Shown here: in pieces, positions 1-64,000 of the stretch | Layout: the number at the start of each line of letters is the position of its first letter | How positions within the stretch are numbered: the first letter of the stretch is position 1 | Source of the DNA: Trypanosoma brucei | Lineage: Eukaryota | Assembly: GCA_000002445.1 (NCBI GenBank) | Contig: CM000207.1 | Span: forward strand, 640,001-704,000 | Length of the DNA: 64,000 nucleotides | Reading direction: 5' to 3' | Position numbers and translations under genes: made by a program | The notes under the pieces: model-generated | What the model saw: only the letters and a program-made list of their open reading frames with translations | What the model was told of the DNA's origin: nothing | Databases searched by the model: none

Positions 1-1615
1 CCTCAGATTGAGAACTCCTTTCTCGACAGTGTGGGATTCAATAGCCCGAGCACTGCGTGCACCCCGACTCGGAGCGGCAGGGAAACGATCATGCAGGGAA
101 TCGAGCACCGCCACATTTTCCCTCATTTTTTTGGAAGAATGCGGTGGGGTCACGACGGCAAGTAACCAACATGATCACAGGCGTGACGGGTGGAGAGAGC
201 GGGGAAGATGCGGTTGAGTTGGCTCAGCTGATCATCGTTAGGGGTGTAGTTTGCAAGAGGGGAGTGGAATGTTACCTGAAATGGGAAGCCGTCGATTAAA
301 CATTCAGTGAAGTCATAAGAAAAGCCGGACCTTCTGGACTACCCTATGCATAATGAGTTGGATGCTGCCAAGTGTTAGTGTAACAAAGTGGGGAAGACTT
401 ACCGCAAAAGGAAAGCTTGGTGTGGATCGTTTTCGGGGTTGCAAGCACGGCCCTATCCCTCGAGTGGGCTGAGGGAAGATGCGCCGTGCGAAGAGAAAAA
501 TAGAGGTGTCCGTTGCCATCCACCACCAAACCTGAACAGAAGGTTCTGCTGAATTGGATATGCCGAGCGGTGGAGAAACTTTCATATTTGATAAGGCAGA
601 AAGACGGCTGAGTTACGCAGAAGGATCGGTAAGCTGCCACGTGACTTCCGAGGGGGGAGGGCTGCAATGAAGATTGTGCTTGAAAGGCCTCTAAGAGAAA
701 CGGCATACAAGGCAAAGGGTGGGGTCCGGGTTAGAGACGTTCAACAAATTCGAACCGTCCCTCTTTTCTTTAAAGGCGGAACCAACACGTATAAAAGGTT
801 ACGTCCTTCGCCCTATATGGAGAAGGGATCGGTGCAGCTCGTTAGGAATATGCCCCTATAAGTGCATTATGTTTTCTATTGCTCTAATTTTTATTGAAAC
901 TAATTACCCGGCTACGGGGGCGGGTCTACAACCGGAACACCCTCCGTGCGGCACTAATACCGTGATATAGTTGTCGATTCAAAAGGCATCAGCGGTGAAT
1001 ACTTCAATTTTAACGCAGCAGTTTGAGGGCCGTCACGCACGGTATCAACGCTTTCTCTCATACCCCTTCTGCTAGGAAAGATATGGAAGCGGCGCGGAGA
1101 CAAGAGAAATTTCCCGCTTGGTTTTTCTTCTGGCGCAACGAAACGGTTCGGATGATATCTAGGATGGCTGAGCAACTGCATCAACCGAATGAGAGACGCG
1201 GTTGGTGCAGAATAGAGCAAATAATGAGGAGTCGCCGCCCCCTACACACACACACACATAATGTGAAGTTTAGTCGGAACAGCTCATACCTCGCGTGGTG
1301 GATAAACGTTTGGCGCCCAGTGATACGCCCGGGCAGTGATGCGGTATCGTTCCAGCGATTAACGTGGGTTGCTCATGCGACGGGGAAAAAAATCTGTAGA
1401 AAGGGTTGGACAAGGAACGAGTTGGAAAAACGCCTCAGAACGCGATGGGAATGTCGGGGATTGTGCATATCCTTTGTATGCGCGTGACTGTCCAGGACGC
1501 CCAAACACCCGAGAGTGCGCGCCATCAAACACAGAGGGGCGCTGCTATCCGAAACGAGCGACACCCAATGCGTGCACGTGTGGTTGTGTGGGAGAGCGCG
1601 GGGGGGGGGGGGGGG
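1..1615. repeat. Copy A of a >=1.6 kb interspersed/inverted repeat (reverse-complement partner at 49746..51353); truncated by the window edge
   Basis: ORF translations from 8..217, 344..715, 719..970, 954..1220, 1023..1487 and 1369..1680 recur almost residue-for-residue on the opposite strand at 51137..51445, 50639..51010, 50384..50635, 50134..50400, 49869..50331 and 49586..49987. Window pos 1-24 (cctcagattgagaactcctttctc) is the reverse complement of 51330..51353. Similarity ends at an 18-nt G-run (1598..1615). Many stop codons, no convincing ORF. Confidence 0.85.
1244..1258. repeat. (CA)n microsatellite inside repeat copy A (mirrored as (GT)n near 50099..50112 in copy B)
   Basis: acacacacacacaca seen directly. 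Confidence 0.8.
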
Positions 1616-2271
1616 AGTGGTGGGCTCGATGGCTGAAAGATACGGCTAATACGATGGTGCCCGATGTCTGCGGTGTCTGAAAACGCGTTTTATAGCAGTC
1701 CAACCAGGGGTGTGTATGGCGCACAAGGATTGAGGAGGAGAGTCAGCAGTAGGAACGCAATCGCAGGTAATGGCAGGAGGGGGTGCGTGTGTGTTGGGGG
1801 GGGGGGGGCAGTGCGGTGGTGATGTATTGCCGAGGTCGGTGCATTTTATGCCGGTGCTGGCAGTTGTTAGTGAATAAGAACGCTGGGACATAGTTCTGTG
1901 GGCCTTATTCGGTAGGGTACAGTCTTTTTTTCTTGTTGTCATGCCTATGTGTGGGGAAGTGGGGATGCGGGTCAGCACCGTGGTTTATGTGACTCTTGTT
2001 GCTGTGCCCTCGCTCGTTGATGCATTTCACCATCAGCTTTACAGATGTGTGCGCTTCTTACGTTAATGGATGCTGACGTCGGCATTTTTTTTTTTGATGC
2101 TATTGATGGGTTTGGTAAAGTGTTACCTGGAGATTGTAGAAACTTGCGGGCGGTCAGGTGTAATTTTTTTAAATCGGTCCCTTCCATGTGAAATGACTAA
2201 GTGTTGTGTTCACTACTGGCAAGGTATGATTTCCTGGACTCAACTTTAACGTTTAGAATGGTTTGTCATTT

Positions 2272-2330
2272 TTTTCCTCGTTTTTTTGTACAACTGCCTC
2301 TGATTATTGTTGTGAGTTTTTCTTCAATTA
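2272..2330 (+). promoter_or_regulatory. Polypyrimidine-rich tract upstream of the PPX1 ATG; candidate trans-splicing signal
   Basis: T/C-rich run (ttttttcctcgtttttttgtacaactgcctctgattattgttgtgagtttttcttc) followed by AG dinucleotides, 40-100 nt upstream of ATG 2371. Kinetoplastid trans-splice acceptor architecture is established knowledge; exact site not determinable by eye. Confidence 0.4.
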
Positions 2331-2370
2331 TATTTTGTCCTACGCTTTGGGCACTTTCCGGCCTTAAGAT

Positions 2371-3522
2371 ATGACGGCAGTGGTGAATGAGTTCCTTAAG
2401 CGCGGTGTACGAGCGTTAGCAGCTCGCCAGGATTCCGTTCTTGTGATGGGTAACGAAGGAGGTGACATGGACACCGTGATTGGCTCTATATTTCTGGCGA
2501 TGTACCTGGAAAAGCGTGACGTATTTGGTGTTGGTAGTTACGTTCCTGTACTAAACTTCGAAAAGGATGACTTACCACTGCGACAAGATGTGGTTAAGTT
2601 ACTGTCACGACACAACGTTTCTACAGACAGTATTTACTCAGTCAAGCAAAGTGGGAATGGTGTGGATTTCCTGGACCTACATCAAATGAAGCTTCCCATC
2701 GTTTTGTATGATCACAACAAGCTAAGTCCTGAGCAGGTTTATTTGGGAGAAAGGATCGTGGGTGTGGTCGACCATCACGAAGATGAGCAACTATACGTGG
2801 ATCAGACCAAATGCCTCCGAAGGATTTGCAAGACGGGTTCGGCTTGCACCCTTGTTGCAGAACTTTTCAACGAGGCGGGGTTGGAGGTTCCGTGCCCTGA
2901 GCTCCTCTTAGCCCCAATTGTAGTAGATACTGTAAACTTTGAACCGTCGCAAAAGAGGGTAACTGAACGAGACATTTTGGCCTCCAGGCTGCTGGTTGGG
3001 CGGGACGATTGCGGCGACTACCTGACGGGCATGTTTAAAGAACTAATGGCGTGGAAAAATGATATCCACTGCCTCACTGTTCCTCAGCACCTACGGCGGG
3101 ACTATAAAAACTTTGAATTTCCCTTTATTAGTGCTGAAAACAAGATATTGCGAGTTGGAATAAGCAGTATTTCGTGTCGTTCTGACGAATTACTATCCGT
3201 CCATGGTGTGAGTAGTGTGTCATCAAATTGCATTGAATTCATCAAACAGAGGTCAATCGACATGCTTCTCTTGACCTTCGCTGGTGAAAGAACTCCAGGG
3301 AGTTACTGTCGTCAGTTAGGTGTTGTTGCGAAGGATGAGGGACTCGCGGCTCTGCAAGCCTATTGTAAGAAATCACCCAGCGGGCTCGACTTTACTCTTC
3401 TGGAGGATGTAACAGTTAATGAGTGGGCCTTTTCAATTTACGAGCTGAGCGACCCTTCCGTGTCTCGGAAAAAGTTGGTTCCATCGCTGACTAGTTTTTT
3501 GTCAGTGTGGAACAATTTGTAA
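2371..3522 (+). CDS. PPX1: Exopolyphosphatase / DHH-family phosphoesterase (prune-like), 383 aa
   Basis: ATG at 2371. DHH-family motifs: NEGGDMDTVIGS (motif I/II Asp) and GVVDHHEDEQ (DHH motif III); 383 aa, the same size as characterised trypanosome PPX1. Confidence 0.85.
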   Translation: MTAVVNEFLKRGVRALAARQDSVLVMGNEGGDMDTVIGSIFLAMYLEKRDVFGVGSYVPVLNFEKDDLPLRQDVVKLLSRHNVSTDSIYSVKQSGNGVDFLDLHQMKLPIVLYDHNKLSPEQVYLGERIVGVVDHHEDEQLYVDQTKCLRRICKTGSACTLVAELFNEAGLEVPCPELLLAPIVVDTVNFEPSQKRVTERDILASRLLVGRDDCGDYLTGMFKELMAWKNDIHCLTVPQHLRRDYKNFEFPFISAENKILRVGISSISCRSDELLSVHGVSSVSSNCIEFIKQRSIDMLLLTFAGERTPGSYCRQLGVVAKDEGLAALQAYCKKSPSGLDFTLLEDVTVNEWAFSIYELSDPSVSRKKLVPSLTSFLSVWNNL

Positions 3523-5345
3523 AGATAAAAGAAAAAGAAAAATGGACCATTTTGTTATGTTGATCTGTCTTGTTGTGACCGGCACTATTACTTTAAGGCT
3601 AAACTCCATGTGAGAATGTCCGTAATAACACAACTTCGCACTGTCCTTTCGTTGTATTTGTTGGTGATGGGAACTTGCTTGCACTGGTCGTACCAATGAT
3701 GTTGCCTACTGTTGTTTTCTATATAAACTGTTGGTGACTGCGTCTACTGTTGCGCCATCGAAGGGAAAGATAGAGTAGCACCATGACGTCTAGGTCTTTT
3801 TAGTTATGATTTGCGGTCGCCCCGACTGGTGTACCTGCCACGATTCCATAACTCCTGACCCCTCCTCCTGAACAGCCTGAGCTTATCGATTTGCTTCGCG
3901 GGGGGCATGCTGCTGTGCTACCAGCCAGTTACACTAAGTATTGAAAATAAACATCGAGGCGTCTTTTTCTGGGGAACTTTGGAGTGCGGGGTTTCAATTT
4001 TACTGGAGTGTCGCAAAACTAGTAACGAGTCTGGTTGAGTGCTCCGACTTTAACCTTTGCCATGTAAGGAAAGGTACGTAGGTCCGCAGCCTCACAAGCA
4101 GTGATTTTAATAAACTCTTCGAACTTCTTTACCTCGCACGAGATTGTAGCTGCTGATACGTCACACTTGTTTTGCTGATCATGCGAAATACTCAGGTTTG
4201 TTGTTGGTGGACACTCTTCCTTTGCCCTAGCTTCCATGAAAGGTGCATGAATACTAAGAAAAATAGTGAAGACGGAGATATGTTGTACGAATGGGTGTGC
4301 CGTCTTTGTTAGATGTGGTTCAAACCACAACGTCATATACGCGTATACTTGGGAACCAAAAAGTGGCGTTGAAGTTGAGTGTCTTTTTTGCCTGTTGTAA
4401 TGAAACTGGAACAGATTTCTCTCTTCAGTGATGTTACTTTGTTAATGCACTTTCTGTGTTGGCCCGACAGTGTCGACAGAATGCACAACCAGAAGGAAAA
4501 AGAGTTAGAGGCTCTAACCGAGATGTTGGCGGCATGAAGAATGATGGTAAAATTGATTTCCCCCTTTGAACTGGAAGAACATCTTGTCAGTGCATCAGTT
4601 CCTGGGGGGGGGGGTGCCTTATTCTTTGTTGTTAATATTGTTTGGCCACACAGATAACAGTTGAATTCAACTGCTGATTGATGCTAACTATGTCAAAATC
4701 TACATTGTTGCTTATATGCGCGTGTCTGCGAAAGCAGATTGTTATCGGTTCGATTGGCTACATATGCATGCCCGCATTTCAGAACTGAATGTCTGTTCGA
4801 GATCCCGTTGCCGCACAGAATCTGGCGTGAAAACACAAGGGGATGCATTCAAGGGATCACACTTGCGATGGGGGAGTGCAATAATTCACACCCGGAAATC
4901 GGGAAGGAATTAGTTCTCACGCTCCCTTTTATTTTGTATTCCTTTGGGAGTGCTGAGGTGCATGTGACGTGCTGCCACTTGAGTTATTTCCACGTTGAAG
5001 ACGAAGGCTGAAATGGCCGCTCGTTAAAGTGTCGTTCCAAGGATACTAATGAAATTCATCAATATTCCAGTTGAACGATACATTGGCAGGTTGTTATATG
5101 CTCCGTTTAACGGCAATCCTTACTGAGTGGCCGCGGTTGGCTCATCACGGCTATTTTCCTTTTAGTTTCATCATAAGCATTCAGTAGAAAGTTACTATTA
5201 TTCTTGATATTTTGGTGGTTGTGATGTGGAGTTAAAAGGCTTTATGCAACTCTTCTTGTTACATCGCTGTTGCTGCTATGTGTGCAGTTTTTTCTTCCAG
5301 TAGGCTGAAGGCGGTACCCATATTTTTGCTGAACCAAATTTACAA

Positions 5346-5516
5346 ATGTCGCGCGGCAACCAACGGGAACTTGCTCGCGAAAAGAACTTGAAAAAGAAGG
5401 AGAAGACAAAGGGGCAACGGGACGACGGATTAACTTTCGCCCAACGAAAAGAAGCTGATGCCGAGCGGATGCGCAGAAAGCAAGCGGAGGCTGATGCGCG
5501 GAAGACTGGTTGTTGA
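5346..5516 (+). CDS. SERF/4F5-family small EDRK-rich protein, 56 aa (below the 60-aa ORF-track cutoff)
   Basis: Hand translation from ATG 5346: MSRGNQRELAREKNLKKKEKTKGQRDDGLTFAQRKEADAERMRRKQAEADARKTGC, stop at 5514-5516. N-terminus matches the SERF consensus M(T/S)RGNQR(E/D)LAR(Q/E)KN(L/M)KK. Confidence 0.65.
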   Translation: MSRGNQRELAREKNLKKKEKTKGQRDDGLTFAQRKEADAERMRRKQAEADARKTGC

Positions 5517-5943
5517 ATATGATTTGTTGCGCGGGGCTTCCCATAGGACCCATGAAACTTGTCGACCTATTTGCTAGATACCTGATGGTTTCCCTGTTTT
5601 CTGCCAGAACACAACATTCGTTGAGCCTTCAGTTGAACACCCAATGGTTTCCGGACTGCATGCCAAATACAAGAAACTGGGGGTTGCGGTATGCCGTGTC
5701 TCCCCTTTTTAAATATGAGTAATGAAGGACACGACTTGCATTAATAAAGGACACACTATCCTCCACGATTCTGAGAAGAGCAGTTCAAAAGGAGGGATTA
5801 ACCACAGGACCGCAGATGTTACTTGTTCCTCAATTTTTCAAATAACGTTCAACACTACTCGGCTAGTTGTTTTGCTATTCATTTTCTCCCCCCAATGATC
5901 TTTCATTTTTTCCATCTGGCATTACCTTCTGCGAGTGCAGATT

Positions 5944-6450
5944 ATGTCGTACTACGACAAGTCTGACAAAATAGGCTATGACGACACTGACAAAGAGCTT
6001 AACGAAGAGCTGGAGGAGATGCTCGCTCGAACACCCCCTCATATTCAACGACATTTGCAACATCGTATTCACGATGGCATACTGCAGCGTATGAAAGAGG
6101 ATACCGCGCGAAGGTGCTGGGAGTTCATCAAAAAGTATGAAACATGTGTCAATAGCGTCAAGCCATATGACTTAACGGACTGCCGTCCCCATAGGGACGC
6201 CCTCAATGATTGTGCCCACGAGGTGAACCGCGAACAAATCTATCAAAAGTATCGTATGATGTATCTCCGAGGTGAACTTCTCAGATTACATGAGAGCCGC
6301 CTTGGTCAAAAAATGGAGACCATGAAGGTCCGTGCACCCGATTCGATTAGGGGATGGAAGCCGGACTATGCACCGAAGTATGCGGAAATGATGTCAGATA
6401 TTGGACTAAATTTGGGGCCGGAGGCGGCGGACGAGCGAAAGCTCAGCTAA
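5944..6450 (+). CDS. Twin Cx9C (CHCH-domain) protein, probable mitochondrial intermembrane-space protein, 168 aa
   Basis: Track ORF starts at GTG 5935; first ATG is 5944. CWEFIKKYETC and CRPHRDALNDC each have exactly 9 residues between cysteines (twin Cx9C). Confidence 0.6.
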   Translation: MSYYDKSDKIGYDDTDKELNEELEEMLARTPPHIQRHLQHRIHDGILQRMKEDTARRCWEFIKKYETCVNSVKPYDLTDCRPHRDALNDCAHEVNREQIYQKYRMMYLRGELLRLHESRLGQKMETMKVRAPDSIRGWKPDYAPKYAEMMSDIGLNLGPEAADERKLS

Positions 6451-6614
6451 CAGGTGAAAAAGTGCGCTTCGCTTTCAAAGAAAAAACTTTTTTCCGGAGG
6501 AGTGGAGGGGTGACCGGCCTGCTGTCGGTTTCTATTTCTGTAACCAGGATTCCTTTTCTTTTTTTAAAAAAAAACACGACCTTCCACCATTGTGTTTGTA
6601 TTATAGAAGACTAC

Positions 6615-7835
6615 ATGTTGCATGCCGTTCGCCTACTCTCATGTTGGCGTCCCGCTGCCATTCAACACTTGCCCGACGTTGCCCCCCACGCACCGGTTCA
6701 GGAGGTCGAAAAGTCGCATGCTCGATATCGGCCGCTCTCTCTGAGGGCTAGACAGACTCTTTCGGAAAAATCTGATGACCTTCAGTATCACGTCGTGACT
6801 CAGGAATGGTTTGGGGAACGTGTTGACAGCTTTCTTACATGCCATTATCCCCAGTGGGACTACGAAACTATCAAAAGATTGGTGCAGCAGGGACACATAT
6901 ATAGGTATAGGAAGAACGGGAAAAAGAAATTTACTCGTCTCACAGACAGATTGGAGTTCGATGAACTGCTTGTCGTACCAACACGAGCCTTCTGGGAGAA
7001 GCAACTTGCTCCCCCCAGTGGTGTCCTAGAGGAGACTGACGGGCCGAAGTTTAAGTTGTCAGCTACTGCACGAGAAATGGCTCATAATATGGTGCTATTT
7101 AAAAACGAGCATGTTATAGTAATAAACAAGCCCCATGGTTTACCTATGATGCCGACAGACGACCCTCAGGAGATGAGTATAGCTGCGATGTTGCCAGCCT
7201 GGAAATTCACGAACGTTGCGAAGCCAGTTGTTTGTCATAACCTAGACAGGGAAACTAGTGGGTGCGTTGTGCTAGCTAGGACAAGAAATGCACATCGTAT
7301 GCTGGGTCGAATGTTTGTGAAGCGGGTGGTACCCAATAGTGTGTACTGGAGTTTCTGCGTTGGTAAACCAACGGTTAATTATGGTAGGGTGCGTATGCAC
7401 TTTGACATAACCAGGGGGAATAAAGGCGATATTATCGTTGCAAGGCCTTCGCCGACCAAGACGTCCAAAGTGGCTATCGCTGAGTTTGTTGTCAATGCAA
7501 GCGCCCTAGAGTTTGGTAGCTTTATTTCCTTTTATCCGCTAACAACCCGTCGCCACCAGGAACGAATTATGGCAGCACATGCCCTGCGCTGTCCGGTGTT
7601 GGGGGATGCTAAGTATGGAGGCGACGCGGCCTTTCCATCGTCGCTGTCGCTTTTTTGGGATCCTGAAAACAAGGGTTTGCCACTTCATCTACATCATCGC
7701 AAAATTCAATTACCCTACAAAAATACGGCGGGGGAGTTTATTTGTGTCACTGCCCCTCTTCCCACCCAAATGGAGAAGACATTTAAAAAACTTGGATGGC
7801 CATGTGAAGTGGACGACCCGCTGATACCGGGCTGA
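6615..7835 (+). CDS. RluA-family pseudouridine synthase, ~406 aa
   Basis: Track ORF 6354..7835 overlaps the upstream gene; first in-frame ATG after its stop is 6615 (MLHAVRLL...). Catalytic motif HNLDRETSGCVVLART (RluA HRLD...SG signature) plus a downstream KYGG-type region. Confidence 0.8.
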   Translation: MLHAVRLLSCWRPAAIQHLPDVAPHAPVQEVEKSHARYRPLSLRARQTLSEKSDDLQYHVVTQEWFGERVDSFLTCHYPQWDYETIKRLVQQGHIYRYRKNGKKKFTRLTDRLEFDELLVVPTRAFWEKQLAPPSGVLEETDGPKFKLSATAREMAHNMVLFKNEHVIVINKPHGLPMMPTDDPQEMSIAAMLPAWKFTNVAKPVVCHNLDRETSGCVVLARTRNAHRMLGRMFVKRVVPNSVYWSFCVGKPTVNYGRVRMHFDITRGNKGDIIVARPSPTKTSKVAIAEFVVNASALEFGSFISFYPLTTRRHQERIMAAHALRCPVLGDAKYGGDAAFPSSLSLFWDPENKGLPLHLHHRKIQLPYKNTAGEFICVTAPLPTQMEKTFKKLGWPCEVDDPLIPG

Positions 7836-8182
7836 TATCAATGAATCCCAACGCGCACCCTGTCATGAGGTAGCTTTGTCGTGTGTCTCTTCTAGTTTCT
7901 CTCCGGGTGTTGCTTGCGGGAGCGAGTGCCTCGCGTCGACCGGTTGTAAGACTAGGGTCGATGGACGGTACACGTTGGTGAAAGAACTGAACGGGTGTTG
8001 TTTGACCTTTGCTTTCCTCGCTCTTCCTCCGTCGCTGTTTATATACTTACTCGCTGCTAGAATGAAGATTTTCTTTTCGTGTTTTCACTTCTTTACTCCT
8101 TTTTGCGATGGGTCCACATGCTATATCTAAAAGCATCGGTTAAAATCTGATAGCGTGGGAACAAGTCATTGGCGTGCATGGA

Positions 8183-9253
8183 ATGAACCGAGCGGCTCGC
8201 ATTATTCCCCCACACCGGTACCGCACCGCAGACGGCGAGCAGTTTACGATCAGACATATCAGGAACCGCACCGCATATAACAGCGAGTGGGTAGAGGTCC
8301 GTGAGCGGCTTGTGAGTGGCGCCTCACTGTTACCACAAGTTTTGGATGTAGCGAGCGATTCGTCGTTGTCAGTAATTTTTATTGCTGTTGGAAGTGAGGA
8401 ATCTGCGGAGACCGGGATCATGGGCTATGTTGTTGTAAATATGAGCTTCATAGCATCAAAAACCGTCTCAGTTGCATGGATATCCGTTTTGAATCGCTTC
8501 CGTGGGAGACACGTGGGCCGTTCTCTGTTGCACCATGTAGATAGCTTCTGTCGGGCAAACATGATAAATCACATAGAGGCTATGCGGACGGATGGTTTGA
8601 CGAATCTGTTTAAAAAGTGTGGATTTCGTTTGTCAGCTTCTCCTGTCATATTCAAATCAAAGGCACAACGAAAAGACGTTCAGTTACCCAGCCAACCGCA
8701 AGTCCCCTATTGTATCACCAGCGGTGCCGTAACCCTCCGTTGCACAACTGCGGAAGACAGAAAAGGGTGGTCTTTATGTATTTTGGAAGCGTGCAGCTAC
8801 CTATCCGGCTGTACTGAACTAGTTGTAAATGCCTTTTCGGCCGATTTTCGTGTTTCTGCAGTGAACAGCGAAACTAAACGCATAATAGGGATTGTATCAA
8901 TTGACTCCACTGGATGGATCCCGCTCATTGCATGCCTCCAAGAGTATCGTGGCCAAGGTCTGGGCTCATTTATGATGTTTATTGCTATGGAATGGCTCAG
9001 GCGGCAAGGTGGCAGCGAGGTCACCTTGAGCCCATTAAATGCAAGCGTTGTCAACTTCTACAAGCGTTGGTCCTTTGTCGTGGACAAGAAGTCTGCAGGG
9101 AAGAGAAAGCGTTGCGACGATGGGATCCCTATCCTTGTAAGGAGGCTTAGCGAGGGCGAACGCTTTCTGCCGGATGGGTATGAACTGGAAGATTTCGTTC
9201 ATTTCGCTTCATCAAAGCAGAATGATACCCTCAGGGTGGCTGGGAGCGGCTGA
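8183..9253 (+). CDS. GNAT-family N-acetyltransferase with two tandem GNAT-like halves, ~356 aa
   Basis: First ATG 8183 (track start 8174 is GTG). C-terminal half has acetyl-CoA motif A, EYRGQGLGSFMMFIAMEWL; N-terminal half has a weaker RFRGRHVGRSLLHHV motif. Confidence 0.6.
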   Translation: MNRAARIIPPHRYRTADGEQFTIRHIRNRTAYNSEWVEVRERLVSGASLLPQVLDVASDSSLSVIFIAVGSEESAETGIMGYVVVNMSFIASKTVSVAWISVLNRFRGRHVGRSLLHHVDSFCRANMINHIEAMRTDGLTNLFKKCGFRLSASPVIFKSKAQRKDVQLPSQPQVPYCITSGAVTLRCTTAEDRKGWSLCILEACSYLSGCTELVVNAFSADFRVSAVNSETKRIIGIVSIDSTGWIPLIACLQEYRGQGLGSFMMFIAMEWLRRQGGSEVTLSPLNASVVNFYKRWSFVVDKKSAGKRKRCDDGIPILVRRLSEGERFLPDGYELEDFVHFASSKQNDTLRVAGSG

Positions 9254-9665
9254 GGTGGACAACAAGGAATTTGTCCACGCGGCGAAACTATCAACTCATA
9301 TAACATTAATTAACGCGGCACATGATGGTCGTTGTTCGAGGTGGGCCCCATGGTGTACTAGATATATGCTATGTTGCCACCGGATCCTGATCGCACCCTA
9401 GTGTTTACTTCCTCATCTTGTTTGTATTGTGCCTTTCGTACTTTTGTCTTTTCCACCTTCGGGCTGCTTAGCAACCTATTCATTGAAGTTTTTTCCCCTC
9501 TAGGGTTGTCGTCGTATCGATTGCACGGGGCGTGAAAAGTGAACCGCCCACGTATCGCTCGCATCACCTTCGAGTGGGTAGAAAGTACGAGTCCACACCG
9601 CGTAAGACGTGCTCGTGTGACCGAGCCAGGCAAAGCGGAGTAACTCAGTTCGAAGTAAGGGGAAA

Positions 9666-9989
9666 ATGTCGGTAGTGGATGTTTATAGCGTGGAACAGTT
9701 CAGAAACATAATGAGCGAAGACATTCTCACAGTGGCTTGGTTTACTGCCGTGTGGTGCGGTCCATGCAAAACTATCGAGAGACCTATGGAGAAGATTGCG
9801 TACGAATTTCCAACGGTGAAGTTTGCCAAAGTGGATGCTGACAACAATTCTGAAATAGTGTCCAAGTGCAGGGTGTTACAGCTCCCTACCTTCATTATCG
9901 CGAGGAGCGGAAAAATGCTTGGACATGTGATTGGAGCTAACCCTGGAATGCTGAGACAAAAATTAAGAGATATCATCAAAGACAACTAA
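9666..9989 (+). CDS. TRX: Thioredoxin, 107 aa
   Basis: ATG 9666; canonical WCGPCK active site (VWCGPCKTIERP) in a 107-aa thioredoxin fold. Confidence 0.85.
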   Translation: MSVVDVYSVEQFRNIMSEDILTVAWFTAVWCGPCKTIERPMEKIAYEFPTVKFAKVDADNNSEIVSKCRVLQLPTFIIARSGKMLGHVIGANPGMLRQKLRDIIKDN

Positions 9990-10215
9990 GAGTTCCGGAG
10001 AAAAGGGGCACAGTACAGCGAGTCATACCCCTTTTTTCACAGCACCACGGGGGGAAGTCAGTGGGGTATGGGAATAACAAATCAGGATGGTAAGTCCCAC
10101 TGGCATCTTTTTTTTTTTCTTAAAAGCTTCGGCTGTGCACTGGTGTATGGCGTTTTCTCAGAGTGTAGTAAAGGGAAAATGGAGCAGAATTTCACCGCGT
10201 TCCGGGGAGGGGAAC

Positions 10216-10231
10216 GTGTGTGTGTGTGTGT
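10216..10231. repeat. (GT)8 microsatellite, intergenic
   Basis: gtgtgtgtgtgtgtgt seen directly. Confidence 0.8.
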
Positions 10232-10509
10232 TCTCGCCACATCGCATCCAACTGATGAAGGTAGCTTTCTTGCTTGCGTTCATTGGCAACAATTGTGGGA
10301 TCTCTGTTCGTTCTGCTTCGTGCAGACTCTGGTTTTCTGATTTGCATTGCGTTAACACCGTTCCCGTGCATTTAAGGAAGGAAGCACACTTGTGGAGACC
10401 ATAGGAAAAGCGCAGAGTAGCTTTACAAGTTGAAAGCATTTCATTTGTGCGAGAGTCCCGTACACACGGGAGTGAAGTCAGTTTAAGTGCGGTTTTGCCC
10501 CTATAGCCT

Positions 10510-11271
10510 ATGCCGACCGGTGCCGCCAGGCTGAATTTCCTTCAGATAAAGGAGCAGCAGCAGCTGAACCGCGAACGCCTCCGAGAAGCAGCAGTAGAGG
10601 AACAGCGTGCCAAGGAGGCTCTGTGTCGCCAGAAGGAGCAGTACAGCCACGTGCAGTCCCATGGGTATGGGCGAGTTGTCGGTAAACCCGCCAGCGACGT
10701 GCAGATAAAAGTGTATATACGCGAGTGCGATGGTGAAAGGGCGCAATGTCATACTTTTATGGAGAGTGAAGCTATGAGACACAATGCTAGCTGCAAGCAA
10801 GAAGGGAAGCCAAGGCCTGCACAACCTCCTAGGCAAAAGGTGCAGAAGCTGCCCCCCGTTGCTGCGCCGCCACAAAAGAAACAGGAGCACACTCAACAGC
10901 AACAACAGCGGTTGTCAGGCCCAGCCAATGCATCCGACACCCAACGGGGAATCGTGCCAAAATACTTACTGCAGCGGAAGGCTGAGCTGGCAGCACAGAA
11001 GGAGGCCACGCAACGTGAAGCAGAACGACAGAGGGAAATAGCCAGATATCCCCCGGGGCATCGTCTCGTAAGCGAGGAAGAAAGGAAGGAAACACTTGAA
11101 AAGCTTGCCGCTAGGCGACGCGAGTTGGAAATGGAACTTCACAAAATTCCCATCCGCTATGATACACAATCAATCAAGGAAAGGAGGTCGAAGATAGAAA
11201 ACGAGCTGAGTGAAATTGAGGCTGCGGAGCGAAAGTTTGGTTCAGCAAAGGAGCTCTTCGTTCCCATATAG
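10510..11271 (+). CDS. Enkurin-domain protein (probable flagellar/ciliary), 253 aa
   Basis: ATG 10510. C-terminal ~100 aa match the enkurin pattern: GIVPKYLLQRKAEL...PPGHRLVSEEERKETLEKLAARRRELEMELHKIPIRYDTQSIKERRSKIENELSEIEAAERKF (cf. enkurin VPKYL...EEERQEIL...DT...R). Confidence 0.6.
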   Translation: MPTGAARLNFLQIKEQQQLNRERLREAAVEEQRAKEALCRQKEQYSHVQSHGYGRVVGKPASDVQIKVYIRECDGERAQCHTFMESEAMRHNASCKQEGKPRPAQPPRQKVQKLPPVAAPPQKKQEHTQQQQQRLSGPANASDTQRGIVPKYLLQRKAELAAQKEATQREAERQREIARYPPGHRLVSEEERKETLEKLAARRRELEMELHKIPIRYDTQSIKERRSKIENELSEIEAAERKFGSAKELFVPI

Positions 11272-13125
11272 GTTCGAAACGATAGACAATGCGTATAGAT
11301 TTGTATATGAACAGGGGCTTTCCCTCTCGTCGTATCCACGACTGCCTCCAATGTACCCGGTAAGGGAACACAATTTTTGGTTATTTCACTGTTGTGGAGC
11401 GGCGCCATTTAGTTCGAAAATGTTCTCCCCCCCTGAATAAAATGCATGCATGTGTTAGCTGTAGTACCTCTCTCGTTATATTTTGGAATTTACAAGCGCA
11501 GACTTACGACCACCACCCGGAGCTTCCGTTTGCTATCATTCTGCGATGTGCATGCAACAACGGGCTTGCGATGCGTCACGTGTTGATATTGTCTCAACGG
11601 CTCAACTCTCTGGGTCCCTTTTTTCCACCACTGCAGCAAGTAGTTTTATGTCCTTGATTAACAGGAATCATGGGGCCACACCCTCTTTCCCACTCCCGCA
11701 CCGTTGAGTCGTTTCTGCAAGCTTGTTACGAACACTCTGTAGACAAACAAAGGGTGGTATGTAAACGTATATATGTACCCCGGGAGCGCGTGCTCGTCGA
11801 GATTCGGTGACGGATGGAGGTATCGCAGCTAACCAGTGGCGTTGTGTTCCCTTAGCGGGGGGCAAAGTAAAACATCACCGCGAGAGGTGGTTGGACTCGA
11901 GGTAGCTGGGGAGGCGCGGCGCTGGAAAAAAAAGAGATCGTAGTTTGAAGGAGGGGGTGCAGTGGACACGGCAGGTTCGGCGAGAGAGTTGGGTCCCTTA
12001 TTCCGTGTGGAAGAAAGGGAAGACTCTCAAATTGTTGTCACTACCTCCGTAATTATGCATCGGGACATTGCTGGGTTCACTAACACCGTCATTTTCCTCG
12101 GGCCAGGCTCAAAGAAAAGGGGGGGGTCGGAGATACGGTTGACGATAGCACTTGGCGGCAATTGTTTTGCAGGTTGCACAGCTAGTCAGCTTGGGTCCTG
12201 ACGTGATGTGGAAGTGTGTCCCTTTTGTCTGCCACCGGCGTGAGGTCTCAACGTGACCTCGGCAGCCGTAACCGTAGAAGTGGGCGAATCGGGTGGAAGT
12301 TCCGAGTACTTTTGTCGTTTCGCGGGTTCACTACAAGGGACAGGATTCGACGTCCGCGGGTTCGCTTCTCGTCGTGTCCTGCTGTTTTGCTCAAACGATC
12401 TTTTTCCTACGGGTTCACAAGGTTGGCTGTTGCCACTCCGTAGCTACCAGGAACGTCTGTTGCGTTAATGAAACTTCTATGCACCTTTGCGATGCAGAAG
12501 CTGAGGTGAATTGGCTTTGGATCTGGTTACGATCGTAACCCACCAAGGTGCCCGGTTGTACGTCGGCTGATTGCGCATCTGCGTCCCCGTCATTTACCTA
12601 GAGTTACTGTGTTACGTGAAAAAAAGAGAGCTGTAGTTTGTGCCCCTGCTGCGCGATGAATGAGGGAGCTTCCCGGATGGAGAAAGTATCGAGTGCAGCG
12701 CCAGTTGGAGGGGAGGGAAAACCTCATGATTTTGTTCATCCATTGAGAATACTTGTGCCGTAATAAATGCTCACGTTTTTTCGCCCCTCACTACGGAGTT
12801 TTTCATACTTCACTGCTGTTGATGTCCTTTGTCCGACTGTTTGTTGTTCTCGGCACCCATATTACGCGCGGTGGTGTCTATACTGTAACTGAGCCATGCA
12901 GAGGTGCAATTCATCACCTTGCAACTGGCTAATGTCCTCACCTTATCCACCCCGTCATCTCCCGTAGCCTTTGTTTTGCTCGTTCACCTGGACAAGGGCC
13001 GGCGGCTTCCTCTTAAAGTGAAACAAGTTGTAAAAAAAAAAAGTGATTGTATAACTCTTTGAAACTCAACTTTCTCTTTTGGCTGTGAAAGAAGGTCGTG
13101 CGCAGTGTTCTTTCAAACTTTAACC

Positions 13126-16100
13126 ATGGCCACATCTCTTGTGCAGTTGTATTGCTACGACCTCAGCGGAGGGATGGCGGAGTCCATGAGCCTCATGTTG
13201 ATTGGGCGCCATTTGGAAGCAATATGGCACACTGGAATTGTTGTGTATGGAAAGGAGTACTATTTTGACGGCGGGGTTGGCATTGTTCACTCCTCACCCG
13301 GTGGATCTCACTTTGGCACGCCAAAACGGGTAGAAACACTCGGTACAACAACGAAAGGCGAAGGCGAGTTTCTTGAATGGGTTAAGCAGCGAAGGCTTGA
13401 TACATTTGGCCCAACACACTACAATCTCCTTAACCGAAATTGTAACCACTTCACGCAAGCGGCAGCGCAGTTTCTCGTAGAGCGTGACATTCCTAGTGAA
13501 ATCCGCGATATGATTCCCACTGTGCTGGATACTCCCCTTGGCCGCATGCTTAAACCCATGCTGGAAATGGCCACCAGAGGCTTGGAAGCATCCGCAAAGA
13601 CATCACAACTTTCTACTTCACCGCGGAAGAAAGTATCAAACACCACTGAAACGCCCACTGTGAGTGATTCCTCTACCTCCCTCGACGTTGCAACTGGCCT
13701 GAACTCGGAGAAATCTCATCTCTCAGTGGAGGAGCATGAAGAAGTAATGCTTGTCCGTGCGATGCTGCAGAGTAATGAATTGCTCTCGTCAGGGACGCGG
13801 GAAGGCTTTAACACGACGATGGGAGCACTTATCCTGCTTCGGATGGTCATAACAAATATCCTGAGGAATCCAACTCAACTCAAGTACAGGACGCTTTCTA
13901 CTCAAGATAAGGAGTATAAGTCGAAAATAGCACCTCTGGAAGAGTTTGGTGCAGCCGATATACTGCGTCTCTGTGGGTTCCGTCTGTTGCAGCACCCGAC
14001 GTTGAATCAAGCTGTGTGGTTCCTGAGTGATGCGGACGGCAGTGAAGATGTTCTGGCCATAATGGTGACCCACATCACCGAGTTGATTGAGTTGGTGGAA
14101 AGTGAGTATCAATCAGAGTTTTGCGCAGTAGAGGGAGATCCAAATATAGGGACTTTCCATAAAGAAAAATACCCAGTTCCCCCCCTTACGTCAAACGCGA
14201 GTGATCCAGGGGACAGGGCAATGGAGGTCATAATGCACGACGCTGTGAAACCTATCTCTTCGCTTGAAGACTTGATGAATTGGTCCCCTACATCACCTGG
14301 AGCAATTACCCCAGCAGCGCCGTGTCGCCGCCGCGTGCAGGCCAGTGTGGAAGATGGTCCGAGGCTTTTAATTTGCCATGACATGAAGGGTGGTTATCTT
14401 CCAACTGACTACGAGCACTTCGCTGTCTGTAATAGACTGATGAAGGGTGCATCAGCTCTCGTCCCGTCGGTGGTGAATTGTAGCTATACGGTGAGTTACT
14501 GGCATCATGTGGACTACTTTGTTTACTTTTCGCACAACTTCGTTACGGTTCCCCCAAAGGAGTGGATCAGCTACGCCCACCGCGAGGGGGTTCCAGCCCT
14601 TGGAACGTTTATTACCGAAGGCGAAAGCTTAACTCTTCGCAAGATTCTACATGATGCCCAAAGTTCGGCGTCCACCATTAGGAAGTTGGTGGATTTATGT
14701 GATGCACACAACTTTGATGGATACCTTATGAATATCGAAACAAATTTAGATGAAACCCTTGCAAAGCGCTTGATAACGTTCGTGGCTACGTTAAAGAAAT
14801 CCCTCAACAAATCGCGACCGCCTAACTCTGGGGAGCGCTTTGTATTCTGGTACGATGCTGTCACTGTGGAGGGAATCGTTTCGTATCAGAACGGTCTAAC
14901 GTCCAAGAATAAGCCCTTTTTTGATGTCTGCAACGGCTTGTTCACAAACTATGGCTGGAGACCGTACAGTCTCCCTTTATCCACTGCGATTGCGGGGCAA
15001 AGAAATCGCGATGTGTTTGTTGGTGTTGACATATTTGGCCGTGGTGTCTACGGAGGCGGAGGATACGATAGCCATAAAGCTGCAGACTGTGCATCTGGTG
15101 CAAAGCTTTCCATTGCCATTTTCGCGCCTGGTTGGACTTCTGAATGCGTAGGAAATGGCTGTCGCGAAAATTTTCAGCGTAACGACGCGCACATGTGGAG
15201 TAAAATGCAGGATATATGGACTACCAAGTATCTTGAGTTGGACACTTTGCCGGTATGGACGTGCTTCCTTGACGAAGTTGGAACACAATTCTTCGTGAAT
15301 GGAGCTCCCGTTTTGGGTTGCGTTTCCAATCAAAATAGCCTTGGAAGCGGTGTAAAGTGCAGTAATGATGACACTGATTTTTTTTTCCCTGAGTGGTGCC
15401 AAATTTCACAGACACACATAAAGCCTTGTTACAAGCTGGTGCGCGGTGGGGCGGAGGGGGATCCATGGTGTGTGCTGCCGTTCGAAGTGGTGGGTAAAGA
15501 TGGGTGCCACACCAATAAAGATGGACAGACTGTGCCCCTCGATTGGTCGACAAAACAGGTGTGGATGGGTAACCGTAGCATGAGCTTCGCCGCTCCGCCA
15601 AACGCTACCGTTCCACTTATGCGATGGAAGGTACGTCTTGAAGTCGGAGCAGCTGACGGTGAGAAGACGTCCGACGCGCTGGCGTTCCTTGACATTGCCT
15701 GGTTGTGTAACGCCGTAGATGCGCAAGCGCACTCCGTGCGCTGCGTGTGTGTCGAGGGTGTAAATGGCTCTTCCACGACACGGGTCGTGTTTGACGAGCA
15801 GCTTGCATCCCCAGAGAGAATAATTGTCGTAGCAACTGTGGGAAATTGGCAGATTGTTCGTTACGTAATTCCGGACAACGTTACATGGACGCACGTCACT
15901 TGTTTGTCGATACTAAACCCCTCTGAGAATGAATCACTTGTTTGCACTGTGGGTGGCGTTGCCCTGACTGAGCCGACATACGATAATTCCACCAGTGTGT
16001 TGCTTTTGGGGGATGCACAAATCTTGCCCTCAACTTCGTATACGGTGGACAAAACATCAGACCCAACCACATGCGTAGTCACACTTGACGTGCCGAATGA

Positions 16101-16281
16101 ACTGAGAAAAAAATCAAACAAGGTCATTCTGTTCGCGAAAATTGGGTTTCCGGGTGGAAAACTTCTGAGTGCGTACTTGGGAACGCATGAGATATCGAAG
16201 CAAATTCTGTTACCGTTGAATATACCGTCTGATGCTTTTGTTTACGAAATGTTCTTCTATGGATCAGCTTCTGGAAACTAA
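13126..16281 (+). CDS. Three-domain protein: N-terminal PPPDE (DeSI-type) cysteine peptidase + PUB (p97/VCP-binding) domain + GH85 endo-beta-N-acetylglucosaminidase (ENGase), 1051 aa
   Basis: First ATG 13126 (track start 13105 is GTG). PPPDE: HTGIVVYGKEYYFDGG (His) and YNLLNRNCNHFTQ (Cys). PUB: TMGALILLRMVITNILRNPTQLKYRTLSTQDKEYKSKIAPLEEFGAADILRLCGF. GH85: LLICHDMKGGYLPTD, WHHVDYFVYFSHNFV, FDGYLMNIETN (catalytic N-x-E). Confidence 0.85.
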   Translation: MATSLVQLYCYDLSGGMAESMSLMLIGRHLEAIWHTGIVVYGKEYYFDGGVGIVHSSPGGSHFGTPKRVETLGTTTKGEGEFLEWVKQRRLDTFGPTHYNLLNRNCNHFTQAAAQFLVERDIPSEIRDMIPTVLDTPLGRMLKPMLEMATRGLEASAKTSQLSTSPRKKVSNTTETPTVSDSSTSLDVATGLNSEKSHLSVEEHEEVMLVRAMLQSNELLSSGTREGFNTTMGALILLRMVITNILRNPTQLKYRTLSTQDKEYKSKIAPLEEFGAADILRLCGFRLLQHPTLNQAVWFLSDADGSEDVLAIMVTHITELIELVESEYQSEFCAVEGDPNIGTFHKEKYPVPPLTSNASDPGDRAMEVIMHDAVKPISSLEDLMNWSPTSPGAITPAAPCRRRVQASVEDGPRLLICHDMKGGYLPTDYEHFAVCNRLMKGASALVPSVVNCSYTVSYWHHVDYFVYFSHNFVTVPPKEWISYAHREGVPALGTFITEGESLTLRKILHDAQSSASTIRKLVDLCDAHNFDGYLMNIETNLDETLAKRLITFVATLKKSLNKSRPPNSGERFVFWYDAVTVEGIVSYQNGLTSKNKPFFDVCNGLFTNYGWRPYSLPLSTAIAGQRNRDVFVGVDIFGRGVYGGGGYDSHKAADCASGAKLSIAIFAPGWTSECVGNGCRENFQRNDAHMWSKMQDIWTTKYLELDTLPVWTCFLDEVGTQFFVNGAPVLGCVSNQNSLGSGVKCSNDDTDFFFPEWCQISQTHIKPCYKLVRGGAEGDPWCVLPFEVVGKDGCHTNKDGQTVPLDWSTKQVWMGNRSMSFAAPPNATVPLMRWKVRLEVGAADGEKTSDALAFLDIAWLCNAVDAQAHSVRCVCVEGVNGSSTTRVVFDEQLASPERIIVVATVGNWQIVRYVIPDNVTWTHVTCLSILNPSENESLVCTVGGVALTEPTYDNSTSVLLLGDAQILPSTSYTVDKTSDPTTCVVTLDVPNELRKKSNKVILFAKIGFPGGKLLSAYLGTHEISKQILLPLNIPSDAFVYEMFFYGSASGN

Positions 16282-16707
16282 AAGGAGCTCGTCCGAAGGT
16301 GAAAAGTTGAAGATACAAATTGACTTGTGCAGGCACCCTTTTTAATTTCTGTTCCCCTCATTCCAATGCAGGTTTCTTTTTACCACATTAATTCTACTTA
16401 TCGCTTCTTTCTTGCTGCTTGAGAGCTTGTAACCTCACTGGGCGTCATGACACTGTTACCATGCAACGGAGGGTGGTAAAAATGTTTCACAGCCTTTTTC
16501 TTTCTGTGTCAACCTTTTTTCTCTGGTTTCTTCGGAGTAAACGTCAACGGCTTGTACGCAGAGAGTCACGACTTGCACGGGATTTCTTTTTGGCGTACTG
16601 TCCACGGAAAGTTTCGTGTGGTTGGAAGGGTGAGTAAACCGTGTCGTGGCGGTTTTGCTCCAACTCTTTTCTCTTCATTCTTAGTAGCTTGCTGCTTACT
16701 CCGCTGT

Positions 16708-17088
16708 ATGTTGCGCATCCGCCGAACAGCCTTCAGCTTCCTTGGAGGGTTTGCGATCGCTGACTTCTACGTAAATTGCACGAATCTTGATGATATACAA
16801 AACGAACTGGGTGTGCAGGGCGTTGAGCGTGTTGCGAGTCCCAATTATTTTTCTTGGATATTCCGTTCCACACCTGTGAAACCGCAACAACCCGCATTTG
16901 GCTCGACGCTGCGTGAAGACGTCGAGTTGCTGTTCCAGAAGTCTCCCCTCTCCGGAGCGGCCCTGGTTTTCACAGCGGTGTCACTTGGAGGCATTTGGTC
17001 ATTGCTTGGTTCCTGCGCGGCTGTTGTGCTTGATGGGGATGAGGGTAGCGAGCGCTACGATGCTCTGAAGCGTTGGCTGAATGGATAG
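16708..17088 (+). CDS. Small hypothetical protein (~126 aa), weakly supported
   Basis: Track ORF 16552..17088 starts at TTG; first ATG 16708. No recognisable domain; same strand as neighbours. Confidence 0.25.
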   Translation: MLRIRRTAFSFLGGFAIADFYVNCTNLDDIQNELGVQGVERVASPNYFSWIFRSTPVKPQQPAFGSTLREDVELLFQKSPLSGAALVFTAVSLGGIWSLLGSCAAVVLDGDEGSERYDALKRWLNG

Positions 17089-17530
17089 GCTCGCCGTTAG
17101 TGAAGACGGTGTACTCTGGTGCCTGTGTTTGTGGTGACAATTCGCTGTTTCTAAAGCTACGAAACGAACTGGCTTGTTTGGTGGGTGTGGTATCTGCTAT
17201 TGTTCTTTGTGAATACGTGTTTGTCAATTACAAAATTTGGGTTTGGTGGTAGCTATGGAGTGGTAAATTATAATGGCGGTATTAATGGCAGCAGTGAAGT
17301 TGAAAATAACCTTGATGCGTTCTATTCCCTTCGTGTTTTCCCCATTTATTTGACTACCTCGCTCCTTTAATCAACGCTTTGTGCAGAGAAGCCGCACAAC
17401 GGTCTTCTAGGAAGTTGAAGTGCCTCCGTGTGCATTAAACAGTGGAGCCGGTAGAGGGGAGTAATACCGGGAGCACCTGTAGTTCCATTTGTTGTTGGTA
17501 TCTGGGCGGGTGCTGTCTCCGTCCCTGTCT

Positions 17531-18487
17531 ATGGCAATCGTCGGGGACTCGTTAAATAAGAGGCGCAACTACACCGTCTGCGGTCTTGTTAGCAACCCGT
17601 TGTTCCAGAAGTGCGCGGAGGTCGCTCAGTATGTGGCAGAAGAGTACAGTGATGAATTTTATGTAGATATATTCCGTGAGATGCCTTGCGAGTTCTACAG
17701 TCGTAGAGAGCAGCTGTTAAACAGTAAGAAGATAGAGGACGGTGGAATGGAGGTCATCGTCCTTGTGGGCGCCGATGGGCACACCGGCCCCACCAACGGA
17801 GAGGGCGAGGCAATGTCCGGGGATGACTTCCTGAACATGATGCAGAAGGCAACTTGCTTTCGAGTTCTTAACATCCCACCCGAGAGACCTGACTCTTACG
17901 AAAATATGGCGCATCTTTCGTGGAAGAATTACCTTCGGGAGCGGGGGAACACTTACTGCTGGATGGAAATAAGCATTGGTGAGATGGTCCACGGGCGCGT
18001 TACGTTTGAACTTTACTCGCGCGTAGTGCCCCACACCTGCAGCAACTTCTGGCACCTCTGTAAGGGCGACCTGAGTCGGGATGCGGACGAGGGAGAAGAG
18101 CAGGTGCCAATACTAAGCTACAAAAATTCAACCTTCTTCCGCACTTTGCATGGAGCGTGGGTGATGGGCGGTGACATCAGTGGAGGGAATGGTCGGGGTG
18201 GATATTCCATTTACGGTCGTTACTTCCCGAATGAGTCTTATGCCATTCCCCACGATAGGGTTGGGGTGCTTGGAATGTGCAATGACGGCGGAGACACCAA
18301 CGCATCTTCTTTTTACATCACAATGAAGGCCATGCAATGGATGAACGGCCGCTACGTGGCGTTTGGCCGTGTGGTCGACGGCTTGGAAGTCGTACATGCT
18401 ATCCACGCAGTAGATGTAAAACACAATCAGTGTCCGAAAAAGGTGATAACCATAAGTGACTGCGGTGTGATTGACCTTACAGAGTGA
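17531..18487 (+). CDS. Cyclophilin-type peptidyl-prolyl cis-trans isomerase with ~150-aa N-terminal extension, 318 aa
   Basis: First ATG 17531 (track start is TTG). C-terminal cyclophilin fold: VTFELYSRVVPHTCSNFWHLC, FFRTLHGAWVMGGDISGGNGRGGYSIYGRYFPNE, LGMCNDGGDTNASSFYIT, WMNGRYVAFGRVVDG. Confidence 0.85.
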   Translation: MAIVGDSLNKRRNYTVCGLVSNPLFQKCAEVAQYVAEEYSDEFYVDIFREMPCEFYSRREQLLNSKKIEDGGMEVIVLVGADGHTGPTNGEGEAMSGDDFLNMMQKATCFRVLNIPPERPDSYENMAHLSWKNYLRERGNTYCWMEISIGEMVHGRVTFELYSRVVPHTCSNFWHLCKGDLSRDADEGEEQVPILSYKNSTFFRTLHGAWVMGGDISGGNGRGGYSIYGRYFPNESYAIPHDRVGVLGMCNDGGDTNASSFYITMKAMQWMNGRYVAFGRVVDGLEVVHAIHAVDVKHNQCPKKVITISDCGVIDLTE

Positions 18488-19204
18488 TTAGAGGTGCTTT
18501 AGAAACTGTAGACGGGGAAAGTGAGATAGGGAAAAGATGGGAGTGTTGTTATGCGGAGAATTTCTTTGACAGCCTTCGTCCTGACCCGGCTTGCCAAGCT
18601 TTTCATTTTCTCATCTAATGTGCATGTCTTGGAAATCGCTCTCGGTTGGCGGCCCGTCCTTTCTAAACTTCTTCTTTTCACGTGCTTCAACCCCCCCTTT
18701 CTGTCCCTTCCTGGCTTCATGCTCACACAGGGTCGACGGCCCTCTTGTACATAAAGCGTCACGGGTGGAACTAATGTGTTTCTTTCTTTGAGCAGGTTTG
18801 TCAACTGTTGCGTCCCCTCTGGGAGGTGGAAACTGCAGAAAGCCATCAGAAGGAGAAGGGACAATGGACGAGAGTGCGGGGGGGGGGGAGAAATAAAAGT
18901 GTGTATGCGCAATGAGGCGGATAGAAGGACTGAAAAGGGATCCATTGGGGAAGGGGGCATCGTTTACTGTTTCCACGGAGTGATGTAAACCTCACAAGAT
19001 ACTTTGGGTCTTGTGTGTGGGAGCGTATGTATAAATAACTCGATTGGTGGCACATTCAGCAGGTCCACTACTATTAATCGCAGGGTGATTTATCCTGTTC
19101 ACACAACGCGCCCCTTACTCTCGTTCCCTTGCCTACCAACCCCATCTTTTCGTTTTTTTGCGTGTGCACCGCACGCGCGGAAGTCCTTCTTTTGCATTAC
19201 CGGG

Positions 19205-21595
19205 ATGGGAAGGAAGGATGACGCCATTAAAAAGTTAATATCGCTTAATTTTAGTAAAAGCAAGGCAACAGAAGCACTTAAGGAGGCTAATGGAGACTTT
19301 GACGTTGCCCTGAGAATTTTGCAGAACAAAAAAGTGAAAGAACAACAGGTTCCGGTGAAATCATTGGCAGAAAAGCCAAAGTTGAGCGGTAATGATGACC
19401 GCGTGGGTGACGGTGGTGAGGTGAAGCAAAGGAAACACCCGTGTATAGTGCAATACAAAAAATGCCAATATGGAAAGTTCTGTCGACTTCGTGACTACCC
19501 GGGTGATGTCTGCATCAACTACTTCAATGGTACTTGCTTGTATGGAAACTTCTGCAAGAGACGACACTATGTTGATGGAGTAGACATACGGGCCGACCAA
19601 CGTCCGGAGACAAGTAGTGGAATAGTTAAGCACCAGTCGGGCACCATCCGTATATCCAGGTCATGTGGCAATGGGGTGTTTGTTGGGGATGTGATACAGT
19701 GTGTTGACGAGGAATCGTCTTCCCAGCTTGCCGGTGCAACTCCTGAGCCATGCCGCTTTAATCTCATCCAGGGCTCGGAACCTACGTATACGGATCCCAG
19801 AGCTCTAGATTGGCAGTCGCGTGCTACTTCCGTCATCGGTACCACCCCAACTCCATTCTTGGATGCAGTAAGGCAAAATGCGCAGAAACAGGCTTTCGAA
19901 GAGGTCGCACCAACCTCTCCCGTCCCACTTTCAGTAACTTCTAGGGCTATCTCAAGGAATAAACACCCCTGTATAGCGCAGCGCGGTTGCTGTAAATACG
20001 GAAAGAACTGCCTTCATGCAGACAGGGACGCAGACGTTTGCGTGTTCTTTCTGAACGGAAGATGTGCGAGGGAAGGTTCCTGCAAGTACCGACATGAAAG
20101 CGATGCGGAATATTTGAGACGTGTTCGACCTGATTTATGGGGTGGAGGCTGCGATGACGCTAGCCAAGGCGGCGAGACGGTACCACTAACCGCCGAGAAG
20201 GTGTTGAAGGATGTGACAAGAGCGCGGTGGTGTCAAGCTGATGATGGGGAGGTTAAGGATGGGGAAAGATACCAACAAACCGGTGTTTCCCTCTCGGATT
20301 TTCTTCCGACCGCGCGTGTGGACGACGCACCCGAGGGCGGTACCCAGCGGGGGGAGCACGATGAAGATTCGATGGCACCTGACCAAAGCGGGGACAATGA
20401 GTTTGCCTCGCTTCTGAGTTTGATTGATGCGTTCCCAAGCGCCGAACCATATTTGTTGCTGCACGCCCTTCGCTGCGCTGACGGTAATCCCCATTACGCC
20501 GCCGACGTCATAAACCGAGTGAGTAATATTGATTCCACTGAGGATATCGATCTTTGCTTCCTAGCAAGCCGCTTGGAAGACGAGGATGAGGAGAGAGAGG
20601 CCGCAATCCGGGACAAACACGAGTGGTTTCTCACACTCTGCACGCTGTTTCCAGGCGTAGACACACCGTCGATTCAAGCGGTGTTGGATCGATGTGGAGG
20701 GGAATACGGAGAGGCCTACGACATTTTGCTTTGCCAAAGTGGTTCAGTAACAGCGAAGGCTTATGGGACCGCCTGGAGCGGTAAAGTTAAGGGAAGCGAA
20801 GAGGCTCGCGTGGAGAAGTTGTGCGGCATGTACCCGGGACTTCCCAAGGACGTGGTACAGAATGCCTTCGGGACTGCTGATGGCAATTTTCTCGTGGCAA
20901 GCGGTATATTGAATGATATGACCAAAGATATGTTGGTGGCGGGAGACGTTGTTGCTGATAGCCACCCCTGTCCGGCTCGCGGAAAGGTTGTTGTTACGAC
21001 GAAGCGAACGTCCGAAGAAGATGAACCGAAGAAGGTGTCGTTCCAGTTTCCGGTGAGCAGCCCATCACGCGAGGAAGTGGAGGCGTTTTACAACAGTGTG
21101 AAGAACGAGGTACGAGAGCTTGGTGATTGGCGACGGGTGCGAGAGCAGGCGTATATCATCAACAGTTGTCGTATCCGCGTGCTCAAGCACGCTGCAGCGG
21201 CATACCGACGTGGTGACGGCGAAGCCGCCAAGACTCTTAGTCGTCATGGGAAAGAACTTGGTGCCCAGTATCAGCGTCTCAACCGCATTGCGATGGTCGC
21301 ACTGGAGCGGGAGCGTCTGTATAGTAGCCCAGTCGTCACGCTTGACCTCCATGGCTTCCACGTTGAGGAGGCGATCGAGGTAGTGCGACGTCGTGTGAAG
21401 TTGTGCCAGCAGAAAGGTGTGAGGAACCTGCAAATTGTCACTGGCAGTGGCAAGCACAGCCGTGGCGGGAACTCTGCCCTTCACTCCGCAGTGCTGAAGC
21501 AGCTTCAGGAGGATACGCAACTAGACGGCATCGTTAAAATCGGGTCAATAAAACCTGCTTTTTTTGACGTTCAAATTGCACCGCGGCGTAAGTAA
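19205..21595 (+). CDS. UBA + 2x CCCH zinc finger + CUE-like domains + DUF1771 + Smr-domain protein (N4BP2/Cue2-like), 796 aa
   Basis: Track ORF starts at TTG 19004; first ATG 19205 (MGRKDDAIKKLISLNF...). UBA: AIKKLISLNFSKSKATEALKEANGDFDVALRIL. CCCH: C-x8-C-x5-C-x3-H in HPCIVQYKKCQYGKFCRLRDY and HPCIAQRGCCKYGKNCLHADR. CUE-like: FASLLSLIDAFPSAEPYLLLHALRCADGN, LFPGVDTPSIQAVLDRCGGEYGEAYDIL, LCGMYPGLPKDVVQNAFGTADGNFLVASGIL. Smr: LDLHGFHVEEAIEVV...LQIVTGSGKHS. Confidence 0.8.
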   Translation: MGRKDDAIKKLISLNFSKSKATEALKEANGDFDVALRILQNKKVKEQQVPVKSLAEKPKLSGNDDRVGDGGEVKQRKHPCIVQYKKCQYGKFCRLRDYPGDVCINYFNGTCLYGNFCKRRHYVDGVDIRADQRPETSSGIVKHQSGTIRISRSCGNGVFVGDVIQCVDEESSSQLAGATPEPCRFNLIQGSEPTYTDPRALDWQSRATSVIGTTPTPFLDAVRQNAQKQAFEEVAPTSPVPLSVTSRAISRNKHPCIAQRGCCKYGKNCLHADRDADVCVFFLNGRCAREGSCKYRHESDAEYLRRVRPDLWGGGCDDASQGGETVPLTAEKVLKDVTRARWCQADDGEVKDGERYQQTGVSLSDFLPTARVDDAPEGGTQRGEHDEDSMAPDQSGDNEFASLLSLIDAFPSAEPYLLLHALRCADGNPHYAADVINRVSNIDSTEDIDLCFLASRLEDEDEEREAAIRDKHEWFLTLCTLFPGVDTPSIQAVLDRCGGEYGEAYDILLCQSGSVTAKAYGTAWSGKVKGSEEARVEKLCGMYPGLPKDVVQNAFGTADGNFLVASGILNDMTKDMLVAGDVVADSHPCPARGKVVVTTKRTSEEDEPKKVSFQFPVSSPSREEVEAFYNSVKNEVRELGDWRRVREQAYIINSCRIRVLKHAAAAYRRGDGEAAKTLSRHGKELGAQYQRLNRIAMVALERERLYSSPVVTLDLHGFHVEEAIEVVRRRVKLCQQKGVRNLQIVTGSGKHSRGGNSALHSAVLKQLQEDTQLDGIVKIGSIKPAFFDVQIAPRRK

Positions 21596-21949
21596 CTGCC
21601 GCAAATATGGTATTACCAAGGACTTCACGCTTCATGGGACGGGGTCTCCTATAGGAGAAAATGGGGATTTACTTGATAAGTTTTTGTGCTGCCGCAGTGT
21701 TTGGCTCGGCGGAAAGAGGCTTCAATTGGAGGCCAACTAAGGGGTAAGGGTGTTATAGGGGGATGACTGGCGACTCTGACGCCGCCGACGGTAACTTGCA
21801 CTCTGTCCAATAATAAAATTGACTCATTTTATTGTTTTTTGTTGCTTTGCCGTGGTTGCCTGATTGTGTAGCTGTTTGGATTGAGCACTGTTGCTGGTGC
21901 GTAAAAAGGTTACTTTCTGCAGTGCCCAGAGGAGTGAAGAGGTGTTAGG

Positions 21950-22741
21950 ATGTCCACCAGCAGCCGCGGTATTTTGATTGCCGGGTTGACGAACCGTGCT
22001 CGAACACAGATGGCGGAGGGTATTCTCCGTCGACTGACAGCGGGAACCATATTTATAAAGAGCGGCGGTGTGCATCACGAGTCAACCATACATCCGCTTG
22101 CAGTTAAAGTCATGAAAGATATCGGCATTGACATTAGCAAACAGTCTGTGACGTCACTCGAAGCCGCACGCAGGCAACAGAACACGTACGACGTATACAT
22201 TAGCATTGACTGCAGTTACGAGCGGCGAACACTGGATAAATCGCAACCACCACGTGCGGAGGTTCGGCGTCGGGAGAGTTTCACCGTAGAATATGGAGAC
22301 GACGGTAGTGGTCCCAGAGGCGGCGATGACCCGGTGCGTTACGACCCGCTACTAGTTCCGCGCACCCCATCTCACTGGAGTGTTGGTGTTGACGCAACCG
22401 ACGTGCGGCGTCGCTGGCAGATATGGAGTCCCCGGGACCCCTCCATATTTCATGAAACCTCCACGCGGAAGTTTCAGGATCACTTATACGAAGGGGAGCC
22501 ACTCTTCATGCAGTTACGACAATGCCCTTGGAGAACTCAGGCGAAAGTTTCTGAGCGATGGGAGATGGATGAAGTGGCAATACGATATCCTGTGGAGCGT
22601 CATAGCGCACATGAGCTTCGTTTTGTGCAGGCGCGCGAGCAGCTGTTGCAGAGGTCTTTCGATCTGCTCACAAAACTTGAGAAGCATTATGGTGAAAGGC
22701 TCCTGCTTGACAGAGCGCTACTGGAGGAATTTATTTCATAG
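21950..22741 (+). CDS. ArsC / low-molecular-weight PTP-fold protein lacking the catalytic cysteines (predicted pseudo-phosphatase/arsenate-reductase), 263 aa
   Basis: ATG 21950. N-terminal ~90 aa align to Bacillus/Staphylococcus ArsC (IIYFLCTGNSCRSQMAEG...AVKAMKEVGIDISNQ vs ILIAGLTNRARTQMAEG...AVKVMKDIGIDISKQ), but both P-loop cysteines (CTGNSCRS) are G and A here. Confidence 0.7.
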   Translation: MSTSSRGILIAGLTNRARTQMAEGILRRLTAGTIFIKSGGVHHESTIHPLAVKVMKDIGIDISKQSVTSLEAARRQQNTYDVYISIDCSYERRTLDKSQPPRAEVRRRESFTVEYGDDGSGPRGGDDPVRYDPLLVPRTPSHWSVGVDATDVRRRWQIWSPRDPSIFHETSTRKFQDHLYEGEPLFMQLRQCPWRTQAKVSERWEMDEVAIRYPVERHSAHELRFVQAREQLLQRSFDLLTKLEKHYGERLLLDRALLEEFIS

Positions 22742-23195
22742 CGCCTCAGCCACGTGTACACACGTATATACATATTTATCACACACAAGTGCGTCTAGGC
22801 GTATCGAGCCGATATCGTTTTGCTTGAGTGGCAATCCTATTACTTCTTTCAGTGAGTAAAGAATAAGACAAGCAATATGTGACACACGTTTTGCTGCCAC
22901 ACCGTGGTCGTGCTGGGCTCTAGCGACCTCCGCCCGATCGGGTGTCTTGTTTCCTCTCCCACGTTTAAGCATTTTCTTCATTTCACCACTTTTGTTAGCA
23001 ACGTAAACATTGTTTAGTTTTTTGCCCTGGGCGGTTGAAGATTCGACAGCCAACAGTTTGTCACTTTCTGACGGCGCAGGCACAGGCACAGGTTACAGGG
23101 GCGAGGGGCGTGTGTCGTGTGTTGAGCCCTCTTTGTGCCGGTAGGTGAGAGCGAAGAGTATACACCAGCGGTTTTTAGGCGCGACGTAGTGCGCG

Positions 23196-23747
23196 ATGTA
23201 TAATGGCATCGCTCCGATCAACGTCAAAGGGACGGGCCTCAGTGGTTACGTGCAGCGTAGTAGGTCGGCGGTCACACAGCTGGCAAAATTCACTCCCGCT
23301 GAGTACACGGATGATATGCTAACAACGGCGAAGGCGAATCCACTGGAGGCGTTGCGGTCGGCAAAGGAGAACAAAGAACTTTCAGGACAGCTGGAACATC
23401 ACAGGTCCCTACGTGCCATCAAACTAAAGGTCCTTCTTTACCGCGAGGAGCGTGAGGCTGCTGGCGTACCACCTGATGTGATTAGCCGAGAGTGCGCAAC
23501 ACTTCATGGGTCGCTACTCCGTAATTACATGGAGGAGGCTCAAGAGGCAAGACGTTTGGGGGCAGCAGAGTTGGCACAAAAGACTGCGGAGAGATTCGCC
23601 TCCGCATTTCAAGTAAGACCCGGCTCACTGGGGGATGCTTTCGACCGGCGTCATCGTGAGGTGGAAAGACAGGCCGCGGAAGGGGCTCGCAAAGAGGCGA
23701 TAGAGCGGCGGATTGTGGAACGGGTGAAGCGTATCAAGGGAGAGTAA
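23196..23747 (+). CDS. CWC21: CWC21 / SRRM2 (cwf21-domain) pre-mRNA splicing factor homologue, 183 aa
   Basis: ATG 23196. N-terminus MYNGIAPINVKGTGLSGYVQRSRSAVTQ matches the cwf21 signature MYNGIGL...RGSGT(N/S)GYVQRNLS. Confidence 0.7.
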   Translation: MYNGIAPINVKGTGLSGYVQRSRSAVTQLAKFTPAEYTDDMLTTAKANPLEALRSAKENKELSGQLEHHRSLRAIKLKVLLYREEREAAGVPPDVISRECATLHGSLLRNYMEEAQEARRLGAAELAQKTAERFASAFQVRPGSLGDAFDRRHREVERQAAEGARKEAIERRIVERVKRIKGE

Positions 23748-24490
23748 GGGGGTGGGGGAGGAATCGCACCAAGAATGTAGTGCGTGACTTTCTGGTTCTA
23801 CTCAGTTCTTCACAAATATGTTGCATTAGCTCCTTGACTTGCACAGCATTTGTTAAGTGTGTTGCACGGGGGCGGTTGTGTCCTCTTTTCCTTTCCTCTG
23901 TTGAATCGCTACCTCTTCTATATTTTTCTGCGCCACTATACTCTGGAAGTGTGCTCTAGGTAGAGGGTACCAAAAGAAGAGCGAACTTTGGAGAAAGTAG
24001 AGGAGGGTGGAACTATCACCACTGATATTCTAACAAAAGCTAAGCCCGTGTTCCCATCAAAACTGGAGCGGAGTGAGGGGGATAAGTGCGCAGTGAGTCA
24101 CAAGGTTCAGTTACAAGTGGAATAACTGAGGGAGTGACGGGAAAGTGGGGGAAAGGCAAAGGATCAATAATTTTGTACTGTCCTGTGGTCTCGGGAAGGG
24201 GAGGGCGAGCGATAAGGGTGCGCCGTCCGCTGGTTCCTGTGTTTCATGCAGTTAGTTAAGAGTGAGGAGGCGGTTAAAACAGTGACAAATAGCGAAATTG
24301 CGACGAAGAAAAAGCGTGCGAAGGTGCTAGTTGTGAATTGAGAAGAGGAAAGAAAAGGTCGAATTGGGGCGTGTTCAAGTCAAGATCAACTTAATAAGTC
24401 AGAAGTGAGGTAATATCTACAGCAAGAGGAGAAGTCAGAGTACGGGGGCAAAACTCTTAGTGAAATTAACAAAACGGCGTGCTGTTGTTG

Positions 24491-25261
24491 ATGGGAAGTT
24501 GTTGTGCGAAGAGCGACACTTCGGTTGACATCGATGATAGCGGCCGTGGAGTGGAACGGGATACTGAAGATGATAACAACGTATACATCCTCCAGTATCA
24601 GTCGCGTGGAGAGGTGCTGAAAATGCTTGAACTGGAACCAACACCTCACGAAGCAAGTGTGATGACACAGTCTCCCAGCTTACCAACGGATGGACCAGCG
24701 GCGGAGGAGTGCGCTGAGGCGGAGCTTTCTGACCCCCTTTCCTGTTCGTCGACAACTATCGTAACAGTACGGAGTGAGCGGAGGGCAGCCGATCGTTTTT
24801 CAGCCAACTCGCTGACCTGGACGTTGCCAGAGGTAAGTGCGACGACGGTGAGTACCCGCTTCGACCACGCACGAACGACATCGTTCATGGGGAGCGATGA
24901 CGATTTCTCTTCAGTGGAGTGGAGCGCTAACTCTAGAAAAGATAGGCGGTTAATGCTGCTGCGGGACAGAGATCGAGCCGCGCAGCGTGATATGGTAATG
25001 AACGAGATGGATCAAAGGCGGTTCATTGCTGAACACGCCAACCGAGCACACCGGGCTATCCTGGTGACGTACATTAGGAACCGTCTCGAGATAGAGAGGA
25101 GGGTTTCGTACGAGGAGTTCCTCGTAGAACGAAATGCATTTCTTCTACATGAGTTGGAGGCGAGGGAACCGTTGGTGCGGCGTACTGTAGAGCTACAAGC
25201 ACATTCAGAGCTCCTCAACAAAATGCAACAGCAGCGCTTGCTTCGGAACCGTGGTAAATGA
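24491..25261 (+). CDS. Hypothetical protein with N-terminal MGSCC dual-acylation motif, 256 aa
   Basis: Track start 24479 is GTG; first ATG 24491 gives MGSCCAKSD: Gly2 for N-myristoylation and Cys4/Cys5 for palmitoylation. Rest is charged/coiled, no recognised domain. Confidence 0.5.
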   Translation: MGSCCAKSDTSVDIDDSGRGVERDTEDDNNVYILQYQSRGEVLKMLELEPTPHEASVMTQSPSLPTDGPAAEECAEAELSDPLSCSSTTIVTVRSERRAADRFSANSLTWTLPEVSATTVSTRFDHARTTSFMGSDDDFSSVEWSANSRKDRRLMLLRDRDRAAQRDMVMNEMDQRRFIAEHANRAHRAILVTYIRNRLEIERRVSYEEFLVERNAFLLHELEAREPLVRRTVELQAHSELLNKMQQQRLLRNRGK

Positions 25262-26603
25262 GTCAGCGTTTTGGGGTGCGGGACACTTTGCCTCGGTGGG
25301 GGCTGAGGAAATGACTTGATCTTGCAATATGAAGCGGTGAAATCAGGTTGCGGGCTATTTTATCGCTTACTAACAGTTCTCGGATGTCCCCGTCGTCGTA
25401 CCCACCTTAGGCAAACGGGGATCGCGTTTATTTTTCCTCCAAGGTCTCGGATGTGCGGGATGCAGGTTGTGGCGGTGGGGAGGGGAAGAGGGAGGAAGAT
25501 CGTCTTCTCGTCATTAATTAATTTCCAGTTGCACTTCGTAGTGGGTGCCACTTGCTGTTGACTGTTTTTTTAATGTTTGTTTGTTTCACTCCTCTTTTAG
25601 GAAATAATCCACGGTAGCGGTGACGTGTATATGCCCGTACATCTGACCCGAAGGGGGAAGTGGGGTGTCGCCTCAAAACGTAAACCGTTTTATATTTTCC
25701 TTTACTGCCACATGGGTGCATGTTGGTAGCGTTGCTTGACTGTAAGACGTGCCCATGTGCGTTTTCTCTCATTTTACCCCTGACGGTTTACCCGTTTCGT
25801 CCGTGTGCTACACCCCCTTTTCTTTGTTTTGTGTTTGTTGCTTTCATTGTTGCTAACGCGTGCGGTTTATGTGTTTCTCAGTCAGTGGTAGAGCAGGCGG
25901 GATGGGCATATTACCACTGCACTTCTTCTATTTTAAAAGCCACGTGCAATCGGCACGAATGTGAGGGTTCTGCCGCAGCATATGCACTAGTGCTGTACAG
26001 GCCTTCCATCCACGGAGAGTGAGAGAAGGTCTCCCTATTGATATCTGTTGCTCTCTCTTTCTTCCCTATTTCTGGGGAGGACCTAGAGAAGTTAGGATAC
26101 TTCCACAGTGCATATTCAATCCCTATATTCCTTGATCATTGTTTTTCTTTTTTCTTTTTGCGTTCCTTCCTTCCCACTTATTCACTAGTGAAGTCTGTCT
26201 TCTCCGACCTCTGGTGGTGTTCTGTTTGTAAAAGATGAAGCCCCGCTCGAGCGGAAAGAGGGAAAATAACAAGAGGGGGAAGCGAGCTGATAGAACGATG
26301 TGAGTAGTGTGTCACCGTAAAACGAGACAAACACACGACAGGGAGAAAATCGTGTCAATAGGGATGAACAAGAAGAAAACAAAAGATGTAACTTCACTTA
26401 ATCGTTTATTTACCGGAACATTTTTTTAAATTGTACTATGTTGTAGTTGCTAAACCTGACATTATGCACTAAATTTCTCGTTTTTGTTTCTGTAGTCCTT
26501 CACTCTTATTATACTCCCTCTTTCTTCCTTTCGGACTCTCTTTTGTACCCTTCGTTATGCGATGGGGAAATAATTCTCTCCCATTTCTAATAGCTGAGCA
26601 GTA

Positions 26604-26864
26604 ATGGCTTCGGTGAATATGGAGGACTGGATACAGAAGCCTGCGGTGTGTGTCACCGTGTTTGGCGAGTCGCATGAAGGGTTGTTACAGGGGATAGACA
26701 ACAATTTCAACACCGTGTTAAAGCAATCCGTAGGAAACAAGGAAAATGAGCTGACCTTTGTGCGAGGCGAGTCCGTTGTGTACGTTGGTTTCAGCGATAT
26801 AGCTGAGAGTACGGTGCCGGAAGGAAACGCTGGGTGTGGTAGTGTGGCTTCCACCACTTCTTAG
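26604..26864 (+). CDS. Sm/LSm-fold protein, 86 aa
   Basis: ATG 26604. VCVTVFGESHEGLLQGIDNNFNTVLKQSVGNKENELTFVRGESVVYVGF fits Sm1-Sm2 (G..h.G.L...D..mN.vL.......lg.v.iRG..Ivyi). Confidence 0.5.
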   Translation: MASVNMEDWIQKPAVCVTVFGESHEGLLQGIDNNFNTVLKQSVGNKENELTFVRGESVVYVGFSDIAESTVPEGNAGCGSVASTTS

Positions 26865-27205
26865 TGGAGGTGCTAGCATCACGTTGCGCATGGTTAGGTT
26901 ACGTTGTACCTGTCATGGCTTGCGTCCTTGGACCATGAAGTAAAAGGAGGGGTTGTGGGTTTCCGTTTTGGCCGCTTACTTGGATGTTGCGTTTTACAGC
27001 TTAAAACCGTGGCTTTAGCTTTATCTGCCGCTCCTTGTCTTTCGCCCGTTCTTTGCATTTATTTTTCTTCCCCCCCCCCCGCTACATAACTTGTGTTAAA
27101 TGCACACAAGTGCGATTCTCCGGTGTACTCGTCTGTGCTTGAAGTGTGGATATTGAGAATATTGCACTTTTATGGTTGGTATCCTCTTTTAACCTAACAT
27201 TAGCA

Positions 27206-27559
27206 ATGTCTTCGCTTCCCGGGGTGGCGAGGTATGAACGCATGACCACGCGAAACAAGATTCAGTTCTTCTGGTGGTCCATGCTTGTGATGGGTTTTGC
27301 CTATCAGTTCCTCCAAATGACCGTGCTGCGCGTTCAGCCAAAACGTGAGGAACAGATGTACAGCCATATCCGTGAACTCTACGGCGATCAGTTGCCGCCA
27401 GAGCTTATCGAAATCGCGAAGCGGCAGCGCGAAGCACAGGACGCTTTGACACTGTCAAATATGATACGCACGCCAACGCCTGGTGAGACGGCTGGGGCAC
27501 TGCAGCACGCATTGGACCCGCGTCGTATCGCGCAGTTGCGGAGCCACAACGGGTATTAG
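27206..27559 (+). CDS. Small hypothetical membrane protein (~117 aa)
   Basis: Track start 27146 is GTG; first ATG 27206. One hydrophobic helix (FFWWSMLVMGFAYQFLQMTVL). No recognised domain. Confidence 0.35.
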   Translation: MSSLPGVARYERMTTRNKIQFFWWSMLVMGFAYQFLQMTVLRVQPKREEQMYSHIRELYGDQLPPELIEIAKRQREAQDALTLSNMIRTPTPGETAGALQHALDPRRIAQLRSHNGY

Positions 27560-27948
27560 GATACAGGAGGAAACGATCGGGCATCCGAATATTCTTGAGA
27601 GAAGTTGAGGGGTGAAGAAACTCGTCGTGGGACGCTCGCACCGTTGAGTATACTTCACTAGTTTGCCACTGTGCGGCAGGGCCCACTTGCGTACAGGAAA
27701 TCACGGGGAAGGGGGTTCGGGGCGATGTTGTTACACTCGTCTTTGGTTAAACTAATTAGTTAGAACAGAGGTCAATGTGCACCAACCACCCAACACGTAT
27801 ATCTTTGTGCCTTTATTTTATAACATTTGTTTCTTATTTAGGGAAGCGATTAACAGCTTCGTACAAACAGCGGACCCATTTAGTGAATAGGAACACGGGA
27901 GGTGTTGCAAGGGGAGTTGAAGTAAGCCGCTGATTGTATTTCGCGGCG

Positions 27949-28209
27949 ATGCGCATTTTCGTACACGTACGGGAGAAGGTCATTAAGTTAGAGTGCGGTG
28001 ATGGCACACAGAACGTAATATGGTTGGGCAACGCTGCCATGGTGCACTACGACTCTTCGTTTGGTCAGAAATATGGTTCCCCGAAGTACATACAAAAGGA
28101 GGGTGGCACCATGTGTGATCCGAATGCGCGTGTTTGTGATGTGTTGGACGATAACCAACATGTCTTCGCTGTGCTGGATAACATCGAGGAGGTTGTCACA
28201 GATGCGTAG
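27949..28209 (+). CDS. Small hypothetical ORF (~86 aa), weakly supported
   Basis: Track start 27934 is TTG; first ATG 27949 (MRIFVHVREKVIKLECGDG...). No recognised domain. Confidence 0.2.
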   Translation: MRIFVHVREKVIKLECGDGTQNVIWLGNAAMVHYDSSFGQKYGSPKYIQKEGGTMCDPNARVCDVLDDNQHVFAVLDNIEEVVTDA

Positions 28210-28765
28210 TTCAATGTATGTTATTGCTCCCCCTTCAACACAACTTTTGAGTCCTCTTGTTTTAAGTGAGGATGAGCACATTGAGAGGGGATAGTTTTTT
28301 TTGGGGGGGAGGGAGGGGGTTTGCAGAAGCATATCCGTATGGATGTGTTTACACAACGGCGCGGCATTTGGGTGAATTGGGATGCAATCAGCGGTCATAA
28401 AACACCATATTTCCATTTAATGTTTCGGTTTGCAGTTGTTCTTGATTTGTCCGTTTCCACAGTTTTCTTTTAAGACTGTGTGTCGAGCGCAAACCCGGGG
28501 AAAGAGGAAAGGTGTTCATCCCTCGAATTTTCAGTATGTTTCGCCCTAATCCCTTCCTTCCGCGTCAGTATCACTTGAATCTTCATTTTATTTGCATATT
28601 TGCTCTCGCACTGGCGTGCCGAACCCAGTATCGTACCCAGATGGGATATTCCCCTTTCCGCACTTTTTTTTTTTGCAATCTCTATTCTCTATGTTTTCTT
28701 TTTGTTTTGGTTGTTGTTTTGCGCCCCACGCACGTTGGCGCGCTAAAGCAGTTTCCGACTAGAAG

Positions 28766-29566
28766 ATGGAGAGGAGTAATTCCCGGAGGAGGGTGTCACA
28801 GTCCGCTCCAAAGGGAGAAAATGAATGGAGCAAGGTGCCCCGATGCGTGCGCGAGGCTCTGGCCTCGGCCATTGTTGGCGCTCTACCGGGTGAATCACGA
28901 CGTCGTTTGACTCCAAATAGGAATCCCTCAAGGGCGAAAAGCACGTGCGCGAACAAAATCGTAGTACCGCAGCTGACAGAAGAGTTTCTTCATCGGAGTG
29001 TTCAGACTTTTGAGGATGCGGCGGTCTTGCGTGCTGAGGCTGTGCGAAGTTACGCGCAATTCCACAACACTGTGGAGATGCTTCGGGAAGTGATGCGCAA
29101 CCAGCTAGGCGCACTGTGGTATACGGCGCTTCAGTTGGATCCTGAGTTTGTGATTGACCTGCAGCAACAAAACGGACTAAGTGGGAGTGACCTGATTCCC
29201 AACGACGTGGTTATTGAGGGCGAGTCGCTTAAGCGGCTAGAAGGACTGGAGACGTTGCTACAGGAAATGAACAACAACATGGAGGTGTTACGTTCGAGCT
29301 CGGTACGTTTTGCCGCGTGTGTTCTATCAGATGAAGAGAAGTTGTCGATGGGGCTAGACCCACTGAGACTACCACGGGAAGACGTCTTGCGGTACGCCGT
29401 TGCGCCTAGCACCAGGCGCAATTCAAGTAGTCGTGGACGGCAAAGCAATAAAGACGACTCAAGCAACCATGGGCGTCGTAGCGCCTCGGCGCGGAGGCCA
29501 ACTCTCAGGCCGGACGAAACAGAGGCGCGATTGAAGCGTTTTAGAGCATATGCTGCTCGACGGTAG
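28766..29566 (+). CDS. Hypothetical protein, 266 aa; N-terminal motif shared with the next gene
   Basis: ATG 28766. GENEWSKVPRCVREALASAI near the N-terminus is paralogous to GEWRYVPPCVRQALALVL in the gene at 30431. Confidence 0.5.
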   Translation: MERSNSRRRVSQSAPKGENEWSKVPRCVREALASAIVGALPGESRRRLTPNRNPSRAKSTCANKIVVPQLTEEFLHRSVQTFEDAAVLRAEAVRSYAQFHNTVEMLREVMRNQLGALWYTALQLDPEFVIDLQQQNGLSGSDLIPNDVVIEGESLKRLEGLETLLQEMNNNMEVLRSSSVRFAACVLSDEEKLSMGLDPLRLPREDVLRYAVAPSTRRNSSSRGRQSNKDDSSNHGRRSASARRPTLRPDETEARLKRFRAYAARR

Positions 29567-30430
29567 GCCTTCCCTTCCCTTCCCTTTCCTTTTTTTTTTG
29601 ACGAAGTCATGCCACGTGCGTTCCAGCGGTGGAAATGGCACTGACGTTAGGAGCCGTTTGCAGCGGTAAACCAACTTTAAAGAGGCGAGGTTAGTATCTA
29701 CCGTTCGTGGTGCCCGATGGGATATTTGTCTCCTCTCTGGGCTGCAGTTGAACTTGAGGGTTAGGGTTAGTGAGTTACGTTTCTTCTGTCGTAACCAACA
29801 CAACACTTCTGGGATGTCCGTTTTGTTTCTTGATGTTTTGATTGGAAAAGGGAGAGTTTCTTGATAAAGCTGCCAACAGGGAACAAACTTCTGCGTGCAT
29901 CGACTGTCTCATTGTTTTTGTATGAAGGGAAAGCGAAAATATATGTATGCATACATATATACACTCATAGATGCATGCTTGTGGATAGACAACCGCGCTC
30001 GTGTTTGAGTTTTAGGGCGCACATGCTGTACCTGGGCCACCCGATTGGCGGGAGAATGGAGTTGGCGCCTCGTCCGCACTGACTAATTATTGCTTATGCT
30101 TCAAATTCAGGATGCAGGTATTCTCTTTCTTTCAGCGATGATCACATTTATAAAAGTAGGACAACTGTTCTGTGATCTTTTGATCCTTTTTTTTTTCACT
30201 GTGCATAACCTCATAGCAGCCGTTGTGGAGGTGCCCGCTTTAAAGGCGAAGGACAACGTCAAGGGACACTGAGGCCCAATAGAAAGACACAAGACAAAAA
30301 GTAGGGGGATAAAGGGTCGAGGCGTGGGTAAGGAAGTGGAAGAAAAATAGATAAAGAGACGCGAGAAGGCGAGTGAAAGGAAGGAGCAGGTCGCGTTCGC
30401 TGTACCCAGTGGTTGGTAACCGCCTTGCTG

Positions 30431-32170
30431 ATGCATGTGGCCTCTCCCGAGGATATTAAACACGAGATCGAGGATGGCAGAGGTGAGTGGCGGTATGTAC
30501 CACCGTGTGTGCGACAGGCATTGGCGCTTGTTCTTCCAACGACACCGAAAAGGTGTTCAAGGTCGCGGAGCGTTACGAGCGGCTGCTGTGCTCCTCGCAT
30601 GCTTTTGCCACTGCGGGGGAGTGGTCCAAAGACAGATGTGATGGAGGCTGTGGAGGCAGCGCAGTTGGCGGAGCAGCCACTCGCGGTCGCTGGGAGGGAG
30701 CTGCTAAGTTCTTCCAAAGTTTTGGCGAAGCATCTCCCAAAGCAAAGGAGAATTCCTCCCGGCAAGCCTGTTGTCAGGGTGTGTTCAAGCTGTGGTGGAC
30801 CTCTGCAGGAAACTGGGGCGCCTGGCAAGAGATGTGAAGAACGCCCCCGTAGTGGTCGCAAGGGGCGCAGTGCATCTTGTGTGTTGGACGCACACTCCAT
30901 GGGGGAGCGTACACAACTACCCGGTGATACCTCTTCAAGTGTTCCCGGGGTGACTCGCCGAACCTCCAGCGGTGAACAAACCAGTCGAAGAACCCACAAT
31001 ACCGCACGCGTCGTCCAGCCAATTAACATGGAGGCCTCGAAAATCAAACGTGTGGAGTGCATTCGGCACCGTCGGGAGGTGACGGACGCCCTGTTGCATA
31101 TGGTTGAGGCAGTGAAGGTGCTGAGCAAGGAAGTGGACACAACGGTTGTGAAATCTGTTACAGACGCCATGCGCCTTGATCCCCGACGAGCGAAAGACGT
31201 TCGAGGGGAGGTTGCACCGGTTGCCTCTCCATCGGAAGAGCAACAGGAGGCACTAAAGGGACTGTCTAATTCCGTACGGTGGCTGACGAATGCGACGAAC
31301 GAACTGGTGGCCGTTTTCCTAACCCCGGAGGAAAAGCGGTTTCTTGGTTTAAATACGCATAGACTCCAGACGCGTAAGGAACGATCAACTATGTACCAAT
31401 ACGCAAAAACATATCGTAGAAGGGACGGAGGCTTGCCGCCTCCTCCCCCTGGCGTTGGTGAAAATATTACAGGGGACTTGAAAGAGGGGCCTAGGGAAAA
31501 CCAAGATGGTGAGGGAGATGCTGACGAAGAAGATGTCTCAGGGAAGGGCAAAAGCAGAGGGGAGGGCGTACAAAGAAGCGAAGGAGGCAAATCCGCTGAG
31601 GTTTCTTCTAAAGGGGCAATAGGGAAAACGGAATGTGGCGCGGGGGTCCGTTCCCCATCGGGCGCGGCTGCTGGTGCTGAAGATCACAACCCGGAAGTAG
31701 GGATGAAGGGCGGTTGCGTGGAAATGTCGAATAATACACAGCGCTCTTCCCAACTCTCAAGCGTGCAGGCTTCCAGGAGGGAGGAAAAGTTGTCTGAGGA
31801 TAACCAAGTGAAGAAAAGACTTTCTGTGTCGACGCGTGGCACCGCTGAGGAGGTGTCGGCGAGCAACGCCCAGGGAAGTCCTGGGCAAGCGAAATTGTCT
31901 GTCGGCCGTGCTTCGGCATCGGACGTTGCAAACCCGTCCGTGAGCAGTACGGGAGCGAGGAACTCTTTACCGAAGCGAAGAAAGGCCAGTGATTCTCAGT
32001 CCAGGGCCAGAGAGTCTATGGAATCGCTTACTGGCCAAGAACCCCCGGGTTCCGCCGTTTCCGGAGCGTCACTGGCGCAGGCGGAAACCACCGCCAGTGC
32101 TGGAGATTTGGCGAATAAGAACTTGAACAAATTCGCGGTTGCTAGTGACAGTGACAGTGATTCTGACTAG
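30431..32170 (+). CDS. Hypothetical Ser/Glu/Arg-rich low-complexity protein, ~579 aa; tandem divergent paralogue of 28766..29566
   Basis: Track start 30413 is TTG; first ATG 30431 (MHVASPEDIKHEIEDGRGEWRYVPPCVRQALALVL). C-terminus SDSDSDSD. The antisense 443-aa ORF 30259..31590 is rejected. Confidence 0.5.
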   Translation: MHVASPEDIKHEIEDGRGEWRYVPPCVRQALALVLPTTPKRCSRSRSVTSGCCAPRMLLPLRGSGPKTDVMEAVEAAQLAEQPLAVAGRELLSSSKVLAKHLPKQRRIPPGKPVVRVCSSCGGPLQETGAPGKRCEERPRSGRKGRSASCVLDAHSMGERTQLPGDTSSSVPGVTRRTSSGEQTSRRTHNTARVVQPINMEASKIKRVECIRHRREVTDALLHMVEAVKVLSKEVDTTVVKSVTDAMRLDPRRAKDVRGEVAPVASPSEEQQEALKGLSNSVRWLTNATNELVAVFLTPEEKRFLGLNTHRLQTRKERSTMYQYAKTYRRRDGGLPPPPPGVGENITGDLKEGPRENQDGEGDADEEDVSGKGKSRGEGVQRSEGGKSAEVSSKGAIGKTECGAGVRSPSGAAAGAEDHNPEVGMKGGCVEMSNNTQRSSQLSSVQASRREEKLSEDNQVKKRLSVSTRGTAEEVSASNAQGSPGQAKLSVGRASASDVANPSVSSTGARNSLPKRRKASDSQSRARESMESLTGQEPPGSAVSGASLAQAETTASAGDLANKNLNKFAVASDSDSDSD

Positions 32171-32584
32171 GCGCTGACGCTTCACCTAGTTAGCTTTCAC
32201 TCGAACATGCTAAGAAAAAACTTTCGTTCTTCTGAGGAAGGCTTTATATACATCCATATATATATATATGTACTTGCGTCCGTCTCTGGTATGGAAAATG
32301 GCCAAAGGGCAGCAACATAGATTATTTTGTTTGTTGGTGAAGCTGTGTCTGCACCAAGATCCGCGGACCGGCACCCCAACGGTGTGGAATAAGAGAAAGT
32401 ACGATTATATGCGATGAGTTTTACTTAAAATTAGGTAAATCCTTGCTTGACTAACTTGATTGTTCAAAAAGTTATCTTCCCATCGTCACATGTATAGATG
32501 CGTCACTGTCACATGTCCTTCGCTTACTGTTTCTGCCCTTTTTCTGCCCATCGCTCTGCCTCATCTCAAGGTTACACACGCCTA

Positions 32585-33139
32585 ATGCGGCGACTGAGCG
32601 GTTCGACGTGTCTTTTAACGGGAGTGACGCGCGCAGGGAGGTGGCTTCCCACGACAGCGCCATGTCTGTCACTCTGCTCCTTCTTCTTAACGGCTTCCCG
32701 ACGAAAGCAAAGCACCTCCGGCATTGGTGGTGACGTGCGCGACATCGAAGAAACTCACCCCGACTTCCAGCCGCGTCTTGTCAGTGCAGACCTTGCGGAG
32801 GACGAAATAGCAATGGTTAAGAAAGACATCGACGACACAATAAAATCGGAGGATGTTGTTACATTTATAAAGGGCCTACCCGAGGCCCCCATGTGTGCCT
32901 ATTCGAAGCGTATGATTGATGTGTTGGAGGCACTCGGACTAGAGTACACGTCTTTCGATGTACTCGCCCATCCGGTTGTACGCAGTTATGTGAAGGAGGT
33001 GAGCGAGTGGCCGACCATACCGCAATTGTTTATAAAAGCTGAATTTGTGGGGGGCTTGGATATTGTCACGAAGATGCTGGAGAGCGGTGACCTTAAAAAG
33101 ATGCTGCGGGATAAGGGAATCACTTGTCGGGACCTGTAA
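32585..33139 (+). CDS. 1-C-Grx1: Monothiol (1-Cys) glutaredoxin with CAYS active site, mitochondrial type, 184 aa
   Basis: In-frame ATGs at 32498, 32513 and 32585. 32585 gives 184 aa with an Arg-rich presequence (MRRLSGSTCLLTGVTRAGRW). Grx fold: IKGLPEAPMCAYSKRMIDVLEALG...WPTIPQLFIKAEFVGGLDIV; CAYS replaces the usual CGFS. Confidence 0.8.
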   Translation: MRRLSGSTCLLTGVTRAGRWLPTTAPCLSLCSFFLTASRRKQSTSGIGGDVRDIEETHPDFQPRLVSADLAEDEIAMVKKDIDDTIKSEDVVTFIKGLPEAPMCAYSKRMIDVLEALGLEYTSFDVLAHPVVRSYVKEVSEWPTIPQLFIKAEFVGGLDIVTKMLESGDLKKMLRDKGITCRDL

Positions 33140-33523
33140 GCCGCAGCTGGGGCAGGGAAGCAAAGCAGTGTATTGAATTGGATCGGAAGAACTGAAGGGG
33201 AAAAATACGGAGACGAGCGTACGTGTAACAGTAGGAGAGGGAAATGAGGAAAAATGGGAGCGAATACACGCGGGGTGTGTAACAGAAAGCTACCCTTTCT
33301 GCATGGTATTATCAATACTTTTTCATCGGGATCCGTACATCTTCTCATCGTTGAAGGAACTGCCGTTTGCGCAGGCCTTGTTCGCGCTCCTCTCCATCAA
33401 CTCAGCCGTACTGGTGGGTTGAAGTAACCGCATATTTCTCACGTGTGTAGCAATGTGTTGAGTCTGTTCCCACTTTAATGCGTCACGTGGCATCACGGTG
33501 GTTTTCCTTTGTGTGTGTGTGGT

Positions 33524-33543
33524 TCTCTCTCTCTCTCTCTCTC
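33524..33543 (+). promoter_or_regulatory. (TC)10 polypyrimidine tract upstream of FUT1; candidate trans-splicing signal (also a microsatellite)
   Basis: tctctctctctctctctctc at 33524..33543, followed by AG dinucleotides and ATG 33617. The track ORF start (TTG 33509) lies upstream of this tract and is not a real N-terminus. Confidence 0.5.
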
Positions 33544-33616
33544 GACCTCCCCATCCGGTCTGAGCACTTGTACCCTCGGAGGGTTGCAGCAGAAAAGAGG
33601 AGCGCGGGAGGCAGTC

Positions 33617-34543
33617 ATGAGCAACAAGGCATTCCTAACAACTAATTTAGTTGGTGGACTTGGAAACCAGCTTTTTCTTGTTGCCAATCTATTAGCCACG
33701 GCCCGTCGAAACGGTCTGACAGCTGTACTGCCGCGGATGAGCTTTAGCAGTAGCAACGAGCAACCACGACCTGTGTACTGGCAATCAGTGTTTGCTAACC
33801 TTGAGTCGTACGGCGTAGGACATGATCTTCCAACAGGCGTCCCTGAAGTAATTGTGCCAGAGCAGCGGCCGGCTGCAGCCGTGACGCTTGATGCATCTAG
33901 GCAATGTGTGTATAACATGGTGGGTTTTTTTCAGTCAGAAACGTTCTTTGCCGATCATCCTGTCGTGAGCGAAGTGATATCTCCAGAGATGCGACGGACG
34001 TCGATGAGGCACATGTGGGAAAACTACAACAACGGGTACAAGGATCCTAGCCTAGCGCACTATGTTGGACTGCACATTCGGCGTGGAGATTATCTACGTT
34101 TGCGTGATGTGTTTGAAATTCTGGAAGTGGACTATTATGATGCTGCTGTGCGGCAGCTTCTGGGTTGCGCTCTGCACCAGCGGTCTCCGGGTCATCGTAG
34201 TACACATCTCCTTGTGTTCTGCGAGGAGGAAGAAAGACGGTACGGCGCTTCGGTTGTTGGATATTTCCGAAGCAAATACGAGGGGTTGGAGGTTTCTCTT
34301 GTTTCTCCCACCAAAGAGCATGTGAAGTTTCCTTGTGATGCTCAGATGCCCCGTGAGGTACTAGAGTTGTTGATGCTATCGAGTTGTGACGATGTTATCA
34401 TGGCAAATTCATCGTGGTCCTGGTGGGCAGCGTATTTGAATAGCAGACCGGTGCGGCGCGTGGTGGCACCGTCCCGTTGGTTTGTTCAGCACCCTTACCC
34501 CCAGTCAAACCATATGTACTGTAACGACTGGATCCTCCTGTAG
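33617..34543 (+). CDS. FUT1: GT11-family alpha-1,2-fucosyltransferase, ~308 aa
   Basis: First ATG 33617. GT11 motif I LVGGLGNQLFLVANLLA (cf. bacterial FutC GGLGNQMFQYA); HYVGLHIRRGDY; C-terminal NSSWSWWAAYL. Confidence 0.75.
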   Translation: MSNKAFLTTNLVGGLGNQLFLVANLLATARRNGLTAVLPRMSFSSSNEQPRPVYWQSVFANLESYGVGHDLPTGVPEVIVPEQRPAAAVTLDASRQCVYNMVGFFQSETFFADHPVVSEVISPEMRRTSMRHMWENYNNGYKDPSLAHYVGLHIRRGDYLRLRDVFEILEVDYYDAAVRQLLGCALHQRSPGHRSTHLLVFCEEEERRYGASVVGYFRSKYEGLEVSLVSPTKEHVKFPCDAQMPREVLELLMLSSCDDVIMANSSWSWWAAYLNSRPVRRVVAPSRWFVQHPYPQSNHMYCNDWILL

Positions 34544-34891
34544 CGCTGCGTTTGTACGGCAGACACTAACAATACCACGCGGATGAGCAACGGAGGATAT
34601 CACGTGAGATGCTGCGTTTGCCAAGGGTCTGCTCGCCGGTAGAAAGTGGCTGAATTTGCATCAAGTTCGGTCTGCCTACATCCACGATTCATCGTGAGAT
34701 ACTTTGTGCGGGGAAACGTTTATGTGGTTCAGTAGTAAGATAATGTGTGTGTGTGTGGGGGGGGGGTTGTGTGGCCGTAACGATTCGCTCCTACATTAAC
34801 TTTGCCCCGTTTTGCAATTATTTTGTGGGGAAAAGATTGGACGGACGCAAATGGCCTTATACTTAGTGTGTATGCCGCAATTTGTTTTACC

Positions 34892-34916
34892 TGTGTGTGT
34901 GTGTGTGTGTGTGTGT
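34892..34916. repeat. (TG)12 microsatellite, intergenic
   Basis: tgtgtgtgtgtgtgtgtgtgtgtgt seen directly; a G10 run lies at 34757..34766. Confidence 0.85.
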
Positions 34917-34989
34917 ACTGTTATTTGCCTGTATTACTCTTCTTCCCTTCAGTTGCCTTCGCTCGGCGCCTTCCTTAGATATAATTCCA

Positions 34990-35685
34990 ATGACACCTGC
35001 TGTAGTTTCGATGCGAGAGAAAAATAACGGCCTGCTCCTTTCCTTTGCGGTCACCGCGATGGGAGTCGCGTGTTTGGTAAAGCTCTACAAGCGCTGCTTT
35101 GTTCGTGTTCCTCCTCATTGTGTTACCGTGGTGTATGAGACTCGGAGGAACTCTATTCTCGCATCGTCCATGGAGGAAGCAAATAATGAGCTTCCGCAAG
35201 TGTCACACTTCCGTCCATTGATGTATATAGTGAGTTTGCTGCTCTACAGGAGCAAGAAGTTAGTTATTGTGCCACCTACATCCTTCTTTAGCACCTTCAC
35301 ACTCCCGTGTAGCGTTCTTGATGAGTCAGGTGATGGAGAGGTGGTAGACTGCACGGTGGAGGACATTCACGTGACCGATGGGTCCGTGCGCATGGTCATG
35401 ACAATTCGCTACTGCATTCCTATCAATGAGTTGGAACGCTACCTCGCTGCAGTAGGGCCAACGGCGCCAAATGAGCGCATAGCCCTAGCTGCCGCAGGTG
35501 CTGCAAGGGCCAGGGGGGCCGAACTCTCCGTTGGCTTGATCATTAACAAATCCAAGCGCGATACCGCATTTTTAGAGCCCTTTCGGGCGCACCTCTCGTC
35601 CAAGTTGATGTCCGAGTCGTGTGTGAAGGTGTTGGATGTCGTTGTAGAGGCTGCTGAGATCGCGGACCGGTCTTTGGGAGGATGA
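34990..35685 (+). CDS. Hypothetical protein, ~231 aa
   Basis: Track ORF starts at TTG 34882 and runs through the (TG)n microsatellite; first ATG 34990 (MTPAVVSMREKNNG...). One hydrophobic segment; no recognised domain. Confidence 0.45.
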   Translation: MTPAVVSMREKNNGLLLSFAVTAMGVACLVKLYKRCFVRVPPHCVTVVYETRRNSILASSMEEANNELPQVSHFRPLMYIVSLLLYRSKKLVIVPPTSFFSTFTLPCSVLDESGDGEVVDCTVEDIHVTDGSVRMVMTIRYCIPINELERYLAAVGPTAPNERIALAAAGAARARGAELSVGLIINKSKRDTAFLEPFRAHLSSKLMSESCVKVLDVVVEAAEIADRSLGG

Positions 35686-36272
35686 TATGCTTGAGGATGC
35701 CTTCCTTCCTTTTTTGTGCATTTGTGGCCAAATTTAAGCGCAGAAAGTGGGAAGGTGAAATATTTGTGAGTTGTTGCGTTGTGGATGTGCTTTTCTTGTC
35801 ATTCCAACTTATGTCATAACAAAGCCAATGCGCGCGCAAAGGGGAACATGGGGTTATGCGGACCGGGCAGGGCAGTGGCGACGCAATCGTCAGCCAATCA
35901 CAAACGATTTCGCATTTGGTGCAACGTGTTAGTTTGTGGGTAGGGAAATGCGTTAGCGATGACTCATACCGTACAAAATAGGGATGTTTTGCTTGGAGGG
36001 GAGAAACATATTGTCAGTTTTGCACCGTGTTACTTTGCTTACCGTTGATTCTCCTTCCACGAATACCCTGGCTTGTTCTCCCTCCGGGTGCACATTAACG
36101 CTCGCAGAGCCGGGAATTTCCTTAACTTGTAGGAGAGTGTTAATACTAGATTAATTAGTAACGGGAAGCTGTTTTCTACATCAGTGGCCACTGATATACC
36201 CCCCGAGCAGGCACGTACGGCGGTATACGCTATTAGGGTAGAAATACACACTCGTACGGTAGTCCGTTTGAG

Positions 36273-37934
36273 ATGGCCGCGTCGCAGGTAGAACTTGTTG
36301 CGAACCCCTCATCCGATGTCAGCACGTATCGCTGGGTCGTCGATACCGTTGGGCACCTCAACCGCAAGAATAAAATGACATCTCTCCCCTTCTGGATGCC
36401 GAACTACATAACGAAGGAGCACCAGTTCCGCCTCATACTTATTCGTGGCGTGGTTTTAAGGGAACATGCAAGGGACGACCCCATTGGGGTGATGCTCGAG
36501 CTAATCCCACCGCCCACCGGCACCGACGTCGCGTTCCCTGGTGGCTGTGTAGTGACCGCCAGTCTTGTGAATCGTGTGCATGATGATGGTACCCATAACA
36601 TAGAGGCGACGGAAACCGTTGAAATTGCCCCCGATAACCTGCAAGTGTTCTTTCCGGAGCTCATCCCCGCCTCCGCCCTACAAGACCCTGAATTCGCGGA
36701 AGGAGAAGGTCCTACATTGCTCATTGAAGTGACGATTCAAACGGGTGTTAACGTAACTTTCGAAAGGGTGAATCAAACAGTGACCTCGGTGTGGTCAAGG
36801 ATATCGAGTTCCGTGAGCAAACTGGTTGAGCGGGCGGCCCATGCCCTTGGTGAGACGCGGGAGGAATATGGTGTGTGTGAGGCAGCGCAGGGGCATCGCA
36901 AGTTACCCTGGGAAGATGTGCCAAAGGGATGGGAAGAAAAGGAGGATGAGTGGCGGCACCTTGTTACAAAGCTTATAGTTGAGGATGAAGGAACGTTTCG
37001 ATACGGGCCAAACAGAGGGTTTTCCAAGGACGAACAAGCGCTGCTGGTTCAGTGCGGTCTCAACCAACGCTCCATCGCAGATGCCCGTGCCATCTTTGAT
37101 TACAACCGTGATGTGCATGAAGGGCTTCTGGCTGTTCCGGAAATTCGACAACAGCGCTACAACCTCGTTCCGGGAAAGTTGAAAGATGAAGTTTTTTGGG
37201 CAAATTATTTTTGGAAGGTAGCTGTTCTCGGCTACTGCACCAATGACGAGCAGGTTCGACTCCTTCTCACAGTGCTAAACGCACCTCCAGCAGTTCAACC
37301 GCGCGATATATCTTCCATCCGTTTGGTTGACGAGGAAACCGTTCTATTCCACGTAAGTGACGCACAAGAGGCAGCTGACATGCTCGTTGAATATCTCACT
37401 GATGATGCACCAGACGGTGACATGTTGCTTGAGGCGGCGGCTGAAGCATGCGAGGGGCATGCAAGACAATTGGAAGGCTACTTTAAGCGAACTGACCTGT
37501 CGGAGTCGACGCTCAAAGTTATAGGTGTTTTGTTGAAGCGATTACGGGACCGGCTCACAGCCTACAGGGAGCGAAATGTCAACCGAGGCCTACTGGGGGA
37601 AAATGGTGTTATGTTGCCCACCCGTGACTTGAGCAGGGAAAATTATGACTGCCAGGTGTCGGTAAAAAGTATTCAGCCTCATGAAGAACATCTGGTAGCG
37701 CGGGCAAGCAGCCCCCTCAAGCAACCGCACAAGGAGGGTGAGGCCGACAAGCCCGAAGACATAGCTTCTTCCTCCATAGTTGAGTCGGTGGTTAAGGAGG
37801 CAGAAAGAATCGGTCATACTTTGGGTGTCAAGCAAACGGGTGCAACCATTGGTAACCAAAGTGGCGCCCGCGTAACCTCGGGACTGGAGTTTCCGAAAAT
37901 GCCCTGGGAGGAGGAAGACGAGGTCGATGAGTGA
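36273..37934 (+). CDS. BSD-domain protein, 553 aa
   Basis: ATG 36273. BSD signature (aromatic FW...YF core): DEVFWANYFWKVAVLGY. Acidic C-terminus EEEDEVDE. Confidence 0.55.
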   Translation: MAASQVELVANPSSDVSTYRWVVDTVGHLNRKNKMTSLPFWMPNYITKEHQFRLILIRGVVLREHARDDPIGVMLELIPPPTGTDVAFPGGCVVTASLVNRVHDDGTHNIEATETVEIAPDNLQVFFPELIPASALQDPEFAEGEGPTLLIEVTIQTGVNVTFERVNQTVTSVWSRISSSVSKLVERAAHALGETREEYGVCEAAQGHRKLPWEDVPKGWEEKEDEWRHLVTKLIVEDEGTFRYGPNRGFSKDEQALLVQCGLNQRSIADARAIFDYNRDVHEGLLAVPEIRQQRYNLVPGKLKDEVFWANYFWKVAVLGYCTNDEQVRLLLTVLNAPPAVQPRDISSIRLVDEETVLFHVSDAQEAADMLVEYLTDDAPDGDMLLEAAAEACEGHARQLEGYFKRTDLSESTLKVIGVLLKRLRDRLTAYRERNVNRGLLGENGVMLPTRDLSRENYDCQVSVKSIQPHEEHLVARASSPLKQPHKEGEADKPEDIASSSIVESVVKEAERIGHTLGVKQTGATIGNQSGARVTSGLEFPKMPWEEEDEVDE

Positions 37935-38460
37935 AGCATGCGTGACGCATACCGGCTTGTGGACGCTGATCGATGGATCTAACGGTGGGAAGACGGGGTC
38001 ATCTTTACGTGTACCCGTCTATTCTTTTTTGCTTCCACAATGCTTGCATTCCATGGGTCTTTAGCGTGCCAATTTCTGCAAACCACTCAACAATATTTCC
38101 CAACGAGTGCTACGTATCATTCGTTTCGAATATGTTGGGTACGTCCAAGAGTATTCCCCCCTAGTTCTCCTATCCCCCACCCAATCCTGCGACTCTCAAC
38201 TTGATCATCACCGCAACTGTTAACACGTAGATCGTCCCACAGGTATTGGTTGTGATGATGGTGCTGGGAGAGTTGCAGCGAAGGAAGATGCAGAGAAACC
38301 TGCTCCGTCAAAAAGAAACAGGACTGACAGTTTGTGGCGAGTGTCCCTTGATCGTCTGTATCGCACTTAACACCATGCGCTCACGCTGCTCATTGCCCCT
38401 TTTCCAACACTTCCTTTGTTTCAATATAACTCAATTTCGCACGTGTGTGGTGGTAGAAGA

Positions 38461-39057
38461 ATGCGACGCCTGGGCGTGTTTTGCCGTGGGCAGCGGAACT
38501 CTCCATTGCTTACGCGCGGCATCGCTACAGGTGGGCGCGTGACTAATGAGGACCGGCGCTGGTGGCTTGTACACCTTGAATGTGCGCCCGATGTAACGCC
38601 TGGCACCTTCATCGCATGGCTTGACTGCTGTGGAACTCATACGTGCAAGAAGCTAATCGAGCGAAATATATGGACCATTGAGCAGGTCGCCGCACTAGAC
38701 TCTGATCAGGTCGATGAACTGAAGTATAGAGAAGGTTGCCTCAAAATGGATGTGGTGTGGGAGCACGCCCGTACAATTATTACACCGCTCCGACAACGCG
38801 AGGTTACTGGAGGTGTGGAATCGGAATTGCAGGGCCGAATCATGGAACTGCGCAAGAAGCGGGAGCTGGAGCGACGGCGAGAGGAGATTCTGAAGGAGCG
38901 TGCAAACGTCTCAGAGCAACGGGAAGAGACACTCAGGAAGTTGCGCGAGGCGATCGCAGCGAAGAAGGCTGCTATGCTGCAGAAAAAGCAGGCGGCGTCG
39001 GAGGCATATGGTGGAAGTAGCGACGGTGGCGCCAGGAAAGAGGGGGCTGAAGAGTAA
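38461..39057 (+). CDS. Hypothetical protein with C-terminal Glu/Arg/Lys-rich coiled-coil, ~198 aa
   Basis: Track start 38416 is TTG; first ATG 38461 (MRRLGVFCRGQRNSPLLTRG, Arg-rich, possible organellar presequence). Confidence 0.45.
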   Translation: MRRLGVFCRGQRNSPLLTRGIATGGRVTNEDRRWWLVHLECAPDVTPGTFIAWLDCCGTHTCKKLIERNIWTIEQVAALDSDQVDELKYREGCLKMDVVWEHARTIITPLRQREVTGGVESELQGRIMELRKKRELERRREEILKERANVSEQREETLRKLREAIAAKKAAMLQKKQAASEAYGGSSDGGARKEGAEE

Positions 39058-39870
39058 CCACCCTGTTGCGCATGTTTGGAGTTTGTGAATGGCTGTAAAT
39101 TGTTATCTGTCGAAAGAGTACGCGTCTGGGTGTATCCTAATACACTTTCACAGTTTACAGCTGTGTGGAGTGGAGTGACCAGAAGAAGACTTTGCAAGAA
39201 TAATGATGAGATGAGTGGAGGTGGGGTGTGGCGTCGATGCCTACCCCGGGGCAAACGTGTGACTCAATAATCGTATTAACTGCGTGCTATCATCATACGA
39301 GAGTTTACCATTTGACTGGAAGTGTGGGAGTTGGCGATTCCACCGATGCTTTGGTACTACAGCAGGACTTGCATGATAAAATGTCCTTGAATCTGACGAA
39401 GCTAATGAACTATGTGAGGAATGACTATCACACCAAAGAAAACTAAGGCTGCGGGACACCGTAGGGGATTCAGGCGTTTCTTTTTTAAATAACAATCTGA
39501 GATTTTGCCTCGCGCCGCTTCCCTTCTATCCATGTGTCTGACACGTAACGGACCCTGTGGTGGATTTTTACTGTAATGCTTTAGTTCTTTTATTCTGTGG
39601 GCGGGTTCTATTGAGCGTTAGCATTTATGAAACACTTCGCTTGTTGGGTGTGAACAAATGGTTCAGCGTCGAAAGCGGGCTGCTTCGATATCTGACAGGT
39701 AAGGAGGGGAGAAGATGCTCGGCCCTCCGTTGGTTACATGGGATGTTGTTGCAGCAGTTTGGTGTTTAGAAATATATGTCGCAGTCTCAAAATAACAAGG
39801 ACATACACACATATATGTATATTTATACGCAGCTACTTCACTTGTTTTGATCTATAGGTAGTTGGAAAGG

Positions 39871-41946
39871 ATGGCGAAGTGGGAATTAAAGCTGGTGAGT
39901 TTGCTCGAGCAGCACTCGCTTGGGCACCTCGCCGGGAAGTTCATGGATTCCGGTATTACTTGTGAAGAGTTCGTAGCCCTGCAGCACGAGCAGTACGGTG
40001 CGTATGGTGTTAGTAGCGATGAGGATACGGTGAATTTGTATCACGCCATAAAGAAGCTGCGCGGGGAGCCGGCTGTCGGTTCGGACTCGTTACAATCGGA
40101 GGAAGAGTCGCTTCTTGTGCCGCCCATATTACCCAGCACCTCGCTTCCGCCTCCGATGGAAGCAGCAACGGCGACAGGCGCGGTTGGCGACTCAGATGAT
40201 ATTCTAGACGAGAAAGTGAAGGAGCGTCAGTACACAACACGTGGCACCACGCTTCTGATGCGAACAGATGACAGCCGGGAGGTTAAACGGCGTAAAAGCC
40301 GCATCGTGGTTGCTGTGCGCAAGCGGCCCATCAGCCAGTGCGAGCAGCAGCGCGGATTCACGGACGTCATGACGACAAACGACTGTGATGAGCTCGTGCT
40401 CGCGGAGACGCGGCAAAAAGTTGACCTCACGCGGTATACCCATGCACATCGGTTCTTCTTTGATGAGGTGTTCGCCGAAACGGCGAGCAATACTGACGTA
40501 TACAAACGCACGGCGGCAGCGCTTATTGACACGGTCTTCGAGGGTGGGTACGCAACGTGCTTTGCCTATGGGCAAACAGGTAGTGGAAAGACGCACACCA
40601 TGCTCGGTACCGGTGGCGAGCCTGGCATCTATGCTCTTGCAGCAAAGGAAATGTTGGCCCGTCTTGATCCCACGAAGCAGATGTTCGTGTCTTTCTACGA
40701 AATATACAGCGGGAAGTTGTATGACTTGCTTAACGGCCGGCAGCCACTGCGATGTCTGGAAGACGGGAAGCAAAACGTCAACATTTGCGGACTCACGGAA
40801 CACCCGCAGAGCAACGTGAAGAGCATCATGCGCCTCATTGAAGAGGGGACTCGTATCCGAAGTAGTGGGACCACAGGTGCCAACGATACCAGCTCCCGCT
40901 CGCACGCAATTCTTGAGGTGAAGTTGCGCAACCGGGGGGACAAGGAGCTCTTCGGTAAGTTTACTTTTATTGATCTCGCTGGGAGTGAGCGTGGGGCGGA
41001 CACGATGGACTGCGACAGACAAACACGGATTGAGGGAGCGCAGATCAACAAGAGCCTTCTAGCGCTCAAAGAATGTATTCGGTCCCTTGACTTGAACCAC
41101 AAACACGTGCCGTTTCGAGGCTCAAAGTTGACGGAGGTATTGCGCGATTCATTCGTCGGGAACTGCCGCACCGTGATGATTGGTGCTGTCTCACCGACGA
41201 GCAACAGCTGTGAACACACTCTCAATACGTTGCGGTACGCTGATCGTGTGAAGGAGTTAAAGAAAAGCCGTAGTGAAAGAAAGCCTCTAGAGGAAAATGA
41301 GCAATCTGAGTTCATTATGGAAAAGAAACAGACATCACCAGCTGCCCGTTTATCTTCGCATGGACGACTCTCCATTTCCCCGCAAGGTTCCTTGAACTTG
41401 GGATGTGTCTCTACTCATCAAAATACAAGCAACAAAGGCAATTCTGTCAATACAAGTTCCCCCAGCTTACCCAAGCGGCGTTCAGGTACCATGCGACCGA
41501 GTGGAATGTTGTGCGGGCGAAGCACCGAGCAGTTCATCAGCGAGAGTACATTCAAGCGATCACGCGAGGATGATGAAGGTAGGCAGAGCCAGCAACAACA
41601 GCAGCAGCAGGGGAAAGAAGAAGCTGGGCGAAAGAGCATTGACCTCGACCTTGGCAACCGGTATGATAAGGTAGTGGATGAGATTGTTCAGCTTGAACGT
41701 GAGTGCGTCAACACGCATCGTCTTTACCTTGATAAAGATATGGCACTGATAAAGGAGGAGTTCTCTCACATAATGTCGGTGGAGATGCCTGATTCTAACA
41801 TTGACACCTACGTGAATAATGTTCTAGATATACTTAGTGTGAAGCTGAAGGCAATTCATCACTTCCAGGGTCAAATGATGCGCCTGAGAGGATTACTTGA
41901 CGAAGAAGAGAAACTTTGTCAGCGTCTCGAGCAAAACGGGATTTAG
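39871..41946 (+). CDS. Kinesin-13 family motor (MCAK-like, internal motor domain) with N-terminal SAM-like domain, 691 aa
   Basis: First ATG 39871 (track start is TTG). P-loop FAYGQTGSGKTHTM, switch I NDTSSRSHAIL, switch II FIDLAGSERG. Kinesin-13 signature before the P-loop: KVDLTRYTHAHRFFFDEVF (cf. MCAK KVDLTKY...F.FD). N-terminal SAM-like: LVSLLEQHSLGHLAGKFMDSGITCEEFVALQHEQYG...TVNLYHAIKKLR. Confidence 0.9.
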   Translation: MAKWELKLVSLLEQHSLGHLAGKFMDSGITCEEFVALQHEQYGAYGVSSDEDTVNLYHAIKKLRGEPAVGSDSLQSEEESLLVPPILPSTSLPPPMEAATATGAVGDSDDILDEKVKERQYTTRGTTLLMRTDDSREVKRRKSRIVVAVRKRPISQCEQQRGFTDVMTTNDCDELVLAETRQKVDLTRYTHAHRFFFDEVFAETASNTDVYKRTAAALIDTVFEGGYATCFAYGQTGSGKTHTMLGTGGEPGIYALAAKEMLARLDPTKQMFVSFYEIYSGKLYDLLNGRQPLRCLEDGKQNVNICGLTEHPQSNVKSIMRLIEEGTRIRSSGTTGANDTSSRSHAILEVKLRNRGDKELFGKFTFIDLAGSERGADTMDCDRQTRIEGAQINKSLLALKECIRSLDLNHKHVPFRGSKLTEVLRDSFVGNCRTVMIGAVSPTSNSCEHTLNTLRYADRVKELKKSRSERKPLEENEQSEFIMEKKQTSPAARLSSHGRLSISPQGSLNLGCVSTHQNTSNKGNSVNTSSPSLPKRRSGTMRPSGMLCGRSTEQFISESTFKRSREDDEGRQSQQQQQQQGKEEAGRKSIDLDLGNRYDKVVDEIVQLERECVNTHRLYLDKDMALIKEEFSHIMSVEMPDSNIDTYVNNVLDILSVKLKAIHHFQGQMMRLRGLLDEEEKLCQRLEQNGI

Positions 41947-42481
41947 CACAGAAGCAGTGGGGGAGGGAAGAAAGGCAAACAAGAGAGGAACAGAAAATAA
42001 GAAAATACAGATATATTTATTTACTACTAGAGTCACAGCATGTCTCCCATGACCGTTTCTGCAGGAACTTAACTAAACTTGTGAGGGTCGACATTTGCCT
42101 GGAGGATGTGTGAGCGTTACGTTGCTTTGTTAGATTCACTCAACTTCTTTGCTTGGTGCAGTGTTGTTTTTTTTTGTACATCACTTCCTGCCTCTTCCGT
42201 TTCGCTCACAGAGGGAAACAAAAATAAGCATCGGCTCAGGTATAGTTGAGTATACCCTCGCGCATTCCCCTCTATTCTTTCTAACTGATCACTTCGCTAT
42301 TTTCCGTTTGAACGGCGTGCCGCGGCTTCCTCTTGACCTCTCCCTTTTTTGTCATCTCCCCCTTTTTTTGCGCGTGAGTGATTTGTTGACCGTGGTTTTT
42401 CCAACGGGGTGAGGGGAGGGAAATAATAAAGACGCCTTAGTGGTAAGGTAACAATAATTGTCGTGGTGGTATCATCGGCAA

Positions 42482-44077
42482 ATGCTTCGCATCAGCACCC
42501 CACGATTAGATGGCCCCATGGTAACGGGAGGCCCAGTTAAGGGTTTACAGGGTCGCATGCGTAGCCTAATTAAACCTAGCGTAGCGGAGCATGTTTTGCG
42601 GGACGTAGCGGTGGTACGTCAGCGTTTCGCAGAGTTGACAGACGCAGGCGTGGAGGATCCGGCTTCCACATACAAACCGTCGATTCCGCGTCCGTGGGTG
42701 AAGGCGCCTCTTTCTCGACTTTCCACCTCCGTTTCGAGGAGAGATTGGTTCCGCATCATGCAGTTCAACATCATGGCAGACGCTTGGAGTAACGGAGGCA
42801 CTACAGTGGAGAGAACGACGCCTGTACACGGTGTCCTGCCGTGGGTCCCCGGTTTCACGCGACGCGGAACGGACCCTTGTGGGTTCTACCCGTACGACCA
42901 TAGTGTGGATGAGGAGGTCCCGCCTTTTTTGCAAGAGGACATTAGGCGGGCCTACATTGTGAATGAGATTTGCTATTATGATCCCGATATTGTTTGCTTA
43001 CAGGAGGTCAACAGATCTTTTTTTAACGAAACCTTTTCTAAATACATTCGGTATCGTGGTTACGGCACGTTGTATCAATCAAGTCGCGGATATAAGGTGC
43101 GGGCCCTGCGTAGAGGCGATGACCCAACGCTGCTGCGCCACAAAGGAAAAATCGAAGAGAGGGAGGACATTGGAAATGTGATCCTTTTCCACAAGGGACG
43201 CTTCGTACCCATTTTGATGCCGGGTAAAGATCTTGTGCAGCATTTACACTTTGCTCACATTGTTGCCATGCGGGATAGGGTCACCAACATGACACTGAAT
43301 GTAGCATGCGCACAGTTTACCGCTGGAGATTCCGCTGAGGCATCGGAGATACGCCTGCACGAAGCAAGGCAGACAATGCAGATACTCGATGCTCTGAACC
43401 GAAACGACACAGATCGCTCACATATGAGTAATGTTATATGTGGGGACTTTAACAACGTTGAGGACGAAGAGCCGTGCGTGCAGTTTATGAGGGAGCGTTT
43501 GTTTTCCACATACGACGTGGTGGGCGGCCCGCGGTGGACCACCTGGTTTCATGAAGATGCCCAAAGTAATGCTCGGTATCAAAAGTATTATTCCTGCAAC
43601 CGTGCTGGATACTTCGCCACTAATGCAGCAAAGCGAGCTGAGCAGGAAGTAGCGAAGTTTACGTGGTTACGAAGTGGTGGTCTCAATGGTCGACGCCAAG
43701 ATGTCAGCGGCGGCGATTCCGCTCCACCCGGGACACGCAGTGCAACAATCTCATCACTCGATAAAGTGGTTGGTGCTAACGAACCTAACACTGCGGCGCG
43801 CACACTCGAGCGGGGTGGCACATGTGGAGATGTGTTGGTTGAACAAAAGCAGGCCCTGAAAGCAGATGGTATTATTAGGCGCACTCAAGACTTTGTGCTG
43901 TACGACCCCAAAACACTCGCACTTCACCAGGTTTTAGACGTTCCGGAGGATGAGCACATCGATAGTCAGCAGCTGCTTCCGTGCAGTGGCCATCCTTCGC
44001 ATCACCTTCATCTAGTCGTTGATGTCTCCTTCACAGATGTTTGCCCCGACGTGGGGGAAATATCTATAAAGGATTGA
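42482..44077 (+). CDS. Endonuclease/exonuclease/phosphatase (EEP) family protein, nocturnin/CCR4/PDE12-like, 531 aa
   Basis: First ATG 42482 (track start is TTG). EEP motifs: FRIMQFNIMADAW (N-terminal Asn), DIVCLQEVN (Glu), ICGDFNN (Asp/Asn), C-terminal HPSHHLHLVVDVSF (cf. nocturnin PSDHLSLVCDFSF). Confidence 0.75.
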   Translation: MLRISTPRLDGPMVTGGPVKGLQGRMRSLIKPSVAEHVLRDVAVVRQRFAELTDAGVEDPASTYKPSIPRPWVKAPLSRLSTSVSRRDWFRIMQFNIMADAWSNGGTTVERTTPVHGVLPWVPGFTRRGTDPCGFYPYDHSVDEEVPPFLQEDIRRAYIVNEICYYDPDIVCLQEVNRSFFNETFSKYIRYRGYGTLYQSSRGYKVRALRRGDDPTLLRHKGKIEEREDIGNVILFHKGRFVPILMPGKDLVQHLHFAHIVAMRDRVTNMTLNVACAQFTAGDSAEASEIRLHEARQTMQILDALNRNDTDRSHMSNVICGDFNNVEDEEPCVQFMRERLFSTYDVVGGPRWTTWFHEDAQSNARYQKYYSCNRAGYFATNAAKRAEQEVAKFTWLRSGGLNGRRQDVSGGDSAPPGTRSATISSLDKVVGANEPNTAARTLERGGTCGDVLVEQKQALKADGIIRRTQDFVLYDPKTLALHQVLDVPEDEHIDSQQLLPCSGHPSHHLHLVVDVSFTDVCPDVGEISIKD

Positions 44078-44499
44078 CGAAGCGAAGAAGGCAATGAGTC
44101 GTTGTTGAAGTTAGTGGAATGGAGGGGGCAGCTGCAGATGGAAGTGATAACGAAAAGCGTTCGCATGCCATAAGTCAGTTACATATGCATCAGTTTCAGT
44201 GCGGGGCTCGGGGGGGGCCACATTCACTGTTCATTTCGTTTTCATTACTGGTACTACCCACTCTCTTGGTGAAAAACGTTTCTCGTCCATACACCACCGA
44301 CGGTGGACAAAAATAAGACTGTCCTTTTACTCGCTACAACCCTTTTCACATCTTTAAGTGACCTAGGATAGGTACAAAGTGACCTAACAGCATAGTGATA
44401 ATTCAATTTGTGTTTGCTGTTGGAGGAAAAAAAAAATTTAAAGTGGAAAGGGGAAGGCACAGGCAAGGCAAGGCAAGCCTGAGGAGCTGCTGTCGAACA

Positions 44500-47400
44500 A
44501 TGGCCCAGTGCTTTGGAAGTGATTATGTACTCGGCAAGGCGAAACCCTCAGATGGGGAACGATGGAACCTTCTCGAGCGCGTATATGCAGACTATGAGGA
44601 GATGAATGCTCAGCAGCAGGAGATTGCAGCGCGCAAGCGTGAGCTGGATATGGAGTTCTATGACGGCAACATTGAAAAGATTGAAGAGGCGCTTCACTTC
44701 AACGAGAATCGCCGTGGCTCTCGTGAAGGGGACTGGGACACGTACGAAAAGGTGGAGCATATCGTCAAGAAGTTTGTGTACTGTCGTGCTGGAAGGGTGT
44801 TCAAAGCTAGTGAAGTCCAGGAAGTCTTGGAGGAGCGCATCCGCCTATTGGGCGATATTGAAGCTTCACAGAAGCAGCGCATCACTGCCTTGGAAACAAC
44901 GCTTAGCTCAGTTCAGAGCGAGTTGGCTGAGGTAACGCGACTTCTGTGCATGAGTGAGGCCCGAGCTAAGGCCCTCAAGGCGGAATGTGTGGCAAATACC
45001 ATGAAAGCTAGGCAGCTGCAGCGCGTGTGCGACGGCCTTAGAGGCAGTGGGAAAAAAGACGAGAGCGAGGTGTTCAGAGACATGCGCCTCCTCATTGAGG
45101 CAAACAGACAAATGGAGAAGGATTGCCAGAAACTACGCGTCGCGTTGAACATGGGCCCTGTGAGCGCGAAGAAACAGAAGACTGTGAAAGCAGCGCAAAG
45201 AGTCCGCGCGCGGCCTGTGGTCGCCCACTCGATGTCGAATTCTCGCAACGGAAGCATGGTGGAAACACTCCTAACTCACACGGAAAAGGTGGGGGAGTTG
45301 AAGTCAGAAGAAACTCTAGAGGCAAACATTGAATCTAAGGCGGATGTGGTAACTGATGCTTCACAGAAGCAAACCAAGACTCTTCCTCAGCTCACGGCAC
45401 TCACGGGAGATGCAGAGAAAAGTGTGTCAGCTGCCCAGTCCGCGGTGCGCGCAGACGACGGTGCCCCTGCTTCCGTGGAAAATAGTCTTGTTGTTTGCGG
45501 TGGTAATGGTCTTTGTGAAGTTTCGCTGGAAGGGAAGCCTGGCGACGAGACGCTTAAATTCATGTCTCAACCTAACATAACCGGGAGTTTTCCAGATCTT
45601 GATCAGTCGCAGCGGGATGTTTCCGTTTCCAGAACTATGAGCAGTAAGGCGATTTATAAACTTGAGCGTATTCAAGAGAGAGCGAGCACGTTGGCGGAGG
45701 AGGTACCTTTGTCTGATGCCCTCATGCGTGCGTTCATCAAATGTGAAAAGTTGCAGGAGCTAATGGAGTGGGAAGTTGGCAGGAGCATGGCAATGCTTGA
45801 CTATGATGCAAATGTGTCCCACAAGCACGTAAGTTTCCACAGTGCGTGTGTGGGTGCCAGCAAAAAATTCTCACAGGACGCTTCTTGTGGGGAAGAGAGG
45901 GATATGTCCATGGTTTTTAGTGGGAGAGAAGTTGCCGGAATGCCCGGAGAGTCCCTGAACACCTCCAATTCACACCTAAGCCCGGCTGCTGGCGCTTCCA
46001 GGACCGCCGTGTTGCAAGGCTCCGGAGTCTCTCCAATGAGCACCTTGATTGGTAACCAGACTTCCTTCTTTACTACTACGCAGGATGCTACGCGCACGCT
46101 TACCTCCCTGTCAGGTGATTTGGGGCACCCATTGCACTCTCTTATGGGGCAAGTTTTGCCTAATGGTCTGCTAACCGCGTCTCAGAATAGTGGGTATACG
46201 GAGATGTCCTCCGCTGCGGCGAGAGAACTAGCTGAAACGGGCGGCGGAAACGTTGACTTCAACGACCCTGGAATGCCAATACAAGGAATGGAAACTTCTT
46301 ACAAGAACGGGCTGTTGCCCCACCACGCTGCGGTTGTGTTGTCGACTCGTAAGAATTTAGCTGTTGAAGATGTCGGCGGTTTGTCCACCCGCATCAGGAC
46401 GGCAGCATTGAGTGGAAGTGATGTGAGCGGTGCGAGCGAAGGTGGGTGGAATCAGGTGGGAAGCCGCGAGGGATCTGAATGCTCCCAACTCGTGTATTCT
46501 TCTGAAGATGGTGATTCGGACAGCGAAACTCACCACCTCGGTCGCTGGGTGGATTCCCCCTCACAATTAAGTGATGAAGCTCCCTTCGAGGGAGTGGGAG
46601 TCGAAAACGCTAACACCAGGGCTAAAAAGTATTCAGCACGGGGAAGCGATAGGTCCAATATCTCTTTTGCGGGCTCCCGGAGAAGTGCCCACCGCAGCGC
46701 AGCTAGCCGCCTGACGAGTGCTGCTACCAAAGGGCGAACCCGTAATTCAACAGTCAGCTTGGCAACAGAGCAACGACTAAGCGCGAGGACCAAGAGGAGG
46801 GCTGCGAGGGGCGGGGTGAAGGTTAACAGTGCGTTTCGGGCCCTGAGTAAGGAGGTGTCCACGCTACGAGATGCATGCCATAATATGATCAACGAAATGA
46901 ACGAGATGTTTGACGTAATGGGGAAATGTGTTGATGCCCTCGAAAAGCACTCGGGCACTGGCCAGCAAGTGGCGGCAACCCGCACAAAGCAGGCCTTATC
47001 AGCTGTTGTCAAGGAGGTAGTGAAGGGGGTGGCGGAGCAAGAGGTGTTGGACCGTCTCGGGAAACAAGGCATTGTTTTGGAGCGTCACCCAGAGTCTCCT
47101 AACTTAACTGATGAGCAGTGGATGCAGAATCGGCTGTACGATGCCATTATGAAATCAACAAGTGAACACGTTGACAGGGCCCTCGTGCAAAAGGGTGAAC
47201 GCCCAAGCAAATCCCTTTGCGGTAGTCGTAGGTCATCCCTATCGGCACTCGACCAGAAGCAAGAAGGGCAGGAACGGCAACGGGAACGGGAACGGCAACG
47301 TTGGCAGAAACAAGAAGAACAGTGTCAAGGACAGGACCGCTTGTGGAAACAGGGACGAGAGCAATGGCAAAGAGAAGGGAGAGGAGGTGGAGGAGGACAG

Positions 47401-48600
47401 TGGTGGGAACGAGAAGAACACATGCACGCATCCGAGCCCGAGAATGTACAAAGGCGGTTAGCTGACTTGGGAAAAAGAAGGACTCCACGCCAGTCGGGCA
47501 CTAACCAGGGCGATTCGCACTTCTTCTCCTACCCATTTAGGGGCGATAATGAGTTGGAGGATGGATCGTACACTCTTTGGCCATCTGATCCCACTCCGCC
47601 CACAGGTGTGGACACGGGGGTGTGGGAAGAGCCACTGGAAGCAATGCGTCGAGAAATGTGGAGACTCGCTGGCCACCCCTGCGTGGACTCTGGCGATGGA
47701 AACACAGAGCAGAATCCTCGGCCACTTCATGCGCATATGAGCAAAGGGGGTGGTGGGGGTTGGAGGGAGAGGTTTTCAAGCTGGACGGTTGCTGGTGATG
47801 CGATGTTTTGTGCCCCACTTGCCGAGGAGGGTGATAGGAAGTACCAACCCCCTGTGCCGTACAAGACCGGCCCAGGATTCTTGGTTCCGCGCTTAAGGTT
47901 AGGATGTGCGAGGCTCGGGGCCACGCACGGCGCGGTAAGGAGCAACTCCTGTGAGGAGATTTTGGAGTATCTAAGACGGCTTCAGCCACCGGAGTACTCC
48001 AGGGACCTCGCGTGTCTGACACCCAGAGTCTTCAGATACGATTTTGGAAGCACAGTTTCTGACGCTAGACGGAACGTGCGGGAGGGCGTCTCTCAGGTCA
48101 AACACCATCTGCAAAGTGCGTTGTTTAATCAGGGGTTCTCCAGCGAAATACTACCGTACGCAACTGCTGCGAGGCGCTTGCAGCATGGGGGAGCCCTGCC
48201 CACGTGGATGCGTGAGGCGGTGGTGATGCTCCGAAGGGAGGAAAAGGACCGAAACCAAAAGATGGCCAAACTTATCTTCCAGAAGGTGGCAACAAATATC
48301 CGTACAAGAAGTATATTGAAGCGCGTGTGTCGGGGATCTGCTTTCGCCGCCTATCTGGTTGTTATGTGGGAGAAATGGATGGGAGGGTGGGAGAAACGCT
48401 GCGAGGCGTTACGGCATACACAGAAGGAAAGTTTGGGGCGCGTTATGGACATGGTGGTGAATGGTTTTAATGTAGTGCCACAGCAGCTCCGCGGGCCACT
48501 TGAGACACAGGAGTCTCCGTGGGTAGACGCGAGGAGGACACTCAAAGGCGCGAGCAGCTACCACTTCAGAGATGCACGGATCCCCTCGAAGGACAAATGA
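44500..48600 (+). CDS. Large hypothetical coiled-coil protein with Gln/Arg/Glu/Trp-rich low-complexity segment, ~1366 aa
   Basis: Track ORF starts at GTG 44395; first ATG 44500 (MAQCFGSDYVLGKAK). N-terminal coiled coil; low-complexity QERQRERERQRWQKQEEQCQGQDRLWKQGREQWQREGRGGGGGQWWEREEH near 47270..47420. Confidence 0.55.
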   Translation: MAQCFGSDYVLGKAKPSDGERWNLLERVYADYEEMNAQQQEIAARKRELDMEFYDGNIEKIEEALHFNENRRGSREGDWDTYEKVEHIVKKFVYCRAGRVFKASEVQEVLEERIRLLGDIEASQKQRITALETTLSSVQSELAEVTRLLCMSEARAKALKAECVANTMKARQLQRVCDGLRGSGKKDESEVFRDMRLLIEANRQMEKDCQKLRVALNMGPVSAKKQKTVKAAQRVRARPVVAHSMSNSRNGSMVETLLTHTEKVGELKSEETLEANIESKADVVTDASQKQTKTLPQLTALTGDAEKSVSAAQSAVRADDGAPASVENSLVVCGGNGLCEVSLEGKPGDETLKFMSQPNITGSFPDLDQSQRDVSVSRTMSSKAIYKLERIQERASTLAEEVPLSDALMRAFIKCEKLQELMEWEVGRSMAMLDYDANVSHKHVSFHSACVGASKKFSQDASCGEERDMSMVFSGREVAGMPGESLNTSNSHLSPAAGASRTAVLQGSGVSPMSTLIGNQTSFFTTTQDATRTLTSLSGDLGHPLHSLMGQVLPNGLLTASQNSGYTEMSSAAARELAETGGGNVDFNDPGMPIQGMETSYKNGLLPHHAAVVLSTRKNLAVEDVGGLSTRIRTAALSGSDVSGASEGGWNQVGSREGSECSQLVYSSEDGDSDSETHHLGRWVDSPSQLSDEAPFEGVGVENANTRAKKYSARGSDRSNISFAGSRRSAHRSAASRLTSAATKGRTRNSTVSLATEQRLSARTKRRAARGGVKVNSAFRALSKEVSTLRDACHNMINEMNEMFDVMGKCVDALEKHSGTGQQVAATRTKQALSAVVKEVVKGVAEQEVLDRLGKQGIVLERHPESPNLTDEQWMQNRLYDAIMKSTSEHVDRALVQKGERPSKSLCGSRRSSLSALDQKQEGQERQRERERQRWQKQEEQCQGQDRLWKQGREQWQREGRGGGGGQWWEREEHMHASEPENVQRRLADLGKRRTPRQSGTNQGDSHFFSYPFRGDNELEDGSYTLWPSDPTPPTGVDTGVWEEPLEAMRREMWRLAGHPCVDSGDGNTEQNPRPLHAHMSKGGGGGWRERFSSWTVAGDAMFCAPLAEEGDRKYQPPVPYKTGPGFLVPRLRLGCARLGATHGAVRSNSCEEILEYLRRLQPPEYSRDLACLTPRVFRYDFGSTVSDARRNVREGVSQVKHHLQSALFNQGFSSEILPYATAARRLQHGGALPTWMREAVVMLRREEKDRNQKMAKLIFQKVATNIRTRSILKRVCRGSAFAAYLVVMWEKWMGGWEKRCEALRHTQKESLGRVMDMVVNGFNVVPQQLRGPLETQESPWVDARRTLKGASSYHFRDARIPSKDK

Positions 48601-49745
48601 CGTGATTTGATGTGTACGCGTTTGCGGTGTGGACCTCAATCATGCGTCAGCAAACGTGCCCCGCCGGCGTTGGCAATATGTATTGGCTGCAACCCTCAGG
48701 TAGCATTCGCCAACTCACTCACCAACGTGAGTGTGCTTGTTTTTGTGTAACAAAAAGAGTATGTACATTTAGTTGAAGTTAGTAAACAGGAAGGGTGTGC
48801 GCGGAGTCTCATAGTGTAATTAGTAGTATGGCACACAAAAGCACTTTGGAAACGTGTGGGCGACGCACCCGTGTAAACAAGAAGTAACCGATTGCGGTTC
48901 CATGCGATGGCGGTAGGGTCGATATCATTATCAATACTATTTTTGTTTTTCGTTGTAGCTACGTCTATTCCCAATTTTCTGCTTCCCACCTTGTTTCCTC
49001 GCTGGTTTCTTTGCGCTTTGTGGTAGAGGGGAAAAGCTTCTCCCGGAGAATGGTTTTGCCACCCTTCCGCTATACGCTCACCTTACTACTTCCAGTTTCT
49101 TACTGTTATTGTGTGCGCACGTGCTCGGTACCTTTGTCCCCTTTTCCCCTGTGTATCTATCTTTAATCGGTGCACAGTTACGCCATCCCATCTTGTGGAA
49201 TTCCCTCCCCTTTGAATTAAATGCAAGATGACAGTTAGCCTTCCATTGCTCTGCTTGGTGACTGCTGCCTTTTCATACGGTGGAAGAGCTTCACCGACGA
49301 ATGAAGTTTTTCACCCCTTGGACTTACCCCTGGCCTTGTTGAAGGACTGCCAAGCACGTCCGTACGCCGTCAGGGCGTCGTCTGAAGCAGATTGCGTTAC
49401 CCGATAACAGTGAAGCTCCTGATCAACAGGGCTGCTGTGCACGGAGGGGAATGGCTATGCCGGATGATGTGGCACCTGTGCTTTAGTGTGGTGGCACTGC
49501 TCTTGCAGTTTCTGGAGCTCAGCCACTTGCGAGTTAAGAGCCAATGTCGCTAAAAAGGGGCAGGTGACAGTAGGGTGGTCGACGCTCAACTTGTTGATGG
49601 TTGTAGGAAACCAAAAGGGTGGCTTTGGCGGCCTAATGGAAGTCCGAAACGCTTCGATGGGACCCGAGTGAAATACGCATTGACAAGCGTCCAAGTTAGT
49701 GGGGAAGCCAAAACCGTCAACGAGGACATTGCACCCAACCCACCC

Positions 49746-51353
49746 ACCCCCCCCCCGCGCTCTCCCACACAACCACACGTGCACGCATTGGGTGTCGCTC
49801 GTTTCGGATAGCAGCGCCCCTCTGTGTTTGATGGCGCGCGCTCTCGGGTGTTTGGGCGTCCTGGACAGTCACGCGCATACAAAGGATATGCACAATCCCC
49901 GACATTCCCATTGCGTTCTGAGGCGTTTTTCCAACTCGTTCCTTGTCCAACCCTTTCTACAGATTTTTTTCCCCGTCGCATGAGCAACCCACGTTAATCG
50001 TTGGAACGATACCGCATCACTGCCCGGGCGTATCACTGGGCGCCAAACGTTTATCCACCACGCGAGGTATGAGCTGTTCCGACTAAACTTCACATTATGT
50101 GTGTGTGTGTAGGGGGCGACGACTCCTCATGATTTGCTCTATTCTGCACCAACCGCGTCTCTCATTCGGTTGATGCAGTCGCTCAGCCATCCCAGATATC
50201 ATCCGAACCGTTTCGTTGCGCCAGAAGAAAAACCAAGCGGGAAATTTCTCTTGTCTCCGCGCCGCCTCCATATCTTTCCTAGCAGAAGGGGTATGAGAGA
50301 AAGCGTTGATACCGTGCGTGACGGCCCTCAAACTGCTGCGTTAAAATTGAAGTATTCACCGCTGATGCCTTTTGAATCGACAACTATATCACGGTATTAG
50401 TGCCGCACGGAGGGTGTTCCGGTTGTAGACCCGCCCCCGTAGCCGGGTAATTAGTTTCAATAAAAATTAGAGCAATAGAAAACATAATGCACTTATAGGG
50501 GCATATTCCTAACGAGCTGCACCGATCCCTTCTCCATATAGGGCGAAGGACGTTACCTTTTATACGTGTTGGTTCCGCCTTTAAAGAAAAGAGGGACGAT
50601 GCGAATTTGTTGAACGTCTCTAACCCGGACCCCACCCTTTGCCTTGTATGCCGTTTCTTTTAGAGGCCTTTCAAGCACAATCTTCATTGCAGCCCTCCCT
50701 CCTCGGAAGTCACGTGGCAGCTTACCGATCCTTCTGCGTAACTCAGCCGTCTTTCTGCCTTATCAAATATGAAAGTTTCTCCACCGCTCGGCATATCCAA
50801 TTCAGCAGAACCTTCTGTTCAGGTTTGGTGGTGGATGGCAACGGACACCTCTATTTTTCTCTTCGCACGGCGCATCTTCCCTCAGCCCACTCGAGGGATA
50901 GGGCCGTGCTTGCAACCCCGAAAACGATCCACACTAAGCTTTCCTTTTGCGGTAAGTCTTCCCCACTTTGTTACACTAACACTTGGCAGCATCCAATTCG
51001 TTATGCATAGGGTAGTCCAGAAGGTCCGGCTTTTCTTATGACTTCACTGAATGTTTAATCGACGGCTTCCCATTTCAGGTAACATTCCACTCCCCTCTTG
51101 CAAACTACACCCCTAACGATGATCAGCTGAGCCAACTCAACCGCATCTTCCCCGCTCTCTCCACCCGTCACGCCTGTGATCATGTTGGTTACTTGCCGTC
51201 GTGACCCCACCGCATTCTTCCAAAAAAATGAGGGAAAATGTGGCGGTGCTCGATTCCCTGCATGATCGTTTCCCTGCCGCTCCGAGTCGGGGTGTACGCA
51301 GTGCTCGGGCTATTGAATCCCACACTGTCGAGAAAGGAGTTCTCAATCTGAGG
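49746..51353. repeat. Copy B (reverse complement) of the >=1.6 kb repeat at 1..1615; probably continues beyond 51353
   Basis: See copy A. Inner boundary at a C-run (49760..49769), complementary to the G-run ending copy A. Positions 51330..51353 are the reverse complement of window 1..24, so the repeat is only as long as the window allows on the left. Confidence 0.85.
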
Positions 51354-52429
51354 AGCGGGCGTGCTACACCTTTAAATTTCCTTTGAGGAAGCTTCGCTGT
51401 GGACACGAAAGTTTGACGGTTAAGCCCAGTGCTTTCGTTGTACATTTTTCTTTTACCTTGTTTTCAAATACCTTGACGCTCAGTGAGTATCGGGTTGCTG
51501 CCGCAAACAAATACTCTCTTTCCCTGTAAATTCCTCCGCGAAAAAAGGCTTTGTATGCTTCGAACCACTGGCAAGATGTTACTGAAGACGGGGCCTTAAT
51601 GAACGATGGTCAGCCCCCGGGTGCACCATTGTCAGGTTGGTCATGGGAAACTAATACTGGAAGTCCGGCATTCTTTTAATGCAACTGCTGTTCACCCACA
51701 GTTGTAATCATCGTAGTTGAACCGAACAGCAATCTCCGCGGAAACTCGCTTGATAGCGACTCTTCTCGATATCCAGTTGCTGCTGCCAATGCTCGCCGTC
51801 CTTTTGGGAGTGAACTGTTGACGGATACCGTTACGTAAGAGACAACTCCAAATACTTAAATTCGTGGGCGGCAGCATGTGATCCAGCGAATCCAAAGCAT
51901 GAGCTTGATGCACCAATGCGACTAGCACAAGCCGGCACTCCCCCAGCGCTTCGGGTTCCAAGCAGCTGCCGCAGGTGGCCGTTGTCTAAGGCTTTGGTTG
52001 TAGCCCATTTTCTTGCTCGCGTAGTTTGTTGTCTAAAAGGCAGTGGAGCCTTTGGCTGATAGTTCACTCCATCAACTTTCGCACCCGGTGGTGGTTGTTT
52101 CCGGCCAAAATTATGCTTTCTCAGTAGCTGGTGTGTTCACCATCAGAACTGGTATGACGATCCCACGTCCCTACTTTCCCCGAACTTTTCTACTCTGCAG
52201 ACACCGGCCGCCCAACTACCCTGGAGACCACAGCCCGCCAACCCCAACTGCGTCAGCCGCTCACAGTGTGTGCCGCCCTCTCCCGCCGGAAATCCTTTCA
52301 GCTCCTCCAAATACTGCAACCGTCCCGCTTGGTAGATGGGGATGTCCCCCGGCACTGGACACCTGAGTTTTCGGAACTTCACGAAGTGGTTGCGGGTTGA
52401 TAACATTGAGTAAGCAGGGGACGGTTACC

Positions 52430-55390
52430 AGCACACGCAGGTAGCTGCTTGAATGGGCAGAAACAAAGCAGTGACCGTTCTGCGCTCATGGCTCAGGCCG
52501 TCAGATTAGTAGACTGGCATATGATGGCGAAGGTGCATGCACCCAGACCGCTCAGAACTATGCCGATGCTTCGAGTGGATCAGGCCACCATCACGGATTG
52601 TGGACGAGCCGAGCACTTCGCTGACCTCTGCTCGATGCCGGAACTCTGACATCCTGACTCACACCCTCCAACGTCGACTAGGAAGAAAGCTAACGAATAC
52701 TAACTGACCGCGACGGCGGGGCCCAAGAGTGTCCCGAAACTGTCACCAAGCGACTCAGCAACCGGACCCGACTATGTGCACGACGAGGTACTGCAACAAC
52801 TCGGCAGAACAGCGCAGAATGTTGTTCTGAGGCTATTCAATGAGAGCCTACGAACGGGAGTCGTGCCGCCTGCATGGAAGACTGGTGTTATCATCCCCAT
52901 CCTGAAGGCCGGAAAAAAGGCGGAGGACCTCGATTCTTACAGGCCTGTGACGCTCACGAGCTGTCTCAGTAAAGTCATGGAGCGCATAATTGCCACGAGA
53001 CTTAGAGACACTGTTGAGTCCCAGCTGGCGCCGCAGCAATCAGGCTTTCGCCCCGGATGCTCAACGCTCGAACAACTCCTGCACGTCCGCGCTGCCCTCT
53101 GCCGTCCCACGCACCAATCTCGTACAGGTGCTGTATTCGTCGACCACGCTAAGGCATTCAATACAGTAGACCACGACAAAATTGCGAGGGAAATGCACAG
53201 AATGAAAGTATCACCCCACATTGTGAAGTGGTGTGTATCATTTCTGAGTAACCGAACTGGAAGAGTGAGATTCAAGGAGAAGCTTTCCAGAAGCAGAACA
53301 TTTGAGCGAGGAGTGCCACAAGGAACTGCCCTTGGCCCAATCATGTTCATTATTGTCATGAACTCGTTGAGCCAACGCCTTGCAGAAGTGCCGTTACTGC
53401 AGCACGGATTCTTTGCAGACGACCTGACGATACTTGCGAGGCACACAGAGAGGGATGTCATCAACCACACACTACAATGCGGCCTAAACGTGGCGTTACA
53501 GTGGTCAAAAGAGTACTTCATGTCTGTCAACGTAGCGAAAACAAAGTGCACACTCTTCGGGTGTATAGAGCGCCACCCCCTTACATTACAACTGGACGGC
53601 GAAAGAATAGGAGCTGACAGGACACCGAACCTTCTAGGAGTAACATTCCAGTGTCTGCAAGGGATGGCAACACATGCGGCCGAAACGAGACGCAAGATGG
53701 ACTTCCGACTACTGCAGATAGCAGCCATCTCAGCTTCTACATGGGGACCAAGACGACAAGTGTTGAGAGCTTTTTATCTAGCACTCGTACAGGCACACAC
53801 CATGTATGGCATTGAGGTATGGTACTGGGACGCTTCGGAACGAAGTCGCGACCTCCTTGCATCAGCACAACACAAAGCCAGTCGCATCACAGCCGGCATA
53901 CCGCATGGGACGCGCAAAGAGGACTCTCTGCTGGAAGCAAACCTCCTGCCGCTCAAGACGACCACTCTTGTGCGCAGCATGAAATTCATGCTGATGTGTG
54001 AGTCACGAGGCGGATGTTTGCGGCGTAGTGCTGAGGAAGTATACCGCAGCAAACACCCAGTCAGAGTCCTACATTCCCGCATCATGCGGTCCTACCCCCA
54101 CCTCCGCATTGAGCCACGCGAACACCCACTAGAGACATCGACGCTCCGCCACAGCTACCGACCGCTATTTCACACGCAGATAAAGCCTGTGTGCGCTGAT
54201 AACCCTGACGATATCAAAAAGGAAGCTTCCGAGAAATGGGCAGAAGGCGGTTCGTACAAGTGGGCGCGCACTATGAGGTGTGGGCCGGTGGGTTTGTGTT
54301 TGTTTGTGAGGAGTCTTTTGCAGCCGCGATATTAAACGCTGAAAAGAACTCATGTTTAGGACATGGAGGGGGAGAGGCTCGCTTGCGAACAGTTGCAGTA
54401 CGGTATCTCTCCCGCCTGAATTGCGCCCGTGGAAAGTGATAGAGATTTTCCCAAAGTGCAAGAGGACGCCGAGCAGACCGTCGATTTTTAGGGACCCTCC
54501 TTGTCCCTTTACCGTGCTAGAAAGAGACCCACTGATTATTATCAACACGCTCCTGCGAGAACTATGGCGGCTGAGCGCAAAAATGCGGGCGCAGGAGGGT
54601 GAGCATGGGGCTGCAGTTCGTATTTACCAACCGTGTCGTGACGCAGAATGGCGCGTGCGGCGAACTTTTGAACATCGATTACAATACGCCCACGCCGAGC
54701 GAGGAGTGGATTCCGGATATTGTGGTTTACGTGAAACGCCTGTTATTTTCTGAGGAGGGACATGCGGATGCGCCCCGGTGCTGGATCGCCGGAACGCAAC
54801 TCCTAAGAAAACTCGAGGGAGCGGTGACTCAAGAGGAAGAGACAGCGTTGTCGCGTTTCCGTGTTGGCGTTATCTCTTGGCATTATGGATGTTTGGTACC
54901 CGAAATAAACCCACAAGTGACTCCACAACGCCACAGGTGTGATCCACAGCTTCCCTTCAGACTATCCAATACTCCAGCCGCCAAATTGCCCACGGCTTCG
55001 AACCCATAAAGCATTTCGCACATGATTGGTCCTGTTAAGTACACTGAATGTGGCAGATTGTACCGGTGTCGGGTGAGCGGTTTTGCACACATGGTCAACA
55101 AGCGCAACTTTGTACGAACGGAAGGCCTCCAGAGGATAATATGCGGCGACGCCCCACAACTGGTGGATGCGCCTCTAAATTCCTCATTAACGGAAGTTTC
55201 ACTAACGACTGCAAACGCTTGACGACCCGCGACACGGAAAACGAAGGAAGTGAGGATGTTCCGTGCGACGTTTGTGAATTCCTACTCGCAGCTGGGGGCC
55301 GCCCGCCGCTCAGAAGGCAGCTGACACACGGCATAGGCGCTGGCAGCTGTGCGTGAAGAAGCGACGGGACGAGGACGAAGCACAAAGGGA
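52430..55390 (+). mobile_element. Degenerate non-LTR (ingi/L1Tc/DIRE-like) retrotransposon remnant; boundaries approximate
   Basis: 519-aa RT-domain ORF (52776..54335) flanked by frame-broken ORFs. Downstream fragments include a Cys/His zinc-finger-like piece (55022..55222: YTECGRLYRCRVSGFAHMVNKRNF), as in the C-terminal region of ingi/L1Tc ORFs. No intact full-length ORF; start/end and target-site duplications not resolved. Confidence 0.6.
52776..54335 (+). CDS. Reverse-transcriptase-domain ORF of the retroelement (N-terminally truncated, starts at GTG in track), 519 aa
   Basis: Non-LTR RT motifs: YRPVTLTSCLSKVMERIIATRL (RT domains 1-2), FVDHAKAFNTVDHDKIAREM (domain 3), GVPQGTALGPIMF (domain 4), GFFADDLTILARH (domain 5; F/YxDD box as FADD), WSKEYFMSVNVAKTK (domain 6/7). 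Confidence 0.75.
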   Translation: MHDEVLQQLGRTAQNVVLRLFNESLRTGVVPPAWKTGVIIPILKAGKKAEDLDSYRPVTLTSCLSKVMERIIATRLRDTVESQLAPQQSGFRPGCSTLEQLLHVRAALCRPTHQSRTGAVFVDHAKAFNTVDHDKIAREMHRMKVSPHIVKWCVSFLSNRTGRVRFKEKLSRSRTFERGVPQGTALGPIMFIIVMNSLSQRLAEVPLLQHGFFADDLTILARHTERDVINHTLQCGLNVALQWSKEYFMSVNVAKTKCTLFGCIERHPLTLQLDGERIGADRTPNLLGVTFQCLQGMATHAAETRRKMDFRLLQIAAISASTWGPRRQVLRAFYLALVQAHTMYGIEVWYWDASERSRDLLASAQHKASRITAGIPHGTRKEDSLLEANLLPLKTTTLVRSMKFMLMCESRGGCLRRSAEEVYRSKHPVRVLHSRIMRSYPHLRIEPREHPLETSTLRHSYRPLFHTQIKPVCADNPDDIKKEASEKWAEGGSYKWARTMRCGPVGLCLFVRSLLQPRY

Positions 55391-55988
55391 AGGTAACCGT
55401 GAGTCGGTCGACCGTGCTACGCGGCAGTGCGTTTGTGCTGTGAGTTTGCGGCGAGTTGTGTCCGACGCACTAGTTTCCCAGGACCTTGCGATCGTCCGTG
55501 GGAAATAGGAGAGGGTTGAAGTGTGTCCCTATGGGGAATGGTGGCGTCTGCTAGTTTTTGTCTTCCTTTTACTGCGTTATAGTGTCAGTCTGAGGTGGTG
55601 ACCATCCCCATCAGGCATCTGTTTGGTTACCGGTTGCACAGCCTTGGCACTAAGGGTGCTGCGGGGGTATTTCCATCTCTTTAATCTTACTTGTATGACT
55701 CGAGTCTTTGACTTCTTTCTTTTTGTCGTTTGATCTGTGATTGAATCTTTGCCGAGACAAAAGGTGCGTGTTCCAACGATCATCAACCACGGCGTTGCGC
55801 GGTGACTTGGTCAGTCGTTGTCCGGGAGGGGGGGGGGTGTCGGCGCGCGTGGTGTTGTGCTTTTGCACTTCTCCTTGCTGAGAGGACAAGACGTAGCTTT
55901 TGACCTATGTGCTCTGCACGTCAGTGGGTGGTTCTCTGATTTGACTGGGGGCATATTGGTGGTACTTCCCCTCATGAGGCGCTTCCGG

Positions 55989-56346
55989 AGAATATGAAGC
56001 ACCTATGGTTGTGAGATTGTTTAGTGGTAATAGTTATAATTTTCTTTTGTGTTCTTGTCACCGGTCAGTTCCGTTAGTGAGGAGTAGTTGCGCTCGTACA
56101 GACCCGTTGGTAATTGTTGTGAATTTGGTGCTCAGGGCTCCATGCGGCACTGGGGGCGAGGGCTCGTCATTCAGAGGATGTCGTATACTAAAGGGCAGGC
56201 AACGCTGTGCGAGATCACAATCGTTTTAGCGATTCTTGTTGGAAGTATTTATGGAGTCTTATGACACTGGGTATGGCTGGTATCATTCTGTGTTACCCTG
56301 TAGCCTACTGGTCGTTCATCATGGCCTACCTTGTTGCCGTAGGCAG
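55989..56346 (+). repeat. 358-bp direct repeat, copy 1 (partner 58826..59183)
   Basis: Sequence from agaatatgaagcacctatggttgtgagattg to gttgccgtaggcag matches the second copy. Identical 74-aa ORF translations at 56005..56229 and 58842..59066; identical 69/84-aa overlapping ORF starts at 56207 and 59044. Confidence 0.9.
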
Positions 56347-56886
56347 CACTATAAAACGTGATCAAAAGGTTGCTGCTGCAGCTGGTTGTTTTATGTGGAC
56401 GGAGTGTGCCGCATAGTTTGAATAGCAACGTTTTATATCGCTTCGTTCAGCTTACACTCTTATTTTTTTCGATGACTGAAGAACGGTCTATCGGGGTATC
56501 CACTTAGTAGTTCATATATGTCGTACTACGCATATATTCATTTTTAAAATAAAAAACTGCGTCTAATATCGTTGAATTCCATGTTCTCTTTTAGTTCGTT
56601 GACTATATCGGGGAGAGTTTCACTTGTGGTTCGGTGCATGTGTGCCCCCTTAATAATTAGTAGTGATTTTTAAAAAATATTGACTCTGTCTCACTCTTCT
56701 TCTCTCTCTGTATGTGACCCTTTAATGTGTTTCTTGTCCCTGCATTTCCGGGTAGTTTTCATCATAGTTATTTAAACTTTATATTTTCGTTTCATTAATC
56801 TAATCAGCTGAAAATTAAACCTTTTTTTTTTTTAAAAGGGGTGTAGACAAATCAACTGTGAATTTATTCATTTATTGGGGCAACCG

Positions 56887-57372
56887 ATGCCTACTCCTCG
56901 GGAAACTGTCGTTGCCTTTTTGACACAGGCATGCTGTGGGACCATCGTGGCGCTTCACCGCATGGGCGGTATGGAGGTGATGTTGTATAAAGAGCAACTT
57001 GTTGTTATGCTTACGAGGTACTTTAATAGCTGCTGGAATTCTCTCCTTAGCGGAGATGATCCGTATGTTGTTGAGTCGTTTAATATGATGAAACATGATA
57101 ATCCTGGGTGCGTTATGAGGTATCTCTTTTCCGTCGGGACGTCCGTACTTCCCGACGAACCCCCCCAGGAAATAGCTCGCTATTCTCCCGAAGACACTGA
57201 CGACCTTGAAGCAGCGCGTGTGACAATTTCTGAGACGCTGCAACAGCTTCTCGCTGAACGGATAGCCGTCGATCCATTTCAACATTCCTGTGAGGGTTTA
57301 TCATTGAGTGCGGAGCGGACGGCGTGGAGTGAAAAAGGTTGTCCACCGCAAAATTTCTTTGAAATTTCGTGA
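56887..57372 (+). CDS. Hypothetical protein (~161 aa) between the two direct repeats, weakly supported
   Basis: Track start 56875 is TTG; first ATG 56887 (MPTPRETVVAFLTQACCGTIVAL...). Preceded by a T13 polypyrimidine run at 56823..56836. No recognised domain. Confidence 0.3.
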   Translation: MPTPRETVVAFLTQACCGTIVALHRMGGMEVMLYKEQLVVMLTRYFNSCWNSLLSGDDPYVVESFNMMKHDNPGCVMRYLFSVGTSVLPDEPPQEIARYSPEDTDDLEAARVTISETLQQLLAERIAVDPFQHSCEGLSLSAERTAWSEKGCPPQNFFEIS

Positions 57373-57759
57373 TGACGGGATTTCTCATCGTCGTTTCCTT
57401 TTTGCTACACTTCCTTTTGTTGGCGCTCTCGTATTTGTTTTCTTTGGGGAGGGGGGGGGGATGGATGACAGGTAAAAACGTATGTCGTGACAGCGAAGTT
57501 TTTTTTTTATTAATTGTTGAAGTGTATATTTTTCCTCTTGCTTTTCTCCAATGTTTAAAGCTACTTTTTTTTTTTTACTATGTCTCTTCAACTGTTCCTC
57601 AGGGTGTGGCGTAGGAGACCACCGTATGCGGGCGTCGTTTGGTTCTATTACTGTAGCCGAGCTGATCGCTGCGGTATATAGTTTACTGTGTTGTCGGCAC
57701 TTTTTACTACATTCGATTGGTTTTATTTAGGTAGAATAGAGGTAAGTCGACCAATCTGT

Positions 57760-58809
57760 ATGTTTCCGTTTTACTCATGCGACCAGGGTAAAGGTGCACA
57801 CGAGGTGCAAAGTCCACCAGGTGATACCATAAGCTCGATCCGTTTCTCCCCTGCAGGATGTCCGCTGTTGCTTGTAGGCGCAACATCATGGGACAAAAGT
57901 TGTCGTGTATGGCAGGTTGATAATTCGTCCAGAAGCGCAGCCATTAGTTCCAAACCGTTAAGCCTTGCAGAAAGTGGCGCCCCAATTTTGGATATGTCGT
58001 TTTCGGAAGATGGCAGGGTGTTCTTTGGTGGGTGTGACAAGAGCGCAACGATGTGGAATCTAACGACTGGTCAAAAAACCGTTGTCGCATCCCACGACCT
58101 TCCGATTAGTTGCCTGTCCTACGTGTTGTCACCAACCGGAGGTGACATGTTAATAACAGGAAGTTGGGATGGTAAGTTACGATACTGGGACATGAAGCAG
58201 CCGCGACCTGTTAAGGAGGATTTACTTGGTGAGCCGATATTTGCACTTGATGCGCAAAGATCGTTTCCTATGGCCGCATGCGTCACCGGACGCAAAGTGC
58301 ACGTTTTTAACATGCAGTTTATGTCGAAGGTGATGGAACTGGACCCCCCCAAAATGATGAAGTTCAGTTTACGATGTGTTGCTTGTTCACCTCAGCATGA
58401 TGGGGTTGCCGTTGGGAGCTCGGAGGGGAGGGTATCGTTCATTCCTTTGAGACAAGAAAGTGGCTGCACATTTAAAGCTCATGTCGTTGAAGAGAACAAT
58501 GTTTTCTATATGCACCAAACGAATTTCTGCTCGATAGATTCGAAGACCGGACGAATGATAACTGGTGGTGGGGATGGTCGCATTGCCGTCTGGGATTATA
58601 AAAAGAGGTGCAACGTATGCTATGAAAATGATCCGAAGTTGCCAAACAGGAATAACTCGATTTCTGCCGGAGACATTAGTGCCGACTGCTCTTTGCTTGC
58701 GTACGCACGTAGCTATGATTGGGCAATGGGAAAGACGCGCGCGATTACGAACGAGCCTCATACAATACACATAAGATCTGCTAATCCTACACAGCTGAAA
58801 GCAAGATAG
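57760..58809 (+). CDS. RAE1: RAE1/Gle2 WD40 mRNA-export factor homologue, 349 aa
   Basis: Track start 57688 is GTG; first ATG 57760. Collinear with human RAE1: ...ISSIRFSPAGCPLLLVGATSWDKSCRVWQV (cf. IGCLSFSP...FLIAGSWANDVRCWEV), LITGSWDGKLRYWD (cf. VMTGSWDKTLKFWD), GSSEGRVSF, TGGGDGRIAVWD, LLAYARSYDWAMGK (cf. IFAYASSYDWSKG). Confidence 0.8.
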   Translation: MFPFYSCDQGKGAHEVQSPPGDTISSIRFSPAGCPLLLVGATSWDKSCRVWQVDNSSRSAAISSKPLSLAESGAPILDMSFSEDGRVFFGGCDKSATMWNLTTGQKTVVASHDLPISCLSYVLSPTGGDMLITGSWDGKLRYWDMKQPRPVKEDLLGEPIFALDAQRSFPMAACVTGRKVHVFNMQFMSKVMELDPPKMMKFSLRCVACSPQHDGVAVGSSEGRVSFIPLRQESGCTFKAHVVEENNVFYMHQTNFCSIDSKTGRMITGGGDGRIAVWDYKKRCNVCYENDPKLPNRNNSISAGDISADCSLLAYARSYDWAMGKTRAITNEPHTIHIRSANPTQLKAR

Positions 58810-58825
58810 TTATTCTATTTTTCGA

Positions 58826-59183
58826 AGAATATGAAGCACCTATGGTTGTGAGATTGTTTAGTGGTAATAGTTATAATTTTCTTTTGTGTTCTTGTCACCG
58901 GTCAGTTCCGTTAGTGAGGAGTAGTTGCGCTCGTACAGACCCGTTGGTAATTGTTGTGAATTTGGTGCTCAGGGCTCCATGCGGCACTGGGGGCGAGGGC
59001 TCGTCATTCAGAGGATGTCGTATACTAAAGGGCAGGCAACGCTGTGCGAGATCACAATCGTTTTAGCGATTCTTGTTGGAAGTATTTATGGAGTCTTATG
59101 ACACTGGGTATGGCTGGTATCATTCTGTGTTACCCTGTAGCCTACTGGTCGTTCATCATGGCCTACCTTGTTGCCGTAGGCAG
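58826..59183 (+). repeat. 358-bp direct repeat, copy 2
   Basis: See copy 1. The copies diverge immediately outside these limits (upstream gcttccgg vs atttttcga; downstream cactataaaac vs tactaaattt). Confidence 0.9.
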
Positions 59184-59436
59184 TACTAAATTTAAAAGAA
59201 TTCCTTCGGCTGATAATATACTGAATCTTTTTGCTGTTCAGTTTATTTTGCACTGTCTCTCATTTTGGTGCGGCGCGGCGTATGCTTCACTGTTATGAAT
59301 CATGTCTTTTCCTTTTTTTTTTTGCAATATTTTTCGACATCGTTTGTGCCGTTGTTGGGTACAGGTTTTAGGTGTTAATCCGTTGCTGAGTAAATTTGGT
59401 TCTTAAATTTCGATTACTACGACAAGTAGCTGAGCG

Positions 59437-60099
59437 ATGAGTGAGTCTAGTGCGACCAAAAAGCATGTATATGGATATGAACTTTACAGTAAAAATGTTC
59501 ACCAATATCCATCTATTACTGATGTTAAAACCGTAAAGGGTGCAATCGCAGGAAACATTCATGACTACCTCAATCATTTGGGTGCATTTGAAGGGAATGC
59601 GCGTCGAGAGCGTGGGGAGGTATTGGCGTATTCGCTTTTGGCTGGTGCCCTCTCTCTGGCCTGCGCGATATATTTCGCCAAAGACGTATTACTGCCTTAC
59701 AAGTTGCTTACATTATCTCTCATTGGGGTTACAGGTGCTGCCACCCTGTGTGCTTACGTTTGTGACTGCAGACAGAAATCGGACAATATTGCCTTCCTGG
59801 CCACGTGCTCAGCTTCTACCGAGGCGAAGGACTACCTTCGTACCTTAAAAGGGCATCGGGTTTGCATTCGCTTGGGTGAGGTACCCAACTCGTCAGCGCT
59901 TACCATGGAAGCGCAGGTGGTTGGGCCTCCTTGTTTCTTCGGCGCTCCAGAAGTGCACTCATCATCGTCGAAGGTGGTGCCATACGGACGTTACTTCACT
60001 AAAAGCGGGTACTTTTTCCCTCCTCCGCTCATGAATGACGTGGATAATCTTCTAAGCTCATTAAAGACCTCGACCTCAAAAAAGAAACGGCAATCCTAA
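59437..60099 (+). CDS. Hypothetical membrane protein, 220 aa
   Basis: ATG 59437. Two predicted TM helices (LAYSLLAGALSLACAIYFA; LLTLSLIGVTGAATLCAYV); C-terminal KKKRQS. No recognised domain. Confidence 0.45.
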   Translation: MSESSATKKHVYGYELYSKNVHQYPSITDVKTVKGAIAGNIHDYLNHLGAFEGNARRERGEVLAYSLLAGALSLACAIYFAKDVLLPYKLLTLSLIGVTGAATLCAYVCDCRQKSDNIAFLATCSASTEAKDYLRTLKGHRVCIRLGEVPNSSALTMEAQVVGPPCFFGAPEVHSSSSKVVPYGRYFTKSGYFFPPPLMNDVDNLLSSLKTSTSKKKRQS

Positions 60100-60353
60100 C
60101 ACCGCAGATGCCTTCTAAACAATACAAAAACCGACTGCATCATATCTACGTTCCTTCTAATTTCTTGTGTTGTTTTTCTCTGCTTGGGATGCGGCGCGAG
60201 TCAAGAAGCTAGCGCCCGTGCACCCCTCTCCTACCCAACAATGCACATATCGTGTACCCCATTCATTTCACTAGCTCAACAAACTACAAGGGAGGTGCTT
60301 AGGGCATAAACAAAACTCTACTACGCAAGAGCGCGGAGAAGCTGATCAGGAAA

Positions 60354-60614
60354 ATGGTGTCTGCAACGGCAGTTCGTCGTTTTGGTTACGTTGGTGCGGC
60401 AGCAAACTGGCTTATACCCCTTGCTGCCATTGTTAATCTTCCTACGCGCAAACCCAGTGAGATTGACCCTCTGATGACCGGTGTTTTGGGAACGTACAGC
60501 GCAGTGTTTGTTCGATGGTCGATAGCCATCTCGCCACCAAATTATCCCTTGTTTTTATGTCACGCGACGAACTGCGTGGTGCAGGCCGCAACCCTTGTCC
60601 GAAAGGCAGTGTGA
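60354..60614 (+). CDS. MPC: Mitochondrial pyruvate carrier (MPC/UPF0041 family) subunit, 86 aa
   Basis: ATG 60354. MPC pattern: AANWLIPLAAIVNL...PSEIDPLMTGVLGTYSAVFVRWSIAISPPNYPLFLCHATNCVVQ (cf. NWG(I/L)P(I/L)AA...D...P..IS..MT.AL..YS..FMRFA..V.PRN.LLFACH.TN). Confidence 0.65.
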   Translation: MVSATAVRRFGYVGAAANWLIPLAAIVNLPTRKPSEIDPLMTGVLGTYSAVFVRWSIAISPPNYPLFLCHATNCVVQAATLVRKAV

Positions 60615-61837
60615 ATATAGGGTGTGCTGACTTGCGTAGTGAACACCGACGGTTCTTTCACTATATAAACCTCTAGGAATATAAGTTATCGTTTACATCC
60701 CTTTGTTGGGGCGACTCCCCCGTGAGAGGCAAAAGAGTGCATAAAGTCAGGAGACAGTGTGACGAATATTGAGTGAGATGAGTGTCTATATCCGACTTTC
60801 AGTGTTCCCTACCCATGCATGATTAAGACCGTAGCATCTGAGCATCTACCGTTATTAACTATGTGAAGATGGTTTGACGTATCCTTTGAGTGAAGCAAAA
60901 AGAAAAAAAAGAATCCCCCTTCTTACTTTAATGGCGGTGGCCTGCTCCAGCCGAGTGACTGGCTGTTCTCGGTTGAGTTACCTTTAAATGTTGTTTCCCC
61001 CCTCTATGCTAGTTGAAGTTGTGTACCGCAGATTTTTTGTAACTCACTGAAGGCTAAGGGAGTGACAACCGGGGAAACAGGTAAATATTCAACGTTGTCG
61101 GGTGGGGCTCCTGTATTATGTTACTGTCTGTAAGGACACTGGCGAAGATGCTTGTTTCATGAAATGGGTGGTGATATTGCAACGATCGGATGTTAGGCCG
61201 CTGAAGAGATTTGTCATTGCCGGAGGAGGGCGGCCTGGAAATTTTGTGCATGACATTTTTTGTGAGTTACCCTGACATTTTGTCGCTAATGTGACGTGTG
61301 ATTGTGCATTCCAGCGTGTAAATGTCAACGTGTATTTAGTCGCCGCTCGTTTTGCTAGACGCCAGCGCTGCATAGCTGCTTGCGCCAACGTCGAACATAT
61401 TCCCATTTGAAGGTAGTTTGCGGTGTCGAAGAGAAAAGTGTCCCTACCACTGGATCTGCTTTCGCCACGTGTGTTTGTGAATAATGAACGCGGCACTCTT
61501 CAGAAAGAAAAGTATTAAGCTGCTTCTACGTTCTGTTGTTTTTGACCCTGTTTGTTCGGAGGGGTGAAGTATGGGGCATACGGAGTGATGATTGGCTGTT
61601 ATGCAACGTTTTGTGAACTGTTGAGAGGGCATGTTCCTGTTACTTGGACTTTTCTTTAGCACTTTATCCTTGGGAGGGGTTTGCCAACCGCGTGCCTGTG
61701 GTCTTCAGCCGTGCATTTCTTTCCTCTTTCTTCAGCCTCATCGTTGTAGGGCGCTGACCAGGCAATATACAACTTTTAGGGAATTTTGCTCCAAGTAAAG
61801 ATTGAATATTGTGGAAAGAGGTTTTAACTGACCCACA

Positions 61838-63634
61838 ATGACCTGCGTAAAAGAGTTGTTGCAGCTTCCAACGGACGAGGTGCGCGCTTGTGTGTTTCCC
61901 CTTTCTGATGTAGAGGTTACTTTAGTCCTCTGTGAATTGGGAAAACTTCTGCAGAGATGGCTTTACGCCACGCGCTACAAGTTGGTTTCCTCATTCGAGG
62001 TATTTCTTCATTTATTTGTGCACGTAGCGGACAGAGAACCGAAAAGGATAGCCAACGCTTTCCTCGGTTCATGTAAAGAGGGCCAGCACCTGTCGTTGCT
62101 GGCAGATGTATGTGAAACCCTCTTCTCACCATCCCGGATTTCCCTTCTTGCTGAAGTGGACGTAGAGCTTTTCTTAACATTCTTAAAGTTCCTCTGTGAC
62201 ATTCCTGTATTGAAGGATCGGCTCGGTAATGTTCTGGTGAAGATTCTCCTGGAATTCCTCTCCGCTGCGGTGGAGCGCGATGGGGACTACCGTCAACCCC
62301 GAGCATGTGCAAGCGTGCTCATCACCCTCACACGTGGGTCAAAGGCAAACAAAGATCGTATGAAGGTGGAGTGCGACCGTTTGGGGGAGACCCTTGAAAA
62401 AACAACTGATGTCTATCTGCGACTTCAGTGTGTTGAGTTGCTGTTTCGACTTCACGTACACGACGGAACAATTTTAGCTACTTCCTCATTGTGTGGGCTA
62501 CTGAAGAGGGGTGTGCCAAAGCTTCCAAACGATGAGCATTTATTAACAAACATGCTGGTCTTGCTAGAGTCCTACGACGCTGACCGAGAGGTCCCACGAA
62601 TTCTGCAGTTTACAACAATCCTTGTTGAAGTGGACAGCATACAGGTATGTGGGCCCACGAAAATTTATTTTTCCCTATCTATGCTAGTAATTATGATGCC
62701 GGGGTACACCGGGGACAACATTACAATTCCATATGAGCATATCCGTTCTATGAAGCTAACTAGGGAACGTAAACTGGGACTTCGTTTGCACGTTGTTCCA
62801 CCGCAGCTGTCGGGTATCATGTCGTTTGAGGCGTTGAAGGACACGTTAACAGTTTCGTTAACGCAGGCGACGGTCGATGCCTTTCGCGCATCAGGTATTC
62901 GGGATTGGGTTGCTGCTAGAAAGAACTTTGCTCCTCTTGGAAGCGCTCGGGAGGTGAGGGACACTTCCACTAAGCTGTATGCGCTGTCGGTTCCAGAGAC
63001 GGAGAAACGTGGGAACACCGAAGGATACAATGCTGGTGAAGGGCGGGCTGCAAAACGGGACGAATTGGGGATGCCTTTCTTGGAAATCAAAGAGGAGGGG
63101 CACCCATCTGGTGGGGGAAGGGGGAACGGAGACATGGGGATGTTTCACGATCTTAATGAGGTCGCCACCAGCAAGGTTACGCGAATGCGCCAAGACTGCC
63201 GCCGGGAGCTTCAATCTGTGTTTCACTTCGCGGAGGAGGAGATAGAGAAGATGCGGCGAACAAACGCATCCGAACGTGATGCTTTCAACACTTCGTTGAA
63301 GGAAGACTTGATAATGATACGGCGCGTGGGGGCTCAAGTGAAAGCGAAAACTGCGGAGTGTGTCGAGTCACTTAACCAGGAGTTGACTGAGACTCAGGCT
63401 CTCGGTGAGCTTCTCAGGGATGAGCTGGGCAAGCTACAAGACAGCCTCACATCAGCGCTGCACAGCTCTGAGGAAGCTGAAGTGGGGCACCTTATTGAGC
63501 TAAAAACGTTGGTTGACGCAGAAATGAAATCTATTAAAGACAAGTTGATGAGGCTAGTTTCTTTAGCAGGGCCATTCCGGACGTTGGGAAACCACACTTT
63601 GCAGCGGGAGCCGGTGGCTGGTGCTAGCACATAG
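61838..63634 (+). CDS. Hypothetical protein with C-terminal coiled coil, 598 aa
   Basis: ATG 61838. Helical N-terminal two-thirds, coiled-coil C-terminus; same strand as neighbours. No recognised domain. Confidence 0.5.
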   Translation: MTCVKELLQLPTDEVRACVFPLSDVEVTLVLCELGKLLQRWLYATRYKLVSSFEVFLHLFVHVADREPKRIANAFLGSCKEGQHLSLLADVCETLFSPSRISLLAEVDVELFLTFLKFLCDIPVLKDRLGNVLVKILLEFLSAAVERDGDYRQPRACASVLITLTRGSKANKDRMKVECDRLGETLEKTTDVYLRLQCVELLFRLHVHDGTILATSSLCGLLKRGVPKLPNDEHLLTNMLVLLESYDADREVPRILQFTTILVEVDSIQVCGPTKIYFSLSMLVIMMPGYTGDNITIPYEHIRSMKLTRERKLGLRLHVVPPQLSGIMSFEALKDTLTVSLTQATVDAFRASGIRDWVAARKNFAPLGSAREVRDTSTKLYALSVPETEKRGNTEGYNAGEGRAAKRDELGMPFLEIKEEGHPSGGGRGNGDMGMFHDLNEVATSKVTRMRQDCRRELQSVFHFAEEEIEKMRRTNASERDAFNTSLKEDLIMIRRVGAQVKAKTAECVESLNQELTETQALGELLRDELGKLQDSLTSALHSSEEAEVGHLIELKTLVDAEMKSIKDKLMRLVSLAGPFRTLGNHTLQREPVAGAST

Positions 63635-64000
63635 AGAAGCGGCCTACAAGGCGGTCACGGAAGTCCCAACGCAGCTGTAACCGCCTTTCCTGTTAGAGGG
63701 AAAGTGTTATACCGCGTCCGGAATACAGGTAAGGCTTTTTTTGTTCATATTTTTATGCATATAAATGTGCTTATTTTACGCAAATGACTTGTTTCTCCGC
63801 GTCAGTATGGGCAGTTGCGTGCGTAAAGTGTCTCGCAGCGCTATTTCCTTTCTGCACGTGTTGCGGCGACATGTTTCCTACGACTTTCTTGTCTCCCGCT
63901 TTTTTTTCTTGCAAATAACGACGATGATTATGGTTGCTACTGTTGATGCTGTTTTTTCCCCTACGGCGCTTACTTCGTAACCACACACAAAGGGGCAAAG

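What the first reader, a model, noticed from the sequence alone, without database searches (positions are those of the whole stretch)
1..51353. Near-identical >=1.6 kb inverted repeats bracketing a 48-kb housekeeping gene block
Copies at 1..1615 and 49746..51353 are reverse complements with only about 15-20 substitutions seen by eye in translated comparisons (~98-99%). They are non-coding, with stops in all frames, and each ends internally at a homopolymer (G18 at 1598..1615; C10 at 49760..49769). Copy A runs off the window, so the repeat may be much longer. Such inverted repeats could drive inversion of the intervening 48 kb (33 genes) by homologous recombination. That would flip transcription polarity of the whole block relative to the chromosome.
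Basis: seen in the sequence. Interest (0 to 1): 0.5.

Follow-up and report, generated by a model that had tools for sequence, protein, structure and literature searches.

The report
Inverted 1.6-kb repeat, trypanosome chromosome 9
Two nearly identical 1.6-kb non-coding segments in opposite orientation really do bracket a 48-kb gene block on Trypanosoma brucei chromosome 9 and exchange sequence by gene conversion, but this is a known kind of low-copy intergenic repeat and no flipped version of the block was found.

Summary
Arm A (1-1615) and arm B (49747-51353) are reverse complements, with 17 substitutions and one 2-bp CA indel (~98.9% identity). Their inner ends lie at a G16/C10 run.

The window is Trypanosoma brucei chromosome 9, not a bacterium. 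The first gene of the block is the exopolyphosphatase TbrPPX1 (Tb09.160.1950), and every gene with a Pfam hit lies on the + strand, as in one polycistronic unit.

- **Position.** In relatives, arm A sits in the divergent strand-switch region heading that unit. Arm B lies 48 kb downstream, 1.4 kb from a degenerate ingi-like reverse transcriptase (DIRE).
- **Content.** The arms show no protein-family, Rfam or tRNA match. The one arm ORF tracked across genomes is annotated at only two loci in T. b. gambiense.
- **Length.** In T. b. gambiense and T. equiperdum IVM-t1 the left arm ends within about 50 nt of the window start, so the repeat is not much longer there.
- **Exchange.** Eight substitutions that separate genomes or lineages appear in both arms of the genomes carrying them. 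This indicates inter-arm gene conversion.
- **Inversion.** All three usable assemblies show the same block orientation. The one inverted-looking junction (T. equiperdum OVI) crosses an N gap.

Such intergenic repeats have been catalogued in T. brucei, so interest is low to moderate.

The parts
1..1615 (.). Arm A of the inverted repeat. Non-coding and G-rich on the + strand. In related genomes it lies in the divergent strand-switch region upstream of the first gene of the + strand polycistronic unit.
   Evidence: alignment; GC skew +0.21; left flank in T. b. gambiense and IVM-t1 is unrelated DNA, then minus-strand genes
1600..1615 (+). G16 homopolymer that forms the inner boundary of arm A. Its length varies between strains and between arms.
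1245..1258 (.). (CA)7 microsatellite inside arm A. Its partner is (TG)6 at 50098-50109. This is the only indel between the arms, and its length differs in every genome compared.
1616..49746 (+). 48-kb block of about 30 genes; every gene with a Pfam hit is on the + strand. It includes TbrPPX1, a pseudouridine synthase, a GNAT acetyltransferase, thioredoxin, enkurin, a PPPDE-PUB-GH85 protein, cyclophilin, an Smr-domain protein, a GT11 fucosyltransferase, a kinesin and an EEP nuclease.
2371..3522 (+). TbrPPX1 exopolyphosphatase (Tb09.160.1950), the first gene after arm A. It anchors the window to T. brucei chromosome 9.
   Evidence: PMC3022644
49747..51353 (.). Arm B, the reverse complement of arm A. 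It lies between the last gene of the block (44395-48600) and the degenerate retroelement.
49747..49756 (+). C10 homopolymer that forms the inner boundary of arm B.
52338..54555 (+). Degenerate ingi/L1Tc-type reverse-transcriptase remnant (DIRE-like). It contains a 519-aa ORF at 52776-54335 with an RVT_1 domain. Its RT-homologous remnant starts about 1 kb (RT core 1.4 kb) to the right of arm B. It is not part of the repeat in T. b. gambiense or IVM-t1.

Best explanation
This is a low-copy, non-coding, intrachromosomal inverted segmental duplication of about 1.61-1.66 kb on Trypanosoma brucei chromosome 9.

One copy (arm A) lies in the divergent strand-switch region immediately upstream of TbrPPX1, at the head of a polycistronic transcription unit. 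The other (arm B) lies 48 kb downstream in a gene-poor, retroelement-bearing gap, next to a degenerate ingi-like element.

The arms are not a mobile element, a gene or a known RNA. They stay about 99% alike because they occasionally repair from one another by non-crossover homologous recombination (gene conversion). That exchange spreads new substitutions from one arm to the other and shifts the repeat boundary. A crossover between them would invert the block. I infer that such products are rare or selected against, because they would turn about 30 genes antisense to RNA polymerase II transcription.

Shown: the repeat, its boundaries, its genomic setting, its conservation in three T. brucei-group genomes, its concerted evolution, and the constant orientation of the block. 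Inferred: the selective reason why inversions are absent, and that the arms have no function of their own.
For: - **Repeat and boundaries.**
- **Organism and locus.** Exact PPX1 match on T. b. gambiense chromosome FN554972.1 and in T. equiperdum. A kinetoplastid PH-like domain is present. PPX1 is Tb09.160.1950. The arm-B ORF is identical to TREU927 EAN76458.1.
- **One transcription unit.** All Pfam-supported genes are on the + strand.
- **Arm A in a divergent strand-switch region.** Unrelated DNA and then a minus-strand gene lie to its left in T. b. gambiense; the IVM-t1 left flank is 98% identical to that sequence.
- **Not a gene, RNA or retroelement.** There are no Rfam or tRNA hits, no Pfam hit in any frame of arm B, and no tandem repeats. 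Other copies of the reverse-transcriptase core on another chromosome lack the arms.
- **Two copies per genome.** The arm ORF cluster contains only TbgDal_IX1620 and IX1930 in T. b. gambiense.
- **Gene conversion.** Arm-to-arm substitution differences are 2 in T. b. gambiense, 6 in IVM-t1 and 16 in the window on the 7-sequence alignment (17 on the pairwise alignment). Orthologous arms of different genomes differ by 4-22. Five sites separate {gambiense, IVM-t1} from {window, OVI} in both arms. Two more are gambiense-specific and one IVM-specific, again in both arms. Arm B is 43 nt longer at its outer end in T. b. gambiense and IVM-t1.
- **Neutral rate.** The arms diverge 1.0-1.2% between the window and T. 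b. gambiense, inside the range of the flanking intergenic DNA (0.35-2.9%).
- **Same orientation in three assemblies.**
- **Both sites are old gene-poor, retroelement-bearing gaps.** In T. vivax an ingi-like element lies upstream of PPX, and another copy lies in a 9-kb gene-free gap upstream of the WD40 gene.
- **The kind is known.** Ubeda et al. report 773 intergenic direct or inverted repeats in T. brucei, with PCR-detectable rearrangements (PMC4028189).
Against: - The left flank of arm A in the window's own genome is not visible, because the window starts within 6 nt of the boundary. Its first 6 bases match arm B's flank rather than the T. b. gambiense flank. A longer repeat in this strain is therefore not excluded.
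- Homogenised arms could partly be assembly or polishing artefacts in T. b. gambiense and IVM-t1. However, the arms still differ at other sites in those same assemblies, and the boundary shift is anchored in unique sequence.
- Only assemblies were compared. Minority inversion isomers within populations cannot be seen this way.
- A function, such as a transcription start region or a small-RNA source, was not testable and is not excluded.
Confidence: 0.7

Rival explanations
1. Invertible block. Crossovers between the arms flip the 48-kb block, and both isomers exist in T. brucei populations.
For: The arms clearly recombine with each other. A T. equiperdum OVI scaffold reads rc(right flank with RT)-arm-[gap]-PPX, which is the junction expected of the inverted isomer. 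Ubeda et al. detected predicted rearrangements at selected T. brucei repeats by PCR.
Against: The OVI junction runs across a run of Ns at the poly-G tract. Its arm is of the arm-B type, and the 51,458-bp contig length is about what one arm plus the block would total, which suggests it ends at the other arm (end not read). A scaffolding mis-join through a collapsed repeat therefore explains it equally well. The window, T. b. gambiense (Sanger) and IVM-t1 (PacBio) all share one orientation. T. vivax also has PPX first after the gene-free gap. An inversion would put about 30 genes antisense to the flanking transcription (inference).
Confidence: 0.1
2. Small-RNA source. Arm B is read through by the + strand unit, giving RNA complementary to any + strand RNA from arm A. 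The two would form double-stranded RNA in trans that Dicer cuts into siRNAs, as at the seven known long inverted repeats of T. brucei.
For: All seven long inverted repeats found in TREU927 yield siRNAs (PMC3447711). That study also lists a chromosome-9 'DTU' (read here as 'divergent transcription unit'; the name is not expanded in the text read) and a 'TUD4' small-RNA locus, without coordinates or explanation. Arm B lies on the same strand as, and downstream of, a transcribed gene array.
Against: This pair is not among the seven repeats, whose loci span at most about 12 kb, whereas here the arms are 48 kb apart, so a fold-back transcript is unlikely. Whether arm A is transcribed at all is unknown. 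No small-RNA data could be examined.
Confidence: 0.2
3. Remnant of a longer inverted duplication that once included the retroelement. The original structure would be DIRE(-)-arm-PPX on the left, mirrored by arm-DIRE(+) on the right, with the left DIRE since lost in some lineages. Alternatively, the arm was carried along as flanking DNA of the element.
For: Arm B's outer end (51353) is about where the 5' end of an ingi-type element is expected, given that its reverse-transcriptase domain starts near 52,750-52,920. In T. vivax an ingi-like element lies on the minus strand upstream of PPX, the mirror image of arm B plus DIRE. The OVI scaffold and the first 6 bases of the window are compatible with a longer left arm in the TREU927/OVI lineage.
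Against: T. b. gambiense and IVM-t1 have no reverse-transcriptase remnant left of arm A. No residual homology is detectable beyond either boundary. The T. vivax element belongs to T. vivax's own multi-copy family and may be an independent insertion. No endonuclease domain or other homology is detectable in 51354-52338.
Confidence: 0.2
4. Duplicated RNA polymerase II start or boundary module. The arm would carry promoter activity directed towards the block, so arm B would fire antisense into the block's end, or the block would be expressed in either orientation.
For: In relatives, arm A lies 0.75-2.4 kb upstream of the first gene of the unit, where start sites are expected. It is strongly G-skewed on the sense strand and ends in a G-run. 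Both arms sit at gaps that are gene-free and retroelement-bearing in T. vivax too.
Against: G-runs occur in many intergenic regions of the window. The arms evolve at the neutral intergenic rate. No chromatin or nascent-RNA data could be examined, and no sequence motif could be tested.
Confidence: 0.1
5. Assembly artefact, in which one arm was wrongly duplicated or misplaced.
For: The window begins almost exactly at the repeat boundary, which suggests a contig break or gap there.
Against: Both arms, each with its own unique flanks, occur in three independently produced assemblies. The arms differ at 17 sites within the window.
Confidence: 0.02

Closest known systems
Low-copy intergenic repeated sequences ('repeat alignment groups') of Leishmania and T. 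brucei (Ubeda et al. 2014, PMC4028189; Laffitte et al. 2014, PMC4256157)
   Same: Non-coding, 200-2,500 bp, more than 85% identical, two copies on one chromosome in direct or inverted orientation, and used as substrates for homologous recombination. The authors report 773 such repeats in T. brucei and rearrangements detectable by PCR.
   Different: In Leishmania most derive from SIDER retroposons and give extrachromosomal amplicons under selection. Here no retroposon origin is detectable in the arms, no amplicon is known, and what is documented is gene conversion between the arms. I could not check whether this particular pair is in their list.
Long inverted repeats IR1-IR7 of T. brucei TREU927 that produce siRNAs (Tschudi et al. 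2012, PMC3447711)
   Same: Same organism. Arms range from 0.4 to 10 kb at 99-100% identity, and the authors call their maintenance a curiosity.
   Different: Those loci span at most about 12 kb in total, so they can fold back. None is on chromosome 9. Here the spacer is 48 kb and holds about 30 genes. Small-RNA output is untested.
DIRE (degenerate ingi/L1Tc-related elements) accumulated at strand-switch regions of trypanosomatids (PMC4035085, PMC4748587)
   Same: A DIRE-like reverse-transcriptase remnant lies 1.4 kb from arm B. Both arms lie in the kind of inter-unit region where such elements accumulate.
   Different: The arms themselves have no reverse-transcriptase, endonuclease or other coding similarity and no poly(A) tail. 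They are absent from other copies of the same reverse-transcriptase core.
Concerted evolution of large inverted repeats by gene conversion (for example chloroplast inverted repeats and human X/Y palindromes; from general knowledge)
   Same: Arms within a genome are more alike than orthologous arms between genomes, and the repeat boundary shifts over time.
   Different: This repeat is far smaller and sits in a nuclear polycistronic genome. No flip-flop isomers were seen.

Membership tests
Low-copy intrachromosomal intergenic repeats (Ubeda 2014 criteria) | Non-coding sequence repeated on the same chromosome, 200-2,500 bp, more than 85% identity | tested here: met
   1.61 kb, 98.9% identity, both arms in one window, no coding signal; criteria from PMC4028189
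Low-copy intrachromosomal intergenic repeats (Ubeda 2014 criteria) | Low copy number (usually a pair confined to one chromosome) | tested here: inconclusive
   The arm ORF cluster holds only two T. b. gambiense loci, IX1620 and IX1930, and there are no further copies in the roughly 190 kb of T. brucei-group loci fetched. A whole-genome DNA search was not possible.
Low-copy intrachromosomal intergenic repeats (Ubeda 2014 criteria) | Recombination between the copies is detectable | tested here: met
   Substitutions shared by both arms and a shifted boundary show gene conversion. The crossover or amplicon products those authors detect by PCR are not testable here.
siRNA-producing long inverted repeats of T. 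brucei (Tschudi 2012) | Two arms of at least 400 bp, inverted, 99-100% identical | tested here: met
   definition
siRNA-producing long inverted repeats of T. brucei (Tschudi 2012) | Arms close together (whole locus about 3.6-12 kb), allowing a fold-back transcript | tested here: not met
   48.1 kb lie between the arms. The published list has no chromosome 9 entry.
siRNA-producing long inverted repeats of T. brucei (Tschudi 2012) | 22-25 nt Argonaute-bound small RNAs of both polarities map to the arms | not testable with these tools
   No read data are available. The chromosome-9 'DTU' and 'TUD4' loci in the supplement carry no coordinates.
ingi/RIME/DIRE non-LTR retroposons | Coding remnants of endonuclease, reverse transcriptase or RNase H | tested here: not met
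   No Pfam hit in any of the six frames of arm B. tblastn with 32 ingi-clade proteins hits only 52338-54555 plus one weak minus-strand match at 51752-52078, none in the arms.
ingi/RIME/DIRE non-LTR retroposons | 3' poly(A) tail and flanking target-site duplication | tested here: not met
   The arm ends are ...CTCAGATTGAG (outer) and a poly-G run (inner). There is no A-tail and no duplicated flank.
ingi/RIME/DIRE non-LTR retroposons | 77-nt 5' hallmark (Pr77 / HDV-like ribozyme) | not tested
The Rfam E-value scan of 49000-56500 gave no ribozyme hit.
ingi/RIME/DIRE non-LTR retroposons | The unit travels with the element (found beside other copies) | tested here: not met
   Other copies of the reverse-transcriptase core, 93% identical and on another chromosome, share only 52755-54239.

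The most novel reading that the evidence does not exclude
The arms could be duplicated transcription-boundary modules. Each would drive or delimit RNA polymerase II transcription towards the block. The 48-kb head of the unit would then be a cassette that is expressed in either orientation, and the two arms would produce complementary RNAs that feed the nuclear Dicer and mark both boundaries. In that case selection, not just drift plus gene conversion, would maintain their near-identity.
Probability: 0.07. Interest if true: 0.6.

Novelty: new member of a known kind. Interest (0 to 1): 0.25.

Why it matters
Trypanosome genes are transcribed in long one-directional arrays, so a recombination-active inverted repeat that brackets the first 48 kb of an array could reverse the array's polarity. 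The data give a clean natural example of gene conversion acting across 48 kb of a core chromosome region in T. brucei, with no crossover product fixed. That is useful for thinking about the stability of transcription units, and as a caution for short-read scaffolding. It does not reveal a new kind of element: low-copy intergenic direct and inverted repeats have already been catalogued in this parasite and in Leishmania.

Tried and rejected
- **Structural RNA genes.** I looked for rRNA, tRNA and other RNA genes as the cause of a near-identical repeat. Rfam and ARAGORN found nothing.
- **Bacterial promoter and terminator scan.** I ran it before the organism was clear. It is irrelevant for a trypanosome.
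- **Arms as part of the neighbouring retroelement.** Six-frame Pfam scans and tblastn with 32 ingi-clade proteins found only the reverse-transcriptase core outside the arms. Other copies of that core lack the arms.
- **Extending the repeat leftwards in the window's own genome.** Exact look-ups of the arm ORFs and several neighbouring proteins were not on record. The left flank could be read only in T. b. gambiense and IVM-t1.
- **Diverged homology beyond the repeat boundaries**, which would indicate an older, larger duplication. None was found beyond chance.
- **The arm sequence in T. vivax.** None was detectable by nhmmer or sensitive blastn.
- **Tying the locus to published small-RNA loci.** The pseudogene Tb09.160.3400 is labelled 'GT_pseudogene' in the supplement, and nothing links it to the arms. 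The other chromosome-9 loci have no coordinates.
- **The OVI scaffold as evidence of inversion.** Rejected as reliable evidence because the junction is a run of Ns.


Full report
**Observation.** The repeat finder reports two abutting inverted pairs, 1-1256/50098-51353 (99%) and 1246-1625/49731-50110 (98%). They are split only because a CA microsatellite differs in length. A global alignment of arm A with the reverse complement of arm B shows 17 substitutions and one 2-bp indel over positions 1-1609, about 98.9% identity. Similarity collapses right after the homopolymer.

**Organism and setting.** The window is not bacterial.
- Its ORFs carry eukaryotic and kinetoplastid-specific domains, including kinesin, enkurin, PUB, cyclophilin and the kinetoplastid PH-like domain. 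All ORFs with Pfam support are on the + strand.
- The first gene (2371-3522) occurs with an identical protein on T. b. gambiense DAL972 chromosome FN554972.1 and in T. equiperdum.
- That gene is the exopolyphosphatase TbrPPX1, Tb09.160.1950, on chromosome 9 (PMC3022644).
- The ORF in arm B is identical to TREU927 protein EAN76458.1, annotated 'hypothetical protein, unlikely'. The window is therefore TREU927 or something very close to it.
- The 48 kb between the arms form the head of a polycistronic transcription unit of about 30 gene models. In T. b. gambiense the arm ORFs are TbgDal_IX1620 and IX1930.

**Where the arms sit.** In T. b. gambiense and in the PacBio assembly of T. equiperdum IVM-t1, the DNA left of arm A is unrelated to anything in the window. 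In T. b. gambiense about 4.7 kb of it precedes a gene on the minus strand, and the IVM-t1 flank is 98% identical to that sequence. Arm A therefore lies in a divergent strand-switch region, 0.75-2.4 kb upstream of the first gene.

Arm B lies between the last gene of the block (44395-48600) and a degenerate ingi-type reverse transcriptase. That element has a 519-aa ORF at 52776-54335 with an RVT_1 domain, and tblastn similarity spans 52338-54555. Its best non-orthologous relatives are 'Tbingi' and reverse-transcriptase proteins of other trypanosomes at 35-62% identity. This fits a DIRE rather than an active ingi.

**What the arms are not.**
- There is no Rfam or tRNA match and no tandem repeat.
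- There is no Pfam match in any of the six frames of arm B and its right flank, apart from the reverse transcriptase outside the arm.
- There is no poly(A) tail or target-site duplication.
- Copies of the reverse-transcriptase core on another T. equiperdum chromosome, 93% identical, share only 52755-54239 and not the arms.
- The arm's ORF cluster contains only two T. b. gambiense loci.

The arms are thus a two-copy, non-coding segmental duplication and not a dispersed element, as far as I could test without a whole-genome DNA search.

**Length.** In IVM-t1 the left arm ends within about 6 nt of window position 1. In T. b. gambiense the repeat (its two arms aligned to each other) runs about 45 nt beyond it. 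No residual similarity is detectable beyond either boundary. The window itself starts within 6 nt of the boundary, which suggests an assembly break there, so its own left flank is unseen. Its first six bases match arm B's flank rather than the T. b. gambiense flank. A longer repeat in this one strain therefore cannot be excluded, but nothing positive supports it.

**Recombination between the arms.** I aligned seven arms: A and B of the window, A and B of T. b. gambiense, A and B of IVM-t1, and the single arm of OVI.
- Within-genome differences are 2 (gambiense), 6 (IVM-t1) and 16 (window). Orthologous arms of different genomes differ by 4-22.
- Five sites (496, 576, 1070, 1394, 1543) separate {gambiense, IVM-t1} from {window, OVI} in both arms.
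- Sites 44 and 1191 are gambiense-specific in both arms, and site 1544 is IVM-specific in both arms.
- In T. b. gambiense and IVM-t1, arm B has also acquired 43 nt of arm A's outer flank.

A substitution can appear in both arms of one lineage only by transfer between them, so the arms undergo gene conversion across 48 kb.

One caveat is that consensus or polishing artefacts could exaggerate within-genome similarity. Against this, the same assemblies keep other arm-specific differences, and the boundary shift is anchored in unique sequence.

Between the window and T. b. gambiense the arms diverge 1.0-1.2%. This lies inside the range of the neighbouring intergenic DNA (0.35-2.9%), so nothing indicates purifying selection on them.

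**Inversion.** The window, T. b. gambiense and IVM-t1 all show the orientation arm A-PPX...last gene-arm B-DIRE at every junction that could be read; the window's own left flank is not visible.

A T. equiperdum OVI scaffold reads rc(DIRE flank)-arm-PPX, which is the junction an inverted isomer would have. However, the link crosses a run of Ns at the poly-G tract, and the arm is of the B type. The 51,458-bp contig length is also about what one arm plus the block would total, so it probably stops at the second arm (its end was not read). A scaffolding mis-join through a collapsed repeat explains it equally well.

In T. vivax, PPX is likewise the first gene after a gene-free gap and the block start is collinear. 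The present orientation is therefore ancestral.

**Wider context.** In T. vivax an ingi-like element lies on the minus strand upstream of PPX. A 1.84-kb copy of its 5' part, 90% identical and in direct orientation, lies in a 9-kb gene-free gap upstream of the WD40 (poly(A) export) gene. Both positions are thus old, gene-poor, retroelement-prone gaps, typical of transcription-unit boundaries.

Arm B's outer end is about where the 5' end of the neighbouring element is expected, so a historical link between the duplication and the element remains possible. T. b. gambiense and IVM-t1 show no element left of arm A.

**Comparison with what is known.**
- Tschudi et al. surveyed TREU927 and listed seven long inverted repeats, with arms of 0.4-10 kb at 99-100% identity and loci spanning at most about 12 kb. 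All produce siRNAs, and none is on chromosome 9. This pair matches the arm criteria but not the short spacing.
- Ubeda et al. reported 773 intergenic direct or inverted repeats (200-2,500 bp, more than 85% identity, same chromosome) in T. brucei, and detected predicted rearrangements by PCR. This pair meets those criteria.
- Degenerate ingi-related elements are known to accumulate at strand-switch regions.

**Verdict.** This is a real, conserved, recombination-active inverted duplication of non-coding boundary DNA, and a new member of a known kind. The inversion hypothesis is mechanistically sound but unsupported by the assemblies available. A role as a small-RNA source or a transcription boundary is untested. 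Interest is low to moderate.

Noticed in passing
window 55983-56351 and 58820-59188: A 369-nt direct repeat (about 99% identical; 300 nt by the gap-free tool) lies in the intergenic DNA on either side of a 165-aa ORF and the WD40/poly(A)-export gene. It is also present in T. b. gambiense and IVM-t1.
   Followed up: partly
window 52750-54240 (DIRE reverse-transcriptase core): The window and T. b. gambiense diverge 4.3% here, against about 1% in the DNA on both sides. This suggests ectopic gene conversion of this core by other copies (93% identical) elsewhere in the genome.
   Followed up: partly
L004/L005 (T. equiperdum IVM-t1 CM010677.1, 844,593-883,735): Another chromosome carries several copies of the same 1.49-kb reverse-transcriptase core. 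Two are spaced 9.9 kb apart in direct orientation and others are inverted, lying between blocks of unrelated genes. It looks like a larger repeat structure.
   Followed up: no
window 1-6: The window starts within 6 nt of the outer boundary of arm A. That is unlikely by chance and suggests a contig break or gap at the repeat edge in the source assembly.
   Followed up: partly
L010 6872-8703 and L021 2811-4643 (T. vivax SOPI01000070.1): T. vivax has a 1.84-kb, 90% identical direct repeat (the 5' part of an ingi-like element) at the two positions orthologous to the T. brucei arm sites. This parallels the T. brucei arrangement but with a different sequence and orientation.
   Followed up: partly
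L002 about 3235-3292 (T. equiperdum OVI CZPT02001311.1): A scaffold gap of Ns sits exactly at the poly-G tract and joins arm-B-type sequence to the start of the block. This is probably a mis-scaffold through the inverted repeat in a public assembly.
   Followed up: partly
window, whole: Runs of eight or more G are nine times on the + strand and only twice on the - strand (one of the two is arm B's C10). This fits the strand-specific composition of a one-directional transcription unit. GC skew turns negative only over 50-54 kb.
   Followed up: no

What the first reader, a model, noticed from the sequence alone, without database searches (positions are those of the whole stretch)
19205..21595. 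UBA - 2xCCCH - 3xCUE-like - DUF1771 - Smr protein: candidate ribosome-stalling (no-go decay) endonuclease
CUE plus Smr is the architecture of yeast Cue2, C. elegans NONU-1 and human N4BP2, the endonucleases that cleave mRNA at collided ubiquitylated ribosomes. This protein adds an N-terminal UBA and two CCCH RNA-binding fingers. That gives four or more ubiquitin-binding modules plus RNA-binding fingers in front of the Smr nuclease domain (LDLHG...TGSGKHS). In an organism that controls gene expression almost entirely post-transcriptionally, such a nuclease is a notable candidate regulator.
Basis: partly seen in the sequence, partly recalled or inferred. Interest (0 to 1): 0.6.

Follow-up and report, generated by a model that had tools for sequence, protein, structure and literature searches.

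The report
Trypanosome ZC3H27: known ubiquitin-linked Smr RNase
The gene is real and built as described, but it is the already named Trypanosoma brucei zinc-finger protein ZC3H27, whose Leishmania counterpart (LdCSBP) was reported years ago to be a ubiquitin-regulated RNA-cutting enzyme; only its proposed role at stalled ribosomes is still untested.

Summary
The ORF at 19205..21595 (+) is real and encodes 796 aa. It is identical to T. brucei TREU927 XP_803648.1. By mass (87.94 kDa), finger class and chromosome it is ZC3H27 (Tb927.9.3460).

The described architecture holds:
- DUF1771 and Smr score above Pfam cut-offs.
- LDLHG and GxGxHS are invariant in 14 kinetoplastid orthologues and align to the human N4BP2 Smr domain.
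- Each CCCH finger sits in a larger, duplicated "HC6H" module.
- The N-terminal UBA and three CUE-like modules are weak in T. brucei alone. Orthologue scores, profiles and predicted folds support them.

The no-go-decay reading is reasonable by homology. The nearest non-kinetoplastid relatives are CUE-DUF1771-Smr proteins of the Cue2/NONU-1/N4BP2 kind.

Kramer 2010 equates ZC3H27 with L. donovani CSBP. LdCSBP is reported to bind the CAUAGAAG cycling element, to have Smr RNA endonuclease activity, and to be inhibited by its own ubiquitination. The NONU-1 paper already notes CCCH-fused NONU-1 homologues.

I rate it already known, with low-to-moderate interest. The open question is whether it acts at collided ribosomes in trypanosomes.

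The parts
19205..21595 (+). Complete CDS of T. brucei ZC3H27 (Tb927.9.3460 / Tb09.160.2090), 796 aa plus stop
   Evidence: ORF and translation. Exact match to XP_803648.1/EAN76436.1. 87.94 kDa and two 7/5-class CCCH fingers match the 87.96 kDa entry for ZC3H27 in Kramer 2010 Table S1.
19111..19183 (+). Pyrimidine-rich tract followed by AG, a candidate trans-splice acceptor 22 nt upstream of the ATG (inferred only)
   Evidence: Read directly from the sequence. No transcript data.
19205..19345 (+). N-terminal UBA-type three-helix module (aa 1-47)
   Evidence: Pfam UBA 18.5-19.7 bits, below cut-off. The Neobodo orthologue scores 27.8 bits, above cut-off. AF2 gives helices 2-13, 18-27 and 32-47 at pLDDT about 90. 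Mud1 UBA aligns to aa 7-38 by sequence at E 0.11; a Mud1 UBA chain matched the full-length model at TM 0.91, rmsd 0.4 A.
19436..19567 (+). HC6H zinc module 1 (aa 78-121), including the canonical C-x7-C-x5-C-x3-H finger at aa 103-121
   Evidence: Regex. H78, C80, C87, C93, C103, C111, C117 and H121 are invariant in 14 orthologues. pLDDT about 82. 45% identical to module 2.
19964..20095 (+). HC6H zinc module 2 (aa 254-297), including the CCCH finger at aa 279-297
   Evidence: Regex. H254, C256, C263, C269, C279, C287, C293 and H297 are invariant. Aligns to the tandem CCCH fingers of CPSF30 at E 1.4e-4.
20387..20518 (+). CUE-like module 1 (aa 395-438): UBA-fold three-helix bundle with an FP motif and no di-leucine
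   Evidence: The T. cruzi segment scores 22.6 bits on Pfam CUE, above cut-off; the T. brucei segment does not score. The family profile finds nothing significant in PDB sequences. hhalign to module 2 gives 96%. AF2 pLDDT 90; the top 11 fold hits are UBA, CUE or UBA-like HBS1L domains, and UBA/CUE domains dominate the rest.
20612..20740 (+). CUE module 2 (aa 470-512): LFP...DILL, the most canonical of the three
   Evidence: Pfam CUE 16 bits in T. brucei and 33.3 bits in L. donovani. Family profile hits Vps9 CUE at E 0.006.
20792..20929 (+). CUE module 3 (aa 530-575): MYP...ILN. It forms a conserved unit with DUF1771-Smr
   Evidence: The T. cruzi segment scores 24.3 bits, above cut-off. Family profile hits Tollip CUE at E 1.5e-4. 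hhalign to module 2 gives 95%. Many distant homologues match from about this module through Smr.
21131..21316 (+). DUF1771, the helical N-extension of the Smr domain (aa 643-704)
   Evidence: Pfam E 1.3e-13, 51.5 bits against a cut-off of 28.7. AF2 gives two long helices, 642-668 and 672-706.
21341..21577 (+). Smr domain (aa 713-791)
   Evidence: Pfam E 1.8e-10, 41.3 bits against a cut-off of 25.7. phmmer to N4BP2 Smr 2VKC at E 1.1e-7. Foldseek top hits are Smr domains of N4BP2, MutS2 and YdaL, plus MutS2 and SmrB on disomes.
21344..21352 (+). DxH motif, D714-L715-H716 (putative catalytic residues)
   Evidence: Invariant in 14 orthologues. Aligned with the LDLHG of N4BP2. The role of DxH in Cue2 and NONU-1 comes from PMC6598757 and 10.1101/674358.
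21443..21460 (+). GxGxHS motif, G747-S748-G749-K750-H751-S752
   Evidence: G747, G749, H751 and S752 are invariant. T746 and the x position vary.

Best explanation
This is T. brucei ZC3H27, the orthologue of Leishmania donovani LdCSBP. It is a kinetoplastid-wide member of the eukaryotic DUF1771-Smr (NONU-1/Cue2/N4BP2-type) endoribonuclease clade.

Proposed mechanism:
1. Two duplicated HC6H zinc modules hold mRNA. In Leishmania the reported target is the CAUAGAAG cycling element.
2. The C-terminal Smr domain cuts the RNA using the D714-x-H716 and G747-x-G749 surface.
3. Four UBA-fold modules (one UBA, three CUE-like) make the cut depend on ubiquitin. They could dock the enzyme on ubiquitylated 40S subunits of collided ribosomes, as in Cue2. 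They could also fold back on ubiquitin attached to the protein itself and switch it off, as reported for LdCSBP.

Shown here: the gene's identity, its domain architecture, motif conservation and its phylogenetic placement. Taken from the literature on the orthologue: RNA binding, RNase activity and inhibition by ubiquitination. Inferred: that the T. brucei protein behaves the same way, and that it acts on ribosome-bound mRNA.
For: - Identity: exact match to XP_803648.1 on a 3.06-Mb T. brucei TREU927 contig. The mass and finger class equal the ZC3H27/Tb09.160.2090 entry, whose L. major orthologue is LmjF01.0210. Tb927.9.3460 is named ZC3H27 in PMC6648352.
- LdCSBP link: Kramer 2010 equates ZC3H27 with CSBP. 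The full-length L. donovani orthologue lies on a ~299-kb contig and carries LDLH and TGQG, the motifs tabulated for LdCSBP.
- LdCSBP biochemistry, from secondary sources.
- Smr: Pfam above cut-off, N4BP2 Smr at E 1e-7, fold hits, DxH and GxG invariant.
- Ubiquitin-binding-type modules.
- Clade placement: a profile of aa 395-796 finds 1897 proteins. All full-length members down to about 1e-34 keep two HC6H modules; most, though not all, also keep the Smr motifs. The next tier is CUE-DUF1771-Smr, for example in Thecamonas.
Against: - No experiment on the T. brucei protein was found in the held literature.
- The LdCSBP primary papers could not be read, so the biochemistry is second-hand and comes from one laboratory.
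- The T. brucei UBA and CUE segments are individually below Pfam thresholds.
- The residue at the x of GxG is Ser748, where N4BP2 has Arg; Cue2 R402, which contributes to cleavage, is described as belonging to this motif.
- I could not check whether T. brucei has other DUF1771-Smr proteins that might carry the ancestral surveillance role.
Confidence: 0.6

Rival explanations
1. One reading: a dedicated no-go/non-stop decay endonuclease. Its CUE/UBA modules recognise ubiquitylated 40S proteins on collided ribosomes and its Smr domain cleaves the mRNA at the collided ribosomes. It would be the functional Cue2/NONU-1 orthologue of trypanosomes, with the zinc fingers only adding general RNA affinity.
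For: The CUE3-DUF1771-Smr unit matches CUE-DUF1771-Smr proteins across eukaryotes. Four UBA-fold modules match the published Cue2 layout. DxH is invariant. [quoted passage not shown] Smr domains of MutS2 and SmrB bound to disomes are among the fold hits.
Against: There is no ribosome, collision or Hel2/ZNF598 evidence for any kinetoplastid member. The only biochemistry on an orthologue reports sequence-specific cleavage and self-ubiquitination. Invariant duplicated HC6H modules argue for a specific RNA-recognition role beyond general affinity. The Arg position of the N4BP2 TGRG motif is not conserved.
Confidence: 0.3
2. The LdCSBP model taken literally: a sequence-specific mRNA decay factor for S-phase transcripts that carry the CAUAGAA(G) cycling element. 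It would be kept off by its own mono- or poly-ubiquitination, which the internal UBA/CUE modules bind in cis. No ribosome would be involved.
For: LdCSBP is reported to bind CAUAGAAG, to be ubiquitinated, to cleave RNA through its Smr domain, and to show only sequence-specific RNA cleavage as a full-length protein, with ubiquitination inhibiting the activity. The HC6H motif is shared with ZC3H39/40, the orthologues of Crithidia CSBPA/B, which were purified on the same octamer. CAUAGAN is reported as the most conserved trypanosomatid regulatory motif.
Against: The evidence is in vitro and from one group, and I could not read the primary papers. In Crithidia, mRNA cycling persists without CSBPA/B and is attributed to CSBPII, so octamer binding does not prove a cycling role. 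The model does not explain why the CUE-DUF1771-Smr unit is conserved across eukaryotes that lack the element.
Confidence: 0.25
3. A DNA-nicking or DNA-repair Smr protein, as first described for MutS2 and N4BP2/B3BP, acting in the nucleus or kinetoplast.
For: Smr domains of MutS2, YdaL and B3BP nick DNA, and the isolated LdCSBP Smr domain cleaves both DNA and RNA. One source labels an orthologue 'DNA-nicking Smr family endonuclease'.
Against: Full-length LdCSBP is reported to cleave only RNA. The protein has no MutS, kinase or other DNA-repair domains. CCCH-type fingers are typically RNA-binding. The source label is an automatic name.
Confidence: 0.04
4. A catalytically silent scaffold that links ubiquitylated proteins to mRNAs, with the Smr domain serving only as an RNA- or ribosome-binding fold. 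This would resemble B. subtilis MutS2, which splits ribosomes without cutting mRNA.
For: B. subtilis MutS2 uses its Smr domain for collision binding without mRNA cleavage (PMC10897456, listed). A Novymonas family member has lost GxGxHS.
Against: DxH and GxG are invariant in the 14 aligned orthologues, whereas DxH is lost in non-cleaving MutS2 clades. RNase activity is reported for LdCSBP.
Confidence: 0.06

Closest known systems
Leishmania donovani LdCSBP (mRNA cycling sequence binding protein; orthologue group ZC3H27 / LmjF01.0210)
   Same: Same orthologue group and the same full-length architecture: UBA, two CCCH/HC6H modules, CUE, DUF1771 and Smr. Identity is 33% over 99% of the length. Both have the LDLH motif and TGxG (TGSG here, TGQG in L. 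donovani).
   Different: The T. brucei protein is untested. It is shorter (796 aa against 828-898 aa). Its UBA and CUE modules are more divergent and fall below threshold in Pfam.
S. cerevisiae Cue2, C. elegans NONU-1 and human N4BP2 (eukaryotic DUF1771-Smr surveillance endonucleases)
   Same: An Smr domain of the LDxH/TGxG subfamily with the DUF1771 N-extension, preceded by several CUE/UBA modules. It aligns directly to the N4BP2 Smr domain (E 1e-7) with DxH and GxGxHS conserved.
   Different: It adds two invariant HC6H zinc modules. It lacks the P-loop kinase of NONU-1 and N4BP2. The x of GxG is Ser, not Arg. No link to collided ribosomes has been shown.
Crithidia CSBPA/CSBPB, equivalent to T. 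brucei ZC3H39/ZC3H40
   Same: They share the kinetoplastid HC6H zinc module, reported binding to the same CAUAGAAG octamer, and a connection to ubiquitin.
   Different: ZC3H39/40 are 31-46 kDa proteins with one HC6H module and a U-box. They have no UBA, CUE, DUF1771 or Smr domains and regulate respiratome mRNAs. They are a different family.
CCCH-DUF1771-Smr proteins of other eukaryotes (for example Capsaspora owczarzaki XP_004365379)
   Same: The same principle: RNA-binding CCCH fingers fused upstream of DUF1771-Smr.
   Different: They carry ordinary tandem CCCH fingers rather than HC6H. They are shorter, have no N-terminal UBA and fewer or no CUE modules. The fusion may be independent.

Membership tests
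Kinetoplastid ZC3H27 / LdCSBP orthologue group | Sequence identity with the annotated T. brucei gene product | tested here: met
   Exact full-length match to XP_803648.1/EAN76436.1/Q38FI4. 87.94 kDa against the listed 87.96 kDa, and two 7/5-class CCCH fingers.
Kinetoplastid ZC3H27 / LdCSBP orthologue group | Full-length collinear orthologues with UBA, two HC6H modules, CUE, DUF1771 and Smr in Trypanosoma, Leishmania and a bodonid | tested here: met
   Orthologues cover 98-100% of the length at 31-45% identity. All zinc ligands and the Smr motifs are invariant. Neobodo has the same architecture.
Kinetoplastid ZC3H27 / LdCSBP orthologue group | The L. donovani orthologue is the protein published as LdCSBP | tested here: inconclusive
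   Kramer 2010 equates CSBP with ZC3H27. The published LdCSBP motifs LDLH/TGQG match P0013/P0009. The LdCSBP accession and primary papers could not be read.
Kinetoplastid ZC3H27 / LdCSBP orthologue group | Binds the CAUAGAAG cycling element; Smr RNase activity inhibited by ubiquitination | not testable with these tools
   Biochemical properties, reported only for the Leishmania protein.
Cue2 / NONU-1 / N4BP2 (DUF1771-Smr surveillance endonucleases) | Smr domain with the DUF1771 N-extension | tested here: met
   Pfam DUF1771 scores 51.5 bits and Smr 41.3 bits, both above cut-off. N4BP2 Smr at E 1.1e-7. Smr fold hits at probability 1.0.
Cue2 / NONU-1 / N4BP2 (DUF1771-Smr surveillance endonucleases) | Conserved DxH catalytic motif | tested here: met
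   D714-L-H716 is invariant in 14 orthologues and aligned with the N4BP2 LDLHG.
Cue2 / NONU-1 / N4BP2 (DUF1771-Smr surveillance endonucleases) | GxG motif, including the basic residue corresponding to Cue2 R402 | tested here: inconclusive
   G747 and G749 are invariant, but x is Ser748 and is Arg in only 2 of 14 orthologues. K750 and R753 lie nearby.
Cue2 / NONU-1 / N4BP2 (DUF1771-Smr surveillance endonucleases) | Ubiquitin-binding CUE/UBA modules upstream of Smr | tested here: met
   Each of the three segments passes the Pfam CUE cut-off in at least one orthologue. Family profiles hit the Vps9 and Tollip CUE domains. Predicted folds are UBA/CUE-like. Actual ubiquitin binding is untested.
Cue2 / NONU-1 / N4BP2 (DUF1771-Smr surveillance endonucleases) | Acts on mRNA at collided, ubiquitylated ribosomes (no-go or non-stop decay phenotype) | not testable with these tools
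   No held paper links trypanosomes to this pathway.
MutS2-type DNA-nicking Smr proteins | MutS core/ATPase domains N-terminal to Smr | tested here: not met
   No MutS domains in Pfam. Only the Smr fold is shared.
CSBPA/B (ZC3H39/40) | A single HC6H module plus a U-box, about 31-46 kDa | tested here: not met
   No U-box in Pfam. The protein is 88 kDa with two HC6H modules. Kramer Table S1 lists them as separate genes.

The most novel reading that the evidence does not exclude
ZC3H27 could be a 'programmable' no-go-decay nuclease. The ancestral collision-sensing CUE-DUF1771-Smr enzyme would have acquired sequence-reading HC6H fingers in kinetoplastids. Ubiquitin-dependent cleavage on ribosomes would then be directed preferentially to mRNAs carrying CAUAGAA-type elements. 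In an organism without transcriptional control, this would turn a quality-control nuclease into a regulator of cell-cycle or other regulons.
Probability: 0.12. Interest if true: 0.6.

Novelty: already known. Interest (0 to 1): 0.3.

Why it matters
Trypanosomes regulate genes almost entirely after transcription, yet no endonuclease for translation-coupled mRNA surveillance has been defined in them. ZC3H27 is the obvious candidate. It also carries an RNA-reading module that Cue2 and NONU-1 lack.

Showing that it cleaves at collided ribosomes would extend the Cue2/NONU-1 pathway to a deeply divergent eukaryote. Showing instead that it is a cycling-element-directed nuclease gated by ubiquitin would confirm the LdCSBP model. 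Either result would reconcile the 2007-2014 LdCSBP biochemistry with the post-2019 no-go-decay picture.

As a sequence finding it adds nothing that is not already in the annotation and the literature.

Tried and rejected
- A word-index homologue search with the 157-aa DUF1771-Smr region returned nothing, not even the protein itself. One search was wasted. The full HMMER representative search replaced it.
- The profile of CUE-like module 1 against PDB sequences gave only noise: NUB1 UBA at E 0.67 and RuBisCO. I therefore do not call it a CUE domain by direct sequence evidence. I rely on its homology to module 2 and on its predicted fold.
- The whole-protein Foldseek search gave no E-value at or below 0.001 because the multi-domain model is long and has low pTM (0.26). 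I used only the per-domain target-normalised TM scores and probabilities.
- The primary LdCSBP papers (PubMed 21315716 and 17559572) are not held.
- Literature searches for Cue2, DUF1771, NONU-1, N4BP2 or ZNF598 together with Trypanosoma found nothing relevant.
- I considered and rejected membership of MutS2-type DNA-repair proteins (no MutS domains) and of CSBPA/B, i.e. ZC3H39/40 (no U-box; separate genes).
- I could not determine whether T. brucei encodes other DUF1771-Smr paralogues. The representative library carries no organism names, and no T. brucei proteome could be searched.
Full report
**Observation**

The window is Trypanosoma brucei brucei TREU927 DNA. An ORF runs from 19004 to 21595 on the + strand. 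That Met aligns with the start Met of all 13 orthologues collected. A pyrimidine-rich tract (~19111-19159) followed by an AG at 19182-19183 lies just upstream, as expected for a trans-spliced trypanosome gene. This last point is read from the sequence only and is an inference. The protein is an exact, full-length match to XP_803648.1/EAN76436.1/Q38FI4, on a 3.06-Mb contig.

**Domain checks**

Pfam puts DUF1771 (aa 643-704, 51.5 bits, cut-off 28.7) and Smr (aa 713-772, 41.3 bits, cut-off 25.7) clearly above threshold. UBA, CUE and CCCH are below threshold in the T. brucei sequence itself.

- **Smr.** The region aligns to the solved Smr domain of human N4BP2 (2VKC, E 1.1e-7), with LDLHG and TGxGxHS in register. 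An AlphaFold2 model built on 14 orthologues has a confident alpha/beta domain at aa 712-791. Its best structural matches are Smr domains: N4BP2, Thermus and Deinococcus MutS2, E. coli YdaL, and MutS2 and SmrB bound to collided disomes.
- **Motif conservation.** In the 14-sequence alignment L713, D714, L715, H716, G717 and G747, G749, H751, S752 are invariant. The "T" of TGxG is V, I, L or M in most orthologues. The x is Ser748 in T. brucei and Arg in only two orthologues. The corresponding N4BP2 motif is TGRG, and Cue2 R402, described as part of the GxG motif, contributes to cleavage. I could not align Cue2 itself, so this point stays open.
- **Zinc fingers.** Two C-x7-C-x5-C-x3-H fingers lie at aa 103 and 279. 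Each is the second half of a longer H-x-C...C...C...C...C...C...H ("HC6H") module, aa 78-121 and 254-297. All 16 putative ligands are invariant. The two modules are 45% identical, which indicates an internal duplication. Module 2 aligns to tandem CCCH fingers of CPSF30.
- **N-terminal UBA.** Residues 1-47 form three helices at pLDDT about 90. The T. brucei sequence is below threshold for Pfam UBA, but the Neobodo orthologue passes at 27.8 bits. Mud1 UBA aligns to aa 7-38 by sequence at E 0.11, and a Mud1 UBA chain matched the full-length model at TM 0.91 and 0.4 A.
- **Three CUE-like modules.** In T. brucei only the middle segment scores on Pfam CUE (16 bits against 21.1). Each segment passes the cut-off in at least one orthologue: segment 1 in T. 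cruzi (22.6 bits), segment 2 in L. donovani (33.3 bits) and segment 3 in T. cruzi (24.3 bits).
  - Family profiles searched against PDB sequences hit the Vps9 CUE (E 0.006) for segment 2 and the Tollip CUE (E 1.5e-4) for segment 3. Segment 1 hit nothing significant.
  - Segment 1 is nevertheless homologous to segment 2 (hhalign 96%), and segment 2 to segment 3 (95%).
  - Modelled alone, segment 1 reaches pLDDT 90. Its top 11 structural matches are UBA, CUE or UBA-like HBS1L domains at about 1 A, and UBA/CUE domains dominate the rest of the list.
  - From the sequence, only segment 2 has both hallmark CUE motifs (LFP and a di-leucine, DILL). Segment 3 has MYP...ILN, and segment 1 has AFP with no di-leucine. 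That these motifs are the ubiquitin contacts is my own knowledge of CUE structures and was not tested here.

**What the gene is**

It is not. The calculated mass (87.94 kDa) and the two 7/5-class fingers match the entry [quoted passage not shown] in Table S1 of Kramer et al. 2010. Trenaman et al. [quoted passage not shown]

Kramer et al. equate ZC3H27 with CSBP of L. donovani. They describe its UBA and CUE domains and its ubiquitination. Reviews summarise the LdCSBP work of Bhandari, Guha and Saha (2007, 2011, 2014) as follows:

- It binds the CAUAGAAG cycling octamer.
- It has two CCCH motifs, UBA and CUE domains.
- Its isolated Smr domain cleaves both DNA and RNA.
- Ubiquitination inhibits the RNase through an interaction among domains.

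The published LdCSBP motifs (LDLH, TGQG) are those of the L. donovani orthologue recovered here, which lies on a ~299-kb contig. I could not read the primary papers. The equation of LdCSBP with this orthologue therefore rests on Kramer 2010 and the motif match.

The Crithidia proteins CSBPA and CSBPB are a different family (ZC3H39/40, with a U-box). They share only the HC6H module.

**Phylogenetic placement**

A profile of aa 395-796 was searched with HMMER against 1.84 billion representative proteins. It found 1897 proteins at E<=1e-3 and 33 at E<=1e-30. Every full-length member of the top tier keeps two HC6H modules, and most also keep the Smr motifs. This tier includes the bodonid Neobodo designis, so the architecture appears to predate trypanosomatids.

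The next tier lacks HC6H. Many of these hits match from about CUE module 3 through DUF1771 and Smr. Examples are a Thecamonas trahens protein with a 72-bit CUE hit and a protein with two CUE domains before DUF1771-Smr. This is the Cue2/NONU-1/N4BP2 kind of protein.

CCCH-DUF1771-Smr fusions also occur elsewhere, for example in Capsaspora. [quoted passage not shown]

**Mechanism**

I commit to a ubiquitin-gated mRNA endonuclease. The HC6H modules bind mRNA, the Smr DxH/GxG surface cuts it, and the four UBA-fold modules couple the activity to ubiquitin.

Two versions compete and are not mutually exclusive:

- **Cue2-like docking on ubiquitylated collided ribosomes.** Clade membership supports this, as does the published Cue2 layout of CUE-D1, CUE-D2, UBA, CUE-D3, SMR.
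- **Cis auto-inhibition with sequence-specific targeting.** This is the LdCSBP model. The only biochemistry on an orthologue supports it.

No held paper tests either version in T. brucei. A DNA-nicking role and a catalytically dead scaffold are minor alternatives.

**Verdict**

I rate novelty as already known and interest at 0.3. The score is driven by a testable open question, namely whether ZC3H27 is the trypanosome no-go-decay nuclease and whether its fingers direct that nuclease to particular mRNAs.

Noticed in passing
window 13105..16281 (+): A single 1058-aa ORF combines a PPPDE/Peptidase_C97 domain (aa 13-153), a PUB domain (aa 236-309) and a glycoside hydrolase family 85 (ENGase) domain (aa 460-706). 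This is an unusual fusion of a deubiquitinase/deSUMOylase-type peptidase, a p97-binding module and a cytosolic deglycosylating enzyme.
   Followed up: no
window ~48600..54000: GC skew turns negative in the 50-54 kb bins, whereas it is positive everywhere else. No ORF of 200 aa or more lies between 48600 and 52776. This could be a strand-switch or another non-coding feature inside an otherwise + strand polycistron.
   Followed up: no
window 19565..19591, ~19760..19801, 19844..19861, 21122..21145 (aa 121-129, ~186-199, 214-219, 640-647): Short motifs in otherwise disordered linkers are conserved across the ZC3H27 family and have no assigned function: H-x-VDGVDIR directly after HC6H-1, FNLIxGSEPxxTDP, PTPFLD, and GDWRRVRE at the start of DUF1771. 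They are candidate partner- or ribosome-docking motifs.
   Followed up: no
P0042 (Novymonas esmeraldas KAK7199865.1), Smr region: This family member keeps both HC6H modules and LDLH but has lost the GxGxHS motif (VYGIQTRS). It may be a degenerate or paralogous, nuclease-impaired copy.
   Followed up: partly
window 19205..21595 compared with T. b. gambiense and T. b. equiperdum orthologues: The orthologues in T. b. gambiense DAL972 and one T. b. equiperdum assembly are 789 aa, against 796 aa here and in T. equiperdum SCU69842.1. This implies a 7-residue indel or a start-site difference within the brucei group.
   Followed up: no
window 17489..18487 (+) and 21950..22741 (+): The flanking genes on the same strand encode a cyclophilin-type peptidyl-prolyl isomerase with a long N-terminal extension and a 263-aa protein with a weak low-molecular-weight phosphatase (LMWPc) domain. 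They have no evident functional link to ZC3H27, and in polycistronic trypanosome units adjacency does not imply one.
   Followed up: partly

What the first reader, a model, noticed from the sequence alone, without database searches (positions are those of the whole stretch)
55989..59183. Two essentially identical 358-bp direct repeats flank the segment carrying RAE1 and one small ORF
The copies 55989..56346 and 58826..59183 show no mismatches over 358 bp by eye, with sharp divergence outside. They bracket 2.48 kb containing a 161-aa ORF and the RAE1/Gle2 gene. Perfect identity implies recent duplication or ongoing gene conversion, and the arrangement allows recombinational excision or amplification of the RAE1 unit. 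The repeats contain a 74-aa ORF starting at ATG (MVVRLFSG...) in both copies, with no recognisable domain. The first repeat begins right after the retroelement remnant, so the arrangement may be a by-product of retroelement-associated rearrangement.
Basis: seen in the sequence. Interest (0 to 1): 0.5.

Follow-up and report, generated by a model that had tools for sequence, protein, structure and literature searches.

The report
Duplicated RAE1 3'UTR flanking two genes
Two identical 358-bp stretches bracket the mRNA-export gene GLE2/RAE1 and a small neighbouring gene in Trypanosoma brucei; they are an ordinary low-copy intergenic duplication, most likely left by a tandem duplication of the two-gene unit and kept identical by gene conversion.

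Summary
Window 55989-56346 and 58826-59183 are identical over 358 bp, with sharp boundaries, and are the only long direct repeat in the 64 kb. The window is T. brucei TREU927 chromosome 9 (GLE2/RAE1 = Tb927.9.3760). Copy B starts 17 nt after the RAE1 stop codon and lies in contigs that carry the RAE1 coding sequence, so it is the proximal RAE1 3'UTR. Copy A lies about 900 nt upstream of the 161-aa gene.

The same two-copy layout occurs in T. b. gambiense and two T. equiperdum assemblies, so it is neither an artefact nor recent. Three SNPs inside the repeat differ between strains but match in both copies of every genome. That shows concerted evolution.

T. vivax and T. melophagium have the same gene order without the repeat. 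A T. congolense contig reads RAE1-spacer-ORF161-RAE1, about 2.8 kb per unit, which points to a tandem array of the unit. The best reading is a one-unit relic or seed of that array.

There is no RNA family, unusual fold, protein domain or mobile-element signature. The retroelement link is loose, with 1.4-1.75 kb of unassigned sequence between. Such repeat pairs are already catalogued in T. brucei. Interest is low.

The parts
55989..56346 (+). Repeat R, copy A (exact core; relaxed limits 55983-56351). An orphan copy of the RAE1 3'UTR segment, about 540-900 nt upstream of the ORF161 start codon.
   Evidence: Conserved at the same place in L001, L002 and L003.
58826..59183 (+). Repeat R, copy B (relaxed limits 58820-59188). 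It begins 17 nt after the RAE1 stop codon and forms the proximal part of the RAE1/GLE2 3'UTR.
   Evidence: Six transcript-like contigs run uninterrupted from the RAE1 CDS through R.
56352..56886 (+). 'A-right' spacer between copy A and ORF161. It holds a possible poly(A) site near 56656 and polypyrimidine tracts at 56694-56709 and 56820-56833, each followed by an AG (candidate ORF161 trans-splice acceptors). Under the tandem model, R plus A-right is the inter-unit spacer.
   Evidence: (L004 ends at 56656 plus AA; polyY/AG scan).
56887..57372 (+). 161-aa conserved hypothetical gene (EAN76462.1). It is found only in trypanosomes: 65% identity in T. congolense, 53% in T. melophagium, 27% in T. 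vivax. No Pfam domain.
57760..58809 (+). GLE2/RAE1 (Tb927.9.3760), a 349-aa WD40 poly(A)-export factor. The splice acceptor AG lies at 57601-57602.
   Evidence: Gene ID from bioRxiv 10.1101/2022.03.05.483099. Contigs L007 and L008 start at 57602.
59189..59436 (+). 'B-right': unique sequence between copy B and the 220-aa gene. A polyY tract at 59305-59323 with an AG at 59363 is the likely acceptor of the next gene. The RAE1 poly(A) site is expected close to the right edge of R.
   Evidence: The position of the poly(A) site is inferred, not measured.
56261..56416 (+). 51-aa ORF that starts inside copy A and ends in A-right. TREU927 annotates it as 'hypothetical protein, unlikely'. Its copy-B counterpart (59098-59298) is 66 aa with a different C-terminus. 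Probably not a gene.
56005..56229 (+). 74-aa ORF wholly inside R (second copy at 58842-59066). No domain, never called as a gene, and one of many ORFs of similar size in the region.
52338..54555 (+). Degenerate ingi/L1Tc-like RT remnant upstream of copy A. 1.4 kb of unassigned sequence separates it from R.

Best explanation
R is a two-member, non-coding direct repeat, not a gene, RNA gene or mobile element. Copy B is the first ~360 nt of the GLE2/RAE1 3'UTR. Copy A is a paralogous copy of that UTR segment stranded upstream of ORF161. The layout R - A-right - ORF161 - RAE1 - R amounts to 1.13 copies of a 2837-bp unit. The most likely origin is a tandem duplication of the ORF161-RAE1 unit in the common ancestor of T. 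brucei and T. congolense. T. congolense still appears to carry the unit in tandem. T. brucei retains one full unit plus the 3'UTR end of an upstream unit, whose remainder was lost at the rearranged, retroelement-littered strand-switch region. The two copies have since been kept identical by intrachromosomal gene conversion or unequal sister-chromatid exchange. The pair remains a substrate for homologous recombination that can expand the unit. Deletion would remove RAE1 and ORF161, and would presumably be selected against if RAE1 is essential, as is assumed here but not tested. Shown: the repeat, its conservation across Trypanozoon, concerted evolution, copy B within RAE1-carrying contigs, absence from T. 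vivax and T. melophagium, and the RAE1-ORF161-RAE1 contig in T. congolense. Inferred: a shared tandem-duplication origin, loss of the upstream unit, and present-day recombination activity.
For: The exact 358-bp repeat has sharp edges. Identical architecture occurs in DAL972 (spacing 2838), T. b. equiperdum GCA_003543875.1 (spacing 2834) and a T. equiperdum OVI contig that equals one unit bounded by R. SNPs at 55994/58831, 56004/58841 and 56018/58855 read A,T,T in both copies of TREU927 and OVI. They read T,A,G in both copies of DAL972 and GCA_003543875.1 and in the single R of each of the six Logan contigs. Only 0-1 private differences separate the copies within a genome, while flanking non-coding DNA differs 1.5-2% between strains. 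ORF161-RAE1-220aa-MPC synteny holds in T. melophagium and T. vivax with no flanking repeat, so the bracketed unit sits in its ancestral place and was not inserted. T. congolense contig L013 reads RAE1(aa~23-end) - 846 nt - ORF162 - 425 nt - RAE1(aa1-13). Its unit length of about 2.8 kb compares with 2837 bp in T. brucei, and its 846-nt spacer compares with about 920 nt for 17 nt + R + A-right. Jackson 2007 reports that terminal flanks of T. brucei tandem arrays are identical to the internal intergenic spacer but curtailed, and that gene conversion often affects UTRs (PMC1855330). Ubeda 2014 counted 773 intergenic direct or inverted repeats in T. brucei and confirmed rearrangements at selected ones by PCR (PMC4028189).
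Against: No trace of a second RAE1 or ORF161 survives upstream of copy A. The upstream unit must therefore have been removed cleanly, with a breakpoint only 11-17 nt past the stop codon. Non-coding DNA of T. brucei and T. congolense is unalignable even for the orthologous ORF161-RAE1 spacer, so homology of the two duplications cannot be demonstrated and they could be independent. The T. congolense evidence is a single 2.8-kb draft contig. The 13-codon 'RAE1 start' at its end rests on position, an open frame and an MF..Y match only. All three shared SNPs lie within 25 nt of one another near the left edge, so a single short conversion event would explain them.
Confidence: 0.6

Rival explanations
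1. Copy A is a patch copied from the RAE1 3'UTR without any duplication of the genes. One route is reverse transcription of the 3' end of RAE1 mRNA, as a 5'-truncated or template-switched retrocopy made by ingi/DIRE machinery. The other is templated DNA synthesis during repair of a break in the retroelement-rich strand-switch region.
For: Copy A lies downstream of a same-strand RT remnant in a region that has been rearranged. The left edge of R is just past the stop codon, and its right edge falls about 115-120 nt upstream of the next gene's polypyrimidine tract, where trypanosome poly(A) sites usually lie. R therefore approximates the mature 3'UTR (inference). No remnant of a second coding copy exists.
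Against: There is no poly(A) tail at the right edge of copy A: the sequence is TAAAACGTGATCAAAAGG, and the nearest A-run of at least 6 is at 56551. No target-site duplication was searched for at copy A; the only word search, anchored at the upstream element boundary near 49731, found nothing. 1.4-1.75 kb of sequence not recognisable as retroelement lies between the RT remnant and R. This model does not explain the RAE1-ORF162-RAE1 arrangement in T. congolense.
Confidence: 0.2
2. The identity is maintained by selection because R carries a function needed at both places. Candidates are a cis-regulatory or RNA-processing module, a small RNA, or one of the small ORFs (74 aa, or 51/66 aa).
For: R is transcribed as part of the contigs carrying RAE1. 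The 51-aa ORF has a hydrophobic segment and is annotated in TREU927.
Against: R diverges between strains at about 0.8-1.1%, close to neighbouring non-coding DNA at 1.5-2% and well above the coding regions at 0-0.45%. No Rfam match reaches E<=1. The predicted fold is no more stable than shuffled sequence (z = +1.3). No Pfam domain is found. The 74-aa ORF was never called as a gene, and the 51-aa ORF is labelled 'unlikely'. The 51- and 66-aa versions have unrelated C-termini. The SNP at 56018 is non-synonymous in the 74-aa ORF, as read from the sequence.
Confidence: 0.1
3. Assembly artefact. Either a spurious duplication was created, or a longer tandem array was collapsed to one unit in the reference.
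For: Repeats longer than read length are classic sources of error. The T. equiperdum OVI and T. congolense contigs break at or inside the unit. Five transcript-like contigs show the RAE1-R-A-right junction expected of a second unit.
Against: Four independent assemblies give the same one-unit, two-repeat structure with the flanks intact. From my own knowledge, not tested here, TREU927 was finished clone by clone and GCA_003543875.1 is a long-read assembly. The junction contigs can also be explained by an assembler clipping a short B-right branch (inference).
Confidence: 0.07

Closest known systems
Low-copy intergenic repeated sequences (Repeat Alignment Groups) of trypanosomatids that mediate gene rearrangement or amplification (Ubeda et al. 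2014, PMC4028189)
   Same: R is a non-coding repeat longer than 200 bp with more than 85% identity. It has two members on one chromosome, in direct orientation, flanking genes. That paper counted 773 such direct or inverted repeats in T. brucei and confirmed rearrangements at selected pairs by PCR.
   Different: No rearrangement product has been demonstrated for this pair. R is not SIDER- or retroposon-derived as far as tested. In T. brucei no stable amplification from such repeats has been described. The bracketed RAE1 is presumably essential (assumed, not tested), which would bar the deletion outcome.
T. brucei tandem gene arrays evolving in concert (Jackson 2007, PMC1855330)
   Same: The unit structure includes an inter-unit spacer, and the terminal flank is identical to that spacer but curtailed. 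Gene conversion acts on UTRs, and copies are more alike within a genome than between strains.
   Different: Only one copy of each coding sequence exists in T. brucei. This is at most a one-unit relic or seed of an array. The multi-copy state is suggested only for T. congolense.
Retroelement-associated synteny breaks and strand-switch regions in trypanosomes (DIRE/ingi at strand-switch regions, e.g. PMC1868937)
   Same: Copy A lies in a former divergent strand-switch region that contains degenerate RT remnants. That region borders an inversion flanked by 98-99% identical inverted repeats.
   Different: R itself has no similarity to the retroelement remnants or to other copies of them. It lacks a poly(A) tail; target-site duplications were not searched for at copy A.

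Membership tests
Trypanosomatid intergenic repeat pairs (RAG-type, Ubeda 2014) | Non-coding repeat of at least 200 bp with at least 85% identity, both members on the same chromosome | tested here: met
   358 bp exact, or 369 bp at 99%. Both copies lie outside conserved coding sequences.
Trypanosomatid intergenic repeat pairs (RAG-type, Ubeda 2014) | Direct (or inverted) orientation bracketing one or more genes | tested here: met
   Direct orientation, 2479 bp between the copies, containing ORF161 and RAE1.
Trypanosomatid intergenic repeat pairs (RAG-type, Ubeda 2014) | A detectable recombination junction (circle or tandem junction, or deletion) | tested here: inconclusive
   Contigs L004, L005, L007, L008 and L009 join RAE1-R-A-right, while L006 joins RAE1-R-B-right. 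The contigs look RNA-derived: their starts fall between the splice-acceptor AG and the RAE1 start codon (57602-57700), two of them at the AG itself. They could be assembly chimeras through the identical repeat.
Tandem gene array (Jackson 2007) | Two or more tandem copies of the coding sequence | tested here: not met
   tblastn finds a single RAE1 and a single ORF161 in the window, with no remnant upstream of copy A. The same holds in L001 and L002.
Tandem gene array (Jackson 2007) | Concerted evolution of the repeated segments | tested here: met
   Three strain-specific SNPs are shared by both copies in four genomes, with 0-1 differences within a genome.
Tandem gene array (Jackson 2007) | A tandem arrangement in a related species | tested here: inconclusive
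   T. congolense contig L013 reads RAE1-ORF162-RAE1(start). It is a single draft contig, and no long-read assembly was available.
LTR-type or other mobile element bounded by direct repeats | The internal region encodes element functions and is absent from the orthologous site in relatives | tested here: not met
   The internal genes are ORF161 and RAE1. They occur in the same order and place in T. melophagium and T. vivax, which lack the repeat.
LINE-mediated processed retrocopy of an mRNA 3' end | A poly(A) tail at the 3' end of the copy | tested here: not met
   The right flank of copy A is TAAAACGTGATCAAAAGG, and no A-run of at least 6 occurs before 56551.
LINE-mediated processed retrocopy of an mRNA 3' end | Target-site duplication around the insert, and a right edge that coincides with the mapped poly(A) site | not testable with these tools
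   The 5' end of any such insert is undefined. No poly(A)-site data for Tb927.9.3760 were accessible.
Structured non-coding RNA gene (e.g. a snoRNA cluster repeat) | A match to a known RNA family, or a fold more stable than expected | tested here: not met
   No Rfam match at E<=1 over 55400-59500. MFE z-score is +1.29.

The most novel reading that the evidence does not exclude
The R pair may be an active recombination substrate in living T. brucei populations. In that case the 2.84-kb ORF161-GLE2/RAE1 unit would vary in copy number, as tandem repeats or transient circles, between strains or cells. The RAE1-R-A-right junction in five of six transcript-like assemblies would reflect real extra units whose RAE1 mRNA carries a different, longer 3'UTR. 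This would be a Leishmania-style, repeat-driven dosage mechanism acting on a core mRNA-export factor in African trypanosomes, shared with T. congolense.
Probability: 0.12. Interest if true: 0.5.

Novelty: new member of a known kind. Interest (0 to 1): 0.2.

Why it matters
The finding mainly serves as a clean, small example of concerted evolution between two non-coding repeats 2.8 kb apart in T. brucei. It also marks a former tandem duplication at a rearranged strand-switch region. In practice, the identical copies can mislead short-read and RNA-seq assembly: chimeric RAE1 3'UTRs were seen. They also affect UTR annotation, primer or tagging design, and knock-out constructs for Tb927.9.3760. If the pair still recombines, it would add a copy-number-variable locus involving an mRNA-export factor. 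The phenomenon itself, intergenic repeat pairs in T. brucei that can rearrange, is already published.

Tried and rejected
- **RNA gene.** An Rfam scan of 55400-59500 at E<=1 found nothing. Folding R gave no excess stability.
- **Protein-coding content.** Pfam found nothing for the 74-, 69- and 84-aa ORFs, ORF161, or the ORFs between the RT remnant and R.
- **Cross-species non-coding homology.** BLAST and Smith-Waterman with shuffles compared R, A-right, B-right and A-left against T. congolense, T. vivax and T. melophagium. There was no signal, even for the orthologous ORF161-RAE1 spacer, so the ancestral copy cannot be identified this way.
- **Decayed second unit.** A search for a degraded RAE1 or ORF161 upstream of copy A found nothing.
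- **Retroelement ends.** A target-site-duplication word search anchored at the element's upstream (5') boundary near 49731, plus a poly(A)-run scan of 54000-57000, found nothing. Other T. brucei copies of the element share only 52755-54239, so the 3' end could not be defined.
- **Transcripts of copy A.** Look-ups of the 51-aa and 66-aa ORFs returned only contigs already in hand and no A-left-R-A-right contig.
- **Data that could not be retrieved.** The look-up of the 220-aa protein was not on record. The second homology search found only the T. congolense draft contig. Literature searches for the run and assembly accessions found nothing. The supplement of PMC9380746 is not held.
- **Readings rejected.** LTR-like element or insertion of the unit is rejected by synteny in species without the repeat. 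Spurious duplication is rejected by four assemblies.
Full report
**Observation.** The reported repeat is real and the coordinates are exact. The longest exact run is 55989-56346 = 58826-59183 (358 bp, offset 2837). With edge mismatches allowed it extends to 55983-56351 and 58820-59188, which is 369 nt with mismatches at 55985, 55988 and 56347. Beyond those limits the flanks are unrelated. No other copy exists on either strand of the window, and this is the only direct-repeat family of at least 60 nt in the 64 kb. The 2479 bp between the copies hold a 161-aa ORF (56887-57372) and RAE1 (57760-58809).

**Identity of the locus.** RAE1 is 100% identical to the Trypanozoon 'poly(A) export protein'. 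The 220-aa neighbour is an exact match only to T. brucei brucei TREU927 EAN76464.1. The gene is GLE2, Tb927.9.3760 (bioRxiv 10.1101/2022.03.05.483099). The downstream genes are a 220-aa protein, which UniRef names signal peptidase 25-kDa subunit, and the mitochondrial pyruvate carrier.

**What the copies are.** Copy B begins 17 nt after the RAE1 stop codon. Six short public contigs (Logan, ERR7929156-64) carry the complete RAE1 CDS. Their 5' ends fall between the splice-acceptor AG at 57601-57602 and the RAE1 start codon (57602-57700), two of them exactly at that AG. All six run uninterrupted through R. They behave like RNA-seq assemblies, so I infer that copy B is the proximal RAE1 3'UTR. Copy A lies 540-900 nt upstream of the ORF161 start codon.

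**R has no features of its own.** No Rfam family matches at E<=1. The predicted fold is no better than shuffled sequence (z = +1.3). No Pfam domain is found in the 74-aa ORF or in the ORFs that cross the right boundary. The 74-aa ORF is absent from a 15-billion-protein collection. The 51-aa ORF is annotated in TREU927 as 'hypothetical protein, unlikely'.

**Not an artefact, and not recent.** The same two-copy structure with the same boundaries is present in four assemblies:
- TREU927 (the window).
- T. b. gambiense DAL972 (L001, spacing 2838).
- T. b. equiperdum GCA_003543875.1 (L002, spacing 2834).
- T. equiperdum OVI, where a 2.8-kb contig equals exactly one unit bounded by R.

**Concerted evolution.** Three sites inside R (55994/58831, 56004/58841, 56018/58855) read A,T,T in both copies of TREU927 and OVI. 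They read T,A,G in both copies of DAL972 and GCA_003543875.1, and in the single R carried by each of the six transcript-like contigs. Within a genome the copies differ at 0-1 positions: TREU927 copy A has a private C at 56347, and GCA_003543875.1 copy B has a private C at 58966. Flanking non-coding DNA differs 1.5-2% between the same strains. Between strains R diverges at 0.8-1.1%, like neutral DNA and unlike the adjacent coding regions at 0-0.45%. The identity therefore reflects homogenisation rather than purifying selection. All three shared SNPs lie within 25 nt of one another, so a single short conversion tract would be enough.

**Comparative context.** T. melophagium (L012) and T. vivax (L010, L011) keep the order ORF161-RAE1-220aa-MPC and have no repeat flanking the unit. 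The bracketed segment is therefore in its ancestral position. This excludes insertion of the unit, an LTR-like element and integration of a circle. In both outgroups the genes just upstream are on the opposite strand, so ORF161 opens a transcription unit at a divergent strand-switch region.

**Evidence from T. congolense.** The only available contig (L013, 2780 bp) reads as follows:
- RAE1 from about residue 23 to the stop codon.
- An 846-nt spacer.
- The ORF161 orthologue (65% identity).
- A further 425 nt.
- An ATG opening a 13-codon frame (MFSGYLRAPCQNK), at the position and with the MF..Y start expected for RAE1.

This is the signature of a collapsed tandem array with a unit of about 2.8 kb, against 2837 bp in T. 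brucei. Its RAE1-to-ORF161 spacer of 846 nt is close to the roughly 920 nt obtained by joining 17 nt + R + A-right.

**Best explanation.** The T. brucei layout is 1.13 copies of a 2.84-kb unit. I read it as the one-unit state of a tandem duplication of ORF161-RAE1, in which R + A-right is the inter-unit spacer and the terminal R is the curtailed spacer after the last unit. Jackson (PMC1855330) describes exactly this for T. brucei arrays: terminal flanks identical to the internal spacer but curtailed, and frequent gene conversion in UTRs. The upstream unit would have been lost in the rearranged strand-switch region.

**Weaknesses of that explanation.** No RAE1 or ORF161 remnant survives upstream of copy A. 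Non-coding DNA of T. brucei and T. congolense is unalignable even for orthologous spacers, so a shared origin cannot be proven. The T. congolense evidence is a single draft contig. I give the full explanation 0.6.

**Rival explanations.**
- A patch copied from the RAE1 3'UTR, by reverse transcription or by templated break repair, without gene duplication. In its favour, R roughly equals the expected mature 3'UTR: the next polypyrimidine tract begins about 117 nt after its right edge, and an RT remnant lies upstream on the same strand. Against it, copy A has no poly(A) tail, 1.4-1.75 kb of unassigned sequence lies between the remnant and R, and the model leaves the T. congolense arrangement unexplained. 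No target-site duplication was searched for at copy A itself. Confidence 0.2.
- A functional element or small gene kept identical by selection. Confidence 0.1.
- Collapse of a longer array in the assemblies. Confidence 0.07.

**An ambiguous hint of recombination.** Five of the six transcript-like contigs continue from RAE1 through R into A-right. One of them ends at 56656 followed by AA, a possible poly(A) site. Only L006 continues into B-right. RAE1-R-A-right is the junction expected of a second tandem unit or a circle. It is equally what a de Bruijn assembler would produce if the B-right branch is a short dead end that gets clipped (inference). I could not resolve this, because look-ups aimed at copy-A transcripts returned only the same contigs.

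**Relation to the retroelement.** Homology to other T. brucei copies of the element covers only 52755-54239 at 93%. Protein-level RT similarity covers about 52338-54555. R starts at 55989, so 'right after the retroelement remnant' overstates the adjacency. Copy A does sit in a retroelement-rich, rearranged region, described under 'Noticed in passing'.

**Comparison with known systems.** The pair meets the published criteria for trypanosomatid intergenic repeat pairs: at least 200 bp, at least 85% identity and the same chromosome. Ubeda et al. counted 773 such direct or inverted repeats in T. brucei, confirmed rearrangements at selected ones by PCR, and noted that stable amplification has not been described in this species (PMC4028189). 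The pair is not a tandem gene array in the strict sense, because the coding sequence is single-copy. It is not a mobile element, and it lacks the poly(A) hallmark of a retrocopy.

**Verdict.** This is a new, well-documented member of a known kind, and its interest is low.

**Noticed in passing.** The window holds a 48-kb inversion relative to T. melophagium, bounded by 98-99% identical inverted repeats at 1-1625 and 49731-51353.

Noticed in passing
window 1-1625 and 49731-51353 (segment 1626-49730): Inverted repeats 98-99% complementary and at least 1.6 kb long (the left arm is cut by the window edge) bracket 48 kb. In T. melophagium the orthologues of the genes at 2371-9199 (DHH phosphoesterase, a 168-aa protein, pseudouridine synthase, acetyltransferase) lie on the opposite strand, directly adjacent to ORF161 across a divergent strand-switch region. 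In T. brucei they are on the + strand next to the far arm. The whole segment therefore appears inverted in T. brucei, turning a divergent strand-switch into a head-to-tail junction. T. vivax also has minus-strand genes upstream of RAE1, though they were not matched to the window, so the divergent layout is probably ancestral.
   Followed up: partly
window 52755-54239; L015 7399-8885, 12631-13256 and 15674-17162; L016 8043-9531: The RT remnant is 93% identical to copies on another chromosome (CM010677.1). Two full-length matches have exactly the same 1.49-kb limits; a third, partial match of 628 bp covers 53607-54232. Those copies sit as an opposed pair about 8 kb apart. The shared unit looks like a discrete 1.5-kb fragment rather than a whole ingi element. 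Weak minus-strand RT similarity also occurs at 51064-52078.
   Followed up: partly
L013 (T. congolense IL3000 CAEQ01002284.1) 1-2780: The contig is a circular permutation of an ORF162-RAE1 unit: it starts at RAE1 codon ~23 and ends at RAE1 codon 13. This suggests a collapsed tandem array left unplaced in the draft assembly.
   Followed up: yes
L004, L005, L007, L008, L009 versus L006 (Logan ERR7929156-64): Transcript-like contigs join the RAE1 CDS and R to the flank of the other repeat copy (A-right) in five samples, and to the genomic downstream flank in one. L005 ends in 16 nt (CGCTGCCAGAGGGTAC) that do not match the locus.
   Followed up: partly
window 56261-56416 and 59098-59298: A small ORF with a hydrophobic N-terminal segment (MTLGMAGIILCYPVAYWSFIMAYLVAVGS) starts inside R and runs out of it. 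It gives 51-aa and 66-aa versions with unrelated tails. The 51-aa version is a TREU927 gene model labelled 'hypothetical protein, unlikely'.
   Followed up: partly
window 1610-1625, 49742-49756 and 55826-55836: Homopolymer G or C runs (G16, C10, G10) sit at the inner boundaries of the inverted-repeat arms and again about 150 nt upstream of copy A. Their significance is unknown.
   Followed up: no
L010 (T. vivax) 742-10001: About 9 kb upstream of T. vivax RAE1 has no called gene apart from a weak ORF161 homologue (27% identity at 9185-9559) and a short minus-strand RT remnant at 2756-2974. The strand-switch region upstream of this gene pair therefore holds retroelement debris in T. vivax too.
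   Followed up: no
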